Part shown: positions 1 to 56,410 of the stretch, piece by piece
Layout of the letters: each line of letters starts with the position of its first letter
Numbering within the stretch: position 1 is the first letter of the stretch
Source: Eubacteriales bacterium
GTDB taxonomy: Bacteria; Bacillota; Clostridia; Oscillospirales; CAG-272
Assembly (NCBI GenBank): GCA_045658525.1
Contig: JAZOVD010000035.1
Coordinates: 1 to 56,410 of the forward strand
Length of the DNA: 56,410 nucleotides
Direction of reading: 5' to 3'
The notes under the pieces: model-generated
Database searches by the model: none
The model's input: only the letters and a program-made list of their open reading frames with translations
What the model was told of the DNA's origin: nothing
Translations under genes and position numbers: made by a program

Positions 1-1
1 T

Positions 2-301
2 GCAAGTCTCGTACTTAAAATAACCATCAACGGCAGAACAACGACCTACAATGTAAGTGATCTTGTAGCTAACGAGGATACGGGCTATTACACCGTATAT
101 TTCCGCGGCATACTCGCGACGGAGTACGGTGACGTAGTAACTGCAAGCTTCTACAATGGAGAGACGCAGGTCGGACAGAGCGCAACGTATTCTATAAACT
201 CCTACGTTTACAGTATGCAGAACAGCGCGACCGAGAACCTTGCTCCGCTTGTACAGGCAACCTACAACTACGGCGTATCTGCTGAAAACTACGCAGGATA
301 A
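2..301 (+). CDS. 3' end of a large secreted/surface protein (5'-truncated by window) carrying the shared C-terminal domain
   Basis: Not in ORF track. Frame 2 is open from the window start to TAA 299-301: ...YFRGILATEYGDVVTASFYNGETQVGQSATYSINSYVY...LVQATYNYGVSAENYAG, homologous to the C-terminus of 772..5334 (YFDGILAVSFDQPVTAVF...YSVNSYIY...YNYGKSANTYFG). Confidence 0.9.
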   Translation, partial: ASLVLKITINGRTTTYNVSDLVANEDTGYYTVYFRGILATEYGDVVTASFYNGETQVGQSATYSINSYVYSMQNSATENLAPLVQATYNYGVSAENYAG

Positions 302-309
302 GGAGGTCA

Positions 310-459
310 ATGACAATGGAAAAGAAAATGTACGAAAAAGCCGAGCTTGAATATATCAAACTCAAAAAGGAAGATATAATAACGTTAAGCGGTGGCGGAG
401 ACGATTATATCGAAGACAACGGCGGTTTTGACACTCCCGACGACGAGTTTGCACAGTAA
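310..459 (+). CDS. small acidic peptide with RiPP-leader-like N-terminus (49 aa, or 47 aa from ATG 316)
   Basis: AGGAGG at 301-306 overlaps the upstream stop; MTMEKKMYEKAELEYIKLKKEDIITLSGGGDDYIEDNGGFDTPDDEFAQ; aligns without gaps to the N-half of 5361..5510. Confidence 0.8.
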   Translation: MTMEKKMYEKAELEYIKLKKEDIITLSGGGDDYIEDNGGFDTPDDEFAQ

Positions 460-469
460 GGATTTTTCT

Positions 470-540
470 CTTCTTTCTTGAAAGAAAGAAGCAAAGAACT
501 TTTCTCCCACGCTCCCGTGATACAAGAACGTGGGAGAAAA
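470..540. repeat. two inverted repeats after the peptide gene (possible terminator or dispersed repeat)
   Basis: CTTCTTTCTT-GA-AAGAAAGAAG and TTTTCTCCCACG...CGTGGGAGAAAA. Confidence 0.5.
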
Positions 541-592
541 TAGTTTGTTTATTTTTCTTCAAGAAAATAGAAAAGCCTATGTACAATAATCG

Positions 593-660
593 GTAGGGGG
601 CGGCACCCACGACGCCCCGAGCTCCCACCAAATTGGTAGGAGAGGGGCTTGCTCCTCCCG
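593..660 (+). repeat. two GTAG-type REP-like palindromes
   Basis: GTAGGGGGCGGCACCCACGACGCCCCG and GTAGGAGAGGGGCTTGCTCCTCCCG: GTAG followed by a GC-rich imperfect palindrome. Confidence 0.55.
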
Positions 661-771
661 AAACTCTCCACCAAACTAAATACCACCACTCTATGATACA
701 ATATTAAATTTTACGCAATGTTACCCATAGAAAAGTAGGCAACAAAAATAAAATAAAGAAAGGAACGCAAA

Positions 772-3700
772 ATGAAATCAACGAAAAAACTCGTTACGCT
801 GTTATCATTACTTTTAATGGTAATTATAGCAGTCCCTACCCTCGCTCTGACCGCTATATACGCTGACGACGACGAAGTCGAAGCGGCAAGCGGCACGTCG
901 ATTGACCTCTATCTTATAGGCGGTCAATCAAACGCATCGGGTACTTCTAAAATAGTAGATACCAATGCAGCATACGCACTTGCACCCGAGCTTAAAAACG
1001 GATTTAGCCACGTTTTATATGCAGGCAAGCCATTAAGAACCAGCTCATTCGACATAACTTGGGAACCCACCAAGCTCGGAATGGGTCAGAATACGGACTA
1101 TCTCGGACCCGAAGCGGGAATGGCAGTAGCTCTTTCCAAATACTACAACGCCGAGACGGGCAAGATAGCAGGTATCCTTAAATATGCTCACGGCGGAAGC
1201 AAGCTTTCGGGCAACGATACCACAAACACGTCGGCTAACTGGGTCTCTCCATCTTACGCCGAGGCAAACGGTTGGGATTACGGAACAGCCCCCACCGGCT
1301 TACACTATGCAGAATTTGTTAAAGTGTTCAAGGAAAAGGTAACCGCACTCGTTGATATGGGATATACCGATATAAACATAAAGGGTATGTACTGGATGCA
1401 GGGCGAGGGCGACAGAGGTGACAATGACCCTACTAACGAATCAAGGTACTATGCTATCGCGCTCAAATATCTGATAAGTGACCTTCGCGCCGATCTTTCA
1501 GATATAATGAAAGAGGTATATGTCACCGACGACGGCGGAGCTTCCGATATGCCCTTCTACATAGGCGCCATATCTGAAACCTTTGCTCTTTCCAATTCCA
1601 CCACACAGGCACTAAACCAGAAGTTTATAGAGATACAGAAATCAGTTGCCGCTGAGGTTGCAAACTGCTACTTCATAGACAACAGTCAGTACAAAATATC
1701 CGAATACGACCCTGAAACTAACTCTGCGATAGTCCTTGGAAGCGACACAGCGCATTGGAACCAATCGGATATACTCACGATAGGCCAGACCGTTGGCTTT
1801 GATATGTACAACTACGGCGTTATACCCGATGAATACGCAAGCACTTCAACCTATCCTTTCGTTGTTTTTAATGAGGGTACGTTCGTAGGCGCGGCTAAGA
1901 CGTGGGCAAATGCAAATAATCTCGCAAGAGTAGCCCTTGACGCTTCTAACGGAAGCACCATTTCCGTCTTTATGAGAGCAGACGTTTCATCAACAACAGG
2001 TATCTCTCACAATGACACGACCGGCGTTTCTGATAGAATCGCATTTATGAACGGTACGGTAGTAATCGACCTCGGCGGAAACACTATCACAAACACAAAG
2101 ACGTTATTTGAGGGTGGAACAAAGGTTTACGCAGGAAGCTTCGACACGACTTACATAGTCAAGAATGGAACGGTTCTCTGCGGTAGCGGAGTTATATTTG
2201 CTACCGAGTCAAGAAGCAACCACAATAAGAAGATGGATATCGTTTTCGATAACGTAAGGTTCGATACCGATCCTGCTCTTATTGAGGCTAATTCCAGAAA
2301 TAAAATGTTCCTTTCGTATTCTGATTCCGCAAGTTACACGGGAATTCTCGATCTCTCGCTCACCTTTAACAATTGTAAAATGAATCTTAGCGGTTTTTCG
2401 GAGACCTGCGCCTATACGGTATTTAGCTTCCCTTCAACCCCTGACGACGTAGCGGTCGATATAACCTTTAACGGCGGCGAGATACTCACTGACGAAGGCT
2501 TCGACTACGTTACGCTTGCGAATATCGACGCAAACGACACCTTGGTTTTCGACAAGAACGCTTCGGGTAATTATACCACTCTTACCGTTCCCGAGGACTA
2601 TACACCTCCCTTTATCAGCGGTGTAAACAACGAGGGAAAAACCGTTGTGTTCTGCGCAGATAATAAGGCAAAGAGCGGTTATCTTACCTATTCTCTCCGT
2701 GTGGAAAGAGATACCGCATACGGCGAGATACCTGAGAACTACGCAAACTTCAACACATACCCATTCGCTATGTTCGTTGACGGACAATTCAAATCTGTCG
2801 CAACAAACTGGACGGGTGCGTTAAATAATGCACGCGCATATCTCGTAAGCAACCCCGGAGATACAGTTAACGTCCTTATGCGTATTAACCAAAACGGCAC
2901 TTGGAACCCCGTAAAACTCGGACACGTTATGGGAACTATCAACATAGACCTCGGCGGATATTCTCTGACAAGAACTAACTGGTCTTTGTTAGAAGCTGCC
3001 ACCAATGATTACACGGATAGCAGTAGTGTTATACATACTATGGACGATACCAAAAGCGCAACTGCGGCAAATATCATAGTAAAGAACGGAACGATACTTG
3101 CAAACGGAAGCGTTGTAGCGTATCAGGTATACAACAATTACGATAAAACTATAAACGTTACCTTCGATACTGTAAAATTTGCTCTTGCCAAAACCGCCGT
3201 TTCTCAATTGAGCGTATCTTGGGCAGCACAAAATAGCGGAACGGGAATAATAAGCTCCGACATCAACTTCAAAAACTGCACTTTTGATTTCACCGATATT
3301 GTTCCTGAAAGCACGTTATATTTATCCGATTTCGCCAGAGGAGCTTCCTCACATAAAATAAACGTAACCTTTGACGGAGGAAGCATAAAGGGAACAGTCT
3401 CCAATATAAAGCCGTACAGCATAAGTGCAAACGACACCGTTAAGTTCATAAACAGCGGAAACGGCTACACAAAGTACCTTGCCAGCGCGGGAACTCCCGT
3501 TACCGGTGCGATGACCACCGATAAGGATACGATGTATTTCGCAAAAGACCCTATGGAAGCCGTAAGCGGTTACACCGTATATAAGCTCGGAGTTCAGTTC
3601 AGCGGTTACGGCACTGTTCCTGCTGAGTACTACTACGACACCTCTACATATCCTTTCGTTGCCGCTAAGAACGGAACGTTTATAGGCGCGGGAGCTTGGG

Positions 3701-5334
3701 CTAAGATAAACAACGTCGCAAGAGTGGTTCTCGACGCGGATAACGGCGCTACGGTCAATATCATTATGAGAGCAAACGCCACGTCAAACAGTATCGCTAC
3801 CGAAGACAGAATTTGCTTTATGAACGGCACGGTAACAGTTGACCTCGGCGGAAAAACTCTCACAAGCTCGAACACTGTATTCGAGGGCGGAACCAAGACT
3901 TACACAGGTAGCTTCGACACGACTTACATAGTCAAGAACGGAACTGTTCTTTGCGGTAAGGGCTTTATATTCGCTACCGAAAGCAGAAGCAACTACGATA
4001 AGAAGATGGATATCGTTTTCGATGGCGTAACCTTCGATGCCGATCCCGCTCTTATTGCGGCTAATTCCAGAAACAGAATGTTCCTTTCGTATAATGACCA
4101 AGCCGCTTACACGGGACTTCTCGATCTCTCGCTCACATTCAATAACTGCGTAATGGATCTGCGCGGTCTTACGATAGCTTACACGGTATTCAACTTCCCG
4201 TCAACTCCCGACGACGTTGCGGTCGATATAACCTTTAACGGCGGTAAAATACTCGGAGACGCAAGCTTTGACGGCGTTAAGCTCGCTACCATCGACTCAA
4301 ACGACACGTTTAAATTCGGTAAGTATAACAACGCCTACACCACGCTTACACTTCCCGTTGGAGTAAACGCTCCCGAGACGGTCTTTAATACCGTTATAGG
4401 CGAGAACGTCATATTCAAAAAGACCTCATCTACCGAAGCGGAGGTTAATTACGCGTTAAAGAATAACGATTTCAAGATAGTAACCACGTTCCTCAATCTC
4501 ACCTCTGACATCAATATCTATTTCAGAACAAATATTCCCGCGGGATACACCGATCCCTATATGCAATTCGTATTCAACGGAAACACCTATTCGACCGATG
4601 AGTACATTATAGACGAGAACGGAACTTACTGCTTCGCGTTCAAGAACATCGCTCCTCAGTATATGGGCGTAACGGTAAACGCCACGCTCTACGCAACGTA
4701 CAACGGCGAGACGGTGAGCTACGAGAGCAACGGTTTCAGTATTCTCACCTACTGCAAATATCTGCTTGACAACCACACAGACGAAAAACTCCTTGCTCTT
4801 GTAAGCGACCTGCTCGTTTACGGCGCAAAAGCTCAGGTATATGCAGACTATGACGTCGATAATCTCGTTACAAACGGTCTTACACTCGATGACGCAAGCG
4901 TATTCGAGACCCTTGACCAAAGCGCAAACAAGCTCACCCTCACAGGCGAGGCTTCCGAGCTTGCCGATTGGAAGAACGTCGGTCTCTACCTTGAAAACGA
5001 CATCGCGCTCAAGCTTGGCTTCACCGCTGAATCGACCGAGGGTCTTACGGTTGAGATAACCGTAAACGGAAACACCACGGTAATAGATACTTCCACGCTC
5101 ACACTCGATGACGACGGTGTTTACAGAATATACTTTGACGGAATACTCGCTGTAAGCTTCGATCAGCCTGTTACCGCGGTATTCAAGCTTAACGGCGAGC
5201 AGATAGGACAGACTATCACCTACTCTGTGAACTCTTATATTTACATAAATCAGAACTCGGATGACAACGCGCTTCTCGAACTTATCGAGGCTATATACAA
5301 TTACGGTAAGTCCGCTAACACCTACTTCGGCTGA
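772..5334 (+). CDS. large secreted protein: SASA/CE6-like SGNH acetylesterase domain, three ~300-aa repeats and the shared C-terminal domain
   Basis: Signal peptide; GGQSNASG, WMQGEGD and DTAH motifs; repeats beginning YGxIP/VPxxY...YPF at nt 1813, 2719, 3607; RBS GAAAGGA. Confidence 0.85.
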   Translation: MKSTKKLVTLLSLLLMVIIAVPTLALTAIYADDDEVEAASGTSIDLYLIGGQSNASGTSKIVDTNAAYALAPELKNGFSHVLYAGKPLRTSSFDITWEPTKLGMGQNTDYLGPEAGMAVALSKYYNAETGKIAGILKYAHGGSKLSGNDTTNTSANWVSPSYAEANGWDYGTAPTGLHYAEFVKVFKEKVTALVDMGYTDINIKGMYWMQGEGDRGDNDPTNESRYYAIALKYLISDLRADLSDIMKEVYVTDDGGASDMPFYIGAISETFALSNSTTQALNQKFIEIQKSVAAEVANCYFIDNSQYKISEYDPETNSAIVLGSDTAHWNQSDILTIGQTVGFDMYNYGVIPDEYASTSTYPFVVFNEGTFVGAAKTWANANNLARVALDASNGSTISVFMRADVSSTTGISHNDTTGVSDRIAFMNGTVVIDLGGNTITNTKTLFEGGTKVYAGSFDTTYIVKNGTVLCGSGVIFATESRSNHNKKMDIVFDNVRFDTDPALIEANSRNKMFLSYSDSASYTGILDLSLTFNNCKMNLSGFSETCAYTVFSFPSTPDDVAVDITFNGGEILTDEGFDYVTLANIDANDTLVFDKNASGNYTTLTVPEDYTPPFISGVNNEGKTVVFCADNKAKSGYLTYSLRVERDTAYGEIPENYANFNTYPFAMFVDGQFKSVATNWTGALNNARAYLVSNPGDTVNVLMRINQNGTWNPVKLGHVMGTINIDLGGYSLTRTNWSLLEAATNDYTDSSSVIHTMDDTKSATAANIIVKNGTILANGSVVAYQVYNNYDKTINVTFDTVKFALAKTAVSQLSVSWAAQNSGTGIISSDINFKNCTFDFTDIVPESTLYLSDFARGASSHKINVTFDGGSIKGTVSNIKPYSISANDTVKFINSGNGYTKYLASAGTPVTGAMTTDKDTMYFAKDPMEAVSGYTVYKLGVQFSGYGTVPAEYYYDTSTYPFVAAKNGTFIGAGAWAKINNVARVVLDADNGATVNIIMRANATSNSIATEDRICFMNGTVTVDLGGKTLTSSNTVFEGGTKTYTGSFDTTYIVKNGTVLCGKGFIFATESRSNYDKKMDIVFDGVTFDADPALIAANSRNRMFLSYNDQAAYTGLLDLSLTFNNCVMDLRGLTIAYTVFNFPSTPDDVAVDITFNGGKILGDASFDGVKLATIDSNDTFKFGKYNNAYTTLTLPVGVNAPETVFNTVIGENVIFKKTSSTEAEVNYALKNNDFKIVTTFLNLTSDINIYFRTNIPAGYTDPYMQFVFNGNTYSTDEYIIDENGTYCFAFKNIAPQYMGVTVNATLYATYNGETVSYESNGFSILTYCKYLLDNHTDEKLLALVSDLLVYGAKAQVYADYDVDNLVTNGLTLDDASVFETLDQSANKLTLTGEASELADWKNVGLYLENDIALKLGFTAESTEGLTVEITVNGNTTVIDTSTLTLDDDGVYRIYFDGILAVSFDQPVTAVFKLNGEQIGQTITYSVNSYIYINQNSDDNALLELIEAIYNYGKSANTYFG

Positions 5335-5360
5335 TAACGAGGCTCAGAAAGGAAATAACG

Positions 5361-5510
5361 ATGAATAACAAAAAGACATACGTTTCTGCCGAGATAAAGC
5401 TCATTGATATGAGCGAAAGCGACGTAATAAGAACCTCATCTGACGTACCCGGAATCAATCTTCCGGACGTTGAGCTTTCCTCTTATTTTTCAGGTAAATA
5501 CGACGCCTGA
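5361..5510 (+). CDS. small acidic peptide with RiPP-leader-like N-terminus (49 aa)
   Basis: RBS GAAAGGA; MNNKKTYVSAEIKLIDMSESDVIRTSSDVPGINLPDVELSSYFSGKYDA; lies between the big gene and the terminator; paralog of 310..459. Confidence 0.8.
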   Translation: MNNKKTYVSAEIKLIDMSESDVIRTSSDVPGINLPDVELSSYFSGKYDA

Positions 5511-5520
5511 TTCTAAGTAA

Positions 5521-5564
5521 AAACAAAAAGCTGTCTGAACAAAAGTTCAGACAGCTTTTTGTTT
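5521..5564. terminator. bidirectional intrinsic terminator
   Basis: AAACAAAAAGCTGTCTGAAC-AAAA-GTTCAGACAGCTTTTTGTTT perfect hairpin between convergent genes. Confidence 0.9.
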
Positions 5565-5573
5565 TAATTGTTT

Positions 5574-6131
5574 TTACGGAGCTATCGTGCCTAAATCATT
5601 TGTCACTCCCCATGCTTCCTCGACTACGCTTGCGGGTGATGACTGTATAGCGGATGCGAGTACCCGAACCGAAAGCTTATAACCGTCCGGCGCGTCAGAT
5701 ACCGCTTTACAGCTGTTTATAAGGTTAGAGGTCGAGGCATTAGGGGCAATGGCTTTTTTATGATACCAAAACCCGTCCGCGCCCTTTACCCAGTCGCTGG
5801 CGCCAAATTCAACGGTATAGTCAGTTCCCATAACAGGAACCTGAGAAAGTACGGTACTGCTATCTGTTTCCGATACCCAATTCACTATGATAATGGCACG
5901 GATAAAGGCGTCTGTATCGCCTGTGTTTTTGACGGCAACGTCACTCTTGGTACTGCCATCAAACGTTTCAGTTATCTCGCACGAAACGCGCGCAGGATCA
6001 AACTTGTTGTCGAGCGAGTCGGTCTTTGAGATTATAAGAGCCACCGTTCCGCCAACCGCGATAGCGGTTAAGATAATGACAGAGACGAGCAACGCCGTCA
6101 TTTTTTTAGATATTCCGTTAAAAATCGGCAT
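5574..6131 (-). CDS. SipW-dependent signal peptide protein (TasA/camelysin-like subunit)
   Basis: GGTVALIISKTDSLDNKFDPARV signal motif; VKNTGDTDAFIRA; start chosen at the ATG after AGGAGG. Confidence 0.8.
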   Translation of the reverse strand: MPIFNGISKKMTALLVSVIILTAIAVGGTVALIISKTDSLDNKFDPARVSCEITETFDGSTKSDVAVKNTGDTDAFIRAIIIVNWVSETDSSTVLSQVPVMGTDYTVEFGASDWVKGADGFWYHKKAIAPNASTSNLINSCKAVSDAPDGYKLSVRVLASAIQSSPASVVEEAWGVTNDLGTIAP

Positions 6132-6154
6132 ATACCCGCCTCCTTTCATTTTAT

Positions 6155-9100
6155 TTAATCAAAAACGTTAGTACTGATGCTGTTTCCGTCAAGCCACTTG
6201 TCGTTGCTTCTGCTATTGTTGAAGCTTACAGTATTGGAAGAAATGTTAACGCTGAGCGTTACCTCCCTGCTCGGGAGCGCCGTATCGTAACGCCACGACC
6301 AATCGGTAAGCTCGCTGACCGTGTATTTTCCGACAGGTAATTTCGCTACCGTTACCGAACCGTTACCGATAATACTTACGATAATATCTATGTTTTCGGT
6401 CTCCGTTCCGGAAACTCCGACTATTCTGAATATAAACGCCTGATCGGAGTCCGCGCTTTGAGTACCCAAGGTGCTGATAGTGAAATCCGTATTATCCGGA
6501 TCAAATCTCGCGTAATACGTCTGGTTATCCACCCATACGGCGTCACTCGCCTTTTGAGGCGTGAATTTGTTTGTTACAGGATCGACCCACGAGCTGTTTA
6601 CCGGCATAGTTCCCGCCGTATCAAGGAACCAACCGACAAAATGATAACCCGCGCTCGGTGTAGGAACAGAACCGTTTGCGACACCCGAGATCGCCGTTAC
6701 GTTCTCGGAATATTGACTGAGCGTTCCGCAGCCGTCAACTCCTACCGTCTGATATTTGATCGCTACCACCGCTTCCTGATATACGAACTCGATAACGTTG
6801 TGCGTAACGTTTGCTGAAAGCGTCATAGTCTTTGCGCTCTCACTTACCAGATTGTAACCTTTATTCGTAAGATCAGGAGCATAACTGACTATCTGCTCTC
6901 CGAAAAATCCCGTACCGTTTTGAGGAGCGATGATCGACGTTCCCGTACGGTTATCCACGTACATCACCGTATATGAGACCTCTTGGCGGTCATAGTACAT
7001 TTCTACGAGCATACCGCCCGTTCCAAGCTCATGAGTTACCTGAGAACTATTTACGGGAGTAAGCACTCCGTCTATCTTTGTCAACGCTCCGTTAAACTCA
7101 AAGCCTGTCAGTTCCAAAGCGTCAATAGTATAGCTTTCGCCTATATTACCTACCGTTTCTACGGAACGGTATTCGCGGTAAGTATCCTTAGAGATGTTTT
7201 CAATGTAGTGTACCACTTTGTAATAAGCGTGTACCTCGTCCGCCTTATAGTTAAACGTAATAACGTTACTGTCAAGTATGCCGTCTCCGTCCGTATCATC
7301 TCCCGAAGCTGACAGTATAAGACGCTTCTGATAAGCGTCAGGCATCATCTTATCTACTCTTATAAACGTTTCGGTAACTACCGACAGATTATTATTATCA
7401 ACCTTCTTTTGAGGCAACACTTCCGCGCCCGTATCCGCATCAAGATAACGAACTATATACGGCATACTTTCAACGTAAATATACTCGAACGTAAACGTAT
7501 GCGTTCCGTCAACGCTCATCGTGATCGTATGGCTGTTTACGAGAGGATAATAGCCCTCTCCGTATCCGTCGTACAGTTCGCTTCCAGCCTTAGCGTAGAA
7601 GGTCTCATTATGTCCCGCGATAGCGCTTCCTACCGTAGGATCGGCTATCGGCTCGCCCGTGCTTTGTAAAACGTAATTTATGGTATAATCGACCGATACG
7701 TGCGAGCTCCATTCGGCATAGATATTCATATCCTCGAAAACGGGAATGCTGTTAAAAGCGAACGCTTTTCTTTGCTGTACTCCATCGACCGTGTCCATAT
7801 AGAACCAGCCCTGGAATATATAGTTCCCGTTTTCGACAGCCTCCGTAGGAGCGTTAGCAAGCTCCTTATGCTTTACGTACTGGGTTTCGCCTATCTGCTC
7901 GGTAAGCGTAGCGTCCTTGAAAACCTTTACCGTATGAAGTATCGGTTCCCATTTCGCGTACAGCATCATATCGCCTTCAAGCATCGTTATGGTATCCCAG
8001 TTTACCTCCGTGCCGTCAAAGCACCCCGACGAGGTGTACCAACCGCCGAACGTATAAGCATTCGGTTCAAGGTTGGACGGATAATCGGGAGTAAACTCAT
8101 ACTCTTTAAGAGAATGACCGTACATTATGCCTGATACATTCTTATCGTTCAGAACTATACCGTTATTATTGAACTGCAACATGTGCTCGGTTATACGGGC
8201 ATAATAGAAATCTATATTTTTACTGCTGTTTATCTGATTACTGCTGTTAAATCCCGGATTTGAGGTAAGCTGAACGTAACCTTTTATATCAAAGAAGTCC
8301 TCCTGACGTGTAACGTAGCTGTATCTTGCCTTTACAGTCATCTTCAAAATATATTGCTTACCGCCGTATTCGTGAGTGTAAGCCTCACCCGGCAGGACTT
8401 CCAGATAATAATTCATCGTGTAAGGCTCGTTTGTGCTCTCGTCTAAGGTAAGCGTCATATTGCCCGGCGACATGTTCGCTATATATACCAAAACCTCGGT
8501 ATAGTAATCCGTTCCGGACGGATCCCAACGCTGTCCGTCGTCGTATAAAACTCCGTTATCATCCAATACCGGCCATATATCTTCAAGCGACTGCTGATAT
8601 TTACGCTGAACGATCTTAACAGTATTCACAGAGCCTGAATTATTGCAGGTATTCGAATGAGTGTGTCCTACGGGTATAGGACAGGTAAGCAAAAGACAGG
8701 TATCGATATGAACGTGAGGATCCGACCCACAGGAATAGCTGTAACAGTCCTCTCCGTGTGTATGGAGCTGATCCTTGTAGCAGGAATCCGTATGTGCGTG
8801 CTGCTCTACCGAACAACAGTCGTCTCCGTGAATATGCTCTGTTTCTCCGCATCGCGGATCAACTATATCCCCCGACGACGCGCCCCAGCCGTTATATCTG
8901 TACCACGTTCCCGCAATGTAGATATAGTAGTAATAGCTTCTTCTGTATATCTGTCCGTTCTGGGGATTGCTCGGCGCGTTAGCCGGAGTTGACGCGTTGC
9001 CGACGCTGGACCAACAGGATTTTGTATGAGTATGGATGACCGCGGAGCAACAGGCATCGCTATGCGTATGCTCGACTTTTCCGCAAGTAAGACATTCATC

Positions 9101-10753
9101 GCTATGCGAAATATGCTCGGGTACAGTACAGGTAAGCGTAGGATCACATTCAGCCGAGTGAACGTGCGCCTTTCCGCATATCGCGGTATAACAGTCATCG
9201 TTATGAGTATGTCCCACGGGAACAGAGCATTTTCCCTCTGCCTTGAAGGTTATGGTGTATCTGTTTCTTGTATAATAAACGTTTACAACGGTACTTCCGT
9301 CACCCTCTACCATAACGTTATGGTCGGTCATAGCGGAATTGTAGGTGAAATAGTCAACGTCAGTAACTCCCGCGACCTCGGATATGCGGTCCGCTCCGTT
9401 TACGTAAGAGCCTGACATCGCCGCTATCCCGTCAAGATAACCCCAATAGCTGTAACCGTTATCGTCCGCATTCTCCTTCCAGAATACCATGGTGTATTCC
9501 GTTTCCTGCGTTATCCAGCGCGCGCGGTAGGTGAGATTAGCGTTCGGAATAACTATCGTTGAACCGTTTATATCATACTGTGACGCTTGCTCGGTAGTAG
9601 GTGCCTGACCACCGTAATAAACAAGCTCCCAGCCGTCGAAAACGTATCCGTGACGTGTAGGATCGTTCGCTCCCACGGTAGAACCGTATCTCATATACAT
9701 CGGCTCTGTTCCGAAGCCGCCGTTTATATCGAAATCTACAAAATAATAGTTACGGTTATAGCGTATCTCTACCACCGTACTTCCGTCTGCCGCTACCGTC
9801 AGGCGCTCATATTCCAACGCCTTAAATCCGGGAAGCTCTTTCTCCGTCAAGGCAAGATTTTCAGCGACAATGCTTCCGGTCAACGCTTTTCCGTATGTTA
9901 TCAGGTCGTAGTTTACCGAATAATCGTCATCATCCAGATGCTGCAAATGGTGATGCACGGCAAAGTCCACGAGCGCAGGCTCGTATATAACGTTTATGGT
10001 TATATCAGAGTTTATGTTCGTGTAACTAAGCTCGACCGTTTTCGCTTCTATGTAATCCTCGCCGCTACGTCTGAAAGGCGCGTATCCTACGACCTCAGGG
10101 CTGGTAATTACAGCACTGAAATCACTTCCCTTTGCGACAGAAGCACCGTACGGCTCGAACGCGATAGCGTTATTATCGAAAAGATAGTTTATAACTATGG
10201 AATAGGTGATATGCTCCTCATCGCTTAACGCCGCGACCGAATACTCGGAAACAGAGGGAGCGGGCTTTGGCAGTAAATATTGACCACTGCTGTCCTTTCC
10301 GTCATTTACGCTCTGAGATATTCTGACCTCTATCGACTCACTCGGATACTGATCGCTCTTATCTTTAAGAACGCAACGTATATTAGCCCTTCCGCTCGCG
10401 TCCAGCATACTGCCGACAAGCGAATAGGAAACGTCCAACGTTTTCCTTGTCGCGCCGTGTATGTTTATCCAGCGAGAGGCATCCGTTCCGCTGAGTATCT
10501 GCCACTGATATTTTACTCCGTCGGCGTTTTTAGCCGAGGCGGTCAGCGTTACCTTTCCGTTATCGGGAACTATTATAGCCGATACCGCTTCTCCGTCCAT
10601 CGTGATAGCTATATCGCTCGGCTTCCCGCTTTCCGCGGCATCCCCCTCCGCGAATACAGGAAAAGCCATATAAGGCACAGAGGTCAAAAGCATAGTAAAA
10701 ACAAGTATAAGAGTCAGGATACGCTTGGTATTTTCTCTGATACGTTTCTTCAT
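6155..10753 (-). CDS. large secreted adhesin-like protein with MucBP-like and InlB-B/Flg_new-like repeats and a His-Cys-rich segment
   Basis: AAGGAGG RBS then MKKRIRENT signal peptide; repeated GYVFDGW/YTFGGWY/YIFQGWF/YHFVGWF...YAxW and YTINYV...GEPIA/VRYLDADTG units; 10 HxH...C repeats. Confidence 0.8.
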   Translation of the reverse strand: MKKRIRENTKRILTLILVFTMLLTSVPYMAFPVFAEGDAAESGKPSDIAITMDGEAVSAIIVPDNGKVTLTASAKNADGVKYQWQILSGTDASRWINIHGATRKTLDVSYSLVGSMLDASGRANIRCVLKDKSDQYPSESIEVRISQSVNDGKDSSGQYLLPKPAPSVSEYSVAALSDEEHITYSIVINYLFDNNAIAFEPYGASVAKGSDFSAVITSPEVVGYAPFRRSGEDYIEAKTVELSYTNINSDITINVIYEPALVDFAVHHHLQHLDDDDYSVNYDLITYGKALTGSIVAENLALTEKELPGFKALEYERLTVAADGSTVVEIRYNRNYYFVDFDINGGFGTEPMYMRYGSTVGANDPTRHGYVFDGWELVYYGGQAPTTEQASQYDINGSTIVIPNANLTYRARWITQETEYTMVFWKENADDNGYSYWGYLDGIAAMSGSYVNGADRISEVAGVTDVDYFTYNSAMTDHNVMVEGDGSTVVNVYYTRNRYTITFKAEGKCSVPVGHTHNDDCYTAICGKAHVHSAECDPTLTCTVPEHISHSDECLTCGKVEHTHSDACCSAVIHTHTKSCWSSVGNASTPANAPSNPQNGQIYRRSYYYYIYIAGTWYRYNGWGASSGDIVDPRCGETEHIHGDDCCSVEQHAHTDSCYKDQLHTHGEDCYSYSCGSDPHVHIDTCLLLTCPIPVGHTHSNTCNNSGSVNTVKIVQRKYQQSLEDIWPVLDDNGVLYDDGQRWDPSGTDYYTEVLVYIANMSPGNMTLTLDESTNEPYTMNYYLEVLPGEAYTHEYGGKQYILKMTVKARYSYVTRQEDFFDIKGYVQLTSNPGFNSSNQINSSKNIDFYYARITEHMLQFNNNGIVLNDKNVSGIMYGHSLKEYEFTPDYPSNLEPNAYTFGGWYTSSGCFDGTEVNWDTITMLEGDMMLYAKWEPILHTVKVFKDATLTEQIGETQYVKHKELANAPTEAVENGNYIFQGWFYMDTVDGVQQRKAFAFNSIPVFEDMNIYAEWSSHVSVDYTINYVLQSTGEPIADPTVGSAIAGHNETFYAKAGSELYDGYGEGYYPLVNSHTITMSVDGTHTFTFEYIYVESMPYIVRYLDADTGAEVLPQKKVDNNNLSVVTETFIRVDKMMPDAYQKRLILSASGDDTDGDGILDSNVITFNYKADEVHAYYKVVHYIENISKDTYREYRSVETVGNIGESYTIDALELTGFEFNGALTKIDGVLTPVNSSQVTHELGTGGMLVEMYYDRQEVSYTVMYVDNRTGTSIIAPQNGTGFFGEQIVSYAPDLTNKGYNLVSESAKTMTLSANVTHNVIEFVYQEAVVAIKYQTVGVDGCGTLSQYSENVTAISGVANGSVPTPSAGYHFVGWFLDTAGTMPVNSSWVDPVTNKFTPQKASDAVWVDNQTYYARFDPDNTDFTISTLGTQSADSDQAFIFRIVGVSGTETENIDIIVSIIGNGSVTVAKLPVGKYTVSELTDWSWRYDTALPSREVTLSVNISSNTVSFNNSRSNDKWLDGNSISTNVFD

Positions 10754-10795
10754 AATTATTGACCTCCTTTCCTTTTTATCCTCACTTAAAAGGCA

Positions 10796-10829
10796 CAGAA
10801 CGATAGCCCGAATTCGAGCTACCGTTCTG
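10796..10829 (-). terminator. intra-operon hairpin (partial terminator or mRNA stabiliser) before the adhesin gene
   Basis: Minus strand CAGAACGGUAGCUCG-AAUU-CGGGCUAUCGUUCUG, 15 bp including G-U pairs, then UGCCUUUU. Confidence 0.6.
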
Positions 10830-10866
10830 CACCCCCGCTCCCTCAAAGAGCGGGAATGCTTTAAAG

Positions 10867-11604
10867 TTATTGCATTACAAACTGAGACGCGAACGCGCCG
10901 AGCATAGCGTCGTAGCAGGTCTCAAAGCCGAAATCCTGTACCGCACACGCCTGTATCTTTATTTCAAGCTCCACCAGCTCTTTTATCTCACCGTTATTCC
11001 ATTCATCGGGAATAGACAGAGTATCGAAAAGCTCGACCGAATCTCCCGTAGCGAATTTTTCGAGCATAAAGAAGTAGAACTCATATTTTCCATCAGTCGG
11101 ATTCGGTATCTGCACCATAGCGTAACGGTCGTTATGGCATACGTTGTCAAAACCGTTCCACGTTCCGACGTGAACCGTTTCGTCAAGCAAGCCACCGCCA
11201 AGCAAGATCTCTATATCGATAGCGTTCATTCCGGGGTATCCCATAACGTTACGAATATCGCCTTCGCCGTCCGATATGATTATTTTAGCCGCTATCCAGG
11301 CGTTTTCAGTTCCGACGTTCTTGACAGTTGGGTCTTTATGCAGAGTCTGACCGGGATATATCCTGCCGTAATCCCGCACGCTACCCATTTCTGTCGCCAA
11401 AATTCTCGGAAGCGTAGTATCCTCAACAAGGTTACCCACAGCATCGGATTTTACCGCCGCCTCGGAAAGCTCTATATACACGTTTCCTGCGGTATATGTA
11501 TTCGTTGTCTGCTTAATATCGCTGAAATACGCGAAAGTAACGCCTGTAAACGCCGCTATCGCTACACAAAGTATCAAGACAGACGATATGACCTTTATTT
11601 TCAT
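10867..11604 (-). CDS. SipW-dependent signal peptide protein (TasA/camelysin-like)
   Basis: GVTFAYFSD...NTYTAGNVYI; KDPTVKNVG; terminal ACAVQ. Confidence 0.85.
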   Translation of the reverse strand: MKIKVISSVLILCVAIAAFTGVTFAYFSDIKQTTNTYTAGNVYIELSEAAVKSDAVGNLVEDTTLPRILATEMGSVRDYGRIYPGQTLHKDPTVKNVGTENAWIAAKIIISDGEGDIRNVMGYPGMNAIDIEILLGGGLLDETVHVGTWNGFDNVCHNDRYAMVQIPNPTDGKYEFYFFMLEKFATGDSVELFDTLSIPDEWNNGEIKELVELEIKIQACAVQDFGFETCYDAMLGAFASQFVMQ

Positions 11605-11614
11605 TAACTAACTC

Positions 11615-12154
11615 CTATGACAATGCTTCAAGCTCCTGCCACGCAAGAGCAACATCGTTCACTCCCTCACGCTGGACCGCGTATGCCGTAAGCCTGAGAT
11701 TAGGCGAAACGGTAACCGCATCGAGCTGAGCCTCCGTGACAGTATCCTTTACAGTGACCGTATCGTTAAGGATAACCCCAAAGCTTACGTTTAACGTCGT
11801 AACGGGTAGCTCCCTGTAATACACTCCCACTTGTCCGTCGAGTGCCGTCCAGCCGTCCGCGACCGAATACGTAAGATACGTATCAAAGTCAGCCGATTTT
11901 TCAAGCTTGACGAAAAGCCAGCAAGCCTCGCTTCCCGCATTGACCGTTACACGCGGATCTTTTTTGACCGACGTGCCGGGTATCATCTGATACGCCGCCC
12001 CCGTGCTTTCGGTAAGTGAGATCTCGATATTACCGACTGTAAAGGTGTTTTCAAGGGGAGATGTGACTGCGATCATGTGCGCAAACGTAAAACCTATACC
12101 AACGATCAACGCACAAACCGCGACAGCGATCATAACAGTGAGCTTACGTCTCAT
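11615..12154 (-). CDS. SipW-dependent signal peptide protein (TasA/camelysin-like)
   Basis: GFTFAHMIA...NTFTVGNIEI; KDPRVTV; AYAVQ. Confidence 0.85.
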   Translation of the reverse strand: MRRKLTVMIAVAVCALIVGIGFTFAHMIAVTSPLENTFTVGNIEISLTESTGAAYQMIPGTSVKKDPRVTVNAGSEACWLFVKLEKSADFDTYLTYSVADGWTALDGQVGVYYRELPVTTLNVSFGVILNDTVTVKDTVTEAQLDAVTVSPNLRLTAYAVQREGVNDVALAWQELEALS

Positions 12155-12191
12155 CAAACCCTCTCCCCTCTTAAAAATTCAACGCTTCAGC

Positions 12192-12938
12192 TTACTCGCC
12201 GATCTGAGTTCCGTTCTCGTAAGGATATGCCGCAACGATAGCCGCCCAAGCGTGCTGTACCGCGGTCTTGCCGTCCTTATCCTCGAAGCTGTCTGCCTGT
12301 ATAGCGAAAGCGGTAAGCGTTACCTTAGCACCGCCGTAGAGCTTAACATCCGCATTCGTAGATACCTTAAAGCTGTCAAATACGTCGATCGACTGCATCT
12401 CAGTAGTTCCGCCAACGATCTTAGGCGCACGCGTTTTGTTCTGAATAGCCGTAAGATTATCACCGGAAAGCTCTGTTCCGTCAGAATTTACACCGGTGTA
12501 AAGATAGACCATTCCCGTGCTCGTGTTTACAAACTCCTGCCAGCCGTGAGCCGCCATCTGCTGCGCGATCGTGGGCGCATCCGTTGCCTCGATGGTATCG
12601 ATATTATTTCTGACCTTTACGAACAAATACGCTTCATCGCAGTTTGCGTTTATGTAAATGGTCGGGTCCTTAACGTATGTAAGACCGGGCATAAGATGGT
12701 AGCTGTTACCGTCGGAGTCCTTCATAGCACCGTTGATGTTAGGATCGTCCGCTACCTTGTCCTGACCCTTATTGGTAACCTTGGACTCAAACATGTGGAT
12801 AGCAACGTCACCTACGGTAAACGTGTTCGAAACAGCAGCGGATGCGGTCATAAACGCGATAGTTCCCATAACGGATACCACCACAAGAGCCACCATTACG
12901 ACGAGTAATGCGAAAATCGTTAAAAGCTTCTTTTTCAT
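12192..12938 (-). CDS. SipW-dependent signal peptide protein (TasA/camelysin-like, likely major subunit)
   Basis: MGTIAFMTA...NTFTVGDVAI; KDPTIYI; AFAIQ; RBS AAGGAG. Confidence 0.85.
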   Translation of the reverse strand: MKKKLLTIFALLVVMVALVVVSVMGTIAFMTASAAVSNTFTVGDVAIHMFESKVTNKGQDKVADDPNINGAMKDSDGNSYHLMPGLTYVKDPTIYINANCDEAYLFVKVRNNIDTIEATDAPTIAQQMAAHGWQEFVNTSTGMVYLYTGVNSDGTELSGDNLTAIQNKTRAPKIVGGTTEMQSIDVFDSFKVSTNADVKLYGGAKVTLTAFAIQADSFEDKDGKTAVQHAWAAIVAAYPYENGTQIGE

Positions 12939-13018
12939 TTTGCTTTCTCCTTATAAAATTATTTTCAAATTTATACCGTGCGTCCTTTCGGGCGATCACT
13001 TCAAATCAAAGGATACGC

Positions 13019-13558
13019 TTATTTGTCCTGCGTATCGTCTTCCGCCTCTTTTTCCTTACCGTCAGACCATAGCTCGGGCAGTATCATAACTATTATCAAC
13101 ACGAGGCAAAACGCAATAGCGAAATACGTTCCCGGCGGATTCTGTACGAAATAGGCGAAATATCCCATATACGGGATCGTGAAAACGGGCTTGCCGATAA
13201 TATCCTCCATACGGCGAGCGCCGCCGTCGGGAATATTGTTCGCTTCTCCCTGAGTTCTGAAATACCTTACGTTCGGATCGTTTTGGTCATATACGACCTC
13301 GATTATCTTGTGAGTAACGATCTTACCGCTTTCAGCTCTGTACGTTACGGGATCCTCCTCTTTCAAGGTCAAGGGATCGACCTTTTTTACGTATATGAGC
13401 GAGCCGACGTGATATATCGGCTCCATAGAGCCTGAAAGCACGGCGTAAGGTCTGAGCCCTATGACACGAACACCAACAAGCAATATTCCAACGATGATGA
13501 CTAATACCAGCATAACGGTCGTCATCGTTCCGAATACCTTTCTCAGCACCCCCGTCAC
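13019..13558 (-). CDS. sipW: signal peptidase I, SipW (ER-type) family
   Basis: VLSGSMEP (Ser), VTHKI (His), TQGEANNIPD, two TM segments; heads an operon of cognate substrates. Confidence 0.9.
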   Translation of the reverse strand: MTGVLRKVFGTMTTVMLVLVIIVGILLVGVRVIGLRPYAVLSGSMEPIYHVGSLIYVKKVDPLTLKEEDPVTYRAESGKIVTHKIIEVVYDQNDPNVRYFRTQGEANNIPDGGARRMEDIIGKPVFTIPYMGYFAYFVQNPPGTYFAIAFCLVLIIVMILPELWSDGKEKEAEDDTQDK

Positions 13559-13590
13559 TTATACTCACACTCCTCAAAATAATTATCTCT

Positions 13591-13619
13591 ATTATATCAT
13601 TCTACTATAATTATGTCAA
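13591..13619 (-). promoter_or_regulatory. sigma-A promoter of the sipW operon
   Basis: TTGACA-17-TATAAT with extended TG. Confidence 0.8.
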
Positions 13620-13671
13620 TAGATTAAAAACAAAAAAATATACGATTTAAGCCTCAAAAATCAACATACAC

Positions 13672-13700
13672 TTGACGTTTTCACGAAGATATGCTAAACT
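13672..13700 (+). promoter_or_regulatory. sigma-A promoter of the glycoside hydrolase
   Basis: TTGACG-17-TAAACT with TG; supports GTG 13729 as the real start. Confidence 0.65.
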
Positions 13701-13728
13701 GATAAAAACATCTCAAAGGAGACAGAAC

Positions 13729-15192
13729 GTGGCAGACATAAGATATACTGTTCTCGATCCAAAGGAACACGAGAAAAGATTCAGGCATACCATAGGAAAG
13801 CTCTCGCCATTCGAAGTAGGCATACCGCTTCTCGATATTTCAGAATGCAATATCCAAGAAATATATTATTACCGCCAACACACGTTTTGCAGACATATAA
13901 GAAGCACCCCCGAGGGCTATATAGTAACGGAATTTTACCCCGACGTTCCATGGGCGGGAAAATACAACACAATATCCTGTCCCGCGGGTCATCATCTGTA
14001 CGAGGGACGGTGGCTCCACGACCAAAAATATCTGAGCGATTATATAAGGTTCTGGTTCTCCGAGGGTGCTGACCCGAGGCTTTACAGCTTCTGGGCGGCA
14101 AACTCAGTTCTTGCCGTTTGCAAGGTCACGGGTAACTTCATTCTCGCCAAAGAGCTGTATAATGACCTCAAAAACAATTATGCCGAGCTTGAAAAAAAGC
14201 ACGGTATGGATAACGGTCTTTTCTACCAGACAGACGACCGCGACGGAATGGAATACTCCATAGGCGGAAGCGGTTGCCGTCCTACTATAAACTCATATAT
14301 GTTCGGAGACGCGAAGGCTCTTGCCGAAATCGCCAAGCTCCTTGGAAAAGAGGACGAGGCGCAAATTTATGAGAAAAAAGCCGAGGGCATACGCGAAAAG
14401 GTCAATAACATGCTCTGGGATAAAACTTCCGAGTTCTACAAAACGCTCTCCGAAAAAAACAATTACGAGCTTGCCGACGTCCGCGAGCTTGTCGGATACG
14501 TTCCGTGGTATTTCGACCTGCCCGACGATGATAAATCAGTCGCTTGGCGTTTTCTTAACGACAAAAATCACTTTGCATCTCCTTACGGTCCTACGACCGC
14601 TGAGCGGTGTCACCCCGATTTCATGAAAGAGTTCGACCACGAATGTCTCTGGAACGGTCCATCTTGGCCGTTCGCCACATCTCAAACGTTGACCGCGCTT
14701 GGAAATCTGCTCGTTAACCGTTCCCAGAACGTAATGACACGCTCGGATTATTTCCGTCTGCTCCGTCAGTACGCAATGGAGCAGCACTTGACCGAAAACG
14801 GTATTACCGTACCGTTCATTGACGAGGACCTCGACCCGTTCACGGGGGAATGGATAGCGCGCAGAGAGCTGCGCAAAATGAAGTCGCCCCCGGGCGGTGC
14901 GGATCGCGGTGAGCATTACAATCATTCGACCTTCTGCGACCTCGTTCTTAACGGACTGGCAGGGGTGCGTCCGAGTATCGAAAATGCCCTTACGATCAAC
15001 CCCCTATTCGCCGAAAACGACCTCGACTACCTTTGCGCGGACGGTATCCGCTACCACGGTCATACCGTGTGCGTTATGTGGGACAGAACGGGTAAGCGTT
15101 ACCAAAAAGGCACGGGATTTTTCGTTTACGTTGACGGAAACGAGGTCTTCTCCTCGCCCGTACCGACTGATAGCGTAACAAATCTTGTGTAA
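13729..15192 (+). CDS. MGH1-like / GH63-related (alpha/alpha)6 glycoside hydrolase
   Basis: GHHLYEGRW, DDRDGME, RPTINSYM, WNGPSWPFATSQ, YNHSTFCD; RBS AAAGGAG before GTG. Confidence 0.8.
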   Translation: MADIRYTVLDPKEHEKRFRHTIGKLSPFEVGIPLLDISECNIQEIYYYRQHTFCRHIRSTPEGYIVTEFYPDVPWAGKYNTISCPAGHHLYEGRWLHDQKYLSDYIRFWFSEGADPRLYSFWAANSVLAVCKVTGNFILAKELYNDLKNNYAELEKKHGMDNGLFYQTDDRDGMEYSIGGSGCRPTINSYMFGDAKALAEIAKLLGKEDEAQIYEKKAEGIREKVNNMLWDKTSEFYKTLSEKNNYELADVRELVGYVPWYFDLPDDDKSVAWRFLNDKNHFASPYGPTTAERCHPDFMKEFDHECLWNGPSWPFATSQTLTALGNLLVNRSQNVMTRSDYFRLLRQYAMEQHLTENGITVPFIDEDLDPFTGEWIARRELRKMKSPPGGADRGEHYNHSTFCDLVLNGLAGVRPSIENALTINPLFAENDLDYLCADGIRYHGHTVCVMWDRTGKRYQKGTGFFVYVDGNEVFSSPVPTDSVTNLV

Positions 15193-15212
15193 ATTTGATT
15201 AAAATAAAAAAC

Positions 15213-15253
15213 ACTTCCCTCATACACCAAATATTAAGGCGTGTGAGGGAAGT
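15213..15253. terminator. bidirectional terminator
   Basis: ACTTCCCTCATACACC...GGCGTGTGAGGGAAGT hairpin between convergent genes. Confidence 0.75.
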
Positions 15254-15279
15254 TCTTTTGTTACTTTTCTTTCGATCTC

Positions 15280-18200
15280 TTATCCGTTATACGCAACAGT
15301 CGCCGCGTTGTATTCGTAAAGCGCGCTCATAAGCGTTTTAAGTTCAGCACTCGTGGCATCGCTGTTTACTACCGCTTTCGCGTATGCCATAGCGTTGGCT
15401 GTGACGGTCACCGTTTCTCCGTTATACGTTACACTTACCGCATATTCGGTAGAAAGGTTAGCCGCTCCTATGCCTGCTATCTTTACTCTCAGCACGTTAT
15501 CTATTATCTTTACTTCATCAGCACCTACAACGGTGTACTTAGCTACGTCCGTATCGGTCACGGTGAAGAAGTGATAGAGCGCAGTCTCGCTTTCAAGTCC
15601 GAGGGTCGTGCTCTTGTAGGTGAGTCCCGTGATACTGCCGCTTACATTCGAGCTTGCCGACGCGTTTATAGCGTCCTTATTATCGCCAACCGTAACGTCG
15701 GTAACGATCGAGTTTGCCGGCTTATCGAGGTTCTGTCCGAACTGCGCCTGTGCCGCCGCGCCGTAGTTAAGCATAGCTTTTACGAGCGACTGAGCCTCGA
15801 TGTATTCTTCGTTATCCGTGCTATCAAGTATCACCTTAGCGTATTCCGCTACCGACGTGGTAGCCGTAAGAAGTACTATTCCGTCATAGCAAAGCTCTAT
15901 CTTTATTTCAGACGTCATCTGAGCCGCGCTTACGAGACCCTTAAAGCCGTAACCGTAGTTCGCGTCGTTTACAGCGTCCTTGAAGTACTGAACGTACTCC
16001 TCTCCGTCAACTATGAACTTAGCGTAAAGCTTATCGGTATTCGAGAACGCGGGAATGTTCATAAAGCTCTTGACACCGATGTTTCCTTCAAGGCTTACTA
16101 TGTAGCCGTTTACCGTAGCAAGCGTATTGTCGGCGGTAAAGCTCGCTACTTTTCCGTTGGTGTAGTATGCGGTGTAATTCTCCGCGTCACCCTCTACGTC
16201 ATAGACGTTCTCTTTTGCGCCTTCATAGAGGTCAAACTCAAACTGGTTCTGGTTTCTGTAATAAACGTTGCTTCCCAGAGTTGCGGTACGGTGCGTAGAA
16301 ACGTACTCAACCGCAACCTGACTTCCGTCCGCTGAGAAGTGGAACAGAGCGACCATTCCGGTAGTCGTAGGAGACATACCCTGAGGGTCGATAAGGAACT
16401 GCGATACGGTGTTTCCGTTTACGCCGATGTCCTGACGCCAGGATATATTCTCGTAAGGATCGTGTCCCGAAACGACGAGAACGATATTTCCGTGCTGAGA
16501 AACGAATTTCTCCCACATTTCGTCGCCGTTGTTAGCCGCCTTATTTCCCGTGCTGTCCGGAGGAACGACGTCTCCTTTATCAAGCGTAGTTCCGTCACGG
16601 AACATATACGCGTGAGTTGCCATTATAACCTTTCTGTCGGGGTTCGCTTCAACGATACCGCTTGCCCAATCGAGTATCTCATCAACCGCGCCAAATTGAA
16701 GCGCGATAAACATATACTTGGTCTCGCCTACCTCAAAGTTTACGTAGTAGTTACCGAGCTTGTCGGCACCGTTTGAATAGTAGCCTGTGATCTTATCGGT
16801 CATAAAGTTATCATTACCGAAATGTGTTGTAAAGGTGCTCGGGTTTTCGTGGTTACCCGCGATAAGCGCGTAATTAACGTTCGCGTCACGGAGCGGAGCC
16901 ATAGCGTTATACGCTACATCCCATTCCTTTTTAGCCAGAGCCGCAGCATCGGGGTTATTTACCTTAGCTCCCGTCTCGGTTATATCTCCAAGACCGAATA
17001 CGTACTTGATATTTTCCGTATCCTTATTATCGGCTATCCACTGATATATCTGTTTAGCATAGTCAGTATCAGTCTTAGTGTCATCAAGAGCGTTCTTTGC
17101 ATCAGTCTGAACTATCTTCTGGGTGTCACCGATAAACGCGAACGAATATTCGTAATCGGTCTTATCAATTCCGCTGACAAGATTCCAATCGGTAGTGACG
17201 TTATTTTTACCCTTGATGTCGGTTATCTTGGTTGCGCCGTCTGCGACATTACCGAGATCGTAGTAGGAAATAAGACCTGCGTCAGACGTATTTATTCCCT
17301 GCTCGTAATCAGCCTTTATCTCGTCAGCTGTTCTTACGTCGGAGAAGATAGCGAAGTCGCGCAACGCTCCCGTAAAGTACCTTTCATTGAACTTCGAAGG
17401 AGCGGTAGCGTAGTTACGCATATCGCCGCCGAGACCAAAGCCCTCGACATTTTTAGCAACTCCACTCTTGAAATCATTTGCCCCCGTTATAGTCTGCGCA
17501 AGCTCACCGTTAAGATAACAGTGTATTTCATCATTTGCCTCGTCCTTTACAATAGCAAGATGGACCCAGTTATCCGACCTGATATCTACCTCTGTGAAGA
17601 CGGTAGCTGTATTGCTGGGCAATCCGTTATAGAACAGGCGCGGATTTCCGTTACTGTATATTTCGAGTCCCAAATCGCTCTCTCTACCGCCTCCGTCATA
17701 GTTACCGAAGATAACTCCCGCGCGAGTACTTTGTGTCTTAGGAAGATAAACCCACGTCTCAAAGCTGTACGGAACTGCCGAAAGCTTGCCCTCGGTGCGA
17801 TAAAGGGTATCCTTAGTAAAGCTAAGTCCCTCGCCATCCTGACGCTTTATGTCGTAGCCATTACCGGAAAGGTCCTTGAAGTCGGCAGCCTTGGTAAAAT
17901 CATAAGCAACGAGGAGATTATCACCGTAGGTACCCGCCCCGTTTTCGTAGTCGCTCTTTACCTCAGCTGCGGTACGAACGTCTCCGTAGAGGGTTATATC
18001 CTTGATGTATCCCTTGAAACAAACCTTCTCGCTTTTGCGTGTATCCGTACCTATGTACATTGCTCTCGAAAGCTCTGACAAAAGCGTCTCGTTATACGGT
18101 ACAACCGTTCTGTTGCCTTGCGTCGCCTGAGATAAAACCAACTTTCCGTTAATGTAATAACGCAGCACAGGCGCATCAGCGTTTGTATCGTCAAGCACTA

Positions 18201-19977
18201 TGGTAACGTGAACCCAGTCGTTATAGGTTCTTACGTCAACGCTTGTGCAAGTAAATCCGTGATCAGCACCATCCGAGCCCGTGTAGTATATTTTGGGGTT
18301 TCCGTATTCGTTTATCTCGAAGCTTATCTGATTACCGGAACTATTGTACGTACTTACTATATCTCCGCCTCTGAAATTGCCGTTCAACTCCATATCAGGC
18401 ATATAAATAGTAGCCTCGAAGGTCTTTGGTGCATACGGAAGCGGCTTTGACATTTGATACGCATCGTCCGCAGTAAACGTCTTTCCTACCTTCGGAACGA
18501 ACTCTACGTTATAGCCGTTTTTCGAAAGATCCTTCATATTAGCCTTGGAGCCACTGGAAAGATCGTAAGCGAAAAGGAGATTTTCGTCAGTATTGTCAAC
18601 CGAATAAGTCGTTGCAGTACCCGAAGCAAGAAGCTCAGCCTCGGTACGAGCATCGGAATAAAGCGTAACGTTCTTTATATTTCCCTTGAAATACTGAGAA
18701 TTATTTATACGCAGGTCGCCGCCGAGATAGAAATACTGCGGAAGCTTAAACTCACCCGTCGCAGAGCCTGAAAGCGCCTTTGTGGATTTAAGCTCTCCGT
18801 TGACGTAAAGCTTTGCCGTTTTGGCGGTTATGTTTATAACGTACGCAACCTTGGCAAATTTAGCCTCGGTCTCTCCGCCCATATCGTCAAATATGTTATA
18901 ATCGCTGAAAAGTATGTTATCCATGTGCGCGGAGTAGAAGCGCATAACTCCGTTGGTCTGTATCTCGAAGTTCATATCCGTACCGGTTTTTCCGACCGCT
19001 TCATCGTCCGTGTACGTTCCTACGATAATACCGGGTCTTGTAGCCTTTTTGTCATACGGAATGAATATCTCCGCCTCAAAGGTTATTGCCTCGTCATAAC
19101 CCGCAGGGCCTGTAATGTTGAGCTTTCCGTTGCTTATCTGATGCAAATTGCCGCTTGAAAACTTCATACCGCCATTGCTGCCGTAATCAGCAACACCGCC
19201 TGCGTTACGTCCGTTTACGGAAAGGTCGTTCAAGGGTGCTTCATCGTCGGTAAGGTCGTAGGCACACCAAAGGTTGGGGTCGGTGCTGTCAACCGAATAA
19301 GTCGTTGCCGTTCCCGAAGCAAGAATCTCAGCGTCGGTACGAACGTCGGAATAAAGCGTGACGTTCTTTATCTCGCCCTTGAAGTTAGAGCCGTTATTAG
19401 TTCTGTTATCTCCGCCGATGCAGAGCTCCTTAGCGGTATTAAATCCATTCACCGTGGTTTTTTTAGCAATCGAGTAGGTCACCTGCTCAATGCCGTTAAA
19501 ATAGAGCGTCGCATTCATATCGGTGAGGTTTGCTACGACGGCGATCTTAACAAAACCGTCCTCATTCGTATTATCGAAAATATTGTACTTCTCGTTAGTT
19601 CCGCACGAAGCACCGCCATCATCATCAAAATAAAGCTGATTTATACCCATACTATCCGAGTAAAAACGAACACAACCACTATGGTATATCTCGAAGTTTA
19701 ATTCTGCATTACCTGGATCAAGATCGTATGAGCCGAGAATAACGCCGCCTCGGTTACTGCTACTGGTTCCGTTATACTTCGCCGGATCAAGATATATCTC
19801 CGCCTCGAACGTGATAGCCACGTCAGCCTCGGGCTTTGAAACGTCGAGCTTATAGGGTATCTTGAACAGCTCGTCGGCTGTAAACGTCATACCCTCGTTT
19901 GTTGTGGGTGTTGCCGCGTTTATCGTTATTCCGAGCGCGGGCATCATTCCCGCGAGCATAACGATCACAAGCAGCAA
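15280..19977 (-). CDS. large surface protein: 4x LamG/ConA-like domains, calcineurin-like metallophosphoesterase and shared C-terminal domain; native start (ATG 20005) is out of frame
   Basis: Four (I/L)x(N/D)xx(L/I)(Y/F)xDxRT LamG endings; MPP motifs GDTQ, GDITE, GNHE, THAY, SGH; AMLNYGAAAQ tail motif. Confidence 0.85.
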   Translation of the reverse strand: MLLVIVMLAGMMPALGITINAATPTTNEGMTFTADELFKIPYKLDVSKPEADVAITFEAEIYLDPAKYNGTSSSNRGGVILGSYDLDPGNAELNFEIYHSGCVRFYSDSMGINQLYFDDDGGASCGTNEKYNIFDNTNEDGFVKIAVVANLTDMNATLYFNGIEQVTYSIAKKTTVNGFNTAKELCIGGDNRTNNGSNFKGEIKNVTLYSDVRTDAEILASGTATTYSVDSTDPNLWCAYDLTDDEAPLNDLSVNGRNAGGVADYGSNGGMKFSSGNLHQISNGKLNITGPAGYDEAITFEAEIFIPYDKKATRPGIIVGTYTDDEAVGKTGTDMNFEIQTNGVMRFYSAHMDNILFSDYNIFDDMGGETEAKFAKVAYVINITAKTAKLYVNGELKSTKALSGSATGEFKLPQYFYLGGDLRINNSQYFKGNIKNVTLYSDARTEAELLASGTATTYSVDNTDENLLFAYDLSSGSKANMKDLSKNGYNVEFVPKVGKTFTADDAYQMSKPLPYAPKTFEATIYMPDMELNGNFRGGDIVSTYNSSGNQISFEINEYGNPKIYYTGSDGADHGFTCTSVDVRTYNDWVHVTIVLDDTNADAPVLRYYINGKLVLSQATQGNRTVVPYNETLLSELSRAMYIGTDTRKSEKVCFKGYIKDITLYGDVRTAAEVKSDYENGAGTYGDNLLVAYDFTKAADFKDLSGNGYDIKRQDGEGLSFTKDTLYRTEGKLSAVPYSFETWVYLPKTQSTRAGVIFGNYDGGGRESDLGLEIYSNGNPRLFYNGLPSNTATVFTEVDIRSDNWVHLAIVKDEANDEIHCYLNGELAQTITGANDFKSGVAKNVEGFGLGGDMRNYATAPSKFNERYFTGALRDFAIFSDVRTADEIKADYEQGINTSDAGLISYYDLGNVADGATKITDIKGKNNVTTDWNLVSGIDKTDYEYSFAFIGDTQKIVQTDAKNALDDTKTDTDYAKQIYQWIADNKDTENIKYVFGLGDITETGAKVNNPDAAALAKKEWDVAYNAMAPLRDANVNYALIAGNHENPSTFTTHFGNDNFMTDKITGYYSNGADKLGNYYVNFEVGETKYMFIALQFGAVDEILDWASGIVEANPDRKVIMATHAYMFRDGTTLDKGDVVPPDSTGNKAANNGDEMWEKFVSQHGNIVLVVSGHDPYENISWRQDIGVNGNTVSQFLIDPQGMSPTTTGMVALFHFSADGSQVAVEYVSTHRTATLGSNVYYRNQNQFEFDLYEGAKENVYDVEGDAENYTAYYTNGKVASFTADNTLATVNGYIVSLEGNIGVKSFMNIPAFSNTDKLYAKFIVDGEEYVQYFKDAVNDANYGYGFKGLVSAAQMTSEIKIELCYDGIVLLTATTSVAEYAKVILDSTDNEEYIEAQSLVKAMLNYGAAAQAQFGQNLDKPANSIVTDVTVGDNKDAINASASSNVSGSITGLTYKSTTLGLESETALYHFFTVTDTDVAKYTVVGADEVKIIDNVLRVKIAGIGAANLSTEYAVSVTYNGETVTVTANAMAYAKAVVNSDATSAELKTLMSALYEYNAATVAYNG

Positions 19978-19986
19978 GCAGCAAGC
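19968..19986. repeat. 7-bp tandem duplication (CAAGCAG)2CAAGC causing a frameshift in the signal peptide
   Basis: Removing one unit joins ATG 20005 (RBS GAAAGGA) in frame: MKKRIVSLLLVIVMLAGM. Confidence 0.85.
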
Positions 19987-20054
19987 TTACAATTCTTTTC
20001 TTCATAGTATATTCCTTTCTCTCTTATAGAGAAATATAATATTGGTACAGTTAT

Positions 20055-20083
20055 ATTGTAACAAAAACTCAGCACAGAGTCAA
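20055..20083 (-). promoter_or_regulatory. sigma-A promoter of the LamG-MPP gene
   Basis: TTGACT-17-TACAAT with TG. Confidence 0.7.
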
Positions 20084-20129
20084 TACGCATATTAAATAAA
20101 GTCGCACTTGGAATTTTTGTGCATATCGC

Positions 20130-21008
20130 CTACGTTAGATCCGAATATATACGCTCCGCTATCTCGTAGATACGCTTACTTTCCTCTCGTGAGCAGGTTT
20201 TCAGCCTCTTTTTGCTCGGTATTCCCCAGACGTTAAACACCCTCGGACCTATCCATTCGTGTGACCCGCAACAGTCGAAAACTCCTTTCAGCACCGAAAG
20301 AGCCGCTTTTTTAGGCTTCATAAATATCACCTTCATCGGGTGCTTTATTATGGCGAATATGAGCTTCGGATAATGCGCGGTTATGTTGGTAAAGGTTATT
20401 CCGGGATGCGTAACGCTAAGAGAGGCTTCGGTCTCATTTGAAAAAAGCCCGTAAAGCGAGAACATAAGGTAACGCTTTGCGTTTCCGTAAACCCTTGATG
20501 CCTGCTTCCGTGTCGAAAAATCGACGTCGTTTTCATCATATCTCGAATAATTATGCGCTATACTTCCAACGACCACTACCCTACCGTTTCTTTTACGAAG
20601 GCACGGCAAAAGCTCCTTTATCATATAATACGGAGATACGAAATTTATCTGAAAAACGTTATCATAGCCCGTTAAGCATTTATGCCTCGGAATACTGTAC
20701 GCCCCCGCGTTATGGATTAAAACGTCTATCCCCACCGCCTTCAAACGCTCACAGGCGTTTTTGACCGAGCTAATATCTTCAAGCTCGGTATTCACGCATT
20801 GAACGTCTATATCGGGATACGTTTTTTGCAGCTCGTCACGAAAAGCCTCGGAGCGAGACGCGTTTCTGTCCATAAGTATAAGCGAAGCCCCCAAGCGCGC
20901 AAGGTATCGGCAAAGCTCTTTTCCTATACCGCCCGTCGTTCCCGTCACCGCTATTTTTTTACCTTTAAGCGACTTCGTGTTTTTGGCAAGCCATTTTTCA
21001 ATATTCAT
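20130..21008 (-). CDS. SDR family NAD(P)-dependent oxidoreductase (retinol dehydrogenase-like)
   Basis: TGTTGGIG, HNAG, YGNAK (YxxxK), HPG. Confidence 0.9.
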   Translation of the reverse strand: MNIEKWLAKNTKSLKGKKIAVTGTTGGIGKELCRYLARLGASLILMDRNASRSEAFRDELQKTYPDIDVQCVNTELEDISSVKNACERLKAVGIDVLIHNAGAYSIPRHKCLTGYDNVFQINFVSPYYMIKELLPCLRKRNGRVVVVGSIAHNYSRYDENDVDFSTRKQASRVYGNAKRYLMFSLYGLFSNETEASLSVTHPGITFTNITAHYPKLIFAIIKHPMKVIFMKPKKAALSVLKGVFDCCGSHEWIGPRVFNVWGIPSKKRLKTCSREESKRIYEIAERIYSDLT

Positions 21009-21137
21009 TTTATTTTTCCTCACGAAATATCATTAAAATCAGCTCGAATGCGTTATTGCACCACCATTATATCACACCGAAAAGGATAAAGCAACGAAAA
21101 CAAATAAAATTTTAGAAAGCAAATTAACATATTGCTA

Positions 21138-21166
21138 TTGACTTTCGCGCGGCAAGGTGTTATAAT
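21138..21166 (+). promoter_or_regulatory. sigma-A promoter of scfAB
   Basis: TTGACT-17-TATAAT with TG. Confidence 0.8.
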
Positions 21167-21203
21167 TATATCAAATCATATATTTTTGTGGAGGTTCATC
21201 ACG

Positions 21204-21359
21204 ATGGAACACATCAAGACTCTTGAAACCAGAAATCTGTGTGACAGCGCAAAGAACGGCGGATGCGGCGAATGCCAGACTTCCTGCCAGTCTGCCTGCA
21301 AGACCAGCTGCGGTATAGCTAACCAGCAGTGCGAAAAGGCAGATAAGGAAAGCAAGTAA
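21204..21359 (+). CDS. scfA: SCIFF (six-Cys-in-forty-five) ranthipeptide precursor
   Basis: MEHIKTL...GGCGECQTSCQSACKTSCGIANQQCE; RBS GGAGG. Confidence 0.97.
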   Translation: MEHIKTLETRNLCDSAKNGGCGECQTSCQSACKTSCGIANQQCEKADKESK

Positions 21360-21370
21360 TCACAGGAAAC

Positions 21371-21398
21371 GAAATGCCGCCTTTCTGGCGGCATTTTT
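21371..21398 (+). terminator. hairpin between scfA and scfB
   Basis: AAATGCCGCC-TTTCT-GGCGGCATTTTT. Confidence 0.7.
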
Positions 21399-21421
21399 AT
21401 CTATGTAGGAGAAGGAATTTT

Positions 21422-22810
21422 ATGATACATCAGTACAAGCTCGGCGGATATAATATAGTTCTCGACGTCTGCTCCGGCTCTGTCCACGCCGTGGACGAGG
21501 TGGCATACGATATTATCGGTATGTTCGAGGAAAACGGTAAAGACACCGTGATAAAAGCTATCTCGGAAAAGTACGCCGACAGAAGTGATATTACCGAAAA
21601 TGATATAGAAGAATGCTACGCTCAGGTCGAGGAGCTTAAAAATCAGGGTAAGCTGTTCGCACCTGATAACTTCAAGCCTATGGCGGGCAAATTAAAGGAA
21701 AAGACAGCGGGAGTCGTCAAGGCGCTCTGCATACATATAGCGCATACCTGCAATCTTAACTGTTCATACTGCTTTGCAAGTCAGGGCAAATACCACGGAG
21801 ACCGCGCGGTAATGAGCTTTGAGGTCGGAAAACGCGCGCTCGATTTCCTTGTTGAAAACTCGGGAACGAGAAAGAACCTCGAGGTTGACTTTTTCGGCGG
21901 CGAGCCGCTTATGAACTTCGACGTCGTAAAGCAGATGGTCGAGTACGCGCGCTGTATCGAGAAAGAACACGGCAAAAACTTCCGTTTCACTCTGACAACG
22001 AACGGTATGCTCGTTGACGATGACGTTATCGACTTTGCCAACCGCGAGATGAGTAACGTAGTTCTCAGTCTTGACGGAAGAAAAGAGATACACGACCGTT
22101 ACCGCGTTGATTACGCGGGCAACGGAAGCTGGGAAAAGATAGTTCCGAAGTTCCAGAAGCTCGTGAACGCGAGAGGCGGCAAGAACTATTATATGCGCGG
22201 AACGTTCACCCACGCTAACCCCGATTTCCTCGAAGATATAAAGCAGATGCTCGACCTTGGGCTCACAGAGCTTAGTATGGAGCCTGTCGTCTGCGCTCCC
22301 GGTGACCCGTCCGAGCTTACCGCCGAGGATATGCCGATAGTTCTTGACCAGTACGAGAAGCTCGCTGAGCTTATGATAGAGCGAGAGCGCGCAGGAAAAC
22401 CTTTCACCTTCTATCATTACATGATAGACTTGACGGGCGGCCCGTGCATATACAAACGCATTTCGGGTTGCGGCTCGGGAACGGAGTATATGGCGGTAAC
22501 GCCTTGGGGAGACCTTTATCCCTGCCACCAATTCGTTGGTGAGGAAAAGTTCAAGCTCGGTAACATCTGGGACGGCGTTACGAATACCGAGACCCAGAAC
22601 GAGTTTGCCGCCTGCAACGTTTACGCTCATCCAGAATGCCACGATTGCTGGGCGCGTCTCTACTGCTCGGGCGGATGCGCGGCGAACGCCTATCACTCAA
22701 CAGGCTCGGTAACGGGAGTTTATAAATACGGTTGCGAGCTTTTCAGAAAGAGAATGGAGTGCGCTATAATGGTCGCGATCGCACGCGCTTTCGGAGACAC
22801 AAAGCAATGA
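21422..22810 (+). CDS. scfB: SCIFF radical SAM/SPASM thioether-forming maturase
   Basis: N-terminal RRE-like region, CNLNCSYC, FFGGEP, SPASM cysteines (CGSG, YPCH, CHDC...YCSGGC); adjacent to scfA. Confidence 0.95.
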   Translation: MIHQYKLGGYNIVLDVCSGSVHAVDEVAYDIIGMFEENGKDTVIKAISEKYADRSDITENDIEECYAQVEELKNQGKLFAPDNFKPMAGKLKEKTAGVVKALCIHIAHTCNLNCSYCFASQGKYHGDRAVMSFEVGKRALDFLVENSGTRKNLEVDFFGGEPLMNFDVVKQMVEYARCIEKEHGKNFRFTLTTNGMLVDDDVIDFANREMSNVVLSLDGRKEIHDRYRVDYAGNGSWEKIVPKFQKLVNARGGKNYYMRGTFTHANPDFLEDIKQMLDLGLTELSMEPVVCAPGDPSELTAEDMPIVLDQYEKLAELMIERERAGKPFTFYHYMIDLTGGPCIYKRISGCGSGTEYMAVTPWGDLYPCHQFVGEEKFKLGNIWDGVTNTETQNEFAACNVYAHPECHDCWARLYCSGGCAANAYHSTGSVTGVYKYGCELFRKRMECAIMVAIARAFGDTKQ

Positions 22811-24138
22811 ACACCCCTATCGTTGATTTCGTCAAAAAATACGTCGAAAACGAACCCCTAAGGCTTCATATGCCCGGACACAAGGGGATTTCGCTCCTTG
22901 GCTTTGAAAGTCTTGACATTACCGAAATAGACGGAGCTGACGATCTTTACCACGCGCGCGGAATAATCCGCGAAAGTGAACGGAACGCGAGCGAGCTTTT
23001 CGGCTCGGAAACGTTCTATTCCTGCGAAGGCTCGTCGCTCTGCATCCGCGCTATGATCTATCTTACGGCAATGTACGCGAGTTCTATCGGTAAGCCGCCG
23101 ATAATAGCCGCGGGCAGAAACGCACATAAAACCTTTTTGAGCGGGGCGGCGTTGCTCGACGTTGATATTGAATGGATCTATCCCCAAAACGCGGATTCTT
23201 ACATTTCCTGCAACATTTCGCCAAACGAGCTTGATGCTTTTCTTCAAAGCTCAAACGCGGTGGCAGTCTATCTTACAAGTCCCGACTATCTTGGAAACGT
23301 TCTTGATATTCAAGCGATCTCGGCAGTATGTCATAGACACGGTGTACTGCTTTTGGTGGATAACGCTCACGGAGCTTACCTCAAATTTTTATCCACCTCG
23401 CTTCATCCAATAGACCTTGGCGCTGATCTTTGCTGTGACTCAGCACACAAAACGCTCCCCGCGTTAACGGGAAGCGCATATCTTCATATTTCAAAAAACG
23501 CTCCAAGGCTTTTTGCGGAGAACGTCAAAAACGCGCTCGCGCTTTTCGGCTCTACCAGCCCCTCATATCTCGTTTTACAGTCACTTGACGCAGTGAACCG
23601 TTACCTCTCCGAAGGCTACTGTGAACGCCTTTCGGCGTTTGCAGGTGAGTTGCAAGCTCGCAAAGAGATGCTTTTACGAAACGGATATTCTTTTATCGGA
23701 AATGAGCCGTTGAAGCTCACCATCGATGCAAAGCGTTACGGATATACGGGAAACGAGCTTGCCGATATACTTTCAAAGAAAAATATGATATGCGAGTTTT
23801 CCGATCCCGACGTTACGGTAATGATGTTCACACCCGAAACGGGCGTTTTGGGGTTAGATAGACTGACAAAGGATTTGATCTCGATCCCTCAAAAAGAGGA
23901 AATAACCGCAAGACCGCCAAAGCTCGCTGCACCGTTAAAAGTTATGTCTATAAGAGAAGCGACCCTTTCGCCAAGCGAGACAGTATCGGCAAATAACGGA
24001 CTCGGTCGTGTCCTTGCCTCCGAAAATATCGCCTGTCCTCCCGCTATTCCGATAATAGTCGGTGGGGAACGCATTAGCGAAAACACGTTACTGCTTTTTG
24101 AATATTACGGTATAGATAAATGTGAAGTAATAAAATAA
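22807..24138 (+). CDS. PLP-dependent Orn/Lys/Arg decarboxylase family protein
   Basis: HMPGHKG, DITEI, TSPDYLG, DNAHGA, DSAHKTLP, STSPSY; ATGA overlap with scfB. Confidence 0.9.
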   Translation: MNTPIVDFVKKYVENEPLRLHMPGHKGISLLGFESLDITEIDGADDLYHARGIIRESERNASELFGSETFYSCEGSSLCIRAMIYLTAMYASSIGKPPIIAAGRNAHKTFLSGAALLDVDIEWIYPQNADSYISCNISPNELDAFLQSSNAVAVYLTSPDYLGNVLDIQAISAVCHRHGVLLLVDNAHGAYLKFLSTSLHPIDLGADLCCDSAHKTLPALTGSAYLHISKNAPRLFAENVKNALALFGSTSPSYLVLQSLDAVNRYLSEGYCERLSAFAGELQARKEMLLRNGYSFIGNEPLKLTIDAKRYGYTGNELADILSKKNMICEFSDPDVTVMMFTPETGVLGLDRLTKDLISIPQKEEITARPPKLAAPLKVMSIREATLSPSETVSANNGLGRVLASENIACPPAIPIIVGGERISENTLLLFEYYGIDKCEVIK

Positions 24139-24168
24139 AAAACGCGCCTCTCGGTGCGTTTTTTATTT
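24132..24168. terminator. bidirectional terminator
   Basis: AAAATAAAAAACGCGCC-TCTC-GGTGCGTTTTTTATTTT. Confidence 0.8.
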
Positions 24169-25091
24169 TATCTCTTTATAAGTCCTATAAGGCTCTTAAC
24201 GAGTATGAATAAAATATTCGCTATGTAAACGGGTACGGATACGACAAACAGCAGTACCGAAACGATAGCTGTTATCAGCCCACACGCAACAGGCATCATA
24301 AGCCAAAACGCGATAGATATATACTTCATAGGCGAATACCACGGATGATAACTGAAATTGTCCTTTATGTCCGAACCGAATTCAAGGCTATTTTCCCATG
24401 CATCGCGTATCATGCTCCACATATTGCTTATCCAGTCAACGGGGATAGCTCCTATATCGGAAAGCTCTGCCCAGCCGTTAAACTTAAAGCAACCGAATAC
24501 CGTGTTATCTATAAACGAAACGACGAAGTTCTTTACCGATACCGCTATATCGACTACGAGAGATACTCCCGCGGTAAGAGCGATAAGCGCTACCGCAAGC
24601 GAAATTATAGCCGAAACTATTGCAAGAACAAGAGTGATGAAGAACAGAAGTATGCCCATAACCACCAATATTCCGCATATCATTATAGCCACACCCATAG
24701 CTATATTCATCCATTTACGGAACGAAAGCAGCTTATAGTTTTGCGACTTTGTAAAAGCTCCACGCGCAAAATCTATCTCGTTTTTAATGGTGTTTACAAC
24801 AAGAGATTTAACAAAGCACCAAGCGTGAGCAAGTATGCTTAAAAACATATTACTGCTCGTGAACATATACCGTGTATCGTTTATCGCATCAGGTATCGAT
24901 TTGAATAAAGCGAACACCGACACAACAACACCAAATATCGCGCCGATTATAACGAAGGCGAGAAGTATGTATGCACCTATCCATAAAACGGCTACTACAA
25001 TTATCGCCGCAATGACAAGAAGCGTCATAAGCCAACCAAAGCAGTCTGCGCACGCTTCGTCGCGGTCGTAATAAACTCGTCTGTAAAACAT
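24168..25091 (-). CDS. multi-pass membrane protein of the Hsp70/GTPase operon, internally duplicated
   Basis: Long hydrophobic segments; MWSMIRDAW resembles LWHTIREAW of the membrane GTPase. Confidence 0.8.
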   Translation of the reverse strand: MFYRRVYYDRDEACADCFGWLMTLLVIAAIIVVAVLWIGAYILLAFVIIGAIFGVVVSVFALFKSIPDAINDTRYMFTSSNMFLSILAHAWCFVKSLVVNTIKNEIDFARGAFTKSQNYKLLSFRKWMNIAMGVAIMICGILVVMGILLFFITLVLAIVSAIISLAVALIALTAGVSLVVDIAVSVKNFVVSFIDNTVFGCFKFNGWAELSDIGAIPVDWISNMWSMIRDAWENSLEFGSDIKDNFSYHPWYSPMKYISIAFWLMMPVACGLITAIVSVLLFVVSVPVYIANILFILVKSLIGLIKR

Positions 25092-25126
25092 AGTTTAAAT
25101 GTCCTTTTTGGAGAATTTCCAAAGCG

Positions 25127-26194
25127 TCAGACGCTTTGGATCTTTACCGAATTACCGGTCATTTGGATCTGAAGCCTTACCCTGAGATTAAGCTCACTTG
25201 ATTGCTTCTGGATCAGATCACTGATCATTGACATAAGCTTCTGCTGAGTATATTGGGGTATATCAAGCGTAAACTCCATAGGAAGCTTATTGTTTTCAAG
25301 GCAGTCGCGTATATGATTTTTGACGTCGTAAAGACGGGAGAAAACCTTTCCTCCGTTACTGCCTGCGGGAACTATACGCGTGCCGCCGCTTGTCGCAGAG
25401 CCGTAAGTAACACGCTGCTGTGTCTGTTGCTGACTTACCGCAGAGCTTCTCGGCATCTCGGACGCGGTCATATCGCGGTCACATCTCGGCAGATCGGACT
25501 GATCCCATTTATATCCGTTATCGGAAAAAGTCTTTGTAGAGCAGTTTATCCTATGATAACGGAACGGCTCCGTCTTAGCGGTATTCGCACCCATCATCAT
25601 AGTAACGTCAGTATAGTAATACGTTCCGTCTATACGGATCATATTCCAAGCGTGCGGCTCGTGTCTGCCCGAGTTAGGATTATAAACCTCGCCGTCAACA
25701 ACTATACACCATATACTGAGCAGATCCATAGCGTACTTAAACGCCTTGGAGATACCGCTACACTGCGCGGTCTTGAAATAAAGAGCCGCAGCAGCGTTCT
25801 GGTTCGTTGTATTGTTTATCGCGTACGATACCTCTCTCGCCATTTCATCGATTATCTTGAACTCTTTTTCAAGCTCGTTCTTTGGAGCTTCTGAGATCAC
25901 TCTTTTGGAATACTCGCGCAGATAGGTATCAACCGCCTTGACCTTAGCTCTGTCATATATATAAGAAAGCTTTATCACCAACCTCACCAGCTGCATCCCC
26001 GCGCCGATAGCGGGGCTTACGTTATAAAGCTCCGGGTGGTCCTTGCAAAAGCAGTTGAACGCGTTTTTTACGGCGTTTGGATTTGGCAACGCCATTACCG
26101 TCGCGGAGGGCTTACCTGCCGCGACGGCTGAGCGTATAGCGTCGTATATTCCTTTTTCCGCGGGACTGAGCGTCCCTTTCCAGAATTCATTCAT
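25127..26194 (-). CDS. transglutaminase-like cysteine peptidase domain protein
   Basis: Triad motifs AQCSGIS, HAWNMI, YYTDVT; Gln-rich linker and small C-terminal domain; no signal peptide. Confidence 0.85.
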   Translation of the reverse strand: MNEFWKGTLSPAEKGIYDAIRSAVAAGKPSATVMALPNPNAVKNAFNCFCKDHPELYNVSPAIGAGMQLVRLVIKLSYIYDRAKVKAVDTYLREYSKRVISEAPKNELEKEFKIIDEMAREVSYAINNTTNQNAAAALYFKTAQCSGISKAFKYAMDLLSIWCIVVDGEVYNPNSGRHEPHAWNMIRIDGTYYYTDVTMMMGANTAKTEPFRYHRINCSTKTFSDNGYKWDQSDLPRCDRDMTASEMPRSSAVSQQQTQQRVTYGSATSGGTRIVPAGSNGGKVFSRLYDVKNHIRDCLENNKLPMEFTLDIPQYTQQKLMSMISDLIQKQSSELNLRVRLQIQMTGNSVKIQSV

Positions 26195-26202
26195 TCGACA
26201 TC

Positions 26203-26871
26203 TTACCAGGAGTTGTTGCCGTAATCGAATACCTCATCTTTAAGGCTACTTATGTAGTTTATAAGCGCGCATACACATCCGTAGATGACTCCGGGCGTTA
26301 CTATTACAAATACAGCAGCCAGCCAGTACTTGATTATAAACTGATAGATCGAGATAAAGAATCCGCTTACAACGAACCAGACCACTTTAAGAACGATAAT
26401 GATAAACGCAACGATAACGTAAATAACGAATCCGACTACGAAAGTAAGCGCGGCAACTATGAGAACTGCGGCTATAGCCGAAACTATAAGATGCTCTATG
26501 AAGCCGTCAAAGGTGTCGCCGGTCGCGATGAACGCAACGATAAGAGCTGCTATGAACGCTATCGTAGCAATAGTCCAGTAAGTGCCTGACCAGAGGAACT
26601 TGCCGTAGTAGTTAGTTGCGAAGTGCCAGTCCTGGTCTCTTATACAGTTTACAAGACCTACGCAAAGACACGACAAAACGTAAATTCCAAGCAATACGAC
26701 TATGTTTGTTACTACCGAAATGTAGAAGTTATTAGTGTCAAACTCATCGCCACTTCTTATCTTTTTAACAAGGAAAACTATAAACTCAATGAAAGTAGCG
26801 GCAAAGAACGCTACAACTACCCAAAAAAGGTTTGCGTCAACGAAATCAACGACGCTCTGAAAATATTTCAT
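26203..26871 (-). CDS. multi-pass membrane protein
   Basis: About six hydrophobic segments; co-oriented within the operon; start uncertain (26910/26883/26871). Confidence 0.75.
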   Translation of the reverse strand: MKYFQSVVDFVDANLFWVVVAFFAATFIEFIVFLVKKIRSGDEFDTNNFYISVVTNIVVLLGIYVLSCLCVGLVNCIRDQDWHFATNYYGKFLWSGTYWTIATIAFIAALIVAFIATGDTFDGFIEHLIVSAIAAVLIVAALTFVVGFVIYVIVAFIIIVLKVVWFVVSGFFISIYQFIIKYWLAAVFVIVTPGVIYGCVCALINYISSLKDEVFDYGNNSW

Positions 26872-26894
26872 ACCTGTAACCATCCTTTCTTCTG

Positions 26895-28334
26895 TCAATG
26901 CTTCTTCCATACGGCGGAGAGATCGAGCGACTTGTTCATCTTATCAATGATCCAGAACAAGGGCTTCTCAACGTCCTTAGGCTCGAACGCCTCGCCCGTC
27001 TCGTTATGACCGAGAGCAGAGCAGGAGAAGAACTGTACAGTCTTGAACTTACCCTTTACGGTATTAAGGAAGCTGCTTTCGCCGTTATCGGTAAGGAACT
27101 TTTCGCAGACCGCGTTATAAGCATCGCACTCGTCCACCTTTGCGTTCTTACTCATATATCTCGAAACCGCGGCGCGTCCTATCTCATCGTCAAGACCGGG
27201 AATATCGTTTTTGGTAAATACTATTACTACCGAGGCGTTGATGGAGTCGGTAGCCTTCTTATGATAGAGGCTCTCCATAGTGTTTATAAGTCCTGTAAGA
27301 ACGTCACTCATAGGCTGAGCGCTTCCGTTGTACTTATTAAACTCTTCATTTCCAAGCTTCTTTTTAAGATCCTGACTGTACTCGGTTATAGAGAGCGGGT
27401 CAACGACGAGAACTATACCGTCCGCAAAGCGGTAGCCCTGCTGACCGGAAATAGCGTCCTGATTGGTAAACACCTCTCCCGCTATATCACAAACGGAGAT
27501 AAGGTTATCTATCTTAGCATTGTTGGGTTTGAGGTAGAAGTTGTAGTACTTGAACGCCATATCACCCGTCTTCTGGGGAACGTAACCTGCGTTCATACGC
27601 TTCATATTGTCCTGATAAGCGTCGCCCTGAACGAACTGATACTTATATTCAAGACCGAAAGTGGGGGCTTTCTTCTCTATCTGCTCGATAGCCATACTTA
27701 CAAAGCAGGTCTTACCGGAGCTTGCTCCGCCGACGACGGGGATAAGGAGGTTGGTATGTACGCCTTTAAGTGCCTCGCAATGACAGTGAGGACAGAGAGA
27801 ATCGAGGTGCTGTCTGCCGTTTATGAAGGTAGTGGGGAGTCTCTTTCCGCACTTACATCTTCTCTTGAATATACCGTAACGGCTGGGAACGAGCTTACGG
27901 TGCTGAGCCTTACAGCTCGGGCAGATATACACGGGGTGCGTGAACTTTCTTTCACATCCCGGGTTGTAACAGTTGTTACCTATTCGTTTAACGGCACAAT
28001 ATACCATATCAACGAGCTTCAAGAGCATAAAGCCGAGATATACGCCGATCATTATAACGAAAAGAATAGCGATATGAGCAAGCGAGAACACAGCGGTAAA
28101 GATAGTTCCGAATATTGCTACGCTTACGAGTATCATCGCCTTGAACAGGGTAAGACAGATAGCGGAATATACGTTTCTGTCGCCCCAGCTGTCAGCGATC
28201 TCTCCGGCAGAGTCAGATATCTTCTCAAAGTTACTGATCCACGCCTCTCTGATGGTGTGCCAAAGATCGGTGTAGCTTCCTCCGAAGAAGTAGCCTGTTT
28301 GCGCCGGCTCTTTGTATTTTGTTTTCTTTGACAT
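26895..28334 (-). CDS. TRAFAC-class GTPase with N-terminal membrane segment and Zn ribbons (double-GTPase system type)
   Basis: GGASSGKT (G1), DIAGE (G3), TKND (G4), SALG (G5); CPSC, CKC, CPHC. Confidence 0.85.
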   Translation of the reverse strand: MSKKTKYKEPAQTGYFFGGSYTDLWHTIREAWISNFEKISDSAGEIADSWGDRNVYSAICLTLFKAMILVSVAIFGTIFTAVFSLAHIAILFVIMIGVYLGFMLLKLVDMVYCAVKRIGNNCYNPGCERKFTHPVYICPSCKAQHRKLVPSRYGIFKRRCKCGKRLPTTFINGRQHLDSLCPHCHCEALKGVHTNLLIPVVGGASSGKTCFVSMAIEQIEKKAPTFGLEYKYQFVQGDAYQDNMKRMNAGYVPQKTGDMAFKYYNFYLKPNNAKIDNLISVCDIAGEVFTNQDAISGQQGYRFADGIVLVVDPLSITEYSQDLKKKLGNEEFNKYNGSAQPMSDVLTGLINTMESLYHKKATDSINASVVIVFTKNDIPGLDDEIGRAAVSRYMSKNAKVDECDAYNAVCEKFLTDNGESSFLNTVKGKFKTVQFFSCSALGHNETGEAFEPKDVEKPLFWIIDKMNKSLDLSAVWKKH

Positions 28335-28339
28335 TGTTG

Positions 28340-31021
28340 TCAATCCCCTTTCTTTTTGCCCCCGAAGATCTTACCCCAGAAGCCCTTATGATTTTGTTCG
28401 TAATAATTTATATAACGATCGAGAACGCTCTTATCCTCGATTCCGTTATTTTCAGTTTTAAGAAGTATGTCGAAAAGCTCACGTCTCTTTGACTTACCGA
28501 TAGAGTCAAGATACTCGTCTGCTATCGCTTCAAGAACGTCCTTGAACGGTCCGTTCTTGGTAAAGAGATAATTGAGCAGGTATCCTATATACTTCTGCGC
28601 GAGATAGGAATTTCCTTTGAGCGATCTTACGTACTCCGAAGCGAAGTTGCTGCTCAGAGAAAGAGGCTTTATAAGTGCCTCGTAGAGCGGCTCGAACGGT
28701 CCGTTAGTACCCGTTTCAAACATAGTATAAACGGTGTGGAGCGCGTAATCAAGGTTCATCGAAACAAAATCGCACGCGGTCTTATCGTCCGAGCTTTTCA
28801 TAAGGGACTCTATCGCTCCCTGCTGTAAGAGTCCATTGATAACTCCAAAGCTCTTCTGATCGCCCTTAGCTGAGTGAGCGAGGTATCCGCCTATTATATA
28901 AAGCTCAGCCTTTGAGTCGATATCGATTCCGAGCTTCTTTGAAACGTCGTGTATGCGGATCATCGTTCTTACGTCGATAACTCCGCCTCTTGCTATGCTT
29001 TCAAGCGACTGCTCGCTGAATATACCGTCGCATATCGCGGCAAAGAGCTTACCGTCCGTGCAGGCATTTGAAGCTCCGAATATCTCATCAAAGAAGTACA
29101 GTGCTTCCTTTACGCGGTTTTTCGCGTTCTTGTCCGCGAGATAAGCAGCGACCTTGTTTCTGAATACCAAAGCGGTCCTTGCGGCATAATCGGGGTTATT
29201 GTACTCCGCGCAAACGAACTTGCGGTATCCGTCCATTATCTGTTCCTTGGTCTTTGTCTGCTCCATCTCATATTTACATATAAGCGTACAGTCAACGAAA
29301 TCCTTTATCTCTCCGCTTCTCGAAGAAAACGCTCCGAGCTTAGCAACAGCATCGGGATGACGCGTTTCAAGCTCTATATAACCCTTAGCGCATCTGAGAT
29401 ATACGTCGGGGTATATCGTGACCATCTTTGTAAGCACGGTCCAGAACGCTCCGCCGCTCGTTACACGGCGTTCAAGATAGTTGAACAGATAGCTTACGTC
29501 GTTATGGAAATACTCCATATCTCCCGATATAACGCTTACGAAAACGTTTGCCGAAAGCTCGGGGGAGATGGAATCCGCTTTTTTTTGAACAGCATCGAAG
29601 CGAGCCCCGTCGTGAACCTTTACAAGCTCTGCGTATATACCGAGAACGTAATGAAGTATCTGTTTTCTGTCCTCCTGAGCGGCTACGGTGTACATATCGA
29701 GCATAACAAGAGCCGAAAACAGTCCCGTTTCCTGTGAATCAAATGAAAGTATGCGGCGCATAAACGTTTCGCCCGAGAACATCGCAAGCGCGTCCTGCCA
29801 CTTGCAGGGGCAGTTGCTCTTGAAGGTATCGTATATAGCGTCCTTGGTATTTTTAAGTATGCCGTCCATATACGCCATCATAAGCTTTTCCTGCGAAGGT
29901 GCAGAAAGACGCGTATAGAGATAACGGTATATATCGAAAAGCTTATCGGAGCTGTTTATCTCCGCGGAGCTTATAACGTATTCAAGTGCGCCCTCGGCGA
30001 CCTTCTGAACGTTCTCCTGCGGATTTTCGCATACGAGCTTCAATATATTTACAAACTCATCGGTATCCTTGACCGCGCTGTAATTTCCGTGGACCGCGCC
30101 AAGTATCTTAGCCGCGAGATCGCAGTCGGTTATATGGTAACGGTCAAGCACCGAGACTATCTCGTTAACGGAAAGGACTGTATCGTAGTAATCGGAAATG
30201 AGCTTTTCGGTTATAAGATCCGCATAAACTCCGACCTCTGCCTCGTCGCCGTCCTTTTCGGCGTTAAGAGACATTACCTCTGTCGTATAGGCAGACTGAG
30301 CGTAGAAGCCCGCGTTGTTGCCGGGATACATACAGCAGAGAGTAACGTTATCAGAGCTTGATATGACGTACGTGCTGAAACTGAAATCCATAATCTGGGT
30401 GCGCGGTATCATAAGTGAGAGAGCGCCTACCCAATATTTCATATTTTCAGGAGCATCGGTAAAATATATGTGCAAGGTCTTGCTCATTGAGCCGAGAACT
30501 CCGGAAAGAAGCTTTTTAAGGATATTTTTCTTTTCAGGTGTATTGAAAAACGAGTTTATCTCTCTTTCGCTTATCGCTACGCCCGCGTCGTTTATCTCGA
30601 CCTTGGGGAGCGGCGGAGGATCGGACGGAGCGTTAAGCTCCGCATCGGTAAGACGCGTCTTGAAAATTCCGCTTCCTATAAAGTTGGCGGGTATCATTCC
30701 TTCCATATCGTCCGTAACGTAAGCGTGATAAATGTAGTTACCCCAACGACCCGTATAGTCCTGACCGACGTAAGACGCCTGAGCTATACAGTATCTGCCG
30801 CTGGCGAGACGGAAAAACGCGACGTTTTTCGGGAAAAGACGCTCTATCTCATCAGCCGTAGGAGTAAACGGAAGCGGAGAGGGCGCTTCATAACGCATGA
30901 CCTTGTGTATCTCATCAACCTCTGCCGCGGTAATATCGGTGGATTTGGAATATACCATATATCCCTTTTTCGGAGAATCTCCGTTTTTCCAGGAGGTATA
31001 GATAAGCTGGCTTGCTAACAT
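28340..31021 (-). CDS. GTPase-associated protein 1 (GAP1-N/GAP1-M)-like protein with long helical C-terminal region
   Basis: SQLIYTSW..G...GY, YVGQDYTGRWGNYIYHA, FSFSTY; sits between two paralogous GTPases. Confidence 0.7.
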   Translation of the reverse strand: MLASQLIYTSWKNGDSPKKGYMVYSKSTDITAAEVDEIHKVMRYEAPSPLPFTPTADEIERLFPKNVAFFRLASGRYCIAQASYVGQDYTGRWGNYIYHAYVTDDMEGMIPANFIGSGIFKTRLTDAELNAPSDPPPLPKVEINDAGVAISEREINSFFNTPEKKNILKKLLSGVLGSMSKTLHIYFTDAPENMKYWVGALSLMIPRTQIMDFSFSTYVISSSDNVTLCCMYPGNNAGFYAQSAYTTEVMSLNAEKDGDEAEVGVYADLITEKLISDYYDTVLSVNEIVSVLDRYHITDCDLAAKILGAVHGNYSAVKDTDEFVNILKLVCENPQENVQKVAEGALEYVISSAEINSSDKLFDIYRYLYTRLSAPSQEKLMMAYMDGILKNTKDAIYDTFKSNCPCKWQDALAMFSGETFMRRILSFDSQETGLFSALVMLDMYTVAAQEDRKQILHYVLGIYAELVKVHDGARFDAVQKKADSISPELSANVFVSVISGDMEYFHNDVSYLFNYLERRVTSGGAFWTVLTKMVTIYPDVYLRCAKGYIELETRHPDAVAKLGAFSSRSGEIKDFVDCTLICKYEMEQTKTKEQIMDGYRKFVCAEYNNPDYAARTALVFRNKVAAYLADKNAKNRVKEALYFFDEIFGASNACTDGKLFAAICDGIFSEQSLESIARGGVIDVRTMIRIHDVSKKLGIDIDSKAELYIIGGYLAHSAKGDQKSFGVINGLLQQGAIESLMKSSDDKTACDFVSMNLDYALHTVYTMFETGTNGPFEPLYEALIKPLSLSSNFASEYVRSLKGNSYLAQKYIGYLLNYLFTKNGPFKDVLEAIADEYLDSIGKSKRRELFDILLKTENNGIEDKSVLDRYINYYEQNHKGFWGKIFGGKKKGD

Positions 31022-31071
31022 TGGTATTTCTCCTTTCTTGCGGTAATAAAAGCCGCTTATGGTTGTTTATC

Positions 31072-32226
31072 TTATATGGTTTTTATATACTTGTTTATAG
31101 AGAGAAGCCAGAGAAGCGGGTCAAGAACTCTGACAGGCTGAGGCTCACCCATAAGCTGAGAACCGCCGACAGGGTTTTCGCCAAGAGCCGAAACTCCAAA
31201 GAACGCATGCTTAGAGAACTCTTTAAGAAGCTGCATTACCTCATCAACCATAAAGTTTTCAAGCAGTGCTTCTATTTCTATGTTCGTGTTTTCAAAATCG
31301 GATTTTACAAACGCGCCTTTAGCTATATGCTCAGACTGGGCACGGAGACAGCTGTCCTCGGGAAGTACGTCATAGCGCGCAAGAACGTCCATCTTAGTAA
31401 ACGCAAGCGCTATCGGTATATCTATACAGCCTCTTATCTTTTTCCTATCCTTTATTATATTTATAACACGGCGGAGTATATCGGTAACATCGCTGTTCTG
31501 CTCGGGGAGATCGACCTTTCCTTTAAGACGGTCTCTTATCATAGGAAGCTGCAGGGGGTCGAGAAGAACTATTATACCGCTCGCGTTAGCGATATACTGG
31601 TTATTACAGAGCATACTTGTCTCGGTGTCGAGATTTTCTCCCGCGGTATCGTAAAGAGAAAGCGTGACCGAGTTTTTGATCTTATAGGATCTTGACTTTG
31701 TGTCAAAGAAGTCTATGGAGTATATAAGCGGAGCGGACTCGACGTTAGCGTCGGTACCCTTAACGGTAGTAGCGTTCTCGTAAAGCGGCTTATAATAAGT
31801 CTGTTGATACGCGTCGCTCGTCTGCTGATTACAGAATATAAGAGAACAGTCGAGGTTTCTGGACATCTTCTTCTTTATCTCGTTTATCAGAACCGCTATA
31901 TAGTTGGATTTTCCCGCCTGCTTTGCTCCTATGAGCGCAACGGAAAAGTTATTTCCGCAGGCGCGCTCAGGTATCTCCCACATCTTTCCTCCGTTACGCT
32001 TGGAGGGGCAGAAGCGGGAAAGCTTGGCGTTATCGCACTTCATACATTTTCCTATGTATTTGAAGGGGATAGTGCCGTCGGGATTTTTCTGGAAATCAAA
32101 TTTACACGTTCTTTTTACACCGTTGGCGTCGTTCTTCTTGCCGTCGATGTTGTAAGAACAGGTGTAGATACAATCCTTTTGAGTGTGTCTTTCGTAACAG
32201 TAAGGACATATAAACTTATCTGCCAT
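31072..32226 (-). CDS. TRAFAC-class GTPase with N-terminal Cys-rich Zn ribbon (double-GTPase system type)
   Basis: CPYC; GAKQAGKS, YDTAGE, LLDPLQL, TKMD, VSALG, PLLWLL. Confidence 0.85.
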   Translation of the reverse strand: MADKFICPYCYERHTQKDCIYTCSYNIDGKKNDANGVKRTCKFDFQKNPDGTIPFKYIGKCMKCDNAKLSRFCPSKRNGGKMWEIPERACGNNFSVALIGAKQAGKSNYIAVLINEIKKKMSRNLDCSLIFCNQQTSDAYQQTYYKPLYENATTVKGTDANVESAPLIYSIDFFDTKSRSYKIKNSVTLSLYDTAGENLDTETSMLCNNQYIANASGIIVLLDPLQLPMIRDRLKGKVDLPEQNSDVTDILRRVINIIKDRKKIRGCIDIPIALAFTKMDVLARYDVLPEDSCLRAQSEHIAKGAFVKSDFENTNIEIEALLENFMVDEVMQLLKEFSKHAFFGVSALGENPVGGSQLMGEPQPVRVLDPLLWLLSINKYIKTI

Positions 32227-32260
32227 TGTCTTTTAAAATACCTTTCTTTATCGCTTTTTA

Positions 32261-35200
32261 TCAGAGTTTCATTACGGGTTTGAGCATAAGGTGTCCGACA
32301 GAGGGTGAGCTGAAAAACAAGCTGAGCTTATCCTTCATACTGCCTGCCGCATCGACAGTTACCGTAGCGGTGTAGAAGTAACCCTGCTTAAAGAGCTTCT
32401 TCTTCATCTCTCCGCCCTTCATAGTTCCGACAGTAACACCGCCGTTCTTGTTAAGGGGCTTCGGATAACCGCCTACTATATCTATATCGGGAAGCTCCAT
32501 CATTCTGTCCGCCATAAAGGTAAGTCTTACCTTATACGGTGCTCTGACGGAAAGCTCGTAATCCATCTGATATTTTACTATCTCTTTTTCTCTGTTGTCT
32601 ATAACGTCGGGAAGCGGAGTAGGTCTTGAATAGGTTATCTTACCTGCCTCCGAGAACTCCGCGAACAGAGTAACGTAATATATACCGGGCTTTAAGTTCA
32701 TATAGAAGCCCTTATCGCCGACGAACGTATCATACGTACATACTCTGCGCTCGCCCTCAGCCTTCTCCGAATCAACGAACTTTTCGGAGTTGATGATAGC
32801 TATTACGTTACGGACGTTAGGAGCTATCGCGCCCTCGATGAGGATATTTCCGCCCTTGTTTACTACGTTTATACCGTCTATACCCTTTATCGTGTTAACG
32901 GGAAGCGGCGGACAGATTACCGCGAGCTGCTCGTTGGCAACAACGGGATAGAGCCAGAGTATCTTCTTATCCGGTGCGCTGAAATAGAACTTGGTATCTG
33001 ATACAACGGTAGCGTCAAGCTCACTGAGATCCTTGTACTTCTTCTGGAAGGTTGCCTTATCCTCCGCTATACCGAAGGCGTATTCGTAACGTCTCTGAGC
33101 GATATAAAGCTTAACCGCTCCGTTTACAGGCATATCGCACTCGAAATTGAAATCGGTATGAGCGCCCGCTGAGGTAAGCTTGGGATTTGTGATCATCTTC
33201 GGGATACTGAACCTCTTATAAGAAGCCTTTATACCCGCAGAATAATGCTCTTTTCCAAGATAATTGTATTTACATACGACGAGGTAGCTGTTCTTATCCT
33301 CTTTGAGGTCTCTGTCAACGAAGCTGTTAAGACCCTCGGTAGGAACGCGCGTTCCGTCGTTTATCGATGACGGCGGTATAACGCCCGGCTTACGATATAC
33401 CTCAACACTCTTAACGTTATCCGGAACGCTCCACGTCGCCTTTATCGAATCGTCTGTCTTTTCCTGATGGAGATTGGTAACGTCAAGGAACATTACGACG
33501 GGATTAGGCGTTATAACGAGCTTTGAGCGAACACCTCCGCGCTCCGCGAATACTCCGTAGAAGTACGCGGTTGCGGAAACGACTCCCGAATCCTCGAAGA
33601 AGTTTATGGTAAGACCGTCCTCAAGAACCTCTCCGTCCTCGTCGTTTGCGGGAGCGGAGCCGATCTTACGGAGTATCGTGTACGTTACCGCGCTCTGATC
33701 CCCCTCGGTCTGCCAATCTATCTTTACAGTATTTCTTACTATTCTCGTGGTTATGATTCTCGGGGCCTTCGGCGGATAATTTTTAAGGACCTGTACCGCC
33801 GCCGCGTAGTCGGAGCAAACCTCAAGAGCCTTGCCGCAAAATTCTATCGCGCCGCTCTCGTTGTTCGTTTTCATAGCGTTATTTGCCATATTAACGAACT
33901 GCTGTGCGCTCTTTATAGCGGCGTTTATCTTATCGTCAAAGGTCTTGGTATCGTAAGTGGGAGCCTCATTTTTGAGTTTCTTTACGAGATCCTCCGCCTT
34001 ACAGAACTGCTTTTTCGCGAAAAGGACGTTTATTTCCTTTACGTACTTATCGTATATAGCGTCGCTTTCCGCTTTTTCCTTTTTCTTCTTATCTATCGCC
34101 TTCTTGGCTTCGGCTATACGCTTGCTTACGAACGCCTGCGGGAGCTTTTCGTATCCGGGGAAAACGTTTTCGAGCTTATTAAGCGCGGCAACGAGATCTA
34201 TCTCGGAGAACTCGGGGGCGTGAAGCCTTGCGTTGAAGTCCTTTTCGGCGTTATTGAAATCCGTCTGATGGTTTTTGGTAACGGAACACTTGGAGCAAGC
34301 CTGATGCTTAGAGGTAAAGAGCGATATTTCGCCACAGTTCCAGCATCTTATTTCGAGCGATCTTCCGCAGTTGGGACAGGTCTTTACGCCCGGCTTTACG
34401 ATGTAGGACATTCCGCACTCGTCGTAAGGACAGACGGCGAACTTCATCGCGCCGCCGCTCGTCTCACGAACTATTCCGAAGAATTGCAGGTAAGCGTCCA
34501 GCTCCTTTTCAGCCTCGTCAACAGAGAGCTTCGTGGACTGCTTCATTATGTCCATAAACTCGGTAAGAAGCTTATCGTTTATATTCTTTATACCGCTGTT
34601 CTTGAACATCTGGAGCTTTTCCCAGATCTGCTCTCTGCACTGGCAGTATATATCGTATTCCTTCTTACCCTGCGCGGTCTTGAAAACGACCTTAACGAGT
34701 CCACAAAGGTTGATTATAGCGGTCGCCTGAGCGTTCTTACCCTGCTTCTGAGCGGCTGAGTAAAGCGCGTCCTGCTTGTTCTTTATTTCGTCGAGGCTTG
34801 CCGCGGGGGTAAGGTCGAGGAAATCGTACAAGTCCTTTTTATTTATCGTTCTGAGCTGGACCTCTATCTTGCTGAGGTTGTTGAACGGCACCTCTCTCTT
34901 TGTCGAGGCTGACTGCTTATACGAAACGCCCTGCTTGAAAAGATGCGATATTTTAGAGTGAAGCTCTTTTTCATCAACAGCGTTCTTTTCGGCTATCTGA
35001 GATAACTCATAATCCCAGATATATCCACGTCCGCAGATAGACTCCGCCGCCGCTACGGCAACGCTGAGATATATGCTTTTCGCTCTCTGGGCTTCCTGCT
35101 TACGTCCGCCCTTGTTAGGCGCGTACGAGGACATGCCGGTATTCGGGTCGGTCGTATAGACCGCGTCATTGAGCATTATCTGGTCTATATCCTCTTTAAG

Positions 35201-35380
35201 CTCAACGAGACGGCTGTTTATAACGCTCTGCTCTCTTGCGAATGTGTTTCTTTTCTTCTTTATGGCATCTTCAATCTTCGTTACATCCGTCTCATCAACG
35301 TTTATCTTGAACGCGATAAAGTAGTTAAGGTCGGGATTTTGAAGCTCTGCCGCGGTTCTTATTTTACTTGGTGCCGCCAT
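32261..35380 (-). CDS. multidomain protein: degenerate J-like domain(s), double Zn ribbon, TPR-like helices, FN3/Ig-like domains
   Basis: DLYDFLDLTPAASLDEIK...KKEYD without HPD; CPYDEC/CPNC/CWNC/CSKC; AIEFCGKALEVC; VKIDW...YTILRK...YFYGVFA. Confidence 0.75.
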   Translation of the reverse strand: MAAPSKIRTAAELQNPDLNYFIAFKINVDETDVTKIEDAIKKKRNTFAREQSVINSRLVELKEDIDQIMLNDAVYTTDPNTGMSSYAPNKGGRKQEAQRAKSIYLSVAVAAAESICGRGYIWDYELSQIAEKNAVDEKELHSKISHLFKQGVSYKQSASTKREVPFNNLSKIEVQLRTINKKDLYDFLDLTPAASLDEIKNKQDALYSAAQKQGKNAQATAIINLCGLVKVVFKTAQGKKEYDIYCQCREQIWEKLQMFKNSGIKNINDKLLTEFMDIMKQSTKLSVDEAEKELDAYLQFFGIVRETSGGAMKFAVCPYDECGMSYIVKPGVKTCPNCGRSLEIRCWNCGEISLFTSKHQACSKCSVTKNHQTDFNNAEKDFNARLHAPEFSEIDLVAALNKLENVFPGYEKLPQAFVSKRIAEAKKAIDKKKKEKAESDAIYDKYVKEINVLFAKKQFCKAEDLVKKLKNEAPTYDTKTFDDKINAAIKSAQQFVNMANNAMKTNNESGAIEFCGKALEVCSDYAAAVQVLKNYPPKAPRIITTRIVRNTVKIDWQTEGDQSAVTYTILRKIGSAPANDEDGEVLEDGLTINFFEDSGVVSATAYFYGVFAERGGVRSKLVITPNPVVMFLDVTNLHQEKTDDSIKATWSVPDNVKSVEVYRKPGVIPPSSINDGTRVPTEGLNSFVDRDLKEDKNSYLVVCKYNYLGKEHYSAGIKASYKRFSIPKMITNPKLTSAGAHTDFNFECDMPVNGAVKLYIAQRRYEYAFGIAEDKATFQKKYKDLSELDATVVSDTKFYFSAPDKKILWLYPVVANEQLAVICPPLPVNTIKGIDGINVVNKGGNILIEGAIAPNVRNVIAIINSEKFVDSEKAEGERRVCTYDTFVGDKGFYMNLKPGIYYVTLFAEFSEAGKITYSRPTPLPDVIDNREKEIVKYQMDYELSVRAPYKVRLTFMADRMMELPDIDIVGGYPKPLNKNGGVTVGTMKGGEMKKKLFKQGYFYTATVTVDAAGSMKDKLSLFFSSPSVGHLMLKPVMKL

Positions 35381-35426
35381 TAGAAATTGCTCCTTTGCGT
35401 GTTTCTTGGTTTTGCTGAATTATTTT

Positions 35427-37550
35427 TTAGCTAAGGCTGACCTTGCCGCTTCCCTCTGTTATAGCCTGCGCTATCGTAGAGAACGCGCCCTTCAAGCTAT
35501 TGAGGTCAGTTTTAAGCGCGGATTCATCGGACGACGCTATCTTTTTGAGGAACGCTCTATCCGCATCCGCAAATCCGAGAGCGACTATGTCTATACCCTT
35601 GCTCTTTATCTTCTGAGAGTTGGCTATCTCCTCGGTAGCCTTGAACCACTGACCGTCGGTAAGAACGACAAGATAGTTCTTTTCGTCCATCTTTCCGAAG
35701 TTTGTGTTAAGGTACTCAAAGGGCTTACCGCTGGTCGCTCCGCCAACGTCGTGCTTGAACGCACAGGCGTCCTTTATAGCACCGTAAATATCCTTAATAC
35801 GGTTGGTGGGCTTACAGGCAGTCGTTACTCTGTCCGCAAAGACAACGACACCGATCTTACTGCTGGTAAGGTCCATATCGTCAACGAACGCACGTGCCGC
35901 CTGCTCGACCTTACTCATAGCCGAGGACATACTTCCCGAAACGTCTATTACGAGGTAGATGGTAGAGCTTATCTTTATCTCCTCTATCTTCGGAGCTTCA
36001 TCGACCCAGCTCATATCCTCGGGAACCTCGGTCTTGGTAACGGTAAGAGACTTACCCGTTTTTCTCTGAACGGCGGTAACGTCAACCATTCCGTTCTCGT
36101 TGTAGGTATAGGAAATATCTATAACCGACTCCTGCTCGGACTGAGGCTCTATTCCGCTTATAACGTACTTTCCGAGTATATGGTTATCACTCGGAACGAG
36201 ACTCTCACCTTGGAGTATATAAACCTCGATTATTCCGTCTCCGCCTCTTCTTGTGTTTATCTTGAAGGGCTTCTGCTGAGTCGAGGGAACTTTTTCGTTT
36301 TTAGGAATTATTATTGTGTTGACGTAACGGCTCTTATCCTCGGAAACAGAGATCATTCCGAGGCTGTGAGCGGTAACGTCGCGTATGGAGTCACTGCTGA
36401 GCGTAAGCACGCGTCTTGCGGGCTGAGATGCCTGACCTGCCAGGTTAGCGGTACGGGGAGCGGGACCGAGAGAAAGGGTTACGGTCTTTTCCGCGCATAT
36501 AGCCGCCTGTATCGCCGCGCCCTTGGCAACTACCGTATCAACGTTTACGTTGGTTATCGGGTACTTGCCGTACTCGCGCTTTATCATCTCCTTGACCTGA
36601 GGCATTCTCGTAGAGCCTCCAACGAGAACTATCTCGTCGATGCCCGAGCCGTCGGTGCTTTCGCCTATCTCGGTCAGACACTCGTTGATAAGGAGCTGGG
36701 TCTTGGAAAGAAGATCGCTTGTCTGCTCCTCGAACCATTCCTTAGTTACCTCGTATCTGCCTATGTTACCGTCACACGAAACGGTCGCGGTGACCTTTTG
36801 GAGATTGGTGAGCTTCTTCTTTACGTTTTCGCACTCGACCTGAAGCTCGTTTGACTCCTCGGGATAATCGTCGATACATACACCGAACTCGTTTTCAAAC
36901 GATTCGGCAAGATAGTTTCTGAGTATGAGATCCCAATCCTTACCTCCGAGCTGATGGTCGCCGTTCGTTCCGAGAACGCTGACAACAGAGCCCTTAACGT
37001 CCGCTATGGTAATATCGAACGTTCCGCCTCCGAGGTCGTAAACCATTACCTTCTTATTGCCCTCTCCGGTAAGACCGTAGGCTATTATAGCCGCTGTCGG
37101 CTCGTTTATTATTTTGAGAACCTTGATACCTGCGGCTTCACCTGCGTTTATGGTAGCCTGACGCTGAGCCTCGTTGAAGTACGCGGGAACGGTAATGACC
37201 GCGCCGTCTATCTCAACGTTGTTCGCCATCTCTATATCCTTTATAAGCTCTTTCAAGTATATTCCGGAAAGATCCTCGGATGAATAATTATCCCCATCAA
37301 GGTAAAGAGAAAAGTTTTTGTTACCCATCCACGTTTTGTAGAAAGCCGCGGCGTTCGCGTTACCCGCGCTTTGAAGGCTCTTAGCCTCACTTCCTATCGT
37401 AACGCTTCCGTTCTCTATGAAAACGACGGACGGAGTATATTCGTCTCCGAAGCTGTTTTTAAGTATTACCGGCTCGCCCTTCGTTTTATCGAAGGTGGAT
37501 ACTGCCGAGTAAGTAGTTCCGAGGTCTATTCCTACGGTTATCTTATTCAT
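35427..37550 (-). CDS. Hsp70-family protein fused to a C-terminal vWA domain
   Basis: [32 protein letters not shown]; vWA MIDAS IDVSGSM, GGATS, LTDG. Confidence 0.92.
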
Positions 37551-37598
37551 AATCGGGATTCCCTTTCATAATGCTGTATTGTAAAAAAACAAAGTAAC

Positions 37599-37632
37599 GC
37601 AGACCCGCTTGTTTAAAAACAGGCAGGTCTGC
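37599..37632 (-). terminator. intra-operon hairpin after the first Hsp70
   Basis: Minus strand GCAGACCUGC...GCGGGUCUGC followed by a U-rich tract. Confidence 0.6.
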
Positions 37633-37646
37633 TGTGATCACTTAAA

Positions 37647-39269
37647 TTAAACGAGAGAGAGCTTCTTTGCCTGCTCGCTTCCCTCGGTGGATGCGCCGCC
37701 CGTAGTGGGGTCGAATACGAGGTTGGTCTCTATGCCGTTAACTACGGTCTTTATGGAGAGAACCGCGCTGGGGTTAAGGTCGAATACTACCTCAACAGGG
37801 GTATCGGGGTCAAGTCCGGTGGGAACGCTGAGAGGACCGGTATAGACCTCTACGCTGTTCTCGTAGTCGATAACGTCATCGTTGTAGTCGCTCTCACAAA
37901 CGGTTATGGAGGTAGCTCCGCCTATAACGAGATCCATTATACCAACGTTAGTTCCGTTGCAGGGCTTGGGAGTACCGGTCTTTATGAGGTTTACAACGAA
38001 GTTCTTCTGCTGGGTGCGATCCCAAACCTTAACACCGTAGCTCTTGTTAGTTATATCGTCAACGCTGATGCTTCCCTTTTCGGTCTTTATCGCTATGCCC
38101 TGAGAACCGTCGTCGCCTGCCGCACCTGCGGAAGCAGAGGGAGCAGCCGTACCGTCGCCGGCGTCGCCGCCGTCAGCAGTAGCACCTGCGTAAACGTCGG
38201 AGAACGCAGCCATAAGAGCCGCACCCTTAGCAACAGCCTCGTCAGGCTCGAAGCTTGCGAGAGGCTTGCCGTAGGTAGCATCGAGTATCTTTGTTACCTG
38301 GGGCATTCTGGTAGAACCGCCGACGAGGATTATCTCATCAACGTCGTCTATGGTCATATTCTGTGCTCTGAGCATATCGTCAACGAGAGATATGGTCTTG
38401 TTAAGAAGGTCCTCGGTAACGCTCTCGAAGGTGTCACGGGTTATCTCCATTACCTGCTTGTTACCCTGGAAGCTTACGGGAAGCTTTATAGCCTCACGCG
38501 CGGTAAGCTGCTTCTTAGCCTTTTCGATGTTCTCGGAGAACCAAGACTGGCACTCAGCGTCACTTCTCATTTCGTCGGGGTCAGCACCGGTAGCGTTGCA
38601 GAACTCGTCTATAACGTAGTTGGTGAACGCCGCATCCCAGTCCTTACCGCCGAGGGTATGGTCACCGTTGGAAGCTATAACGCGGAGCTTCTTGTCGTCG
38701 CCGTTGAAGTCCATACGGAGAAGCGTACAGTCGAATGTTCCTCCTCCGAGGTCATATATAAGAACGTTCTTGTTAACGTCCTCGTTCTTGATGTAAGCGT
38801 AAGCGAACGCAGCCGCGGTAGGCTCGTTGATTATCTGATAAACGGTAAGGTCAGCGTCCTCAGCAGCTTTCTGGGTAGCACCTCTCGCGATAGTTCCGAA
38901 GTACGCGGGGCAGGTTATAACAGCTCCGTCGATGGTGTCTCCAAGAGCCTCCTCGGCGTCCTTTTTGAGCTTACGAAGGATAAGAGAGGATATGGACGAG
39001 GGCGAATAAGCCTGACCGAACATATCTATCGTGTAGTCCTTGTCTCCCATAAGAGACTTAACTCTCTCGATAACGTTCTCGGGGCTGAACAGCGCGCCTG
39101 CGCGAGCCTGCTCACCGACAACAACGTTGGTATCGCTTTCAAAGTAAACTATAGAAGGTGTTGTGTTAGCTCCCTCAGAGTTCTTGATAACCTCAAGAGC
39201 TCCGTTGTCATTGAGCCAGGATACGCAAGAGTAAGTTGTACCGAGGTCTATTCCTATTTTCTTTCCCAT
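37647..39269 (-). CDS. non-canonical Hsp70-family protein lacking the helical lid
   Basis: [40 protein letters not shown]; 540 aa; Ala/Gly/Asp-rich linker. Confidence 0.92.
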   Translation of the reverse strand: MGKKIGIDLGTTYSCVSWLNDNGALEVIKNSEGANTTPSIVYFESDTNVVVGEQARAGALFSPENVIERVKSLMGDKDYTIDMFGQAYSPSSISSLILRKLKKDAEEALGDTIDGAVITCPAYFGTIARGATQKAAEDADLTVYQIINEPTAAAFAYAYIKNEDVNKNVLIYDLGGGTFDCTLLRMDFNGDDKKLRVIASNGDHTLGGKDWDAAFTNYVIDEFCNATGADPDEMRSDAECQSWFSENIEKAKKQLTAREAIKLPVSFQGNKQVMEITRDTFESVTEDLLNKTISLVDDMLRAQNMTIDDVDEIILVGGSTRMPQVTKILDATYGKPLASFEPDEAVAKGAALMAAFSDVYAGATADGGDAGDGTAAPSASAGAAGDDGSQGIAIKTEKGSISVDDITNKSYGVKVWDRTQQKNFVVNLIKTGTPKPCNGTNVGIMDLVIGGATSITVCESDYNDDVIDYENSVEVYTGPLSVPTGLDPDTPVEVVFDLNPSAVLSIKTVVNGIETNLVFDPTTGGASTEGSEQAKKLSLV

Positions 39270-39311
39270 GATTTTTTCTCCTTGTGTGTTTTTTATTTAA
39301 ATTTTATTTTT

Positions 39312-40721
39312 TTAGAGCTTGTAGATTATGACCTTAGCGGGATAAACTACCTTATCTCCGTACATATAACAGTCGGAGCAGTAACGGGCAACGGTCTTTT
39401 CCTTGTCGCTCTCCTCCGCGGTTATCTTGGTCATTTTGAGGACACGGTGGTATTTCGCGTCGAATACGCGGTCTATCTCGCTTCTTACCGTAACGCCGAA
39501 GTTAAGCAGAAGCTTTTCAACGTAATCGGAAATATAAGTGTAGGTCTCTGTGTAGATGCAAGCCTTTGCCGCGTCGTCGGCGGCGTTTTTAAGAGCGTCA
39601 CATCTCTTTGCGAAATAGTCGCCTATCTGTATCATTTTAACAAGCGCGGGAACTATAAGCACTCCGTCGCAGACCGCCTGCTGCTTCTTGGAAGCAAGGA
39701 ACATACTGTTTATCGTGCTTACGAACGCCTCGTCTCTTGCGAGGAGCGTTTCTATGTTCTTTACGGACTTACCAAGCGCGTCGTAAAGCTCCTCGGCAGT
39801 AGTTACAGCCTTGAAATCGACCGCTTCAAGCTCAGGCTCGGCGGAAACGTATCCGTTACCGTCGTCGTTCGCCGAAGCCTTCGGGTACTCGGGAGTAGGA
39901 TATATCACCCTACCGTTGTAAGAGTAGATGCCGTTCTCCTCGGCAACTCCGTGTACCGAGAGAAGATCGTTTATCTGCTCGGCGGTACATTCAAAGTAGC
40001 TTATCAGCTTATCGCCCGACAGACCAAACTCGGTCATATCGGAATCGGACTTCTTGCAGTCCTCTCTGAAACCGATAAGGTCGTTTACAAGAGCCTTCGA
40101 GATTTGAAGGAAGTAATCGTCCTTGTACTTCTGAAGCTCCTTGTTGATGTTATAAACAGCGTCGTCCTTTGCCTTGGTGTTTCTTACCGAACGGAGCACC
40201 GTATCGTAGAACTCGGCAAACTTAGTCTTTATCTCCTCGTACTGATCGTCGGAGTATGTAGGCGCGCAAGGCTCGCATGCCGGTTCCTCGACAGCCTCCT
40301 CCGTCTCCTGCTCCTCAGTAACCTCAGGCTCCTCGTCAACAGTCTCCTCGACCGTTTCCTCAGCAGCTGCTTCTTCGACCTCCTCGGGAACGTCCTCTGT
40401 TTCCGCATCCGCAGCCTGAGCTTCAACGAACTCCTCGAACGTCACCTCGGTAGAAAGCGCGTGCTTTATTCCGTGAGCGGCGAAATAACCCGCGTTCACT
40501 CCGGAGAGTGCCTCGTCAGCTACCACTACCGTCGCGTCGTATCTTACCAGCTCTCCCATAGAAACTGAATCTATACCGCTTACCTCCACCTTTTCTTCAA
40601 GCATAGATTCCTGACATATCGCAACGATCTTCATCGAAGCGAACTTCGGGTCAGCGAGGACCCCTTCAACGTTGCTTTTTGATCCGAACAGAATTACTCT
40701 GTCGTTTGCGGTTATAAGCAT
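39312..40721 (-). CDS. GrpE-like nucleotide exchange factor with N-terminal extra domain and two tandem GrpE units
   Basis: LLNFGV...FDAKYH...YMYGDKVVYPAKV at the C-terminus; earlier LLSVHGV...YSYNGRVIYP; GGAGG RBS before ATG 40721. Confidence 0.75.
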   Translation of the reverse strand: MLITANDRVILFGSKSNVEGVLADPKFASMKIVAICQESMLEEKVEVSGIDSVSMGELVRYDATVVVADEALSGVNAGYFAAHGIKHALSTEVTFEEFVEAQAADAETEDVPEEVEEAAAEETVEETVDEEPEVTEEQETEEAVEEPACEPCAPTYSDDQYEEIKTKFAEFYDTVLRSVRNTKAKDDAVYNINKELQKYKDDYFLQISKALVNDLIGFREDCKKSDSDMTEFGLSGDKLISYFECTAEQINDLLSVHGVAEENGIYSYNGRVIYPTPEYPKASANDDGNGYVSAEPELEAVDFKAVTTAEELYDALGKSVKNIETLLARDEAFVSTINSMFLASKKQQAVCDGVLIVPALVKMIQIGDYFAKRCDALKNAADDAAKACIYTETYTYISDYVEKLLLNFGVTVRSEIDRVFDAKYHRVLKMTKITAEESDKEKTVARYCSDCYMYGDKVVYPAKVIIYKL

Positions 40722-40793
40722 TACCTTAGCCTCCACGCATAATATTTTCGTATTTTTACCGTATATTTTTCGGAAAAATCATACTCTTTGCCT

Positions 40794-40822
40794 ATTATAA
40801 CACACATATTTATTTTTTTCAA
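40794..40822 (-). promoter_or_regulatory. sigma-A promoter of the GrpE/Hsp70/GTPase operon
   Basis: TTGAAA-17-TATAAT with TG; no CIRCE element nearby. Confidence 0.7.
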
Positions 40823-40906
40823 TAGTTTTTTTGCATTTTTCCGAAAATTTCCTAACAATTTTTATATAAATATTAATTGATTGAACTTCACGATTTTCCC
40901 GAAAAC

Positions 40907-40944
40907 AAAAAACCGACTGTCGCGTAAGCAACAGCCGGTCATTT
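40907..40944 (-). terminator. terminator after acpP
   Basis: ACCGACTGTCGC...GCAACAGCCGGT hairpin with an A-tract on the plus strand. Confidence 0.65.
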
Positions 40945-41160
40945 TTATACGACTGACTCTATGTAAGCCGCCAGCTCGTTTATGGTCTTGTATTTGGGAG
41001 AAAGCTCTATCTCCTTTCCTATCTCACCTTCAAGCTGGATAACGAGATCGGCAACGTCAAGAGAATCAAGACCAAGAGTATTGAACGGAGCATCCGCATC
41101 TATCTCGCTTGCGTCAACGCCCTTGTATTCCGCAAGCATTTCAATAAGCTTTTCTTTCAT
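40945..41160 (-). CDS. acpP: acyl carrier protein
   Basis: LGLDSLDVAD phosphopantetheine motif; 71 aa, acidic; own TTGACA-17-TATAAT promoter at 41196-41224. Confidence 0.9.
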   Translation of the reverse strand: MKEKLIEMLAEYKGVDASEIDADAPFNTLGLDSLDVADLVIQLEGEIGKEIELSPKYKTINELAAYIESVV

Positions 41161-41262
41161 AAAGATATTCCTTTCAACATTAGTTTCCGTGTATCATTAT
41201 ACTCCCAAAACGCGGATTTGTCAATATCAGAACGCATTTTTTGTTTATCGGTACACCGTTTC

Positions 41263-42561
41263 TCACATCTTTTTGTCGCCTGTTGCGGGGTTATCTATCA
41301 GCTTTCCGTCCTCGGTAAAACGCGAGCCGTGGCAAGAGCAATCCCACGAATGCTCCTGCGGATTGTATTTCAGCGCGCACCCAAGATGCGGACAACGCGG
41401 AACGGTAGGTGTCAGAAGTCCCAGAACGGACTCCGCGGCGTTGACGGCAAGCTGAGGATGACGTATGCTCCTTGAAGGCGAAAACACAGAGGCGTATTCG
41501 TTTTCCTTTCCCAGCACCAGATCGCACAAAACGGTTGCCGCCACCATAGACGATGTCATTCCCCATTTGTTAAATCCGGTCGCAACGTACATATCGGGCG
41601 TTCGTTTTGAATACAGACCTATATACGGGATACCGTCAAGCGTCATACAGTCCTGTGTCGCCCAGCGAGCTACCTCATTCGCTTTCGGATAGTAACGCTG
41701 AGCAAGATCGGAAAGCTCTTTCCAATTCCCGCCCTTTTTTCCGGTACGGTGTCCTCCGCCGCCAAGCAGTAAAAGTCCGTTATGCTCTCTAAGTGACATG
41801 CCTTTATCACATTCATCGACGTACATTCCCTCAATATTCCGAGCGTTTTCCAAAGCGATAACGTAAGAACGGTGCTGATACATCTTCAAAAAATAAGAGC
41901 CGTGCTTGTTGATAAACGGAAAATGTGTAGCTACTATTATTTTTTCAGCCTTTATCTTACCTCGGCGCGTTACCGCTCCGTCAGGTCTCAGTTCGGTTAT
42001 CTTGGTATTCTCAAATATCGGAAGCTCTTTTGATATACCGAAAAGGAATTTCAGCGGATGGAACTGAGCCTGCGCCTCCACCATCACCGCGCCGGAAACC
42101 GAAAATGGCAGCTCTGTGCTTTCGGTAAAGACTGCGTTGCATCCGAGCTTATTAAGCGCGTCCGCCTCTTTTTCCAGCTTATCTCTGCCGCGAAGTGAGT
42201 AAACATAAGAAGGGCGTTCGGCGTAATCGCAATCAATTTTCGCGCACATATCACGGTATTTTTTCATAGCTTCTTTTTGGGCATTCATGTAGGCTTTTGC
42301 AGCGTGGGTCCCATATCTTCGTATCATCTTGTCGTATATCAGACCGTGCTGAAATGTGATCTTAGCCGTCGTGTTTTTAGTTATACCGCCGCATATCTCG
42401 TCAGCCTCGGCAAGAACGCAGCTCACTCCCGCGTTTGTAAGCATGTAGGCGCATAACATGCCAGCTATGCCACCGCCTATGATCAGAACGTCTGTATTTA
42501 TATCGCCGTCCATACTCTTAAATTTCGGACGCTCCGCAGTTTTTGTCCATATAGAATCCAT
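41263..42561 (-). CDS. FAD-dependent oxidoreductase with C-terminal Rieske 2Fe-2S domain (YhfW-like)
   Basis: IIGGGIAG, ATGFNKWGMT, CPHLGC, WDCSCHGSRF. Confidence 0.92.
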   Translation of the reverse strand: MDSIWTKTAERPKFKSMDGDINTDVLIIGGGIAGMLCAYMLTNAGVSCVLAEADEICGGITKNTTAKITFQHGLIYDKMIRRYGTHAAKAYMNAQKEAMKKYRDMCAKIDCDYAERPSYVYSLRGRDKLEKEADALNKLGCNAVFTESTELPFSVSGAVMVEAQAQFHPLKFLFGISKELPIFENTKITELRPDGAVTRRGKIKAEKIIVATHFPFINKHGSYFLKMYQHRSYVIALENARNIEGMYVDECDKGMSLREHNGLLLLGGGGHRTGKKGGNWKELSDLAQRYYPKANEVARWATQDCMTLDGIPYIGLYSKRTPDMYVATGFNKWGMTSSMVAATVLCDLVLGKENEYASVFSPSRSIRHPQLAVNAAESVLGLLTPTVPRCPHLGCALKYNPQEHSWDCSCHGSRFTEDGKLIDNPATGDKKM

Positions 42562-42685
42562 TCGTCACTTCCCCCTCTTTTTTGAATCTATTATGCGCGT
42601 TCCGGACCCGCAAAATACACTCTTGACGAAATAAGACGTTCGTGATATACTTATCCCGAAAAGATAGCAAAAGGAGTCACAGAGA

Positions 42686-43483
42686 ATGGAAAACTTCGAA
42701 AAAACACTCATACCCATCGTACTTTGCGCGGGAGATATGATGACGTCAGCGCATAACGTAGCGCTTAACGGCGAAATAAAGGAAAAGGCGGGAGAGTCCG
42801 CAAATATGGTAACGCTTTACGACGTCGCCATACAGGATTTTCTTATATCCGAAATAACCAAGCAGTACCCCGACGCGTTTTTTATCGCGGAAGAAAAAGA
42901 AAACAGCGCAGACGCTTTGATGCGTAAGCACTGTTTCATTATCGACCCGATAGACGGTACTACAAATTTCATTCACGAATACAGACATTCCTGCATCTCG
43001 CTTGCTCTTTTCTCATACGGAAAACCGATGTTTTCCGCAATATACGACCCGTATCAGAATGAAATGTTCTCAGCGGTAAAGGACGGCGGCGCGTTCCTGA
43101 ACGGAAAAAGAATACAAGTATCGAAAAGAGATATGAAGCATTCACTCGTTGCGTTCGGCACCGCACCATATTACAAAAAGCAGTTCGGAGACGTCACGTT
43201 CGATCTGTGCCGTGAGTTGTTTATAAAATGCTGTGACGTGCGCCGTTGCGGCTCAGCGGCACTCGATCTCGCGTACCTCGCCGCGGGCAGAAACGACATA
43301 TTTTTCGAATATCTTCTTTCGCCTTGGGATATTGCCGCCGGCGCGCTCCTTATTACGGAATCGGGCGGTATCATAACCGACGCAAACGGTGACAGCATAG
43401 ATTTTTCCGCACCCTGCTCCGTCATCGCGGCGACTCCGACAGTCTATGACTCTATGCTCGATACTGTGAAAAATCACAGATAA
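42686..43483 (+). CDS. suhB: inositol monophosphatase family protein
   Basis: IIDPIDGTTNF, RRCGSAAL, WDIAAG; promoter TTGACG-17-TATACT at 42623-42651. Confidence 0.88.
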   Translation: MENFEKTLIPIVLCAGDMMTSAHNVALNGEIKEKAGESANMVTLYDVAIQDFLISEITKQYPDAFFIAEEKENSADALMRKHCFIIDPIDGTTNFIHEYRHSCISLALFSYGKPMFSAIYDPYQNEMFSAVKDGGAFLNGKRIQVSKRDMKHSLVAFGTAPYYKKQFGDVTFDLCRELFIKCCDVRRCGSAALDLAYLAAGRNDIFFEYLLSPWDIAAGALLITESGGIITDANGDSIDFSAPCSVIAATPTVYDSMLDTVKNHR

Positions 43484-44247
43484 TATTCCTCTGGTATGTC
43501 GCGTTTTTCGCCGCACAGATCGTAATCGGCGCGCGCCCAAAGAGATTTTATTATCTCGGTCCCACTTCTCACGTTGAATACGCCAACGGTGGCGTTACCA
43601 AGCGTTCTGTTTTCCAACGCACCGAGTGTTTCAAGCGGTTTGCGGTAATTTTCAAAAAACTCAGATCCGGTATGCTCACCGTGTTTACGATAGTTGAGAC
43701 GATACTGCCTTCCGTCACGGTCTATCACCGTAAGATTTATAGGCTCGGCGAGTCTGTTCGGCAGATCGAGCATTTCGTCAACGGCGTGAATATACGTATT
43801 TCTGTTAAGTCCTACCCCGAGAAGCAATATCCTTGCGTCCTCATCGTAAAGCCTCGCCCATACCCCGCCCACAGGACACGGAGAGACCGAGCGTTCCTCG
43901 CCGGAAACGAACCCGCAGGCTCGATTTCCGAACGCCGCCACCGAGTGCGTAGGATGTAATGAACGCACCCCGTCCTCGCGAAACGCGGCAACGGTAGGCA
44001 GAGCGCCTATGCACGGAACGGTCTTACTTACTTCGTAAACAGGGTTATCCAAGCCGACATTTGCCCAGGTATGAGTAGGAACTATAAAGAGTCCGTCCGT
44101 AAGATACGAGGTAAAAGCATCGATAACTCCGTCGCATCCACCCTCTACCTCGCCAAGCGAGCGCATAGAGGTATGTACCAACACAGTATCGTTAGGAGCT
44201 ATCCCCAAGCTCGTCAAAAACTCGTGTATATCATTTTTTGTCAGCAT
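43474..44247 (-). CDS. AAC(3)/YokD-family N-acetyltransferase
   Basis: VHTSMRSLG, VPTHT, RSLHPTHSVAAFG, LLGV...NTYIH. Confidence 0.85.
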   Translation of the reverse strand: MLTKNDIHEFLTSLGIAPNDTVLVHTSMRSLGEVEGGCDGVIDAFTSYLTDGLFIVPTHTWANVGLDNPVYEVSKTVPCIGALPTVAAFREDGVRSLHPTHSVAAFGNRACGFVSGEERSVSPCPVGGVWARLYDEDARILLLGVGLNRNTYIHAVDEMLDLPNRLAEPINLTVIDRDGRQYRLNYRKHGEHTGSEFFENYRKPLETLGALENRTLGNATVGVFNVRSGTEIIKSLWARADYDLCGEKRDIPEEYYL

Positions 44248-44275
44248 ACAAAGCTCCTCATTTCAAGGTTTATTT

Positions 44276-44309
44276 AAAGCCTCGGTCGCTTTCAAGCAAC
44301 CGAGGCTTT
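44276..44309 (-). terminator. hairpin terminator after the SGNH pair
   Basis: AAAGCCTCGGT...ACCGAGGCTTT. Confidence 0.7.
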
Positions 44310-44315
44310 TGGTGT

Positions 44316-44969
44316 TTAAAATTTATCAAGCTCGTCTTTAAGAACCTCACGGAAAAATTCTCCGAATAAGTTATAACCGTCCTGATTGAAATGCACTCCA
44401 TCCTCAACGAATAGATCGTCATTTTGAAGCGGAGTATGTCCAAACGTATCGATGTAGAAGCAGTTAGGCGTCTTTTCGGCAAACTCACGAAGCCTTGCGT
44501 TATACGCTTGCCTTTTAGTTATATCCGCTTCGGTCATAGCTTTTTTGGGAGTAGCACTGCAAAGATATATACGAATATCGGGGAAATCGGTAAGAGCATA
44601 CGCTATAACGCGCTGGGCAAGCTCCCAAGCCTCGTCATCGGAATAACCGAAGGCAGGCGAATTGCCAAAGCTCGCGTAAACGAGCACCTTAGGCTCGAGT
44701 GGGCGTATCATTCGAGGATAATAGTACAGCTGATGCTCCGGACAGCTCGAACCAAATCCTCTGTTTATAACGCAAGGCGCGCCACTCTTTCCGAGAAGCA
44801 CCTCACGCATAGGCTTCATTCCGTAAGCCTTGCTCCATCTTGTAAAATCAGACGGGCCATAGAACACTATCTGCCCCTTTACTATCGGCTCTTTTTCGTA
44901 CTCCAAGACCGCATTTTCCATAGAGTCCTGCCATTTTTCAATAAATTTAAGTCCAACTCTTACCGGCAT
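44316..44969 (-). CDS. SGNH/GDSL hydrolase (paralog 2)
   Basis: FYGPSDF, NRGFGSS, FGN, DGVH. Confidence 0.85.
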   Translation of the reverse strand: MPVRVGLKFIEKWQDSMENAVLEYEKEPIVKGQIVFYGPSDFTRWSKAYGMKPMREVLLGKSGAPCVINRGFGSSCPEHQLYYYPRMIRPLEPKVLVYASFGNSPAFGYSDDEAWELAQRVIAYALTDFPDIRIYLCSATPKKAMTEADITKRQAYNARLREFAEKTPNCFYIDTFGHTPLQNDDLFVEDGVHFNQDGYNLFGEFFREVLKDELDKF

Positions 44970-44999
44970 AGCTGTAAATCCACTCTTTCAAAACACAAT

Positions 45000-45656
45000 T
45001 TAAAATCTATCAAGCTCATCTTTAAGCTCTTTCTTAAAAATTTCTGCGTAAATATCGTACCCCGTTTGATTGAAATGAACTCCGTCCTCAACAAAGATGT
45101 CCTTTCTTTTAAGCTCGTCATACTTCATCATATCGATAAAATGACAGTTCGGGGTAGCTTCGGCAAACGCTTTAAGCCAAGTGTCAAAGCGTTTGTAGTT
45201 CTGTGCCTCAGAATAATTATATTCTCTTTTTATCGGTTGAGAGCCACAGAGATAGATATGGGCATCGGGAAAATCCGTCAACGTATAGGCAATAACTCTT
45301 TGAGCCAGCTCCCAGCCCTCTTCAAATGAATAACCGAACGGAGTGTTGTTGCCCCTACAGATATAGACCAACACCTTTGGCGCGAGCGGACGCACCATTC
45401 TGGGATAGTAATAAAGCTGATGCTCCGGACAGCTCGAACCAAATCCTCTGTTTATAACGCAAGGCGCGCCACTCTTTCCGAGAAGCACCTCGCGCATAGG
45501 CTTCATTCCGTAAGCCTCGCTCCAACGGGTAAAGCTTGAGCTACCGTAGAAAACTATCTGTCCCATCTCGTTTTGCTCCTGCTCATACTTAACGACCGCG
45601 TCTTCAAGACTTTCGTTCCATATTTCTATCTTTTTAAGTCCTACTTTTACCGACAT
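45000..45656 (-). CDS. SGNH/GDSL hydrolase (paralog 1)
   Basis: FYGSSSF, NRGFGSS, GNN, DGVH; promoter TTGACT-17-TACAAT at 45699-45727. Confidence 0.85.
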   Translation of the reverse strand: MSVKVGLKKIEIWNESLEDAVVKYEQEQNEMGQIVFYGSSSFTRWSEAYGMKPMREVLLGKSGAPCVINRGFGSSCPEHQLYYYPRMVRPLAPKVLVYICRGNNTPFGYSFEEGWELAQRVIAYTLTDFPDAHIYLCGSQPIKREYNYSEAQNYKRFDTWLKAFAEATPNCHFIDMMKYDELKRKDIFVEDGVHFNQTGYDIYAEIFKKELKDELDRF

Positions 45657-45744
45657 GATTACGTTTCCTCTCTTTCAAACACAAATGATGTTACGGTAAT
45701 TGTATCACACAAATAACGAAAAGTCAATAGTTGATAACAAAAAA

Positions 45745-46665
45745 TCACGCCAAAGGCTCAGATTTGTGCGGTTCTCTCGAAATGCGCGGAAGCGCACCCG
45801 TAAGATGCGAAATATCCTTGTAAGCGGGAATATCGGCGTCATCGAAAAGCTTACTCGGTATCTGAGACGTCCAGCCGTTTTCATCAAACTCGGGCATATC
45901 TATTCCGAGAGCGTAAAGAACTATCGCGGACACGTCTCTTACGTTGACGTCTCCCGGATGCCCCTTAACTACCGTCCTTCCGGTTGCCGCGAACGTAACG
46001 TACTTTTCCTCGTCCGTCCAACCGCCGTGACTGCCTTTGCCCGTTCCGGGGTTAGTTCCACCGTGGTCCGAAATAGCCACAAAAAGCGTATCGTCAGCTA
46101 TTCCTGCCTCAACTACCGAGTTATAAACGTCGGCAAGAAGCTCGTCAACCTCGTGTATGCGTTTGAGGTGATTAGGTGTTCCGTAGCCGTTCGCGTGACC
46201 CGCACCGTCAACACTGTCGAACTGAATAAACAGAAACGTAGGCTTTTTTTCGCGCACGTAATCACATATAAGGGGCGTCATATCCGTATCCCACATGCTT
46301 TCGCTCGATATTTCTACGTTTCTTTCTATCATACCCGCGGTTATCGGACTCCATTGACAGTACGAGCCAAGCTCCGCCTCGGGCATACACGCTCTTATGC
46401 GCTTGAACACCGACGGGAAAGGAGAGTCTGACGGATACTCCTGAGCCGCTACAATAGGATTTGTGAGCTTATGTATCTCGGGTCCGACTCCGAGGAGCAT
46501 CGAGCCCCAGCACTCCGCGCTTATTGTAGGCTTTGACGCAAGAGCGTCATAAGTGACCGCGCCGTTTGAGAATATGCGATCAAAATTCGGAGTATCAGCC
46601 TCTTTGATGAACGCACCCGCACCGTCGATTCCAACAACTACTACGTGAGAATAATTCTTTTTCAT
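45745..46665 (-). CDS. alkaline phosphatase superfamily protein (nucleotide pyrophosphatase/phosphodiesterase-like)
   Basis: VVGIDG, PTISAECW, DGAGH, SDHGG. Confidence 0.88.
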   Translation of the reverse strand: MKKNYSHVVVVGIDGAGAFIKEADTPNFDRIFSNGAVTYDALASKPTISAECWGSMLLGVGPEIHKLTNPIVAAQEYPSDSPFPSVFKRIRACMPEAELGSYCQWSPITAGMIERNVEISSESMWDTDMTPLICDYVREKKPTFLFIQFDSVDGAGHANGYGTPNHLKRIHEVDELLADVYNSVVEAGIADDTLFVAISDHGGTNPGTGKGSHGGWTDEEKYVTFAATGRTVVKGHPGDVNVRDVSAIVLYALGIDMPEFDENGWTSQIPSKLFDDADIPAYKDISHLTGALPRISREPHKSEPLA

Positions 46666-48761
46666 AACGTATTACCGTCCTTTATTTTCTTATAACTTTC
46701 TATGATATACCGACAGTTCACTATCTTTTCCGCTATCTGACCTCTGGAAAAGTAGTAGTGATTTGCCGCCTCGTAACCGATAGCAGCGTTTTGGTTCATA
46801 AGACCAAGCATCTTTATAGCCGTATTCAGCTCTTCCTTTGCCGCCGTCAACGCATCCGCGTAACGTCCGTCGTTTCTGGCGCGGATAAACCTTATCTGGT
46901 CAAGCGATGACTTAAACAGGCAGTACGCCGCGTGCGCCATAACAGACGTCTCGCTCTTGTCGTTTGCGGGAAGCATATCAAGACCCTTGCGCCAACCCGT
47001 ACAAAGCTTTTCAAATTGGTTTTCAAACACATCAACAGGATATATGGAACGCCACTCTTCAAGATCATCATAGGCAAAGCATGTCATCGTCGCCTTGTAA
47101 CCCGTTGGCTTTTCAAAAAGAAGTGTTGACGGTCCTGGGTTTTGCGGACCCATATACAGCGTTTGGATATGGAACGGAAATTCCTTGAAAGCCTTGGCAA
47201 ACTGTTTTTCCGCCTCGTAATACGGGCTGTTTTCTATCGAATAATCGCACTTTTCATAAAAATATTTCGCAGCCGCGGCAAGATTTCGGCAAGGGTAACC
47301 GCCAAGCGTCCAGCTGAGCAGTATATGCTCAACTCCCTCGTTCTGTAATCCCCTCATATGCTCGTCTATCGAGTAAGAAACGGGAAGCGCGGGGACGGTT
47401 GACGACTCCCAAGTGGTATTCACCTGAACCTTCGCGCCTGTTTCCAGACCGCATTCCCTTGCGATGCGCCACTCGTTACGCGCTCGCTCGCCTGGACCGA
47501 CGATGCTCATAGAATAATCGTGAACTCTGCCTTTAACTCCGCTTATATCAAACGGTATTCCAAGCTCGCTCTGCGATAAAAGTATAACCTCTTTGGGTAA
47601 AGCGCGGATTATCTCCTCGTTTTTATCATCCCACGCCCAGCTCCACGCGAACACCTTTATCTTATCGCTTACTCTGCGCGCACCCTCTAAAACACAGCCA
47701 ACAGTTTCGGCTATGACCTCACCCATACTCCGCGATTTGCATCTCGGACATGTACATTCTATGCCTTTGTCCCCCGAATGGGAATAGCAGTTAGTGAGGT
47801 TTTCCGAACGGGTTATTGTGAAAAATCCACCGAGAAGCGGAACGGCTTTGCATATCGCCTCTATTGAGTTTTTCAAATAATCCCTGACTACCTCTGTCGA
47901 AGTACAAAGCGAAGCTCCGTCTCCTCTTATATGCCCACGTATATCGGGATATTTCTCAAAAAATTTCAGCGGCATATATCTCGGCTCGTTTATGTACAAA
48001 TAAAGCTTTATGCCGTATTTATCGAGCCTTTCCGTAAGCTCTTTCATTCTTTCAAGACGCTTCTCATAACCGTTTGACACGGACGGCTCAAACGGAAATT
48101 CGGAAAGCTGAGAAATAACCCCCTGCGTCCAGATGCCGTTAACACCGAGGTCGCGATACGCTTCGAGCTGCTCGTCGGGCAAAAACTCTCTGCTATCGAC
48201 GTCAAACGCGTGCTGATAAAGCCCCGAAAATGCGTATATCATGCGTGTCTTGAATTTTTCTTTACCGCTGTGAGTTATCTTCGGGACGTTATATTTAAAG
48301 TCAAACGGAGCTTTGCCGAAGAAATCTATTTCTTGCATTATTTTCTTTATTTCGGCGGTACGGGTGCGTTCATCTTCGGTAAGCTCTCGCCACTTCACTT
48401 CCTCGCAATTCGGTTTATCCTGCAATTTGTGATCGAGAAAGTCTTCTTCTCTCAGTATAGTAGCAAAAGTAAGCTCGTCCATACCGAGCAGCTCGAGCAG
48501 CTGCGAATACGGAAGCACGTGCCACATCCTGCGAATGATAGTTATATAACCTCTTTGAAGCCAAAGCTCGCCGGGATCGTAATCGGGAAGTCCCATCTCC
48601 TCTGCCGCGCGGCGCACGTTTTGTGGCGTCGTTTTAAGTACGCGAGCTATCAGTTCCTTCGGAACGTACTCACTCGCTCTGAATATAAAAGCCTGATGCT
48701 TTGTCGGGAAATGCGAAAGCGCGACAGCGTCCGCGCCTATCTTAGGCAACTCGTATATCAT
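46662..48761 (-). CDS. hypothetical protein, possible TIM-barrel glycoside hydrolase-like domain
   Basis: 699-aa ORF with RBS and promoter (TTGACA-17-TATACT at 48788-48816); LGVNGIW...YGIKLYLYINEP...LCTS pattern; family not identified. Confidence 0.65.
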   Translation of the reverse strand: MIYELPKIGADAVALSHFPTKHQAFIFRASEYVPKELIARVLKTTPQNVRRAAEEMGLPDYDPGELWLQRGYITIIRRMWHVLPYSQLLELLGMDELTFATILREEDFLDHKLQDKPNCEEVKWRELTEDERTRTAEIKKIMQEIDFFGKAPFDFKYNVPKITHSGKEKFKTRMIYAFSGLYQHAFDVDSREFLPDEQLEAYRDLGVNGIWTQGVISQLSEFPFEPSVSNGYEKRLERMKELTERLDKYGIKLYLYINEPRYMPLKFFEKYPDIRGHIRGDGASLCTSTEVVRDYLKNSIEAICKAVPLLGGFFTITRSENLTNCYSHSGDKGIECTCPRCKSRSMGEVIAETVGCVLEGARRVSDKIKVFAWSWAWDDKNEEIIRALPKEVILLSQSELGIPFDISGVKGRVHDYSMSIVGPGERARNEWRIARECGLETGAKVQVNTTWESSTVPALPVSYSIDEHMRGLQNEGVEHILLSWTLGGYPCRNLAAAAKYFYEKCDYSIENSPYYEAEKQFAKAFKEFPFHIQTLYMGPQNPGPSTLLFEKPTGYKATMTCFAYDDLEEWRSIYPVDVFENQFEKLCTGWRKGLDMLPANDKSETSVMAHAAYCLFKSSLDQIRFIRARNDGRYADALTAAKEELNTAIKMLGLMNQNAAIGYEAANHYYFSRGQIAEKIVNCRYIIESYKKIKDGNTL

Positions 48762-49067
48762 AACACATATCTCCCCTTTCCGAGTTCAGTATAGCACAAA
48801 GAGATTGGTATGTCAATGAGGTTTTTCGTTTTTTGAAAAGCGTTTTTTCAAATCGTAATCCGTTTTTATCTTCATTTTTTGTTCTTTCTTTGAACGCAAA
48901 GAAAGAACAAGAAACGAAGCAAAGAAAAAGAAAGAAACTCACAGTCGGACTTTGGTTTCCACCTTGAACAGTTTTTCACGCCGAGGATTTCACATAGAGA
49001 TATGGAAAAACAAAGAGCTGAGTCAAAGCTCAGCCCCCTTGCGTTTATTCGGTGTAATATATATTGG

Positions 49068-49496
49068 TTACTTGTTCTTATTTAAAGCATCGTCGTATAT
49101 ATCCTCGCCGCCTAAAAACACCATATTTTTTGAACGTTCAAGGATAACATCGTCAAGCTCATAATCATCTGCGTATTTTTCCAATTTTTCCTCTACTTCC
49201 TCAGCCTTATCCACCGTATCACAGTATATGAAGAAGCCTATCTTCTCATAATCAGACTCATTTTCATCTACACCGTCAGGATACGCAATAGAAACGCAAT
49301 AAATGTTTTTGACACTTATTCTAAATTCTTTTACCATATCTTTTATAAGCTCGTCATCAACGAACATAAATACACCGTAATCCTGTTCATCCAATCTTCT
49401 TGCCATCTCTATCGGATCGTTATTTTTTGAAAAACAACCGGTAAAGGCACAAGCAAGCAACGTAATAACAGCTATCATACATATAATTCTTTTCAT
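49068..49496 (-). CDS. putative lipoprotein
   Basis: MKR + hydrophobic stretch + FTGC lipobox; GAGGAGG RBS. Confidence 0.8.
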   Translation of the reverse strand: MKRIICMIAVITLLACAFTGCFSKNNDPIEMARRLDEQDYGVFMFVDDELIKDMVKEFRISVKNIYCVSIAYPDGVDENESDYEKIGFFIYCDTVDKAEEVEEKLEKYADDYELDDVILERSKNMVFLGGEDIYDDALNKNK

Positions 49497-49569
49497 ATTA
49501 AATCCTCCTCAAAAGTATATTCTGACCGTCAAATTAACGGCGCACCGAAACACCGTACCCGCGGCTTGA

Positions 49570-49620
49570 TGTTACATATTGTAACATAATTATTGTAACA
49601 CTTTGTTACAATAAAGTCAA
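49570..49620. promoter_or_regulatory. array of four TGT(T/A)ACA half-sites overlapping divergent promoter(s)
   Basis: TGTTACA-3-TGTAACA and TGTAACA-3-TGTTACA; minus-strand TTGACT-17-TACAAT. Confidence 0.6.
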
Positions 49621-49654
49621 GAGTTTTTTAAAAAAACGTAGGAGATTTTATTGT

Positions 49655-49876
49655 ATGAAGGAAAATATAGGACTTTTAGGTCTGAAAATGATACGCAAAC
49701 AAAAGAATCTAAATCAACTTAAAGTCGCACTTGATTTAAATATAAGCCGAGAAGCACTTTCGCACTATGAAAACGGAAAACGAAGCCCTGATATCCAGAT
49801 GCTTCGCAGCTTATCAAAATACTTTAATGTTTCTATTGATTTCTTAATCAACGGAGAGGAATTCAATAAAAAATAA
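49655..49876 (+). CDS. XRE-family helix-turn-helix transcriptional regulator
   Basis: LKMIRKQKNLNQLKVA...SHYENGKRSP...FNVSIDFL. Confidence 0.92.
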   Translation: MKENIGLLGLKMIRKQKNLNQLKVALDLNISREALSHYENGKRSPDIQMLRSLSKYFNVSIDFLINGEEFNKK

Positions 49877-49899
49877 GAGCATTTTTATGCTCTCATTTT

Positions 49900-50556
49900 T
49901 TATATAAGTTTAAGAAGTGTCGCGCCTGAATCTACGTATTCGGTGGCGATCTTTTTGATTTCATCCTGACCGAAATTAAAACGGTCATATATACCGACTG
50001 TCGGCATTCCGATACCTGTCGCGGTCTGGATAGCAACAAGCGAATCCTCAAAGACCCAAGTGTTTGCCGTCGCTTCTCCCAAAAAATCAGCAGCCATCAA
50101 GAATACGTCCGGTTCATCCTTGCCTTTCCCTATACTTCCGCAAGAAAATATCTTTGAAAAATAATGCTCTATACCGCAATGCCTCAACGCCAAAACGATA
50201 AGCTCCGGAGCAGTAGCGGAGGCAATACACATCTTAACTCCACTTTTTTGGCAATACTCCAAAAATTCCGAAACTCCGTCTTTAAGTTCAACTTCGTTTT
50301 TGTAAAAATCAGCAATTATACTATTTGCCTGTACCAACAACTCATTTCCGCTCTCGCCCAAGCCATAGTTATTATGTATCAGCTCCATAGCGTCTTTTAA
50401 GATGAGCGTGCGAACTTTTTTGTCGTCTTCATCGCTCGGAACGAAGCCTTTATCGCCCAAAAACCGTTCTCCCAGCTTTGACCACACTATGTTCCAGATT
50501 TTTAACGAATCAACAAGCGTGCCGTCCATATCAAAAATAGCCGCTTTTATTTTCAT
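49900..50556 (-). CDS. HAD-family phosphatase
   Basis: FDMDGTLVDS, IASAT, GKDEPDVF, FEDS. Confidence 0.9.
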   Translation of the reverse strand: MKIKAAIFDMDGTLVDSLKIWNIVWSKLGERFLGDKGFVPSDEDDKKVRTLILKDAMELIHNNYGLGESGNELLVQANSIIADFYKNEVELKDGVSEFLEYCQKSGVKMCIASATAPELIVLALRHCGIEHYFSKIFSCGSIGKGKDEPDVFLMAADFLGEATANTWVFEDSLVAIQTATGIGMPTVGIYDRFNFGQDEIKKIATEYVDSGATLLKLI

Positions 50557-50578
50557 AAAGACACCGCCTTCCCGCAAA

Positions 50579-50866
50579 TCAACCGCTCCAAGTAGAGGAG
50601 GAATACTCTATCCCTTCCTTTTTACAAAACTCCCAAAAATCAGAATCACTGAAATTTTTCCCAAACGCCGCCTCGATCATTTTTTCAAGTGAACCTTTGT
50701 ATTCCTTTTTCAACGCGGCGACAAACTTCTTTGAGTTTTCCTTGTTCAAGTAATACGTTTTTTCAAAATCCCCGCCGCCGAACTGCGATACGCCGTAATC
50801 CTCGTATCCAATACTTATCTCACCGTTTTTTCTCGTGACCCAAAAACCACTTGTTCCTTCGCGCAT
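50579..50866 (-). CDS. hypothetical protein
   Basis: 95-aa ORF with AGGAG RBS, co-oriented between two HAD genes. Confidence 0.65.
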   Translation of the reverse strand: MREGTSGFWVTRKNGEISIGYEDYGVSQFGGGDFEKTYYLNKENSKKFVAALKKEYKGSLEKMIEAAFGKNFSDSDFWEFCKKEGIEYSSSTWSG

Positions 50867-50933
50867 AACATTCTCCTATCTACTTTAAACACTGCTCCCA
50901 TTCCAAGGCAAGAGGTGAATTGACTGTTTCATT

Positions 50934-51578
50934 TTACAGATCGAGCAACTCACAAAAATCATAAATATAGTGATCAGACACCTGTTTTATCTCCTCGGTA
51001 TATTCTTCCGAGGACATATCATAAACACCGCAAACCTTCATATTGGTGCTCGCCGCGGTTTTATCCGCATTGTAATTATCGTCAAGAAACAGAATCTCAT
51101 CAATTGGCTTTCCGATCCTTTCGGCAGCCATTTTATATATTTCCGGATCTGCTTTGGTTGTGCCAAAATCCTCGCAGGACCAGATGTCGGTGAAAAGATC
51201 AAACAGTTCCAATCTCTTCAAGCATACGTCAAGGACTGAATGAGGGCTTGCCGTCAAAACATAAAGCTCTGCCCCTCTGCGCTTTAATTCTTTCAGCGTT
51301 GCGATTACATTTTTCTTCGCCGGAACACTATACGCATATCCGTCATACGCATACTTGTGCATTGTCGCAAGAATCTCCTCTTCGGTCTGTTGCATCTTGA
51401 AATGTTCCGAAAAATACTTTGCGGTTCCAACGTAGCCAAGAGGCGTAATAACTTTTATAATATCAGTCTTATATTTTACATTGTTTTCGTCCAATATCCT
51501 TAACATAAGCGAAGCAAAAAGAGGCATGGAATCGACCAAAGTGCCGTCAAAATCAAATAAATATGTCTTATACTTCAT
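50934..51578 (-). CDS. HAD-family hydrolase
   Basis: FDFDGTLVDS, LTAS, KADPEIY, FLDD. Confidence 0.9.
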   Translation of the reverse strand: MKYKTYLFDFDGTLVDSMPLFASLMLRILDENNVKYKTDIIKVITPLGYVGTAKYFSEHFKMQQTEEEILATMHKYAYDGYAYSVPAKKNVIATLKELKRRGAELYVLTASPHSVLDVCLKRLELFDLFTDIWSCEDFGTTKADPEIYKMAAERIGKPIDEILFLDDNYNADKTAASTNMKVCGVYDMSSEEYTEEIKQVSDHYIYDFCELLDL

Positions 51579-51717
51579 ATTTTCTCCCGATCTGAATACT
51601 TATATTTTTTACATGCAAGCTTGGAGGATCATTTTCCTTTACACTTTTTTATTATATCACACTTTACGATATTTTTCAATGTGTTCCATATAAAAAACTT
51701 CCTTTCGTGTCCTAATG

Positions 51718-51915
51718 ACGCCAAAGGCGTGTATATCATCAAAGCGGAACGCTTTGCATATCATCAAGCCGCAGACAAGATACACGCTGACGCGTGTTGA
51801 GATACAAAGGCGGCGCGCCGCCTTTGTGATATACGTCGCACTTCGTGCGTCGATGATATGCCAAGCCTGCGGCTTGGATAAAAAAATTCCGAAAGCAAAT
51901 GCTTTCGCAATTTTT
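51718..51915. repeat. multi-hairpin structured element abutting the 3' end of tRNA-Cys
   Basis: At least seven hairpins, a perfect 24-bp palindrome at 51804-51827, long-range GCATATCATC/GATGATATGC pairing. Confidence 0.6.
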
Positions 51916-51990
<75 letters not shown>

Positions 51991-52087
51991 GTATCGACGT
52001 AACGATTACTCATTACCTTAATAGTATAGCAAAGAGTAATCGTTTTGTCAATAGTTTTTTTAGTTTTTCTAAAATATTTTTTCTGAT

Positions 52088-52906
52088 TTACTTCAAAAGC
52101 CCATTATACCTGAGCCAATTTACGAAACGCGGAAGCCAATCACGGTTATGAAGCGAGGACGGCTTATCATCTGTCGCTAAACCGACTCCGTGTCCGCCGT
52201 CAGGATAAACGTGCATCTCGACCGAAGCTCCAAGCTCGCGAATACGGCAAGCGTACAAAAGTGAGTTTTCTACTCCGACAGCCTTGTCGTCAAAATTGTG
52301 GAAAAGGAACGTCGGCGGGACATTTCCCGTTTGGCTCTGCTCAAAGCTCATCGCAGGCGCAAGATACGCGTATTTTTCGCCAAGAAGCGAATCGACCGAG
52401 CCTTTGTGCGTATAACCCTTGGACTTATCAAATGAGATAACGGGATAACAAAGCGCCTGATAGTTCGGAACGTAGTCCTCTGAATCTATCTCGTCAACGC
52501 CTTCCCCGTCAAGAGGCTCGTGATAACCAACGAGCGTAGCACAGAGATGTCCGCCCGCGGAATAACCGAGCGTTATTATTTTTGACGGGTCTATACTGAA
52601 CTTTTCCGCGCGATGTCTAAGAAGTCTCATAGCGCGTCTGCCGTCAAGCAGAACGTACGGATAACAGCCCTCGGAGCTTACTCTGTAAATAAGCACGAAC
52701 ACAGGTATTCCGCGCTCACAGAGATACTCAGCTACTCTCTCGCCCTCTTGCTTAGGATTTGCGGGGCAAGCGGCGTAACCGCTTCCCGGAACGAGAAGAA
52801 CAGCTGCATCGGTGCAACGTTCTTTCGGCTCATAGTACATTATGTACGGGTCATAGCTTCCTCCCGCAGGAAGGTTACTCTCCCATAATTCGTAACGTGT
52901 CGGCAT
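52088..52906 (-). CDS. alpha/beta hydrolase (esterase, BD-FAE/xylan esterase-like)
   Basis: PGSGY, GYSAGGH nucleophile elbow, DDKAV, GGHG. Confidence 0.88.
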   Translation of the reverse strand: MPTRYELWESNLPAGGSYDPYIMYYEPKERCTDAAVLLVPGSGYAACPANPKQEGERVAEYLCERGIPVFVLIYRVSSEGCYPYVLLDGRRAMRLLRHRAEKFSIDPSKIITLGYSAGGHLCATLVGYHEPLDGEGVDEIDSEDYVPNYQALCYPVISFDKSKGYTHKGSVDSLLGEKYAYLAPAMSFEQSQTGNVPPTFLFHNFDDKAVGVENSLLYACRIRELGASVEMHVYPDGGHGVGLATDDKPSSLHNRDWLPRFVNWLRYNGLLK

Positions 52907-52967
52907 AATTATTCCCTCCCGAGTTTATTTAGCAAAAAAAGCACTCGCTATTGCAAGTGCTTTTATT

Positions 52968-53043
52968 TGGAGCGGATTACGGGGCTCGAACCCGCCACCT
53001 CGACCTTGGCAAGGTCGCGCTCTACCAAATGAGCTAAATCCGC
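52968..53043 (-). tRNA. tRNA-Gly (GCC)
   Basis: GCGGATTTAGCTCA...TTGCCAA...GGTTCGAG...TCCGCTCCA. Confidence 0.96.
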
Positions 53044-53046
53044 GTA

Positions 53047-53122
53047 TGGTGCCTCCGATCGGAATCGAACCAATGACACGGGGATTTTCAGTCCCCTGCT
53101 CTACCAACTGAGCTACAGAGGC
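53047..53122 (-). tRNA. tRNA-Phe (GAA)
   Basis: GCCTCTGTAGCTCAG...CTGAAAA...GGTTCGATT...GAGGCACCA. Confidence 0.96.
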
Positions 53123-53138
53123 TCGCAGTATAAAAAAG

Positions 53139-53215
53139 TGGCGACCCGAAGGGGACTCGAACCCCTGACCTCTAGCGTGACAGGCTAGCGTTCTAACCAA
53201 CTGAACTACCGGGCC
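53139..53215 (-). tRNA. tRNA-Asp (GTC)
   Basis: GGCCCGGTAGTTCAG...CTGTCAC...GGTTCGAG...GGTCGCCA. Confidence 0.96.
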
Positions 53216-53218
53216 GTA

Positions 53219-53294
53219 TGGTGGGAACAACAGGGCTCGAACCTGTGACCCCATGCTTGTAAGGCATGTGCTCTCCCAGCTGAGCTATGCTCCC
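53219..53294 (-). tRNA. tRNA-Val (TAC)
   Basis: GGGAGCATAGCTCAG...TTTACAA-type loop CTTACAA...GGTTCGAG...TTCCCACCA. Confidence 0.96.
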
Positions 53295-53325
53295 ATACTG
53301 GTCGCATCGTTCTGCGACGTTGACT

Positions 53326-53354
53326 ATTATATCACAAACTTTTTCACTTGTCAA
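53326..53354 (-). promoter_or_regulatory. sigma-A promoter of the Val-Asp-Phe-Gly tRNA operon
   Basis: TTGACA-17-TATAAT with TG. Confidence 0.85.
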
Positions 53355-53410
53355 TACCTTTTTAAAATTTTCTTGAAAAAAATTTATATTCATATTTTTG
53401 ACCTTTCCGC

Positions 53411-53439
53411 TTGACAAAACGAGCGCGTTATACTATAAT
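53411..53439 (+). promoter_or_regulatory. sigma-A promoter of proS
   Basis: TTGACA-17-TATAAT. Confidence 0.8.
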
Positions 53440-53481
53440 AATTTAATGGTAACAAAACATCGAAAAGGAACGGTTTTAAAA

Positions 53482-54921
53482 ATGGCACAGGATAAGAAAA
53501 TGGTTACGCAGATAACCTCTATGGACGAAAATTTCGCTCAGTGGTACACAGACATCTGCAAAAAAGCCGATTTGATAGATTATAGCTCCGTCAAGGGTTG
53601 TATGATAATACGTCCCTACGGCTATGCCATCTGGGAAAATATACAGAAGATTCTTGACACACGCTTCAAGGAGCTCGGTCACGAGAACGTTTATATGCCT
53701 ATGTTCATTCCCGAGTCGCTTCTCCAAAAGGAGAAGGACCACGTCGAGGGATTCGCTCCCGAGGTCGCTTGGGTAACTCACGGCGGAAGCGAGCGTCTCA
53801 CCGAAAGACTTTGCGTCCGTCCTACCTCCGAAACGCTTTTCTGCGAGCATTTCGCTAACATAATCCGCTCTTACAGAGACCTGCCCAAGCTCTATAACCA
53901 GTGGTGCAGTGTCGTTCGTTGGGAAAAGACCACCCGTCCTTTCCTTCGTTCGCGTGAGTTCCTCTGGCAGGAGGGTCACACTATGCACGCTACCGCCGAG
54001 GAGGCCGAGGCAGAGACTATCCAGCAGCTTAACGTTTACGCGGATTTCTTCGAAAAGGACCTCGGTATCCCCGTTATAAAAGGAAGAAAGACCGAGAGCG
54101 ATAAGTTTGCGGGCGCGGAGGCTACCTACGCGATAGAGGCTCTTATGCACGACGGAAAGGCTCTCCAAGCGGGAACGTCTCACTACTTCGGAGACGGCTT
54201 CGCAAGAGCGTTCGATATAACCTACACCGATAAGGAAAATAAGATAGCGTATCCCCATCAGACCTCTTGGGGAGTTACTACGCGTATAATCGGAGCTATA
54301 ATAATGTCTCACGGAGACGATAACGGTCTCGTTCTCCCCCCTGCGGTCGCTCCCATTCAGCTCGTCATACTGCCCGTCGCCCAGCATAAGCCCGGCGTTC
54401 TTGAAAAGGCAAACGAGCTTAAAGAAAGACTTTCCAAGGTATGCAGAGTAAAGCTCGACGACAGCGATAACTCCGCAGGTTGGAAGTTCGCCGAGTATGA
54501 GATGAAGGGTGTTCCGGTACGTCTTGAAATAGGCCCTCGTGACATAGAAAACGGCGAATGCGTGCTCGTTGCGCGCCATAACCGTGAAAAGACAGTCGTT
54601 TCGCTCGACAAGCTCGAGGAAGCGGTGCTCGCAAAGCTCGCAGAGGTACGCGACGGCATTTACGCCAAGGCTCTCGCAAACAGGGAAAACAAGACATATT
54701 CCTGCACGACTATGGACGAGATAAAGCAGTCTATTGCCGAAAAGGGCGACGGCTTCGTTCAGGCTATGTGGTGCGGCGACGAGGAATGCGAGGATAAGGT
54801 CAAGGCTGAAACAGGCGTTGGCTCTCGCTGTATCCCGTTTGTAAGCGATAACATCTCCGACAAGTGCGTATGCTGTGGCAAGCCCGCAAAGCATAACGTT
54901 CTTTGGGCGATAGCGTATTAA
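53482..54921 (+). CDS. proS: proline--tRNA ligase (eukaryote/archaea-like type)
   Basis: [33 protein letters not shown]-terminal Zn site and AIAY end. Confidence 0.96.
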
Positions 54922-54928
54922 ATTGCAG

Positions 54929-54965
54929 ATACAAGGGGTGGATACAAAATCCGCCCTTTGTGTAT
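54929..54965 (+). terminator. hairpin after proS
   Basis: CAAGGGGTGGAT-ACAAA-ATCCGCCCTTTG. Confidence 0.6.
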
Positions 54966-54979
54966 ATTGGATTTGTTTA

Positions 54980-55087
54980 TGTCATTCTGCCCCCACTTTG
55001 TCATTCTGAACGCAGTGAAGAATCCAAAATGATCGTCCTCGGTCAAACCGGTTAAAAAACTTATGCTTCGCTCTCCTCAAAATGACA
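54980..55087. repeat. REP-like element TGTCATTCTGA...AATGACA
   Basis: TGTCATTCTG twice, GAACGCAGTGAAGAATC, inverted partner CTTCGCTCTCCTCAAAATGACA. Confidence 0.55.
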
Positions 55088-55297
55088 GATATATTTTCAA
55101 AAATTGCCAATATATAAATTTTACACAAAAACAAGTCGTTTTTTTCTCCTATTTTTTAAGCGAAAAATGTGTAAAAAGTGTTGAATTATGTTTAAAGATT
55201 TGTTATAATATTTATATAAGTAAAAACGCACCGAAAACACCGAGTGCTTTATAAAAAAGTTGCATTGATTCGGAACAAGAAAAGGACGGGCAAAAAG

Positions 55298-56410
55298 ATG
55301 GATCTTGATGTTGTAAAGGGCAAGCTCAGCGTAATAGGAACGGCAGGCTGCGACGAATTTCTTGAAGAAGTGGATTCCTGGCTCAAAAAATGGCACGGCA
55401 CAGACGAAACGTCTTTGATCAAGCCGCAGTATATTCGTTTCGGAACGGGCGAAGCAAAGACCGTTATAAACGATACGATGCGTAACCACGACATTTTTAT
55501 TTACGCCGATATGTTCAACCACGGCGTGACCTTCAAAATGTACGGCAAGGAATACCCCATGAGCCCTGACGATCATTTTCAGGATCTGAAAAGAGTTATC
55601 TGCGCCATCGCGGGTAAGGGACGCAGAATAAACGTCATAATGCCTATGATATACGAGGGACGTCAGGATAAGCGTACTATGCGTGAATCTCTCGATGCCG
55701 CGCTCTCTCTCCGCGAGCTTGCGGATATGGGAGTTGTAAACCTCATTTCCTTTGATATACATAACATAGGTATTCAGAACGCTATACCTATGTGCAGCTT
55801 CGATAACGTTCACCCCACCTATCAGATGATAAAGGCTCTCCTCAAAAAGGTTCCGGATATAGCTATAAACCGCGACAGCCTTATGATGATCTCCCCTGAC
55901 GAAGGCGGAATGAACCGTTGTATGTACTATTCATCTGTTCTCAAAATAGAACTTGGTACGTTCTACAAGCGCCGCGATTACAGCGTCGTAAAGGACGGTA
56001 AGAACCCCATCAAGGCTCACCAGTATCTCGGAAGAAGCGTTCGTGATAAGGACGTTATCGTTGTAGACGACATCATCTCCTCCGGAGAGTCTGTTCTGGA
56101 CGTTGCAAGACAGCTTAAGTCCAGAGGTGCAAGACGTGTATTCGTATTCGCTTCCTTCGGTCTGTTCTGCAACGGACTCAAGAAGTTCGACCGCGCATAT
56201 AAGAACGGCTTGATCGACCAGATCTTCACCACCAACCTTATCTATAGAACTCCCGAGCTGCGTGAGAGACCCTGGTACACCGAGGTCAATATGTGCAAGT
56301 ACGTTGCTCTCATGATCGCTACCCTGCACGTAGACAACAGCATCAGCAGCCTGCTCAACCCCGTTGACCGCATCCATAACCTCATCGAGAACAAGCTTGA
56401 TGAAAACGGA
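55298..56410 (+). CDS. prs: ribose-phosphate pyrophosphokinase (3'-truncated by window end)
   Basis: Not in ORF track because no stop is reached. RFGTGEAK, YEGRQDK, FDIHN, SPDEGG, KRRDYS, VDDIISSG. Confidence 0.93.
   Translation, partial: MDLDVVKGKLSVIGTAGCDEFLEEVDSWLKKWHGTDETSLIKPQYIRFGTGEAKTVINDTMRNHDIFIYADMFNHGVTFKMYGKEYPMSPDDHFQDLKRVICAIAGKGRRINVIMPMIYEGRQDKRTMRESLDAALSLRELADMGVVNLISFDIHNIGIQNAIPMCSFDNVHPTYQMIKALLKKVPDIAINRDSLMMISPDEGGMNRCMYYSSVLKIELGTFYKRRDYSVVKDGKNPIKAHQYLGRSVRDKDVIVVDDIISSGESVLDVARQLKSRGARRVFVFASFGLFCNGLKKFDRAYKNGLIDQIFTTNLIYRTPELRERPWYTEVNMCKYVALMIATLHVDNSISSLLNPVDRIHNLIENKLDENG

Follow-up and report, generated by a model that had tools for sequence, protein, structure and literature searches.

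Probable precursors of a Clostridial sister pathway to the linear polyphosphorylated peptides, encoded behind giant secreted proteins

Linear polyphosphorylated peptides (LPP) were first described in 2026, in Bacilli, from gene clusters with the order lppA-K-B-S-D-N (Popov et al., Nat Commun 2026; PMC13381572). In the precursor LppA the leader is cleaved behind T-1 and polyphosphorylation takes place at Ser+3, the published leader motif is YxxPxVLxHQxIxFETxxS, the exchange P-13A weakened the binding of LppA to LppB, and LppS was regarded as a soluble protein that pairs with the RRE (PMC13381572). A table of the same paper lists Clostridial peptidase-linked RREs as "RRE others" with the LPP precursor given as "ND" (PMC13381572), and the word stems "clostridi" and "surface" are absent from its main text. 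Here we describe a family of small peptides from Clostridia that probably belongs to a related pathway, starting from two of its members found in a stretch of 56,410 nucleotides of a Clostridial genome (hereafter the window).

Both peptide genes lie on the plus strand, each after the gene of a giant secreted protein and with its own ribosome-binding site, as the first-pass annotation had described for the small ORFs 310-459 and 5361-5510. Peptide 1 has 49 aa if read from ATG310 and 47 aa from ATG316 (316-459), the latter being the likelier start since the Shine-Dalgarno sequence AGGAGG (301-306, plus strand), overlapped by the stop codon of the preceding gene, stands at 9 nt from it and only 3 nt from ATG310. 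The same stop/Shine-Dalgarno junction sequence begins two other contigs of the genome, C1 and C30. The ORF of peptide 2 (5361-5510, 49 aa) is preceded by GAAAGGAAA. Peptide 1, which we labelled type A, is made up of a leader-like part, MEKKMYEKAELEYIKLKKEDIITLS, and an acidic core, GGGDDYIEDNGGFDTPDDEFAQ; peptide 2, with the leader-like part MNNKKTYVSAEIKLIDMSESDVIRTS and the core SDVPGINLPDVELSSYFSGKYDA, belongs to this family as a divergent member. Peptide 1 matched our profile A1 with an E value of 4.8e-27, while peptide 2 gave a profile match at 1.4e-12 and matched the broad profile A2 at 1.7e-9. The two align without gaps along KKxYxxAE[LI]xxIx[LM]xxxD[IV]IxxS, followed by GFDTPDDEF in peptide 1 and GINLPDVEL in peptide 2, so that both motifs noticed in the first reading are present, and BLASTP of the pair gave E = 7e-6. 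D19, S24 and FDxPxD are invariant within the subfamily of peptide 1, and neither window peptide contains Cys. No Pfam or NCBIfam family was found for either of them at E ≤ 1, and the peptide profile retrieved from the PDB sequences only chance-level matches to PA2G4 (E 0.5-1). Downstream of peptide 1 a long, GC-containing hairpin (500-540) with a stem of 19 pairs, which was scored on the minus strand and is followed by a T-rich tract on the plus strand, is probably the end of its transcription unit. A strong intrinsic terminator (5521-5564, plus strand, 20-pair stem and T run) closes the unit formed by peptide 2 and the giant gene before it (772-5334), and the terminator scan found none between the stop of that gene and the peptide.

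The genome (1.6 Mb) contains 15 such ORFs by a regular expression, with a Shine-Dalgarno sequence at all of them, and about 20 (20-21) by profiles. Among six paralogues there are 31, 8 and 110 differences at codon positions 1, 2 and 3 (103 synonymous vs 31 non-synonymous codon differences), and since these fall mainly at third positions the paralogues are under purifying selection at the protein level. On this evidence both 316-459 and 5361-5510 are confirmed as small genes that code for protein, and a separate ribosome-binding site precedes each of them. The scan with the motif profile that had been suggested reached far beyond this genome: in a search of 1.84 billion representatives, 2,713 clusters (at 50% identity) matched at E ≤ 1e-3, and 368 peptide loci were confirmed in species-representative genomes. 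The consensus of the family is MKKxYEx[P/A]ExExIEFxxEDVITTSG followed by a short acidic tail, and the size is 33-67 aa in all but one of the 150 matches listed. The members share a conserved leader and differ in the core (median 17 aa, most of them 9-20 aa, net charge -4), Ser is kept in 138 of 140 members and Tyr is nearly invariant. The remark that the Pro of the YxxP-type leaders is here Ala is right for the window peptides and for 10 of the 15 regex-found copies at the Pro-13 position; Ala is actually a common variant of the family, with 46 Ala and 80 Pro at Tyr+3 among 134 members with a readable position. Of 8,000 candidates scored, only two were longer ORFs with the peptide, namely a 146-aa chimera with a SepF domain and a 102-aa ORF; neither was a fusion of peptide and giant protein, an absence that in such a search is weak evidence. 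At some loci of relatives the peptides form arrays of 2-4 copies, and at four (L059, L095, L107 and L108) the same leader carries a Cys-rich core and a radical SAM gene is found in the operon. Small secreted proteins encoded at the same loci again contain motifs of the (E/D)LPFVP type that are seen in the cores.

The first-pass annotation had found no maturase in the window, and indeed the only PqqD match of the whole genome is on a different contig, C5. There, all the genes that it had proposed to seek elsewhere (PqqD/RRE, peptidase and nucleotidyltransferase) stand in one operon, together with an HprK-like kinase. The operon has the order kinase (C5:8057-8854, a 265-aa P-loop protein), PqqD-type recognition protein (C5:7761-8039; PF05402 1e-15, 58 bits vs a cut-off of 23.4), signal-peptidase-I-like protease (C5:7282-7764; sigpep_I_arch at E 1.3e-6, below its cut-off, with SM(Y/F)P, HR and GD motifs recognized by eye) and NTP_transf_5 enzyme (C5:6044-7285; PF14907 1.7e-37). 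The C5 kinase itself has no Pfam or NCBIfam match; that of a relative gave weak hpr-ser and ScmC matches, and the family profile A7 also picks up, over positions 78-238, housekeeping HPr kinases, with E values of about 1e-45 to 1e-55. The PqqD protein scored best with lasso PqqD models, yet below their cut-offs, and among PDB sequences it matched lasso B1 proteins (6jx3 at E 0.0087 and 9x90 at E 0.24) and no chain of the LPP RRE 9x8z at E ≤ 1. The C5 operon contains neither an ABC exporter nor a radical SAM gene, no precursor gene adjoins it, and the best ABC matches of the genome to the exporter of a relative are only 25-30% identical. A bona fide SipW-type peptidase (90.5 bits) is found in the window at 13082-13525 beside SipW-type substrates, so the C5 peptidase is unnecessary for ordinary SipW substrates.

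In other Clostridia the peptide gene stands immediately before genes for kinase, PqqD, peptidase, ABC exporter and nucleotidyltransferase, and leaders with the Ala variant are found in this position too (e.g. L072). We retrieved 79 peptide loci from named Clostridial genomes with a narrow alignment (A3), a sample therefore biased towards the "...EDVITTS" consensus type. Kinase, PqqD and peptidase were found within 8 kb of the peptide in 34 of them, and in 13 of the 26 with full flanks. Usually the giant protein comes first and the peptide second, followed by a small lipoprotein-like gene and then by kinase, PqqD, peptidase, ABC exporter (ABC_membrane + ABC_tran in the canonical loci) and NTP_transf_5; the pairing of peptidase and PqqD was also seen in eight relatives. 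Furthermore, a hand tally of 300 genomes of the class gave a full-length kinase in 43 of 45 peptide-bearing vs 11 of 255 other genomes, and among 41 relatives the kinase was present in 13 of 14 peptide-bearing vs 7 of 27 others.

We consider it likely, from homology and gene neighbourhood, that the window peptides are precursors, each with a leader and a short acidic core, of an RRE-dependent RiPP pathway that would be the Clostridial sister of the LPP pathway of Bacilli, with one machinery serving about 20 scattered precursors that are made together with giant secreted proteins. The idea of a RiPP-like substrate processed in trans, advanced when only the window had been seen, is well supported by the operon on C5 and by the same peptide family fronting that operon elsewhere. 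Some observations speak against this reading. The C5 operon is without adjoining precursor or exporter, two of the 45 peptide-bearing genomes lack the kinase, in 11 kinase-bearing genomes no peptide was found, and 23 of the 79 loci, many on short contigs, have neither operon nor giant gene within reach. Among the sequencing runs listed for 4600-5600 of the window there was none of RNA, the single entry being a DNA run with a share of 0.07. The published LPP motif is not matched: only YxxP/A-x-hydrophobic and the T-x-S/T-T-S junction are common, the HQ middle and the spacing differ, and the "IEFET" of the family consensus is three residues closer to Tyr than in the LPP motif and absent from the window copies; Pro-13 is replaced by Ala in the majority of copies of this genome. 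The RRE is not close to the solved LPP RRE, and the filing of look-alike Clostridial RREs under "RRE others" counts against membership of the monophyletic LPP RRE clade.

Every biochemical step of the pathway proposed here is deduced from homology and gene neighbourhood. The PqqD-type protein would bind the N-terminal K-K-x-Y-x-x-[P/A]-x-[L/I/M] of the precursor as a beta-strand, and the kinase would then phosphorylate, probably repeatedly, the invariant Ser of D-[I/V]-I-x-x-S. The protease, putatively soluble, would cut the leader off near T-x-S, the NTP_transf_5 enzyme may attach a further group, and an ABC exporter, member of the operon in relatives, would release an acidic product of about 17-25 residues. 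A single machinery would act in trans on some 20 precursors whose genes are spread through the genome. Every such gene appears to be the last cistron of a unit whose main gene codes for a giant secreted protein with a tandem C-terminal domain, by which peptide and giant protein would be produced together; very probably they act jointly outside the cell.

We have named CTH the C-terminal domain common to these giant proteins. The gene before peptide 1 is cut by the start of the contig and only its 3' end is left (2-301, plus strand, 99 codons), coding for the last CTH domain with the C-terminus ...LVQATYNYGVSAENYAG. The gene before peptide 2 (772-5334, plus strand) codes for a 1520-aa secreted protein with an N-terminal signal peptide (read by eye), a SASA-type carbohydrate esterase domain (residues 45-324), a repetitive central part and two CTH domains in tandem (4462-4848 and 4945-5331). 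The homology noticed between both C-termini holds with the CTH profile (E 6.7e-24 at 20-298 and 9.6e-29 at 4945-5331). An AlphaFold2 model of the last 130 aa of the 1520-aa protein (pLDDT 95.7) was compared with the PDB by Foldseek. CTH has the architecture of a beta-sandwich followed by a helical hairpin at the C-terminus, and the matches were to beta-sandwiches and weak (the best one CBM56 5t7a, E 1.2e-3, TM 0.38/0.50), for which a carbohydrate-binding module was not adopted.

The coupling of peptide and CTH is strikingly tight in this genome, with a family peptide less than 200 nt after 12 of the 15 CTH-bearing ORFs; among the three others, one runs off the contig and one has a peptide upstream. 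In other genomes a peptide follows 6 of 14 C-terminal CTH proteins. A regular expression for the helical C-terminus, which is too strict, recognized 24 of 75 ORFs upstream of peptides, and about 40 of 75 is an estimate by eye, not a computed value. It is possible, if rather doubtful, that the CTH domain has as its extracellular ligand or anchor the acidic peptide in its processed, phosphate-bearing form. Were this true, each giant secreted enzyme or adhesin would be co-expressed with a RiPP "tag" of its own, serving at the cell surface as tether, address label or switch, which would be a first function for LPP-type peptides and a new display route for surface proteins without sortase or S-layer motifs. 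Consistent with this are the finding of CTH solely where peptide and kinase are both present, the giant genes that directly front the kinase operon in G001, G005 and G006, and the (E/D)LPFVP-type motifs common to cores and small secreted proteins.

The same adjacency had led the first-pass annotation to propose a dedicated partner peptide, and in its plainest form this would be an unmodified chaperone, strand- or helix-complementing subunit or anchor of CTH, with the likeness to RiPP leaders secondary. Besides the adjacency, CTH was found solely in peptide-bearing genomes (10 of 10 in the class sample) and, among paralogues, the core subtypes A and B go with the corresponding subtypes of CTH. 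The latter pattern can however arise if gene and peptide were duplicated together. What is supported of the partner idea is a genomic association. In 18 of the 79 loci the peptide is immediately before the operon with no giant gene, and peptides also trail giant proteins with non-CTH C-termini (on C70, on C106 and with beta-type ends). The arrays of peptides, the Cys-rich cores beside a radical SAM gene and the conservation of the leader rather than the tail, the opposite of what is expected of a fixed binding partner, also weigh against a mainly unmodified partner, which we regard as unlikely.

Less likely still is that the peptides are LPP-like precursors whose place after giant genes is functionally meaningless, the peptides using the promoter of a strongly expressed gene or having spread through 3'-end recombination, with a free bacteriocin or signal as the product. 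The assembly is broken by a repeat that comprises the giant-gene 3' end and the peptide and in which contigs C1, C30, C35 (the window), C14 and C81 end, and this makes the duplication of a cassette plausible; many members of the family are moreover without a giant neighbour. Against a meaningless position, CTH was confined to genomes that have both the peptide and the kinase (10 of the 43 double positives and none of the 257 other genomes in the class sample; 11 of 20 kinase-positive vs 0 of 21 kinase-negative relatives), and the canonical loci of distant families include the giant gene in one array with the operon. In three relatives (G001, G005 and, by coordinates, G006) a gene ending in CTH immediately precedes the kinase operon, and in the retrieved loci of G001 and G005 no peptide is found between them.

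That the peptides are lasso precursors is highly improbable. The analogy with lasso leaders drawn in the first reading was apt for the YxxP-type RRE motif, there is a Thr near the putative cleavage site, the core of peptide 1 counted from Gly places Glu8/Asp9 at the ring-forming position and lasso models are the best, if sub-threshold, for the PqqD protein. The analogy fails for the rest of the system: the associated peptidase is of the serine signal-peptidase type, most cores have 9-20 aa with an inconsistent acidic residue at positions 7-9, no match to Transglut_core3 (PF13471, the B2 peptidase) was found in the genome (88% complete), and the only strong PF00733 match is an ordinary asparagine synthase AsnB (TIGR01536 468.6 bits vs a cut-off of 267.1; lasso cyclase model 156 vs 525). 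A lasso system was therefore rejected. Equally remote is the idea that the small ORFs are untranslated, as chance ORFs or RNA-level 3' UTR elements, in view of the strong Shine-Dalgarno sites at 15/15 copies, the coding-type codon-position divergence and the amino-acid conservation over the 2,713 clusters.

Returning to the sister pathway of LPP, precursors can now be proposed for the Clostridial branch that Popov et al. listed without them, a branch that the cluster and locus counts indicate to be very large in gut and rumen bacteria. Three features seem new: a distinct leader, as many as 20 precursors dispersed away from one machinery, and their coupling to giant proteins. The link to CTH provides a testable lead to the role of the peptide in the cell-surface biology of abundant commensals, and a better annotation may come within reach for hundreds of small ORFs and giant proteins now called "hypothetical".

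Among the known systems, SipW/TasA-type secretion is similar in that the C5 peptidase is distantly related to archaeal-type signal peptidase I and SipW, but separate bona fide SipW genes exist in the genome and the C5 peptidase is linked to kinase and RRE. The radical-SAM peptide cassettes of relatives share the leader and the kinase/PqqD/peptidase/nucleotidyltransferase module, whereas the window peptides are free of Cys and the C5 operon of a radical SAM gene. The phosphorylated lasso peptides paeninodin and pseudomycoidin, which are mentioned in PMC7533575 and PMC13381572, likewise combine a PqqD-type RRE for a [Y/W]xxP leader with a peptide kinase of the HprK-like kind and a tailoring enzyme of the NTP_transf_5 type; a lasso cyclase and a B2 cysteine peptidase were not found here, and the leader peptidase is of the serine signal-peptidase type. 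The canonical Clostridial loci have the same enzymes in the same order as LPP clusters (precursor, kinase, PqqD-type RRE, peptidase, ABC exporter and NTP_transf_5), with a leader that begins KKxYxxP, a Thr/Ser pair at the leader-core junction and no macrolactam cyclase. The differences from LPP are in the leader (...ExExIEFxxEDVITTSG vs ...VLxHQxIxFETxxS, and Ala frequently in place of Pro), in the short and acidic cores, in the number of precursors, up to 14-20 per genome and dispersed from the single machinery, and in the hosts, which here are gut and rumen Clostridia and not Bacilli. Moreover, unlike those of LPP, the Clostridial precursors trail giant CTH secreted proteins and are usually accompanied by an extra small lipoprotein-like gene.

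Two small forward-strand ORFs, at 310/316-459 (peptide 1) and 5361-5510 (peptide 2), each have their own Shine-Dalgarno site and begin 8-26 nt downstream of a large gene's stop codon, as the first-pass annotation had described for peptides placed behind big secreted genes. The gapless alignment of both peptides given there was reproduced (BLASTP E 7e-6), and the homology of the C-termini of the two upstream genes corresponds to a profile match in both to one C-terminal domain, here called CTH. For peptide 1, ATG316 seems preferable to ATG310 as the start codon because its spacing to the AGGAGG at 301-306 is better and the paralogues begin M/V-K-K-x-Y. The complete giant gene (772-5334) codes for 1520 aa with a SASA esterase domain and a signal peptide read by eye. 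The terminator scan gave a strong element at 5521-5564, behind peptide 2, and nothing similar between giant gene and peptide 2. A search for RNA runs covering 4600-5600 found none. A third giant secreted protein (15283-19977, reverse strand, 1565 aa) carries four Laminin_G_3 domains, a sialidase N-terminal domain and a metallophosphoesterase, with a tandem CTH at its end. No family peptide lies behind it, and a convergent gene at 13672-15192 leaves only ~90 nt there. The window also has, on the reverse strand, a SipW-type locus with three proteins bearing BsaA-family or SipW-dependent-type signal peptides (5574-6149, 10870-11604 and 12195-12938) and a bona fide archaeal-type signal peptidase I (13082-13525, SipW-type, 90.5 bits), which is separate from the peptidase encoded on contig C5. 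The genes of this locus enclose a 1563-aa protein (6155-10846, reverse strand) with Listeria-Bacteroides repeats and a long repetitive stretch rich in Cys and His.

The window is the entire contig C35 of a 1.6 Mb genome (108 contigs, 88% complete), whose relatives among the public records compared are gut and rumen Clostridia. A regular expression finds 15 copies of the peptide in this genome, and the profile scan suggested in the first-pass annotation 20 to 21 (the weakest of the 21 with E 0.0019), numbers which, like some of the neighbours, come from an assembly broken at a repeat. Five contig ends lie inside the unit formed by a giant-gene 3' end and its peptide (C1:1-184, C30:1-187, C35:1-459, C14:1-155 and C81:10651-10768), and the repeat therefore breaks the assembly; the junction sequence of C1, C30 and C35 is identical. 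Sampled genomes have 1-14 copies, and the 20 found here are the highest number seen. Codon comparison shows that selection acts on the protein sequence in this gene family: among six type-A paralogues, differences at codon positions 1, 2 and 3 number 31, 8 and 110, and 103 codon differences are synonymous vs 31 non-synonymous.

A profile of 18 members retrieved 2,713 clusters at E <= 1e-3 from 1.84 billion representatives, and these peptides are not covered by any Pfam or NCBIfam model. The consensus is MKKxYEx(P/A)ExExIEFxxED(V/I)ITTSG, with a short tail after it. The pattern D-h-h-x-x-S is kept in 138 of 140 aligned members. Of the 134 that are readable at the third residue past the Tyr, 80 have Pro there and 46 have Ala. 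The segment past the Ser has a median of 17 aa and a net charge of -4 (140 aligned members), and an (L/T/M/I/V/A)-P dipeptide follows the Ser in 79/138. Among the 150 matches listed of the 2,713, sizes are 33-67 aa with the sole exception of P0018, a protein of 1324 aa with 14 tandem repeats of ~33 aa containing 'GYKSEDIIRLASHGGGS'; this repeat protein seems to be unrelated, its short 'EDIIxxS' stretch being a chance match. Many cores end in the motif (E/D)-L-P-F-V-P / L-P-x-x-P, which small secreted proteins encoded beside those cores also have, internally or at their C-terminus (fetched loci L072:6425-7147, L088:4339-4728 and 4768-4887, and L115; contig C70:6982-7134 of this genome).

PqqD/RRE, peptidase and nucleotidyltransferase genes, for which a search elsewhere in the genome had been proposed, were all found together on contig C5. 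The sole PqqD gene of the genome (C5:7761-8039; PF05402, 1e-15) is preceded by one that profile and sequence reading assign to an HprK-type P-loop protein of 265 aa. Downstream of it are a signal-peptidase-I-like protein of 160 aa (sigpep_I_arch 1.3e-6, below the cut-off) and next an NTP_transf_5 protein of 413 aa (1.7e-37). A lasso peptide system was discarded because no B2-type peptidase was found in this 88% complete genome and its Asn-synthase homologue is an ordinary AsnB.

The kinase-PqqD-peptidase triad is kept in the 8 relatives with loci compared, and in two of them (G008 and G038) a family peptide lies immediately 5' of it. Species-representative genomes gave 368 confirmed loci in a pattern scan, and 79 of these were compared. 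They come from Lachnospiraceae, Oscillospiraceae, Ruminococcus (including R. flavefaciens isolates), Roseburia, Blautia and Coprococcus, among others, with a few differently labelled bins, and are skewed to the '...EDVITTS' consensus because the query was the narrower alignment, not the broader one. Counting as a triad the three genes within 8 kb, and as a giant an ORF of 500 aa or more whose end lies just 5' of the peptide, 16 of the 79 loci have both, 18 only the triad, 22 only the giant and 23 neither; for the 26 loci with full 8-kb flanks the figures are 7, 6, 9 and 4. The genes are usually arranged with the giant secreted protein first, then the peptide, a small lipoprotein-like gene, the kinase, PqqD and the peptidase, and with the ABC exporter and NTP_transf_5 last.

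Of 300 class genomes sampled evenly, 45 had the peptide and 54 a full-length kinase of the operon type, the latter being present in 43 of the 45 peptide-bearing genomes vs 11 of the 255 others. Matches restricted to profile positions 78-238 in ~300-aa frames were left out of this tally as housekeeping HprK, and one kinase copy cut by a contig end and adjoining a peptide (genome G312) was included. Among 41 close relatives, the kinase was found in 13 of 14 peptide-bearing genomes vs 7 of 27 others; the exception among the 14 (G017) is itself a weak match inside a 763-aa frame. Since related genomes are not independent, these co-occurrence figures are descriptive and not tests. The peptide and the kinase/PqqD/peptidase operon belong together.

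In six loci the family leader is joined to Cys-rich cores (L059:8915-9181, reverse strand; L095, L107, L108, L109 and L123, with peptides near position 8000), with a gene of 451-486 aa (in L059, a radical SAM gene) ahead of them and the same kinase/PqqD/peptidase set behind. Because leader and operon genes are the same and a radical SAM gene is present in L059, the family seems to have a radical-SAM sub-branch in these loci. In addition, records labelled as Prevotella, Paludibacteraceae and Synergistaceae MAGs (L088, L105 and L137) have family peptides with giant upstream genes on short contigs; binning error or lateral transfer could account for these non-Clostridia labels.

CTH has ~125 aa, a beta-sandwich and then a helical hairpin ending ...L..L.KALY.Y..AA..Y; its structure model has a pLDDT of 95.7, and its PDB look-alikes are weak. 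It is found in 15 ORFs of this genome, as a C-terminal unit in 13, and the C-terminal CTH is a tandem pair in every ORF not cut by a contig start. A family peptide follows within 200 nt in 12 of the 15; the other three are the window gene at 15283-19977 (reverse strand), one that runs off a contig end and one with the peptide upstream. Peptides also lie behind giants with other ends (contigs C70 and C106) or ahead of secreted proteins (C31). In other genomes, 14 CTH-ending proteins are followed by a peptide (6), directly by the kinase operon (2) or by neither (6). CTH is present in 11 of the 41 relatives, all within the 20 kinase-positive ones, and in 10 of the 300 class genomes, all with peptide and kinase. 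Among the 75 upstream ORFs with 250 aa or more at the compared loci, a strict regular expression marks 24 as having helical-type ends; by eye we estimate ~40, with ~10 of a second, beta-type motif, and six are proteins of ~452 aa similar to the gene in L059 with a radical SAM score. The link between peptides and giant proteins is real and specific. What stands of the proposed partnership with the C-terminal domain is this genomic association; any interaction with CTH would be a further step. In three species of one genus, a CTH-ending giant of about 1650-1710 aa lies directly ahead of the kinase operon (L066 in G001:C15, L170 in G005:C24 and G006:C7:152830-154247, the last from coordinates only); no family peptide lies between them in the G001 and G005 loci, and the G001 gap has a terminator.

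The original observation is thus confirmed and greatly extended. The best-supported reading is that ~20 dispersed precursors, similar to those of the linear polyphosphorylated peptides (LPP) and each co-transcribed with a giant secreted protein, would be processed in trans by the single C5 operon. The earlier idea of a RiPP-like substrate processed in trans gains support from this candidate operon and from the peptide-operon linkage and co-occurrence in other genomes. Genes, conservation, linkage and co-occurrence were observed directly; the RRE would bind the precursor, its Ser would be phosphorylated, and cleavage at a predicted site and export would follow. The tie between LPP-like peptides and giant secreted proteins is unexplained but testable. 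The full-text literature, in which few subscription journals are covered, gave no description of the peptide family or of this tie.

Popov et al. (Nat Commun 2026, PMC13381572) described 'linear polyphosphorylated peptides' of Bacillota, in which the leader of the precursor LppA (YxxPxVLxHQxIxFETxxS) is bound by the discrete RRE LppB, the HprK-like LppK polyphosphorylates Ser+3 of LppA and the signal-peptidase-I-like LppS cuts it after T-1. Their clusters, frequent in capsule loci, also have the exporter LppD and the NTP transferase LppN. In a table of that paper, peptidases of this type from Clostridia (SSN clusters 4 and 9, e.g. those of an uncultured Ruminococcus and of Anaerocolumna) are paired with 'RRE others', and the rows for these clusters show no LPP RRE and the precursor as 'ND'; the stems 'clostridi', 'surface', 'adhesin' and 'orphan' are absent from the paper's main text. 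A PDB sequence search with the C5 RRE matched lasso B1 proteins weakly, and the LppB chain was not among its matches. Because of these entries, the absent stems, the PDB result and a leader unlike the LppA motif, we file the Clostridial system as a distinct, uncharacterised branch, yet one that would work like LPP, whose enzymes and gene order it shares and whose leader is likewise of the YxxP type.

Follow-up and report, generated by a model that had tools for sequence, protein, structure and literature searches.

An intact operon of a predicted conflict-system class joining private Hsp70 chaperones to a GTPase pair in a gut Clostridia bacterium

The window analysed here, a stretch of 56,410 nt from a gut Clostridia bacterium, contains a tightly packed run of ten open reading frames (ORFs) on the minus strand, from 40736 to 24168. 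They are numbered g1 to g10 from the upstream end, and the features of the locus are as follows.

40794..40822, minus strand: promoter-like site (TTGAAA, 17-nt spacer, TG-extended TATAAT; 11 of 12 positions; consensus match only)
39312..40736, minus strand: g1, 474 aa, GrpE-like nucleotide-exchange factor (Pfam GrpE at residues 318-472, 1.4e-9)
37647..39269, minus strand: g2, 540 aa, Hsp70 (Pfam HSP70 nucleotide-binding domain 1e-95, model positions 2-373)
35427..37550, minus strand: g3, 707 aa, Hsp70-vWA (Pfam HSP70 3.4e-102; VWA 4.3e-17 at residues 531-677)
32261..35380, minus strand: g4, 1039 aa (Pfam double zinc ribbon only, 2.3e-4, under the cut-off)
31072..32226, minus strand: g5, 384 aa, soluble DO-GTPase2 (Pfam DO-GTPase2 7.2e-10, 39.4 bits against a cut-off of 27)
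28340..31021, minus strand: g6, 893 aa, GAP1 (Pfam GAP1-N2 2.8e-29, 102 bits)
26895..28343, minus strand: g7, 482 aa, membrane-anchored DO-GTPase2 (Pfam DO-GTPase2 1.9e-10; hydropathy)
26203..26910, minus strand: g8, 235 aa, polytopic membrane protein (hydropathy)
25127..26194, minus strand: g9, 355 aa, transglutaminase-like cysteine peptidase or transglutaminase, predicted to be cytosolic (Pfam Transglut_core 9.3e-6)
24168..25091, minus strand: g10, 307 aa, polytopic membrane protein (hydropathy)
24130..24171, no strand assigned: 19-pair hairpin, AT-flanked (terminator-like scan and sequence)

The intergenic gaps from g1 to g10 are 42, 96, 46, 34, 50, -4, -16, 8 and 35 nt, the widest lying between g2 and g3, and the start of g7 overlaps the stop of g6 by 4 nt. 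By packing and gene content the ten genes are operon-like, in agreement with the first-pass annotation, which had described a closely spaced operon with a promoter upstream and a terminator downstream. All of its ORFs are present, and both signals were found by sequence match. The downstream hairpin, situated between the convergent g10 and a decarboxylase gene, is a candidate bidirectional, terminator-like site, and another terminator-like hairpin (40940-40911) precedes the operon. Over the whole scan, promoter-like sites occurred at chance level (25 against 21.0±4.3 in shuffles), and consequently only the positions of such sites carry weight.

Concerning the chaperone genes, g1 consists of an N-terminal domain without an assigned family (residues 1-100), a GrpE-like helical repeat (approximately 167-300), an acidic linker and the GrpE domain itself. 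It aligned with the genome's own GrpE at a probability of 83% in hhalign. A duplicated GrpE had been claimed for this protein, and the support for it is weaker. The internal repeat was recovered by hhalign on a shallow alignment (167-265 against 315-416; probability 91.9%, E 7e-7), while a second GrpE domain was not seen by Pfam. As g1 begins with GTG and lacks a clear Shine-Dalgarno sequence, its start is uncertain. In g2 the nucleotide-binding domain is complete and is joined by a low-complexity linker to a short beta domain that lacks a lid; the protein shares the ATPase motifs DLGTT, NEPTAA and DLGGGTFD with the genome's own DnaK. In g3, the nucleotide-binding domain is followed by a substrate-binding beta domain (a second HSP70 stretch, model positions 385-498), and a vWA domain with the MIDAS motif D536-x-S538-x-S540, as read from the sequence, replaces the lid. 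The identification of one Hsp70 and one Hsp70-vWA gene holds.

The operon is distinct from the housekeeping chaperone locus: the same genome has hrcA-grpE-dnaK on contig 62 and dnaJ on contig 45, the separate set that the first-pass annotation had asked to see. The two sets share the ATPase motifs of Hsp70 and an exchange factor of the GrpE type. Unlike DnaK, g2 and g3 have no helical lid, and they score 320 and 329 bits, respectively, against the NCBIfam DnaK cut-off of 648; unlike the housekeeping GrpE, g1 carries extra domains within its 474 residues.

The g4 protein had been described as a J-like, zinc-ribbon, TPR and FN3 protein, and the support for these parts differs. From the N terminus, two J-like helical domains (approximately 18-90 and 180-250) come first; a double zinc ribbon occupies residues 313-365, the TPR-like region extends over 369-532, and beta domains of the FN3 type stand in tandem at 543-1039. 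The AlphaFold2 (AF2) model of g4 has a mean pLDDT of 82.6, and its best Foldseek match is FN3 repeats 7-10 of fibronectin (1fnf; E 6.4e-12). The tandem FN3 domains at the C terminus are thus confirmed by the structure model, not by Pfam. The zinc ribbon falls below the Pfam cut-off, and its cysteines are invariant among homologues. The TPR assignment is weaker (Pfam TPR_1, E 0.031; 369-532 is all-helical in the AF2 model), and that of the J-like domains is likewise weak. Residues 180-247 align in register with the J domain of the genome's own DnaJ (residues 3-72) at a probability of 21.6% (hhalign, E 1e-3), but in contrast to DnaJ the HPD motif is absent from the J-like domains in all 17 of the g4 homologues, which makes classical stimulation of Hsp70 ATPase doubtful. 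We regard g4 as a putative cytosolic scaffold or sensor.

Both GTPase genes and the GAP1 gene, all named in the first-pass annotation, gave matches above the Pfam cut-offs (DO-GTPase2 twice and GAP1-N2). In g5, two N-terminal zinc ribbons precede a Walker A motif (G100-S107) and a Walker B motif (D193-T-A-G-E197). These motifs, with the Walker B glutamate named as a hallmark in the text of Kaur et al. 2020 (PMC7159879), and the cysteines of the zinc ribbons are invariant across all 20 homologues. In g7, an N-terminal transmembrane (TM) hairpin (approximately 60-110) is followed by zinc ribbons (approximately 125-190), and its GTPase domain contains K211 and D286-I-A-G-E290. The GAP1-M match in g6 is below the cut-off (3.4e-4; 21.2 bits against 24). 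In the predicted model, the N and M domains of g6 (1-336) form a longin-type alpha/beta lobe and a second alpha/beta lobe in a DENN-like arrangement, and residues 340-885 form a HEAT/ARM-like alpha-solenoid. The fold of g6 appears to resemble that of the DENN proteins, which regulate Rab GTPases in eukaryotes. The model superposes on known DENN modules (the Rab35 GEFs DENND1A/1B, and DENND10) and on bacterial TagF with an rmsd of 5.5-6.3 A, and no sequence similarity of g6 to these proteins was detectable. TagF is known as a type VI secretion repressor, not as a GTPase regulator. Whereas DENN modules act on Rabs, the presumed partners of g6 are the DO-GTPases, and g6 adds an alpha-solenoid of 550 residues. 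A GEF or GAP activity of g6 is putative.

The remaining genes include the two membrane proteins and the transglutaminase-like peptidase expected from the earlier reading. Neither g8 nor g10 belongs to a Pfam family, and g8 also gave no Atlas lead. Among 21 related loci, sequence relatives of g8 occur in six, and a second family of nine TM proteins (233-246 aa) occupies its position in others, so that most related loci have a small polytopic protein after the membrane GTPase. The triad of g9 (C145, H181, D196) is invariant in all six homologues, and neither a TM segment nor a signal peptide was seen in its sequence or hydropathy profile. A transglutaminase-like enzyme is found in five of the 21 loci and a g10 relative in only two.

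This gene content almost certainly identifies the operon, as judged from sequence, as a GAP1-N2-type DO-GTPase system of the Hsp70/GrpE theme. The Pfam matches (DO-GTPase2 twice, GAP1-N2, GrpE, HSP70 twice, VWA and Transglut_core) and the FN3 array of g4 agree with the theme as published. The class, one of GTPase-centric conflict systems and attributed to the Aravind group in the first-pass annotation, was defined solely by comparative genomics (Kaur, Burroughs, Iyer & Aravind 2020, eLife 9:e52696, PMC7159879), and experimental work on any member was not found in the literature searched, as had been supposed. According to the main text of that paper, the HSP70/GrpE theme occurs in about 14% of GAP1-N2 neighbourhoods, a subset of which has a second HSP70 gene, and its FNIII protein is fused to DnaJ or TPR. 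Our operon agrees with this description on several counts: its two DO-GTPases are paralogues that share the Walker B glutamate and zinc ribbons at the N terminus, and one of the two is anchored in the membrane; a GTPase gene precedes the gene for a GAP1 whose N domain is of the N2 type; the FNIII-repeat protein begins with a J-like/TPR-like part; and HSP70 and GrpE are accompanied by a second HSP70 gene and by additional TM proteins. It differs in that the second HSP70 of the described theme is a nucleotide-binding domain alone, whereas g3 keeps a substrate-binding beta domain and a vWA domain. The transglutaminase-like enzyme and g10 are lineage-specific extras. The main text mentions a transglutaminase only for VMAP systems; figures and source data of the paper may show these parts. 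As the theme had already been described (PMC7159879) and its core recurs in 21 loci, we do not retain the proposal that this is an elaborate variant by virtue of its two Hsp70s, its GrpE and its extra membrane subunits.

The operon is accessory and patchy among relatives. It is present in one of 12 other species of the genus, one of 12 other genera of the family carries a relative of a distant type (21% identity), and none was found in 16 other families of the order. Of 301 genomes of the class, nine gave a GAP1-N2 match (seven above the cut-off), which places the operon at approximately 2-3% of the sampled genomes. The sister species (G004) has the complete set of ten, syntenic and in identical order, and three other species of the genus have the rSAM-decarboxylase pair that flanks the operon, with no operon beside it. 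Relatives of the system occur in Clostridia, Bacillales, Bacteroidota-labelled bins, Desulfobacterales, Thiomargarita and other Pseudomonadota, and the 21 related loci represent several phyla. Relatives of g5, g6 and g7 are each present in all 21 loci, g4 in 19, a g2-type Hsp70 in 16 (in three more the sequence ends before the Hsp70 position), a GrpE-like gene in 14 and Hsp70-vWA in nine. Could the chaperone and GTPase genes be merely adjacent, or separately transcribed? Internal promoter-like matches (for example 32601-32572 and 31706-31679) and the 96-nt gap would fit such an arrangement, but we consider it very improbable: promoter-like sites in the region are at chance level, the sister species keeps synteny over the whole set of ten, the order Hsp70 - g4 - GTPase - GAP1 - membrane GTPase is kept across several phyla, and the Hsp70/GrpE linkage is in print (PMC7159879).

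In comparison with the sister species, every one of the ten genes is under purifying selection (dN/dS 0.024 to 0.29). The two Hsp70s and the two GTPases retain intact catalytic motifs, as do the vWA domain at its MIDAS site and g9 in its transglutaminase triad. The fastest-evolving gene is g10 (52% identity, dN/dS 0.29), and g9 and g10 are the fastest pair. The FN3 array of g4 (dN/dS 0.056-0.087) gave no sign of diversifying selection between these two species. Near-identical architecture in distant phyla points to horizontal spread, which is usual for conflict systems. An intact, selectively maintained and horizontally mobile GAP1-N2-type DO-GTPase system with the Hsp70/GrpE theme is, as a whole, the explanation we favour, with somewhat better than even confidence.

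For a role in conflict or immunity we judge the chances to be even or barely above. In its favour we counted the fast evolution of the output genes g9 and g10, a HEC-01-type defence ATPase gene adjoining the system in two gammaproteobacterial loci, and, at one related locus, a weak TNT toxin-domain match in a large protein whose gene lies upstream of the system. Counted against it were the lack of a PADLOC model (the sole match being a weak one of Hsp70 to PDC-M61B, 2.1e-5), flanks without a defence island, an FN3 array with no sign of diversifying selection between the two sister species, and no occurrence found on phages; on plasmids the system was found only twice, at 23% identity. An unlikely though substantial alternative is a non-immune accessory machine for membrane or proteostasis functions, in which the private chaperone set, together with a GTPase pair under DENN-like regulation, would build, remodel or check the quality of a g7/g8/g10 membrane complex or of the envelope under stress or during development. 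Here envelope proteins would be the substrates that the transglutaminase cross-links or trims, and no invader would be sensed. It would accommodate the PADLOC result, the lack of a classical toxin domain by Pfam in the ten ORFs, the plain purifying selection on all genes, and flanks that are metabolic and carbohydrate genes in the window and housekeeping genes (for example RecA, H+-PPase and FeoB) at most related loci. Longin/DENN platforms with small GTPases are also described as serving membrane dynamics and polarity in other organisms (PMC3521125). On the other hand, such rarity would be odd for a basic envelope function, the horizontal spread and the defence-type neighbours speak against it, and the host genome is small (1.6 Mb at 88% completeness), with no sign of a multicellular habit in the data.

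A conflict system aimed at a target other than phage seems improbable. Such a system could exclude plasmids or conjugative elements, or discriminate kin, and its FN3 and vWA modules would sense transfer-machinery proteins. At one related locus (L016), the place of the FN3 protein inside the operon is taken by a protein with RCC1 repeats together with a type IV coupling ATPase of the TrwB/TraG type (7.1e-42), and the predicted membrane location of the machine would also suit this purpose. This is however one locus of 21, and no conjugation genes lie in or beside our operon within the window.

Returning to the immunity reading, we propose a mechanism whose specific order of events is doubtful. 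The cytosolic FN3 array of g4 would bind a trigger, most likely a protein of the invader, and the J-like and TPR-like N terminus would dock the two private Hsp70s. The vWA/MIDAS domain of g3 may serve as a peptide clamp in place of the lid, and g1 would reset both Hsp70s. Their ATP-driven remodelling would act as a threshold, after which the signal is handed to GAP1. The DENN-like N and M lobes of g6 would then set the nucleotide state of g5 and g7, as exchange factor or activator, with the alpha-solenoid as a scaffold. GTP-bound g5 and g7 may assemble at the membrane with the polytopic g8 and g10 and with g9, whose joint output would probably be membrane damage or proteolysis, aborting infection. 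The MoxR-vWA 'ternary' conflict systems, as presented in the text of Kaur et al. (PMC7159879), similarly combine an NTP-driven chaperone with a vWA/MIDAS co-chaperone, with thresholding proposed before variable effectors. They use a MoxR AAA+ ATPase, whereas here an Hsp70 with a fused vWA is the chaperone, and two GTPases with GAP1 form the switch. The Hsp70-vWA fusion itself is common, occurring in 383 clusters.

Between positions 40736 and 24168 we found all ten of the minus-strand ORFs that the first-pass annotation had taken for a single operon, tightly packed with intergenic gaps of −16 to 96 nt. The genes (g1 to g10, in transcription order), with their Pfam assignments, and the signals at either end are as follows.

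Features of the ten-gene operon (g1 to g10 run in this order from 40736 to 24168, minus strand)
40940-40911: terminator-like hairpin closing the preceding DAO-family gene, upstream of the operon
40822-40794: promoter-like site (TTGAAA, 17 nt, TG-extended TATAAT)
g1, 474 aa: GrpE, residues 318-472
g2, 540 aa: HSP70 nucleotide-binding domain
g3, 707 aa: HSP70 plus VWA
g4, 1039 aa: double zinc ribbon only
g5, 384 aa: DO-GTPase2
g6, 893 aa: GAP1-N2 (2.8e-29); GAP1-M just under the cut-off
g7, 482 aa: DO-GTPase2
g8, 235 aa: no family; polytopic membrane protein by hydropathy
g9, 355 aa: Transglut_core
g10, 307 aa: no family; polytopic membrane protein by hydropathy
24130-24171: 19-pair hairpin between g10 and the convergent decarboxylase gene

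Scans for promoters and terminators scored at chance level across the whole region, so only the positions of these promoter-like and hairpin sites are informative. Part of the segment 31000-40900 was present in 16 of 18 listed sequencing runs, the best of which contained 0.36 of the sampled words; none was recorded as RNA.

Concerning the chaperone genes, the Hsp70 and Hsp70-vWA genes claimed earlier were both recovered by Pfam in g2 and g3, with a DxSxS MIDAS motif in the sequence of g3. The Hsp70 ATPase motifs of both agree with those of the DnaK encoded elsewhere in the host genome, and their scores against the NCBIfam DnaK equivalog (320 bits for g2 and 329 bits for g3) lie below the cut-off of 648. 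The tandem GrpE proposed for g1 was upheld for one domain; no second GrpE was matched by Pfam at E values up to 5. An internal repeat was detected in g1 between residues 167-265 and 315-416 (hhalign probability 91.9% with a four-sequence profile), and a search of PDB sequences with g1 gave no match.

The putative scaffold protein g4 was examined with an AF2 model (pLDDT 82.6), which is helical at residues 1-300, forms zinc ribbons at 313-365, is again helical at 369-532 and consists of beta domains at 543-1039. The best structural matches of this last part are tandem fibronectin type III repeats (1fnf, E 6.4e-12), in line with the FN3 modules claimed for this protein, on which Pfam is silent, no fn3 match appearing even in searches with pieces at E values up to 5. 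The J-like and TPR-like parts of the claim fared less well. Residues 180-247 align in register with the J domain of the host DnaJ (hhalign probability 21.6%, E 1e-3), and a second J-similar segment was seen by eye at 18-90; the HPD motif was present in none of 17 g4 homologues. TPR_1 gave a weak Pfam match (E 0.031). No signal peptide or transmembrane segment was seen in g4, which points to a cytosolic protein. Pfam searches at E values up to 5 with pieces of g1, g2, g4, g6, g8, g9 and g10 returned just weak matches, TPR_1 among them, and no DnaJ, fn3, second GrpE or GAP1-C.

Both GTPases exceeded the Pfam cut-off of 27 bits for DO-GTPase2 (39.4 bits for g5 and 41.2 bits for g7). In g5, the Walker A, DTAGE and [ST]KxD motifs and the zinc-ribbon cysteines were invariant in 20 of 20 homologues. 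The g7 sequence carries GGASSGKT and DIAGE, CxxC pairs and an N-terminal transmembrane hairpin, with no C-terminal transmembrane segment. The gene placed between them, g6, scored 102.3 bits with GAP1-N2 and 21.2 bits with GAP1-M, each against a cut-off of 24. The annotation of a GTPase, a GAP1-like protein and a membrane GTPase, and their placement in the GAP1/double-GTPase class, was thus substantiated by profile matches.

According to the main text of Kaur et al. (eLife 9:e52696, 2020, PMC7159879), GTPase-centric systems contain DO-GTPases with a Walker B glutamate, often as a paralogous pair that carries zinc ribbons at the N-terminus and has one membrane-bound member. The GAP1 gene adjoins the DO-GTPase genes, and the GAP1-N2 type also includes a protein with FNIII repeats. 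In a second theme, described there for about 14% of GAP1-N2 neighbourhoods, HSP70, GrpE and sometimes a second HSP70 are added, and the FNIII protein is fused to DnaJ or TPR. Table 1 of the same paper gives about 1,170 organisms for the GAP1/DO-GTPase class. The operon is confirmed as a GAP1-N2-type DO-GTPase system of the HSP70/GrpE theme, fitting it feature by feature, with the J-like and TPR-like parts of g4 as candidates for the DnaJ or TPR fusion. It therefore belongs to a kind already in print rather than being the new, elaborate variant that the first-pass annotation had suggested. Its architecture having been published in 2020, it is not surprising as genome content. Relative to the text of Kaur et al., whose figures and source data may cover these points, the second Hsp70 of the operon differs in retaining its beta substrate domain together with the vWA domain, and the membrane GTPase in having an N-terminal transmembrane hairpin only. 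The operon also adds a transglutaminase-like enzyme and two polytopic proteins, which Figure 6B or the source data of that paper may show.

The whole class is known from comparative genomics alone. Full-text literature searching found no experimental paper on DO-GTPases or GAP1; the part of a 2026 preprint that mentions DO-GTPases calls them "recently characterized", yet cites just computational literature for them. Taking into account that the present locus is compact and complete, with intact catalytic motifs, purifying selection and a clean sister-species comparison, we consider it a sensible choice for the first attempts at cloning and structure determination.

As had been annotated, the transglutaminase-like g9 lies between two polytopic membrane proteins. 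The triad C145, H181 and D196 of g9 was invariant in six of six homologues, and its sole match among PDB sequences was the unnamed transglutaminase-like entry 9crn (0.004). A search of the ESM Atlas with g8 gave nothing useful (best score 0.77).

GAP1 relatives were collected by a pattern scan with one genome per species, and the ORFs of the 21 resulting loci were searched with the ten window proteins. By record title, the loci belong to Clostridia (Lachnospiraceae, Oscillospiraceae, Ruminococcus and others), a Bacillales metagenome-assembled genome (MAG), bins labelled Bacteroides or Bacteroidetes, a Desulfobacterales MAG, Candidatus Thiomargarita nelsonii (two contigs) and another Pseudomonadota MAG.

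Occurrence of operon components among the 21 loci
g5, g6 and g7: 21 of 21
g4: 19 of 21
g2-type Hsp70: 16 of 21 (3 more loci begin inside the next gene)
GrpE-like gene directly preceding Hsp70: 14 of 21
Hsp70-vWA: 9 of 21
g8 relatives: 6 of 21
g9: 5 of 21
g10: 2 of 21

A second family of small polytopic proteins occupies the position of g8 in nine further loci. Judging from these counts, the conserved core is, in order, a nucleotide exchange factor, Hsp70, (Hsp70-vWA), FN3 scaffold, GTPase, GAP1, membrane GTPase and a small transmembrane protein, and the transglutaminase and g10 are lineage-specific additions. The Hsp70-vWA fusion itself is widespread, with 383 protein clusters, and both Pfam families were present in 120 of the 120 clusters listed.

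Several related loci depart from this order. In an Oscillospiraceae MAG (L016:3254-8827) the FN3 scaffold gene is absent and five other genes separate Hsp70 from the first GTPase. Two of them encode a protein with RCC1 repeats (3e-15) and a type IV coupling ATPase of the TrwB/TraG type (7.1e-42); this gene replacement looks like a swap of the sensor module. In six loci (L018, L023, L024, L026, L028 and L029) a large protein of up to 990 aa is encoded on the same strand immediately ahead of the GrpE-like gene. No Pfam family could be assigned to it with confidence; the protein in L028 gave a weak match to TNT, an NAD-glycohydrolase toxin (2.6e-5, below the cut-off), and that in L018 a weak match to the putative metallopeptidase family DUF6782. 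Within that clade it may serve as a variable effector. The homologues of g5 (L024:7038-8154) and g4 (L024:4079-7023) in a Clostridia MAG are each split into two ORFs; a frameshift mutation, misassembly or a decaying system may account for this.

The host assembly comprises 1.61 Mb in 108 contigs and is 88% complete. A separate housekeeping chaperone set was found, with hrcA-grpE-dnaK on contig 62 (a 607-aa DnaK with GrpE and HrcA) and dnaJ on contig 45, which rules out the operon as the sole dnaK locus of the organism. The host genome has one GAP1-N2 gene. Among relatives its presence was patchy: GAP1 was found in one of 12 other species of the genus (the sister species G004, 72% identity), in one of 12 other genera of the family, where it is of a different type (21% identity); it was not detected in any of the 16 other families searched within the order. 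Of 301 genomes sampled across the class, 9 carried the GAP1-N2 family, 7 of them above the cut-off, the host included. The divergent gene within the family encodes a 905-aa GAP1-like protein (locus L011, G019:C16, 5830-8547, minus strand), its 21% identity extending over residues 51-317. The genes around it matched none of the remaining nine window proteins, and we therefore assign it to a different type of GAP1 system.

In the sister species all ten genes recur in unchanged order, again next to the radical SAM and decarboxylase genes. That pair occurs without the operon in three other species of the genus (G012, G008 and G005). An empty-site check found the flanking decarboxylase and DAO genes on different contigs, not adjacent, in other species of the genus. 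Identity between host and sister orthologues was 96% for g5, 93 and 92% for g2 and g3, 88% for g4, 82% for g7, 75% for g1, 74% for g8, 71% for g6, 58% for g9 and 52% for g10. The dN/dS ratios were 0.024-0.29 for the ten genes and 0.056-0.087 for the FN3 array, rough values since dS is saturated. These identities and ratios, the latter with that reservation, indicate that the operon is functional in both species. By the same sequence comparison, the switch and chaperone parts are the most constrained and the putative output parts the least.

At least five species of the genus retain the pair formed by the radical SAM/SPASM gene and the PLP-dependent gene of the Orn/Lys/Arg-decarboxylase family (21374-24138, plus strand). 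As called, the two ORFs overlap by 79 nt; the TTG start of the decarboxylase gene has therefore probably been called too far upstream.

The first-pass annotation had considered an anti-phage role. PADLOC provided no matching defence model for the operon: nine of the ten proteins gave no family, and g2 alone showed a weak match to PDC-M61B (2.1e-5). The neighbours of the operon in the window are carbohydrate-active, surface and metabolic genes. A defence-island test covered 76 ORFs that flank 19 of the related loci, with the duplicates of G004 and L033 (L015 and L034) set aside, and the flanks consisted mostly of housekeeping genes. No phage copy of the system was found, and the only two plasmid copies were distant. 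All of these findings speak against defence. In favour of defence, the system has a patchy distribution across phyla, the upstream protein of L028 has its weak TNT match, and a HEC-01-type (AriA/GajA-like) ATPase gene adjoins the GAP1 system in Thiomargarita (L033:19436-20636) and in a Pseudomonadota locus (L035:142-1328; two ORFs in L035). All matches of the HEC-01/AriA/GajA type are due to these three ORFs, and ten other large flanking ORFs gave no PADLOC match. Counting also the arguments of Kaur et al. (PMC7159879), as their text presents them, we judge a role in immunity to be evenly balanced.

The structure of GAP1 was then considered. An AF2 model of g6 (pLDDT 84.8) has an N-terminal beta-beta-alpha-(alpha)-beta-beta-beta domain at residues 1-130 and a second alpha/beta domain at 160-255; the remainder is all-helical. 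Pfam recognized no GAP1 C domain in g6, including in pieces at E values up to 5. Foldseek with the whole model retrieved only alpha-solenoids of the HEAT/ARM type (Kap121 and PP2A-A at about 2e-4). When the model was compared with 48,161 representative chains by VIA-align, three DENN-type matches were among the top eight, spanning residues 1 to 311-332 with an rmsd of 5.5-6.3 Å on a model of the whole 893-residue protein. At the sequence level, a 20-sequence GAP1 profile found no DENN or TagF match among PDB sequences at E values up to 10, the N and M domains aligned with 12 TagF ORFs (one on the wrong strand, from L045) with an hhalign probability of 0.1%, and the ESM Atlas matched residues 1-260 solely to GAP1-N1, N2 and M clusters.

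In the model, the three GAP1 domains (N, M and C) appear arranged like the longin, DENN and d-DENN parts of Rab exchange factors. This raised the possibility that GAP1 is a bacterial DENN-type module, a longin lobe and an alpha/beta lobe on a HEAT-like solenoid, and that the DO-GTPase/GAP1 pair corresponds in prokaryotes to the Rab/DENN switch of eukaryotes, to which it may be related; here it would be wired to an Hsp70-vWA threshold and membrane effectors. We hold this reading tentatively, as somewhat more doubtful than probable. A 2012 survey (PMC3521125), in the part that deals with them, considers DENN and d-DENN eukaryote-specific inventions. The words DENN, longin and roadblock are absent from the main text of Kaur et al. 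(PMC7159879). Literature searching retrieved no paper that treats TagF and DENN jointly, and among the papers listed for prokaryotic or bacterial DENN none concerned bacterial GAP1 by title and opening of the abstract. The DENN-like fold modelled for GAP1 is the one point that goes beyond the literature found in print. If true, it would give the class a concrete biochemical step, in which residues 1-336 alter nucleotide exchange or hydrolysis by both GTPases, and would bear on the origin of eukaryotic small-GTPase regulators.

From the observed parts alone we infer every step of the following mechanism. The FN3 array of g4 would be the likeliest ligand-binding surface, in the cytosol, and the J-like and TPR-like N-terminus of the same protein would hold two lid-less Hsp70s, one of them offering a MIDAS site. 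The enlarged GrpE (g1) would recycle these Hsp70s, and their ATP-consuming step would gate GAP1. Through its DENN-like lobes GAP1 would control which nucleotide g5 and g7 carry, and its solenoid would act as a scaffold for the complex at the membrane to which g7 is anchored. The polytopic g8 and g10 and the transglutaminase-like g9 are candidate outputs. The main rival to this scheme is that such a machine would work in assembling the envelope or membrane proteins, no invader playing a part.

Elsewhere in the window, three ORFs of about 1,500 aa each are present (772-5334, plus strand; 6155-10846 and 15280-19977, minus strand). Their domains, one set per ORF, are a sialate O-acetylesterase (SASA), Listeria-Bacteroides repeats, and four Laminin_G_3 domains with a sialidase N-terminal domain and a calcineurin-like phosphoesterase. 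All three probably encode large proteins located at the surface or acting on glycans. Four small ORFs lie in a row at 10867-13558 (minus strand), the first with an N-terminal match to camelysin (Peptidase_M73, 5e-6) and the rest with no family. A 699-aa ORF at 46662-48761 has no Pfam family. GC content at 48001-52000 is 0.40-0.42, as compared with about 0.46-0.50 for the rest of the window. An aminoglycoside 3-N-acetyltransferase family gene (43474-44247, minus strand; Antibiotic_NAT, 2.3e-47) adjoins two genes of the GDSL-lipase family.
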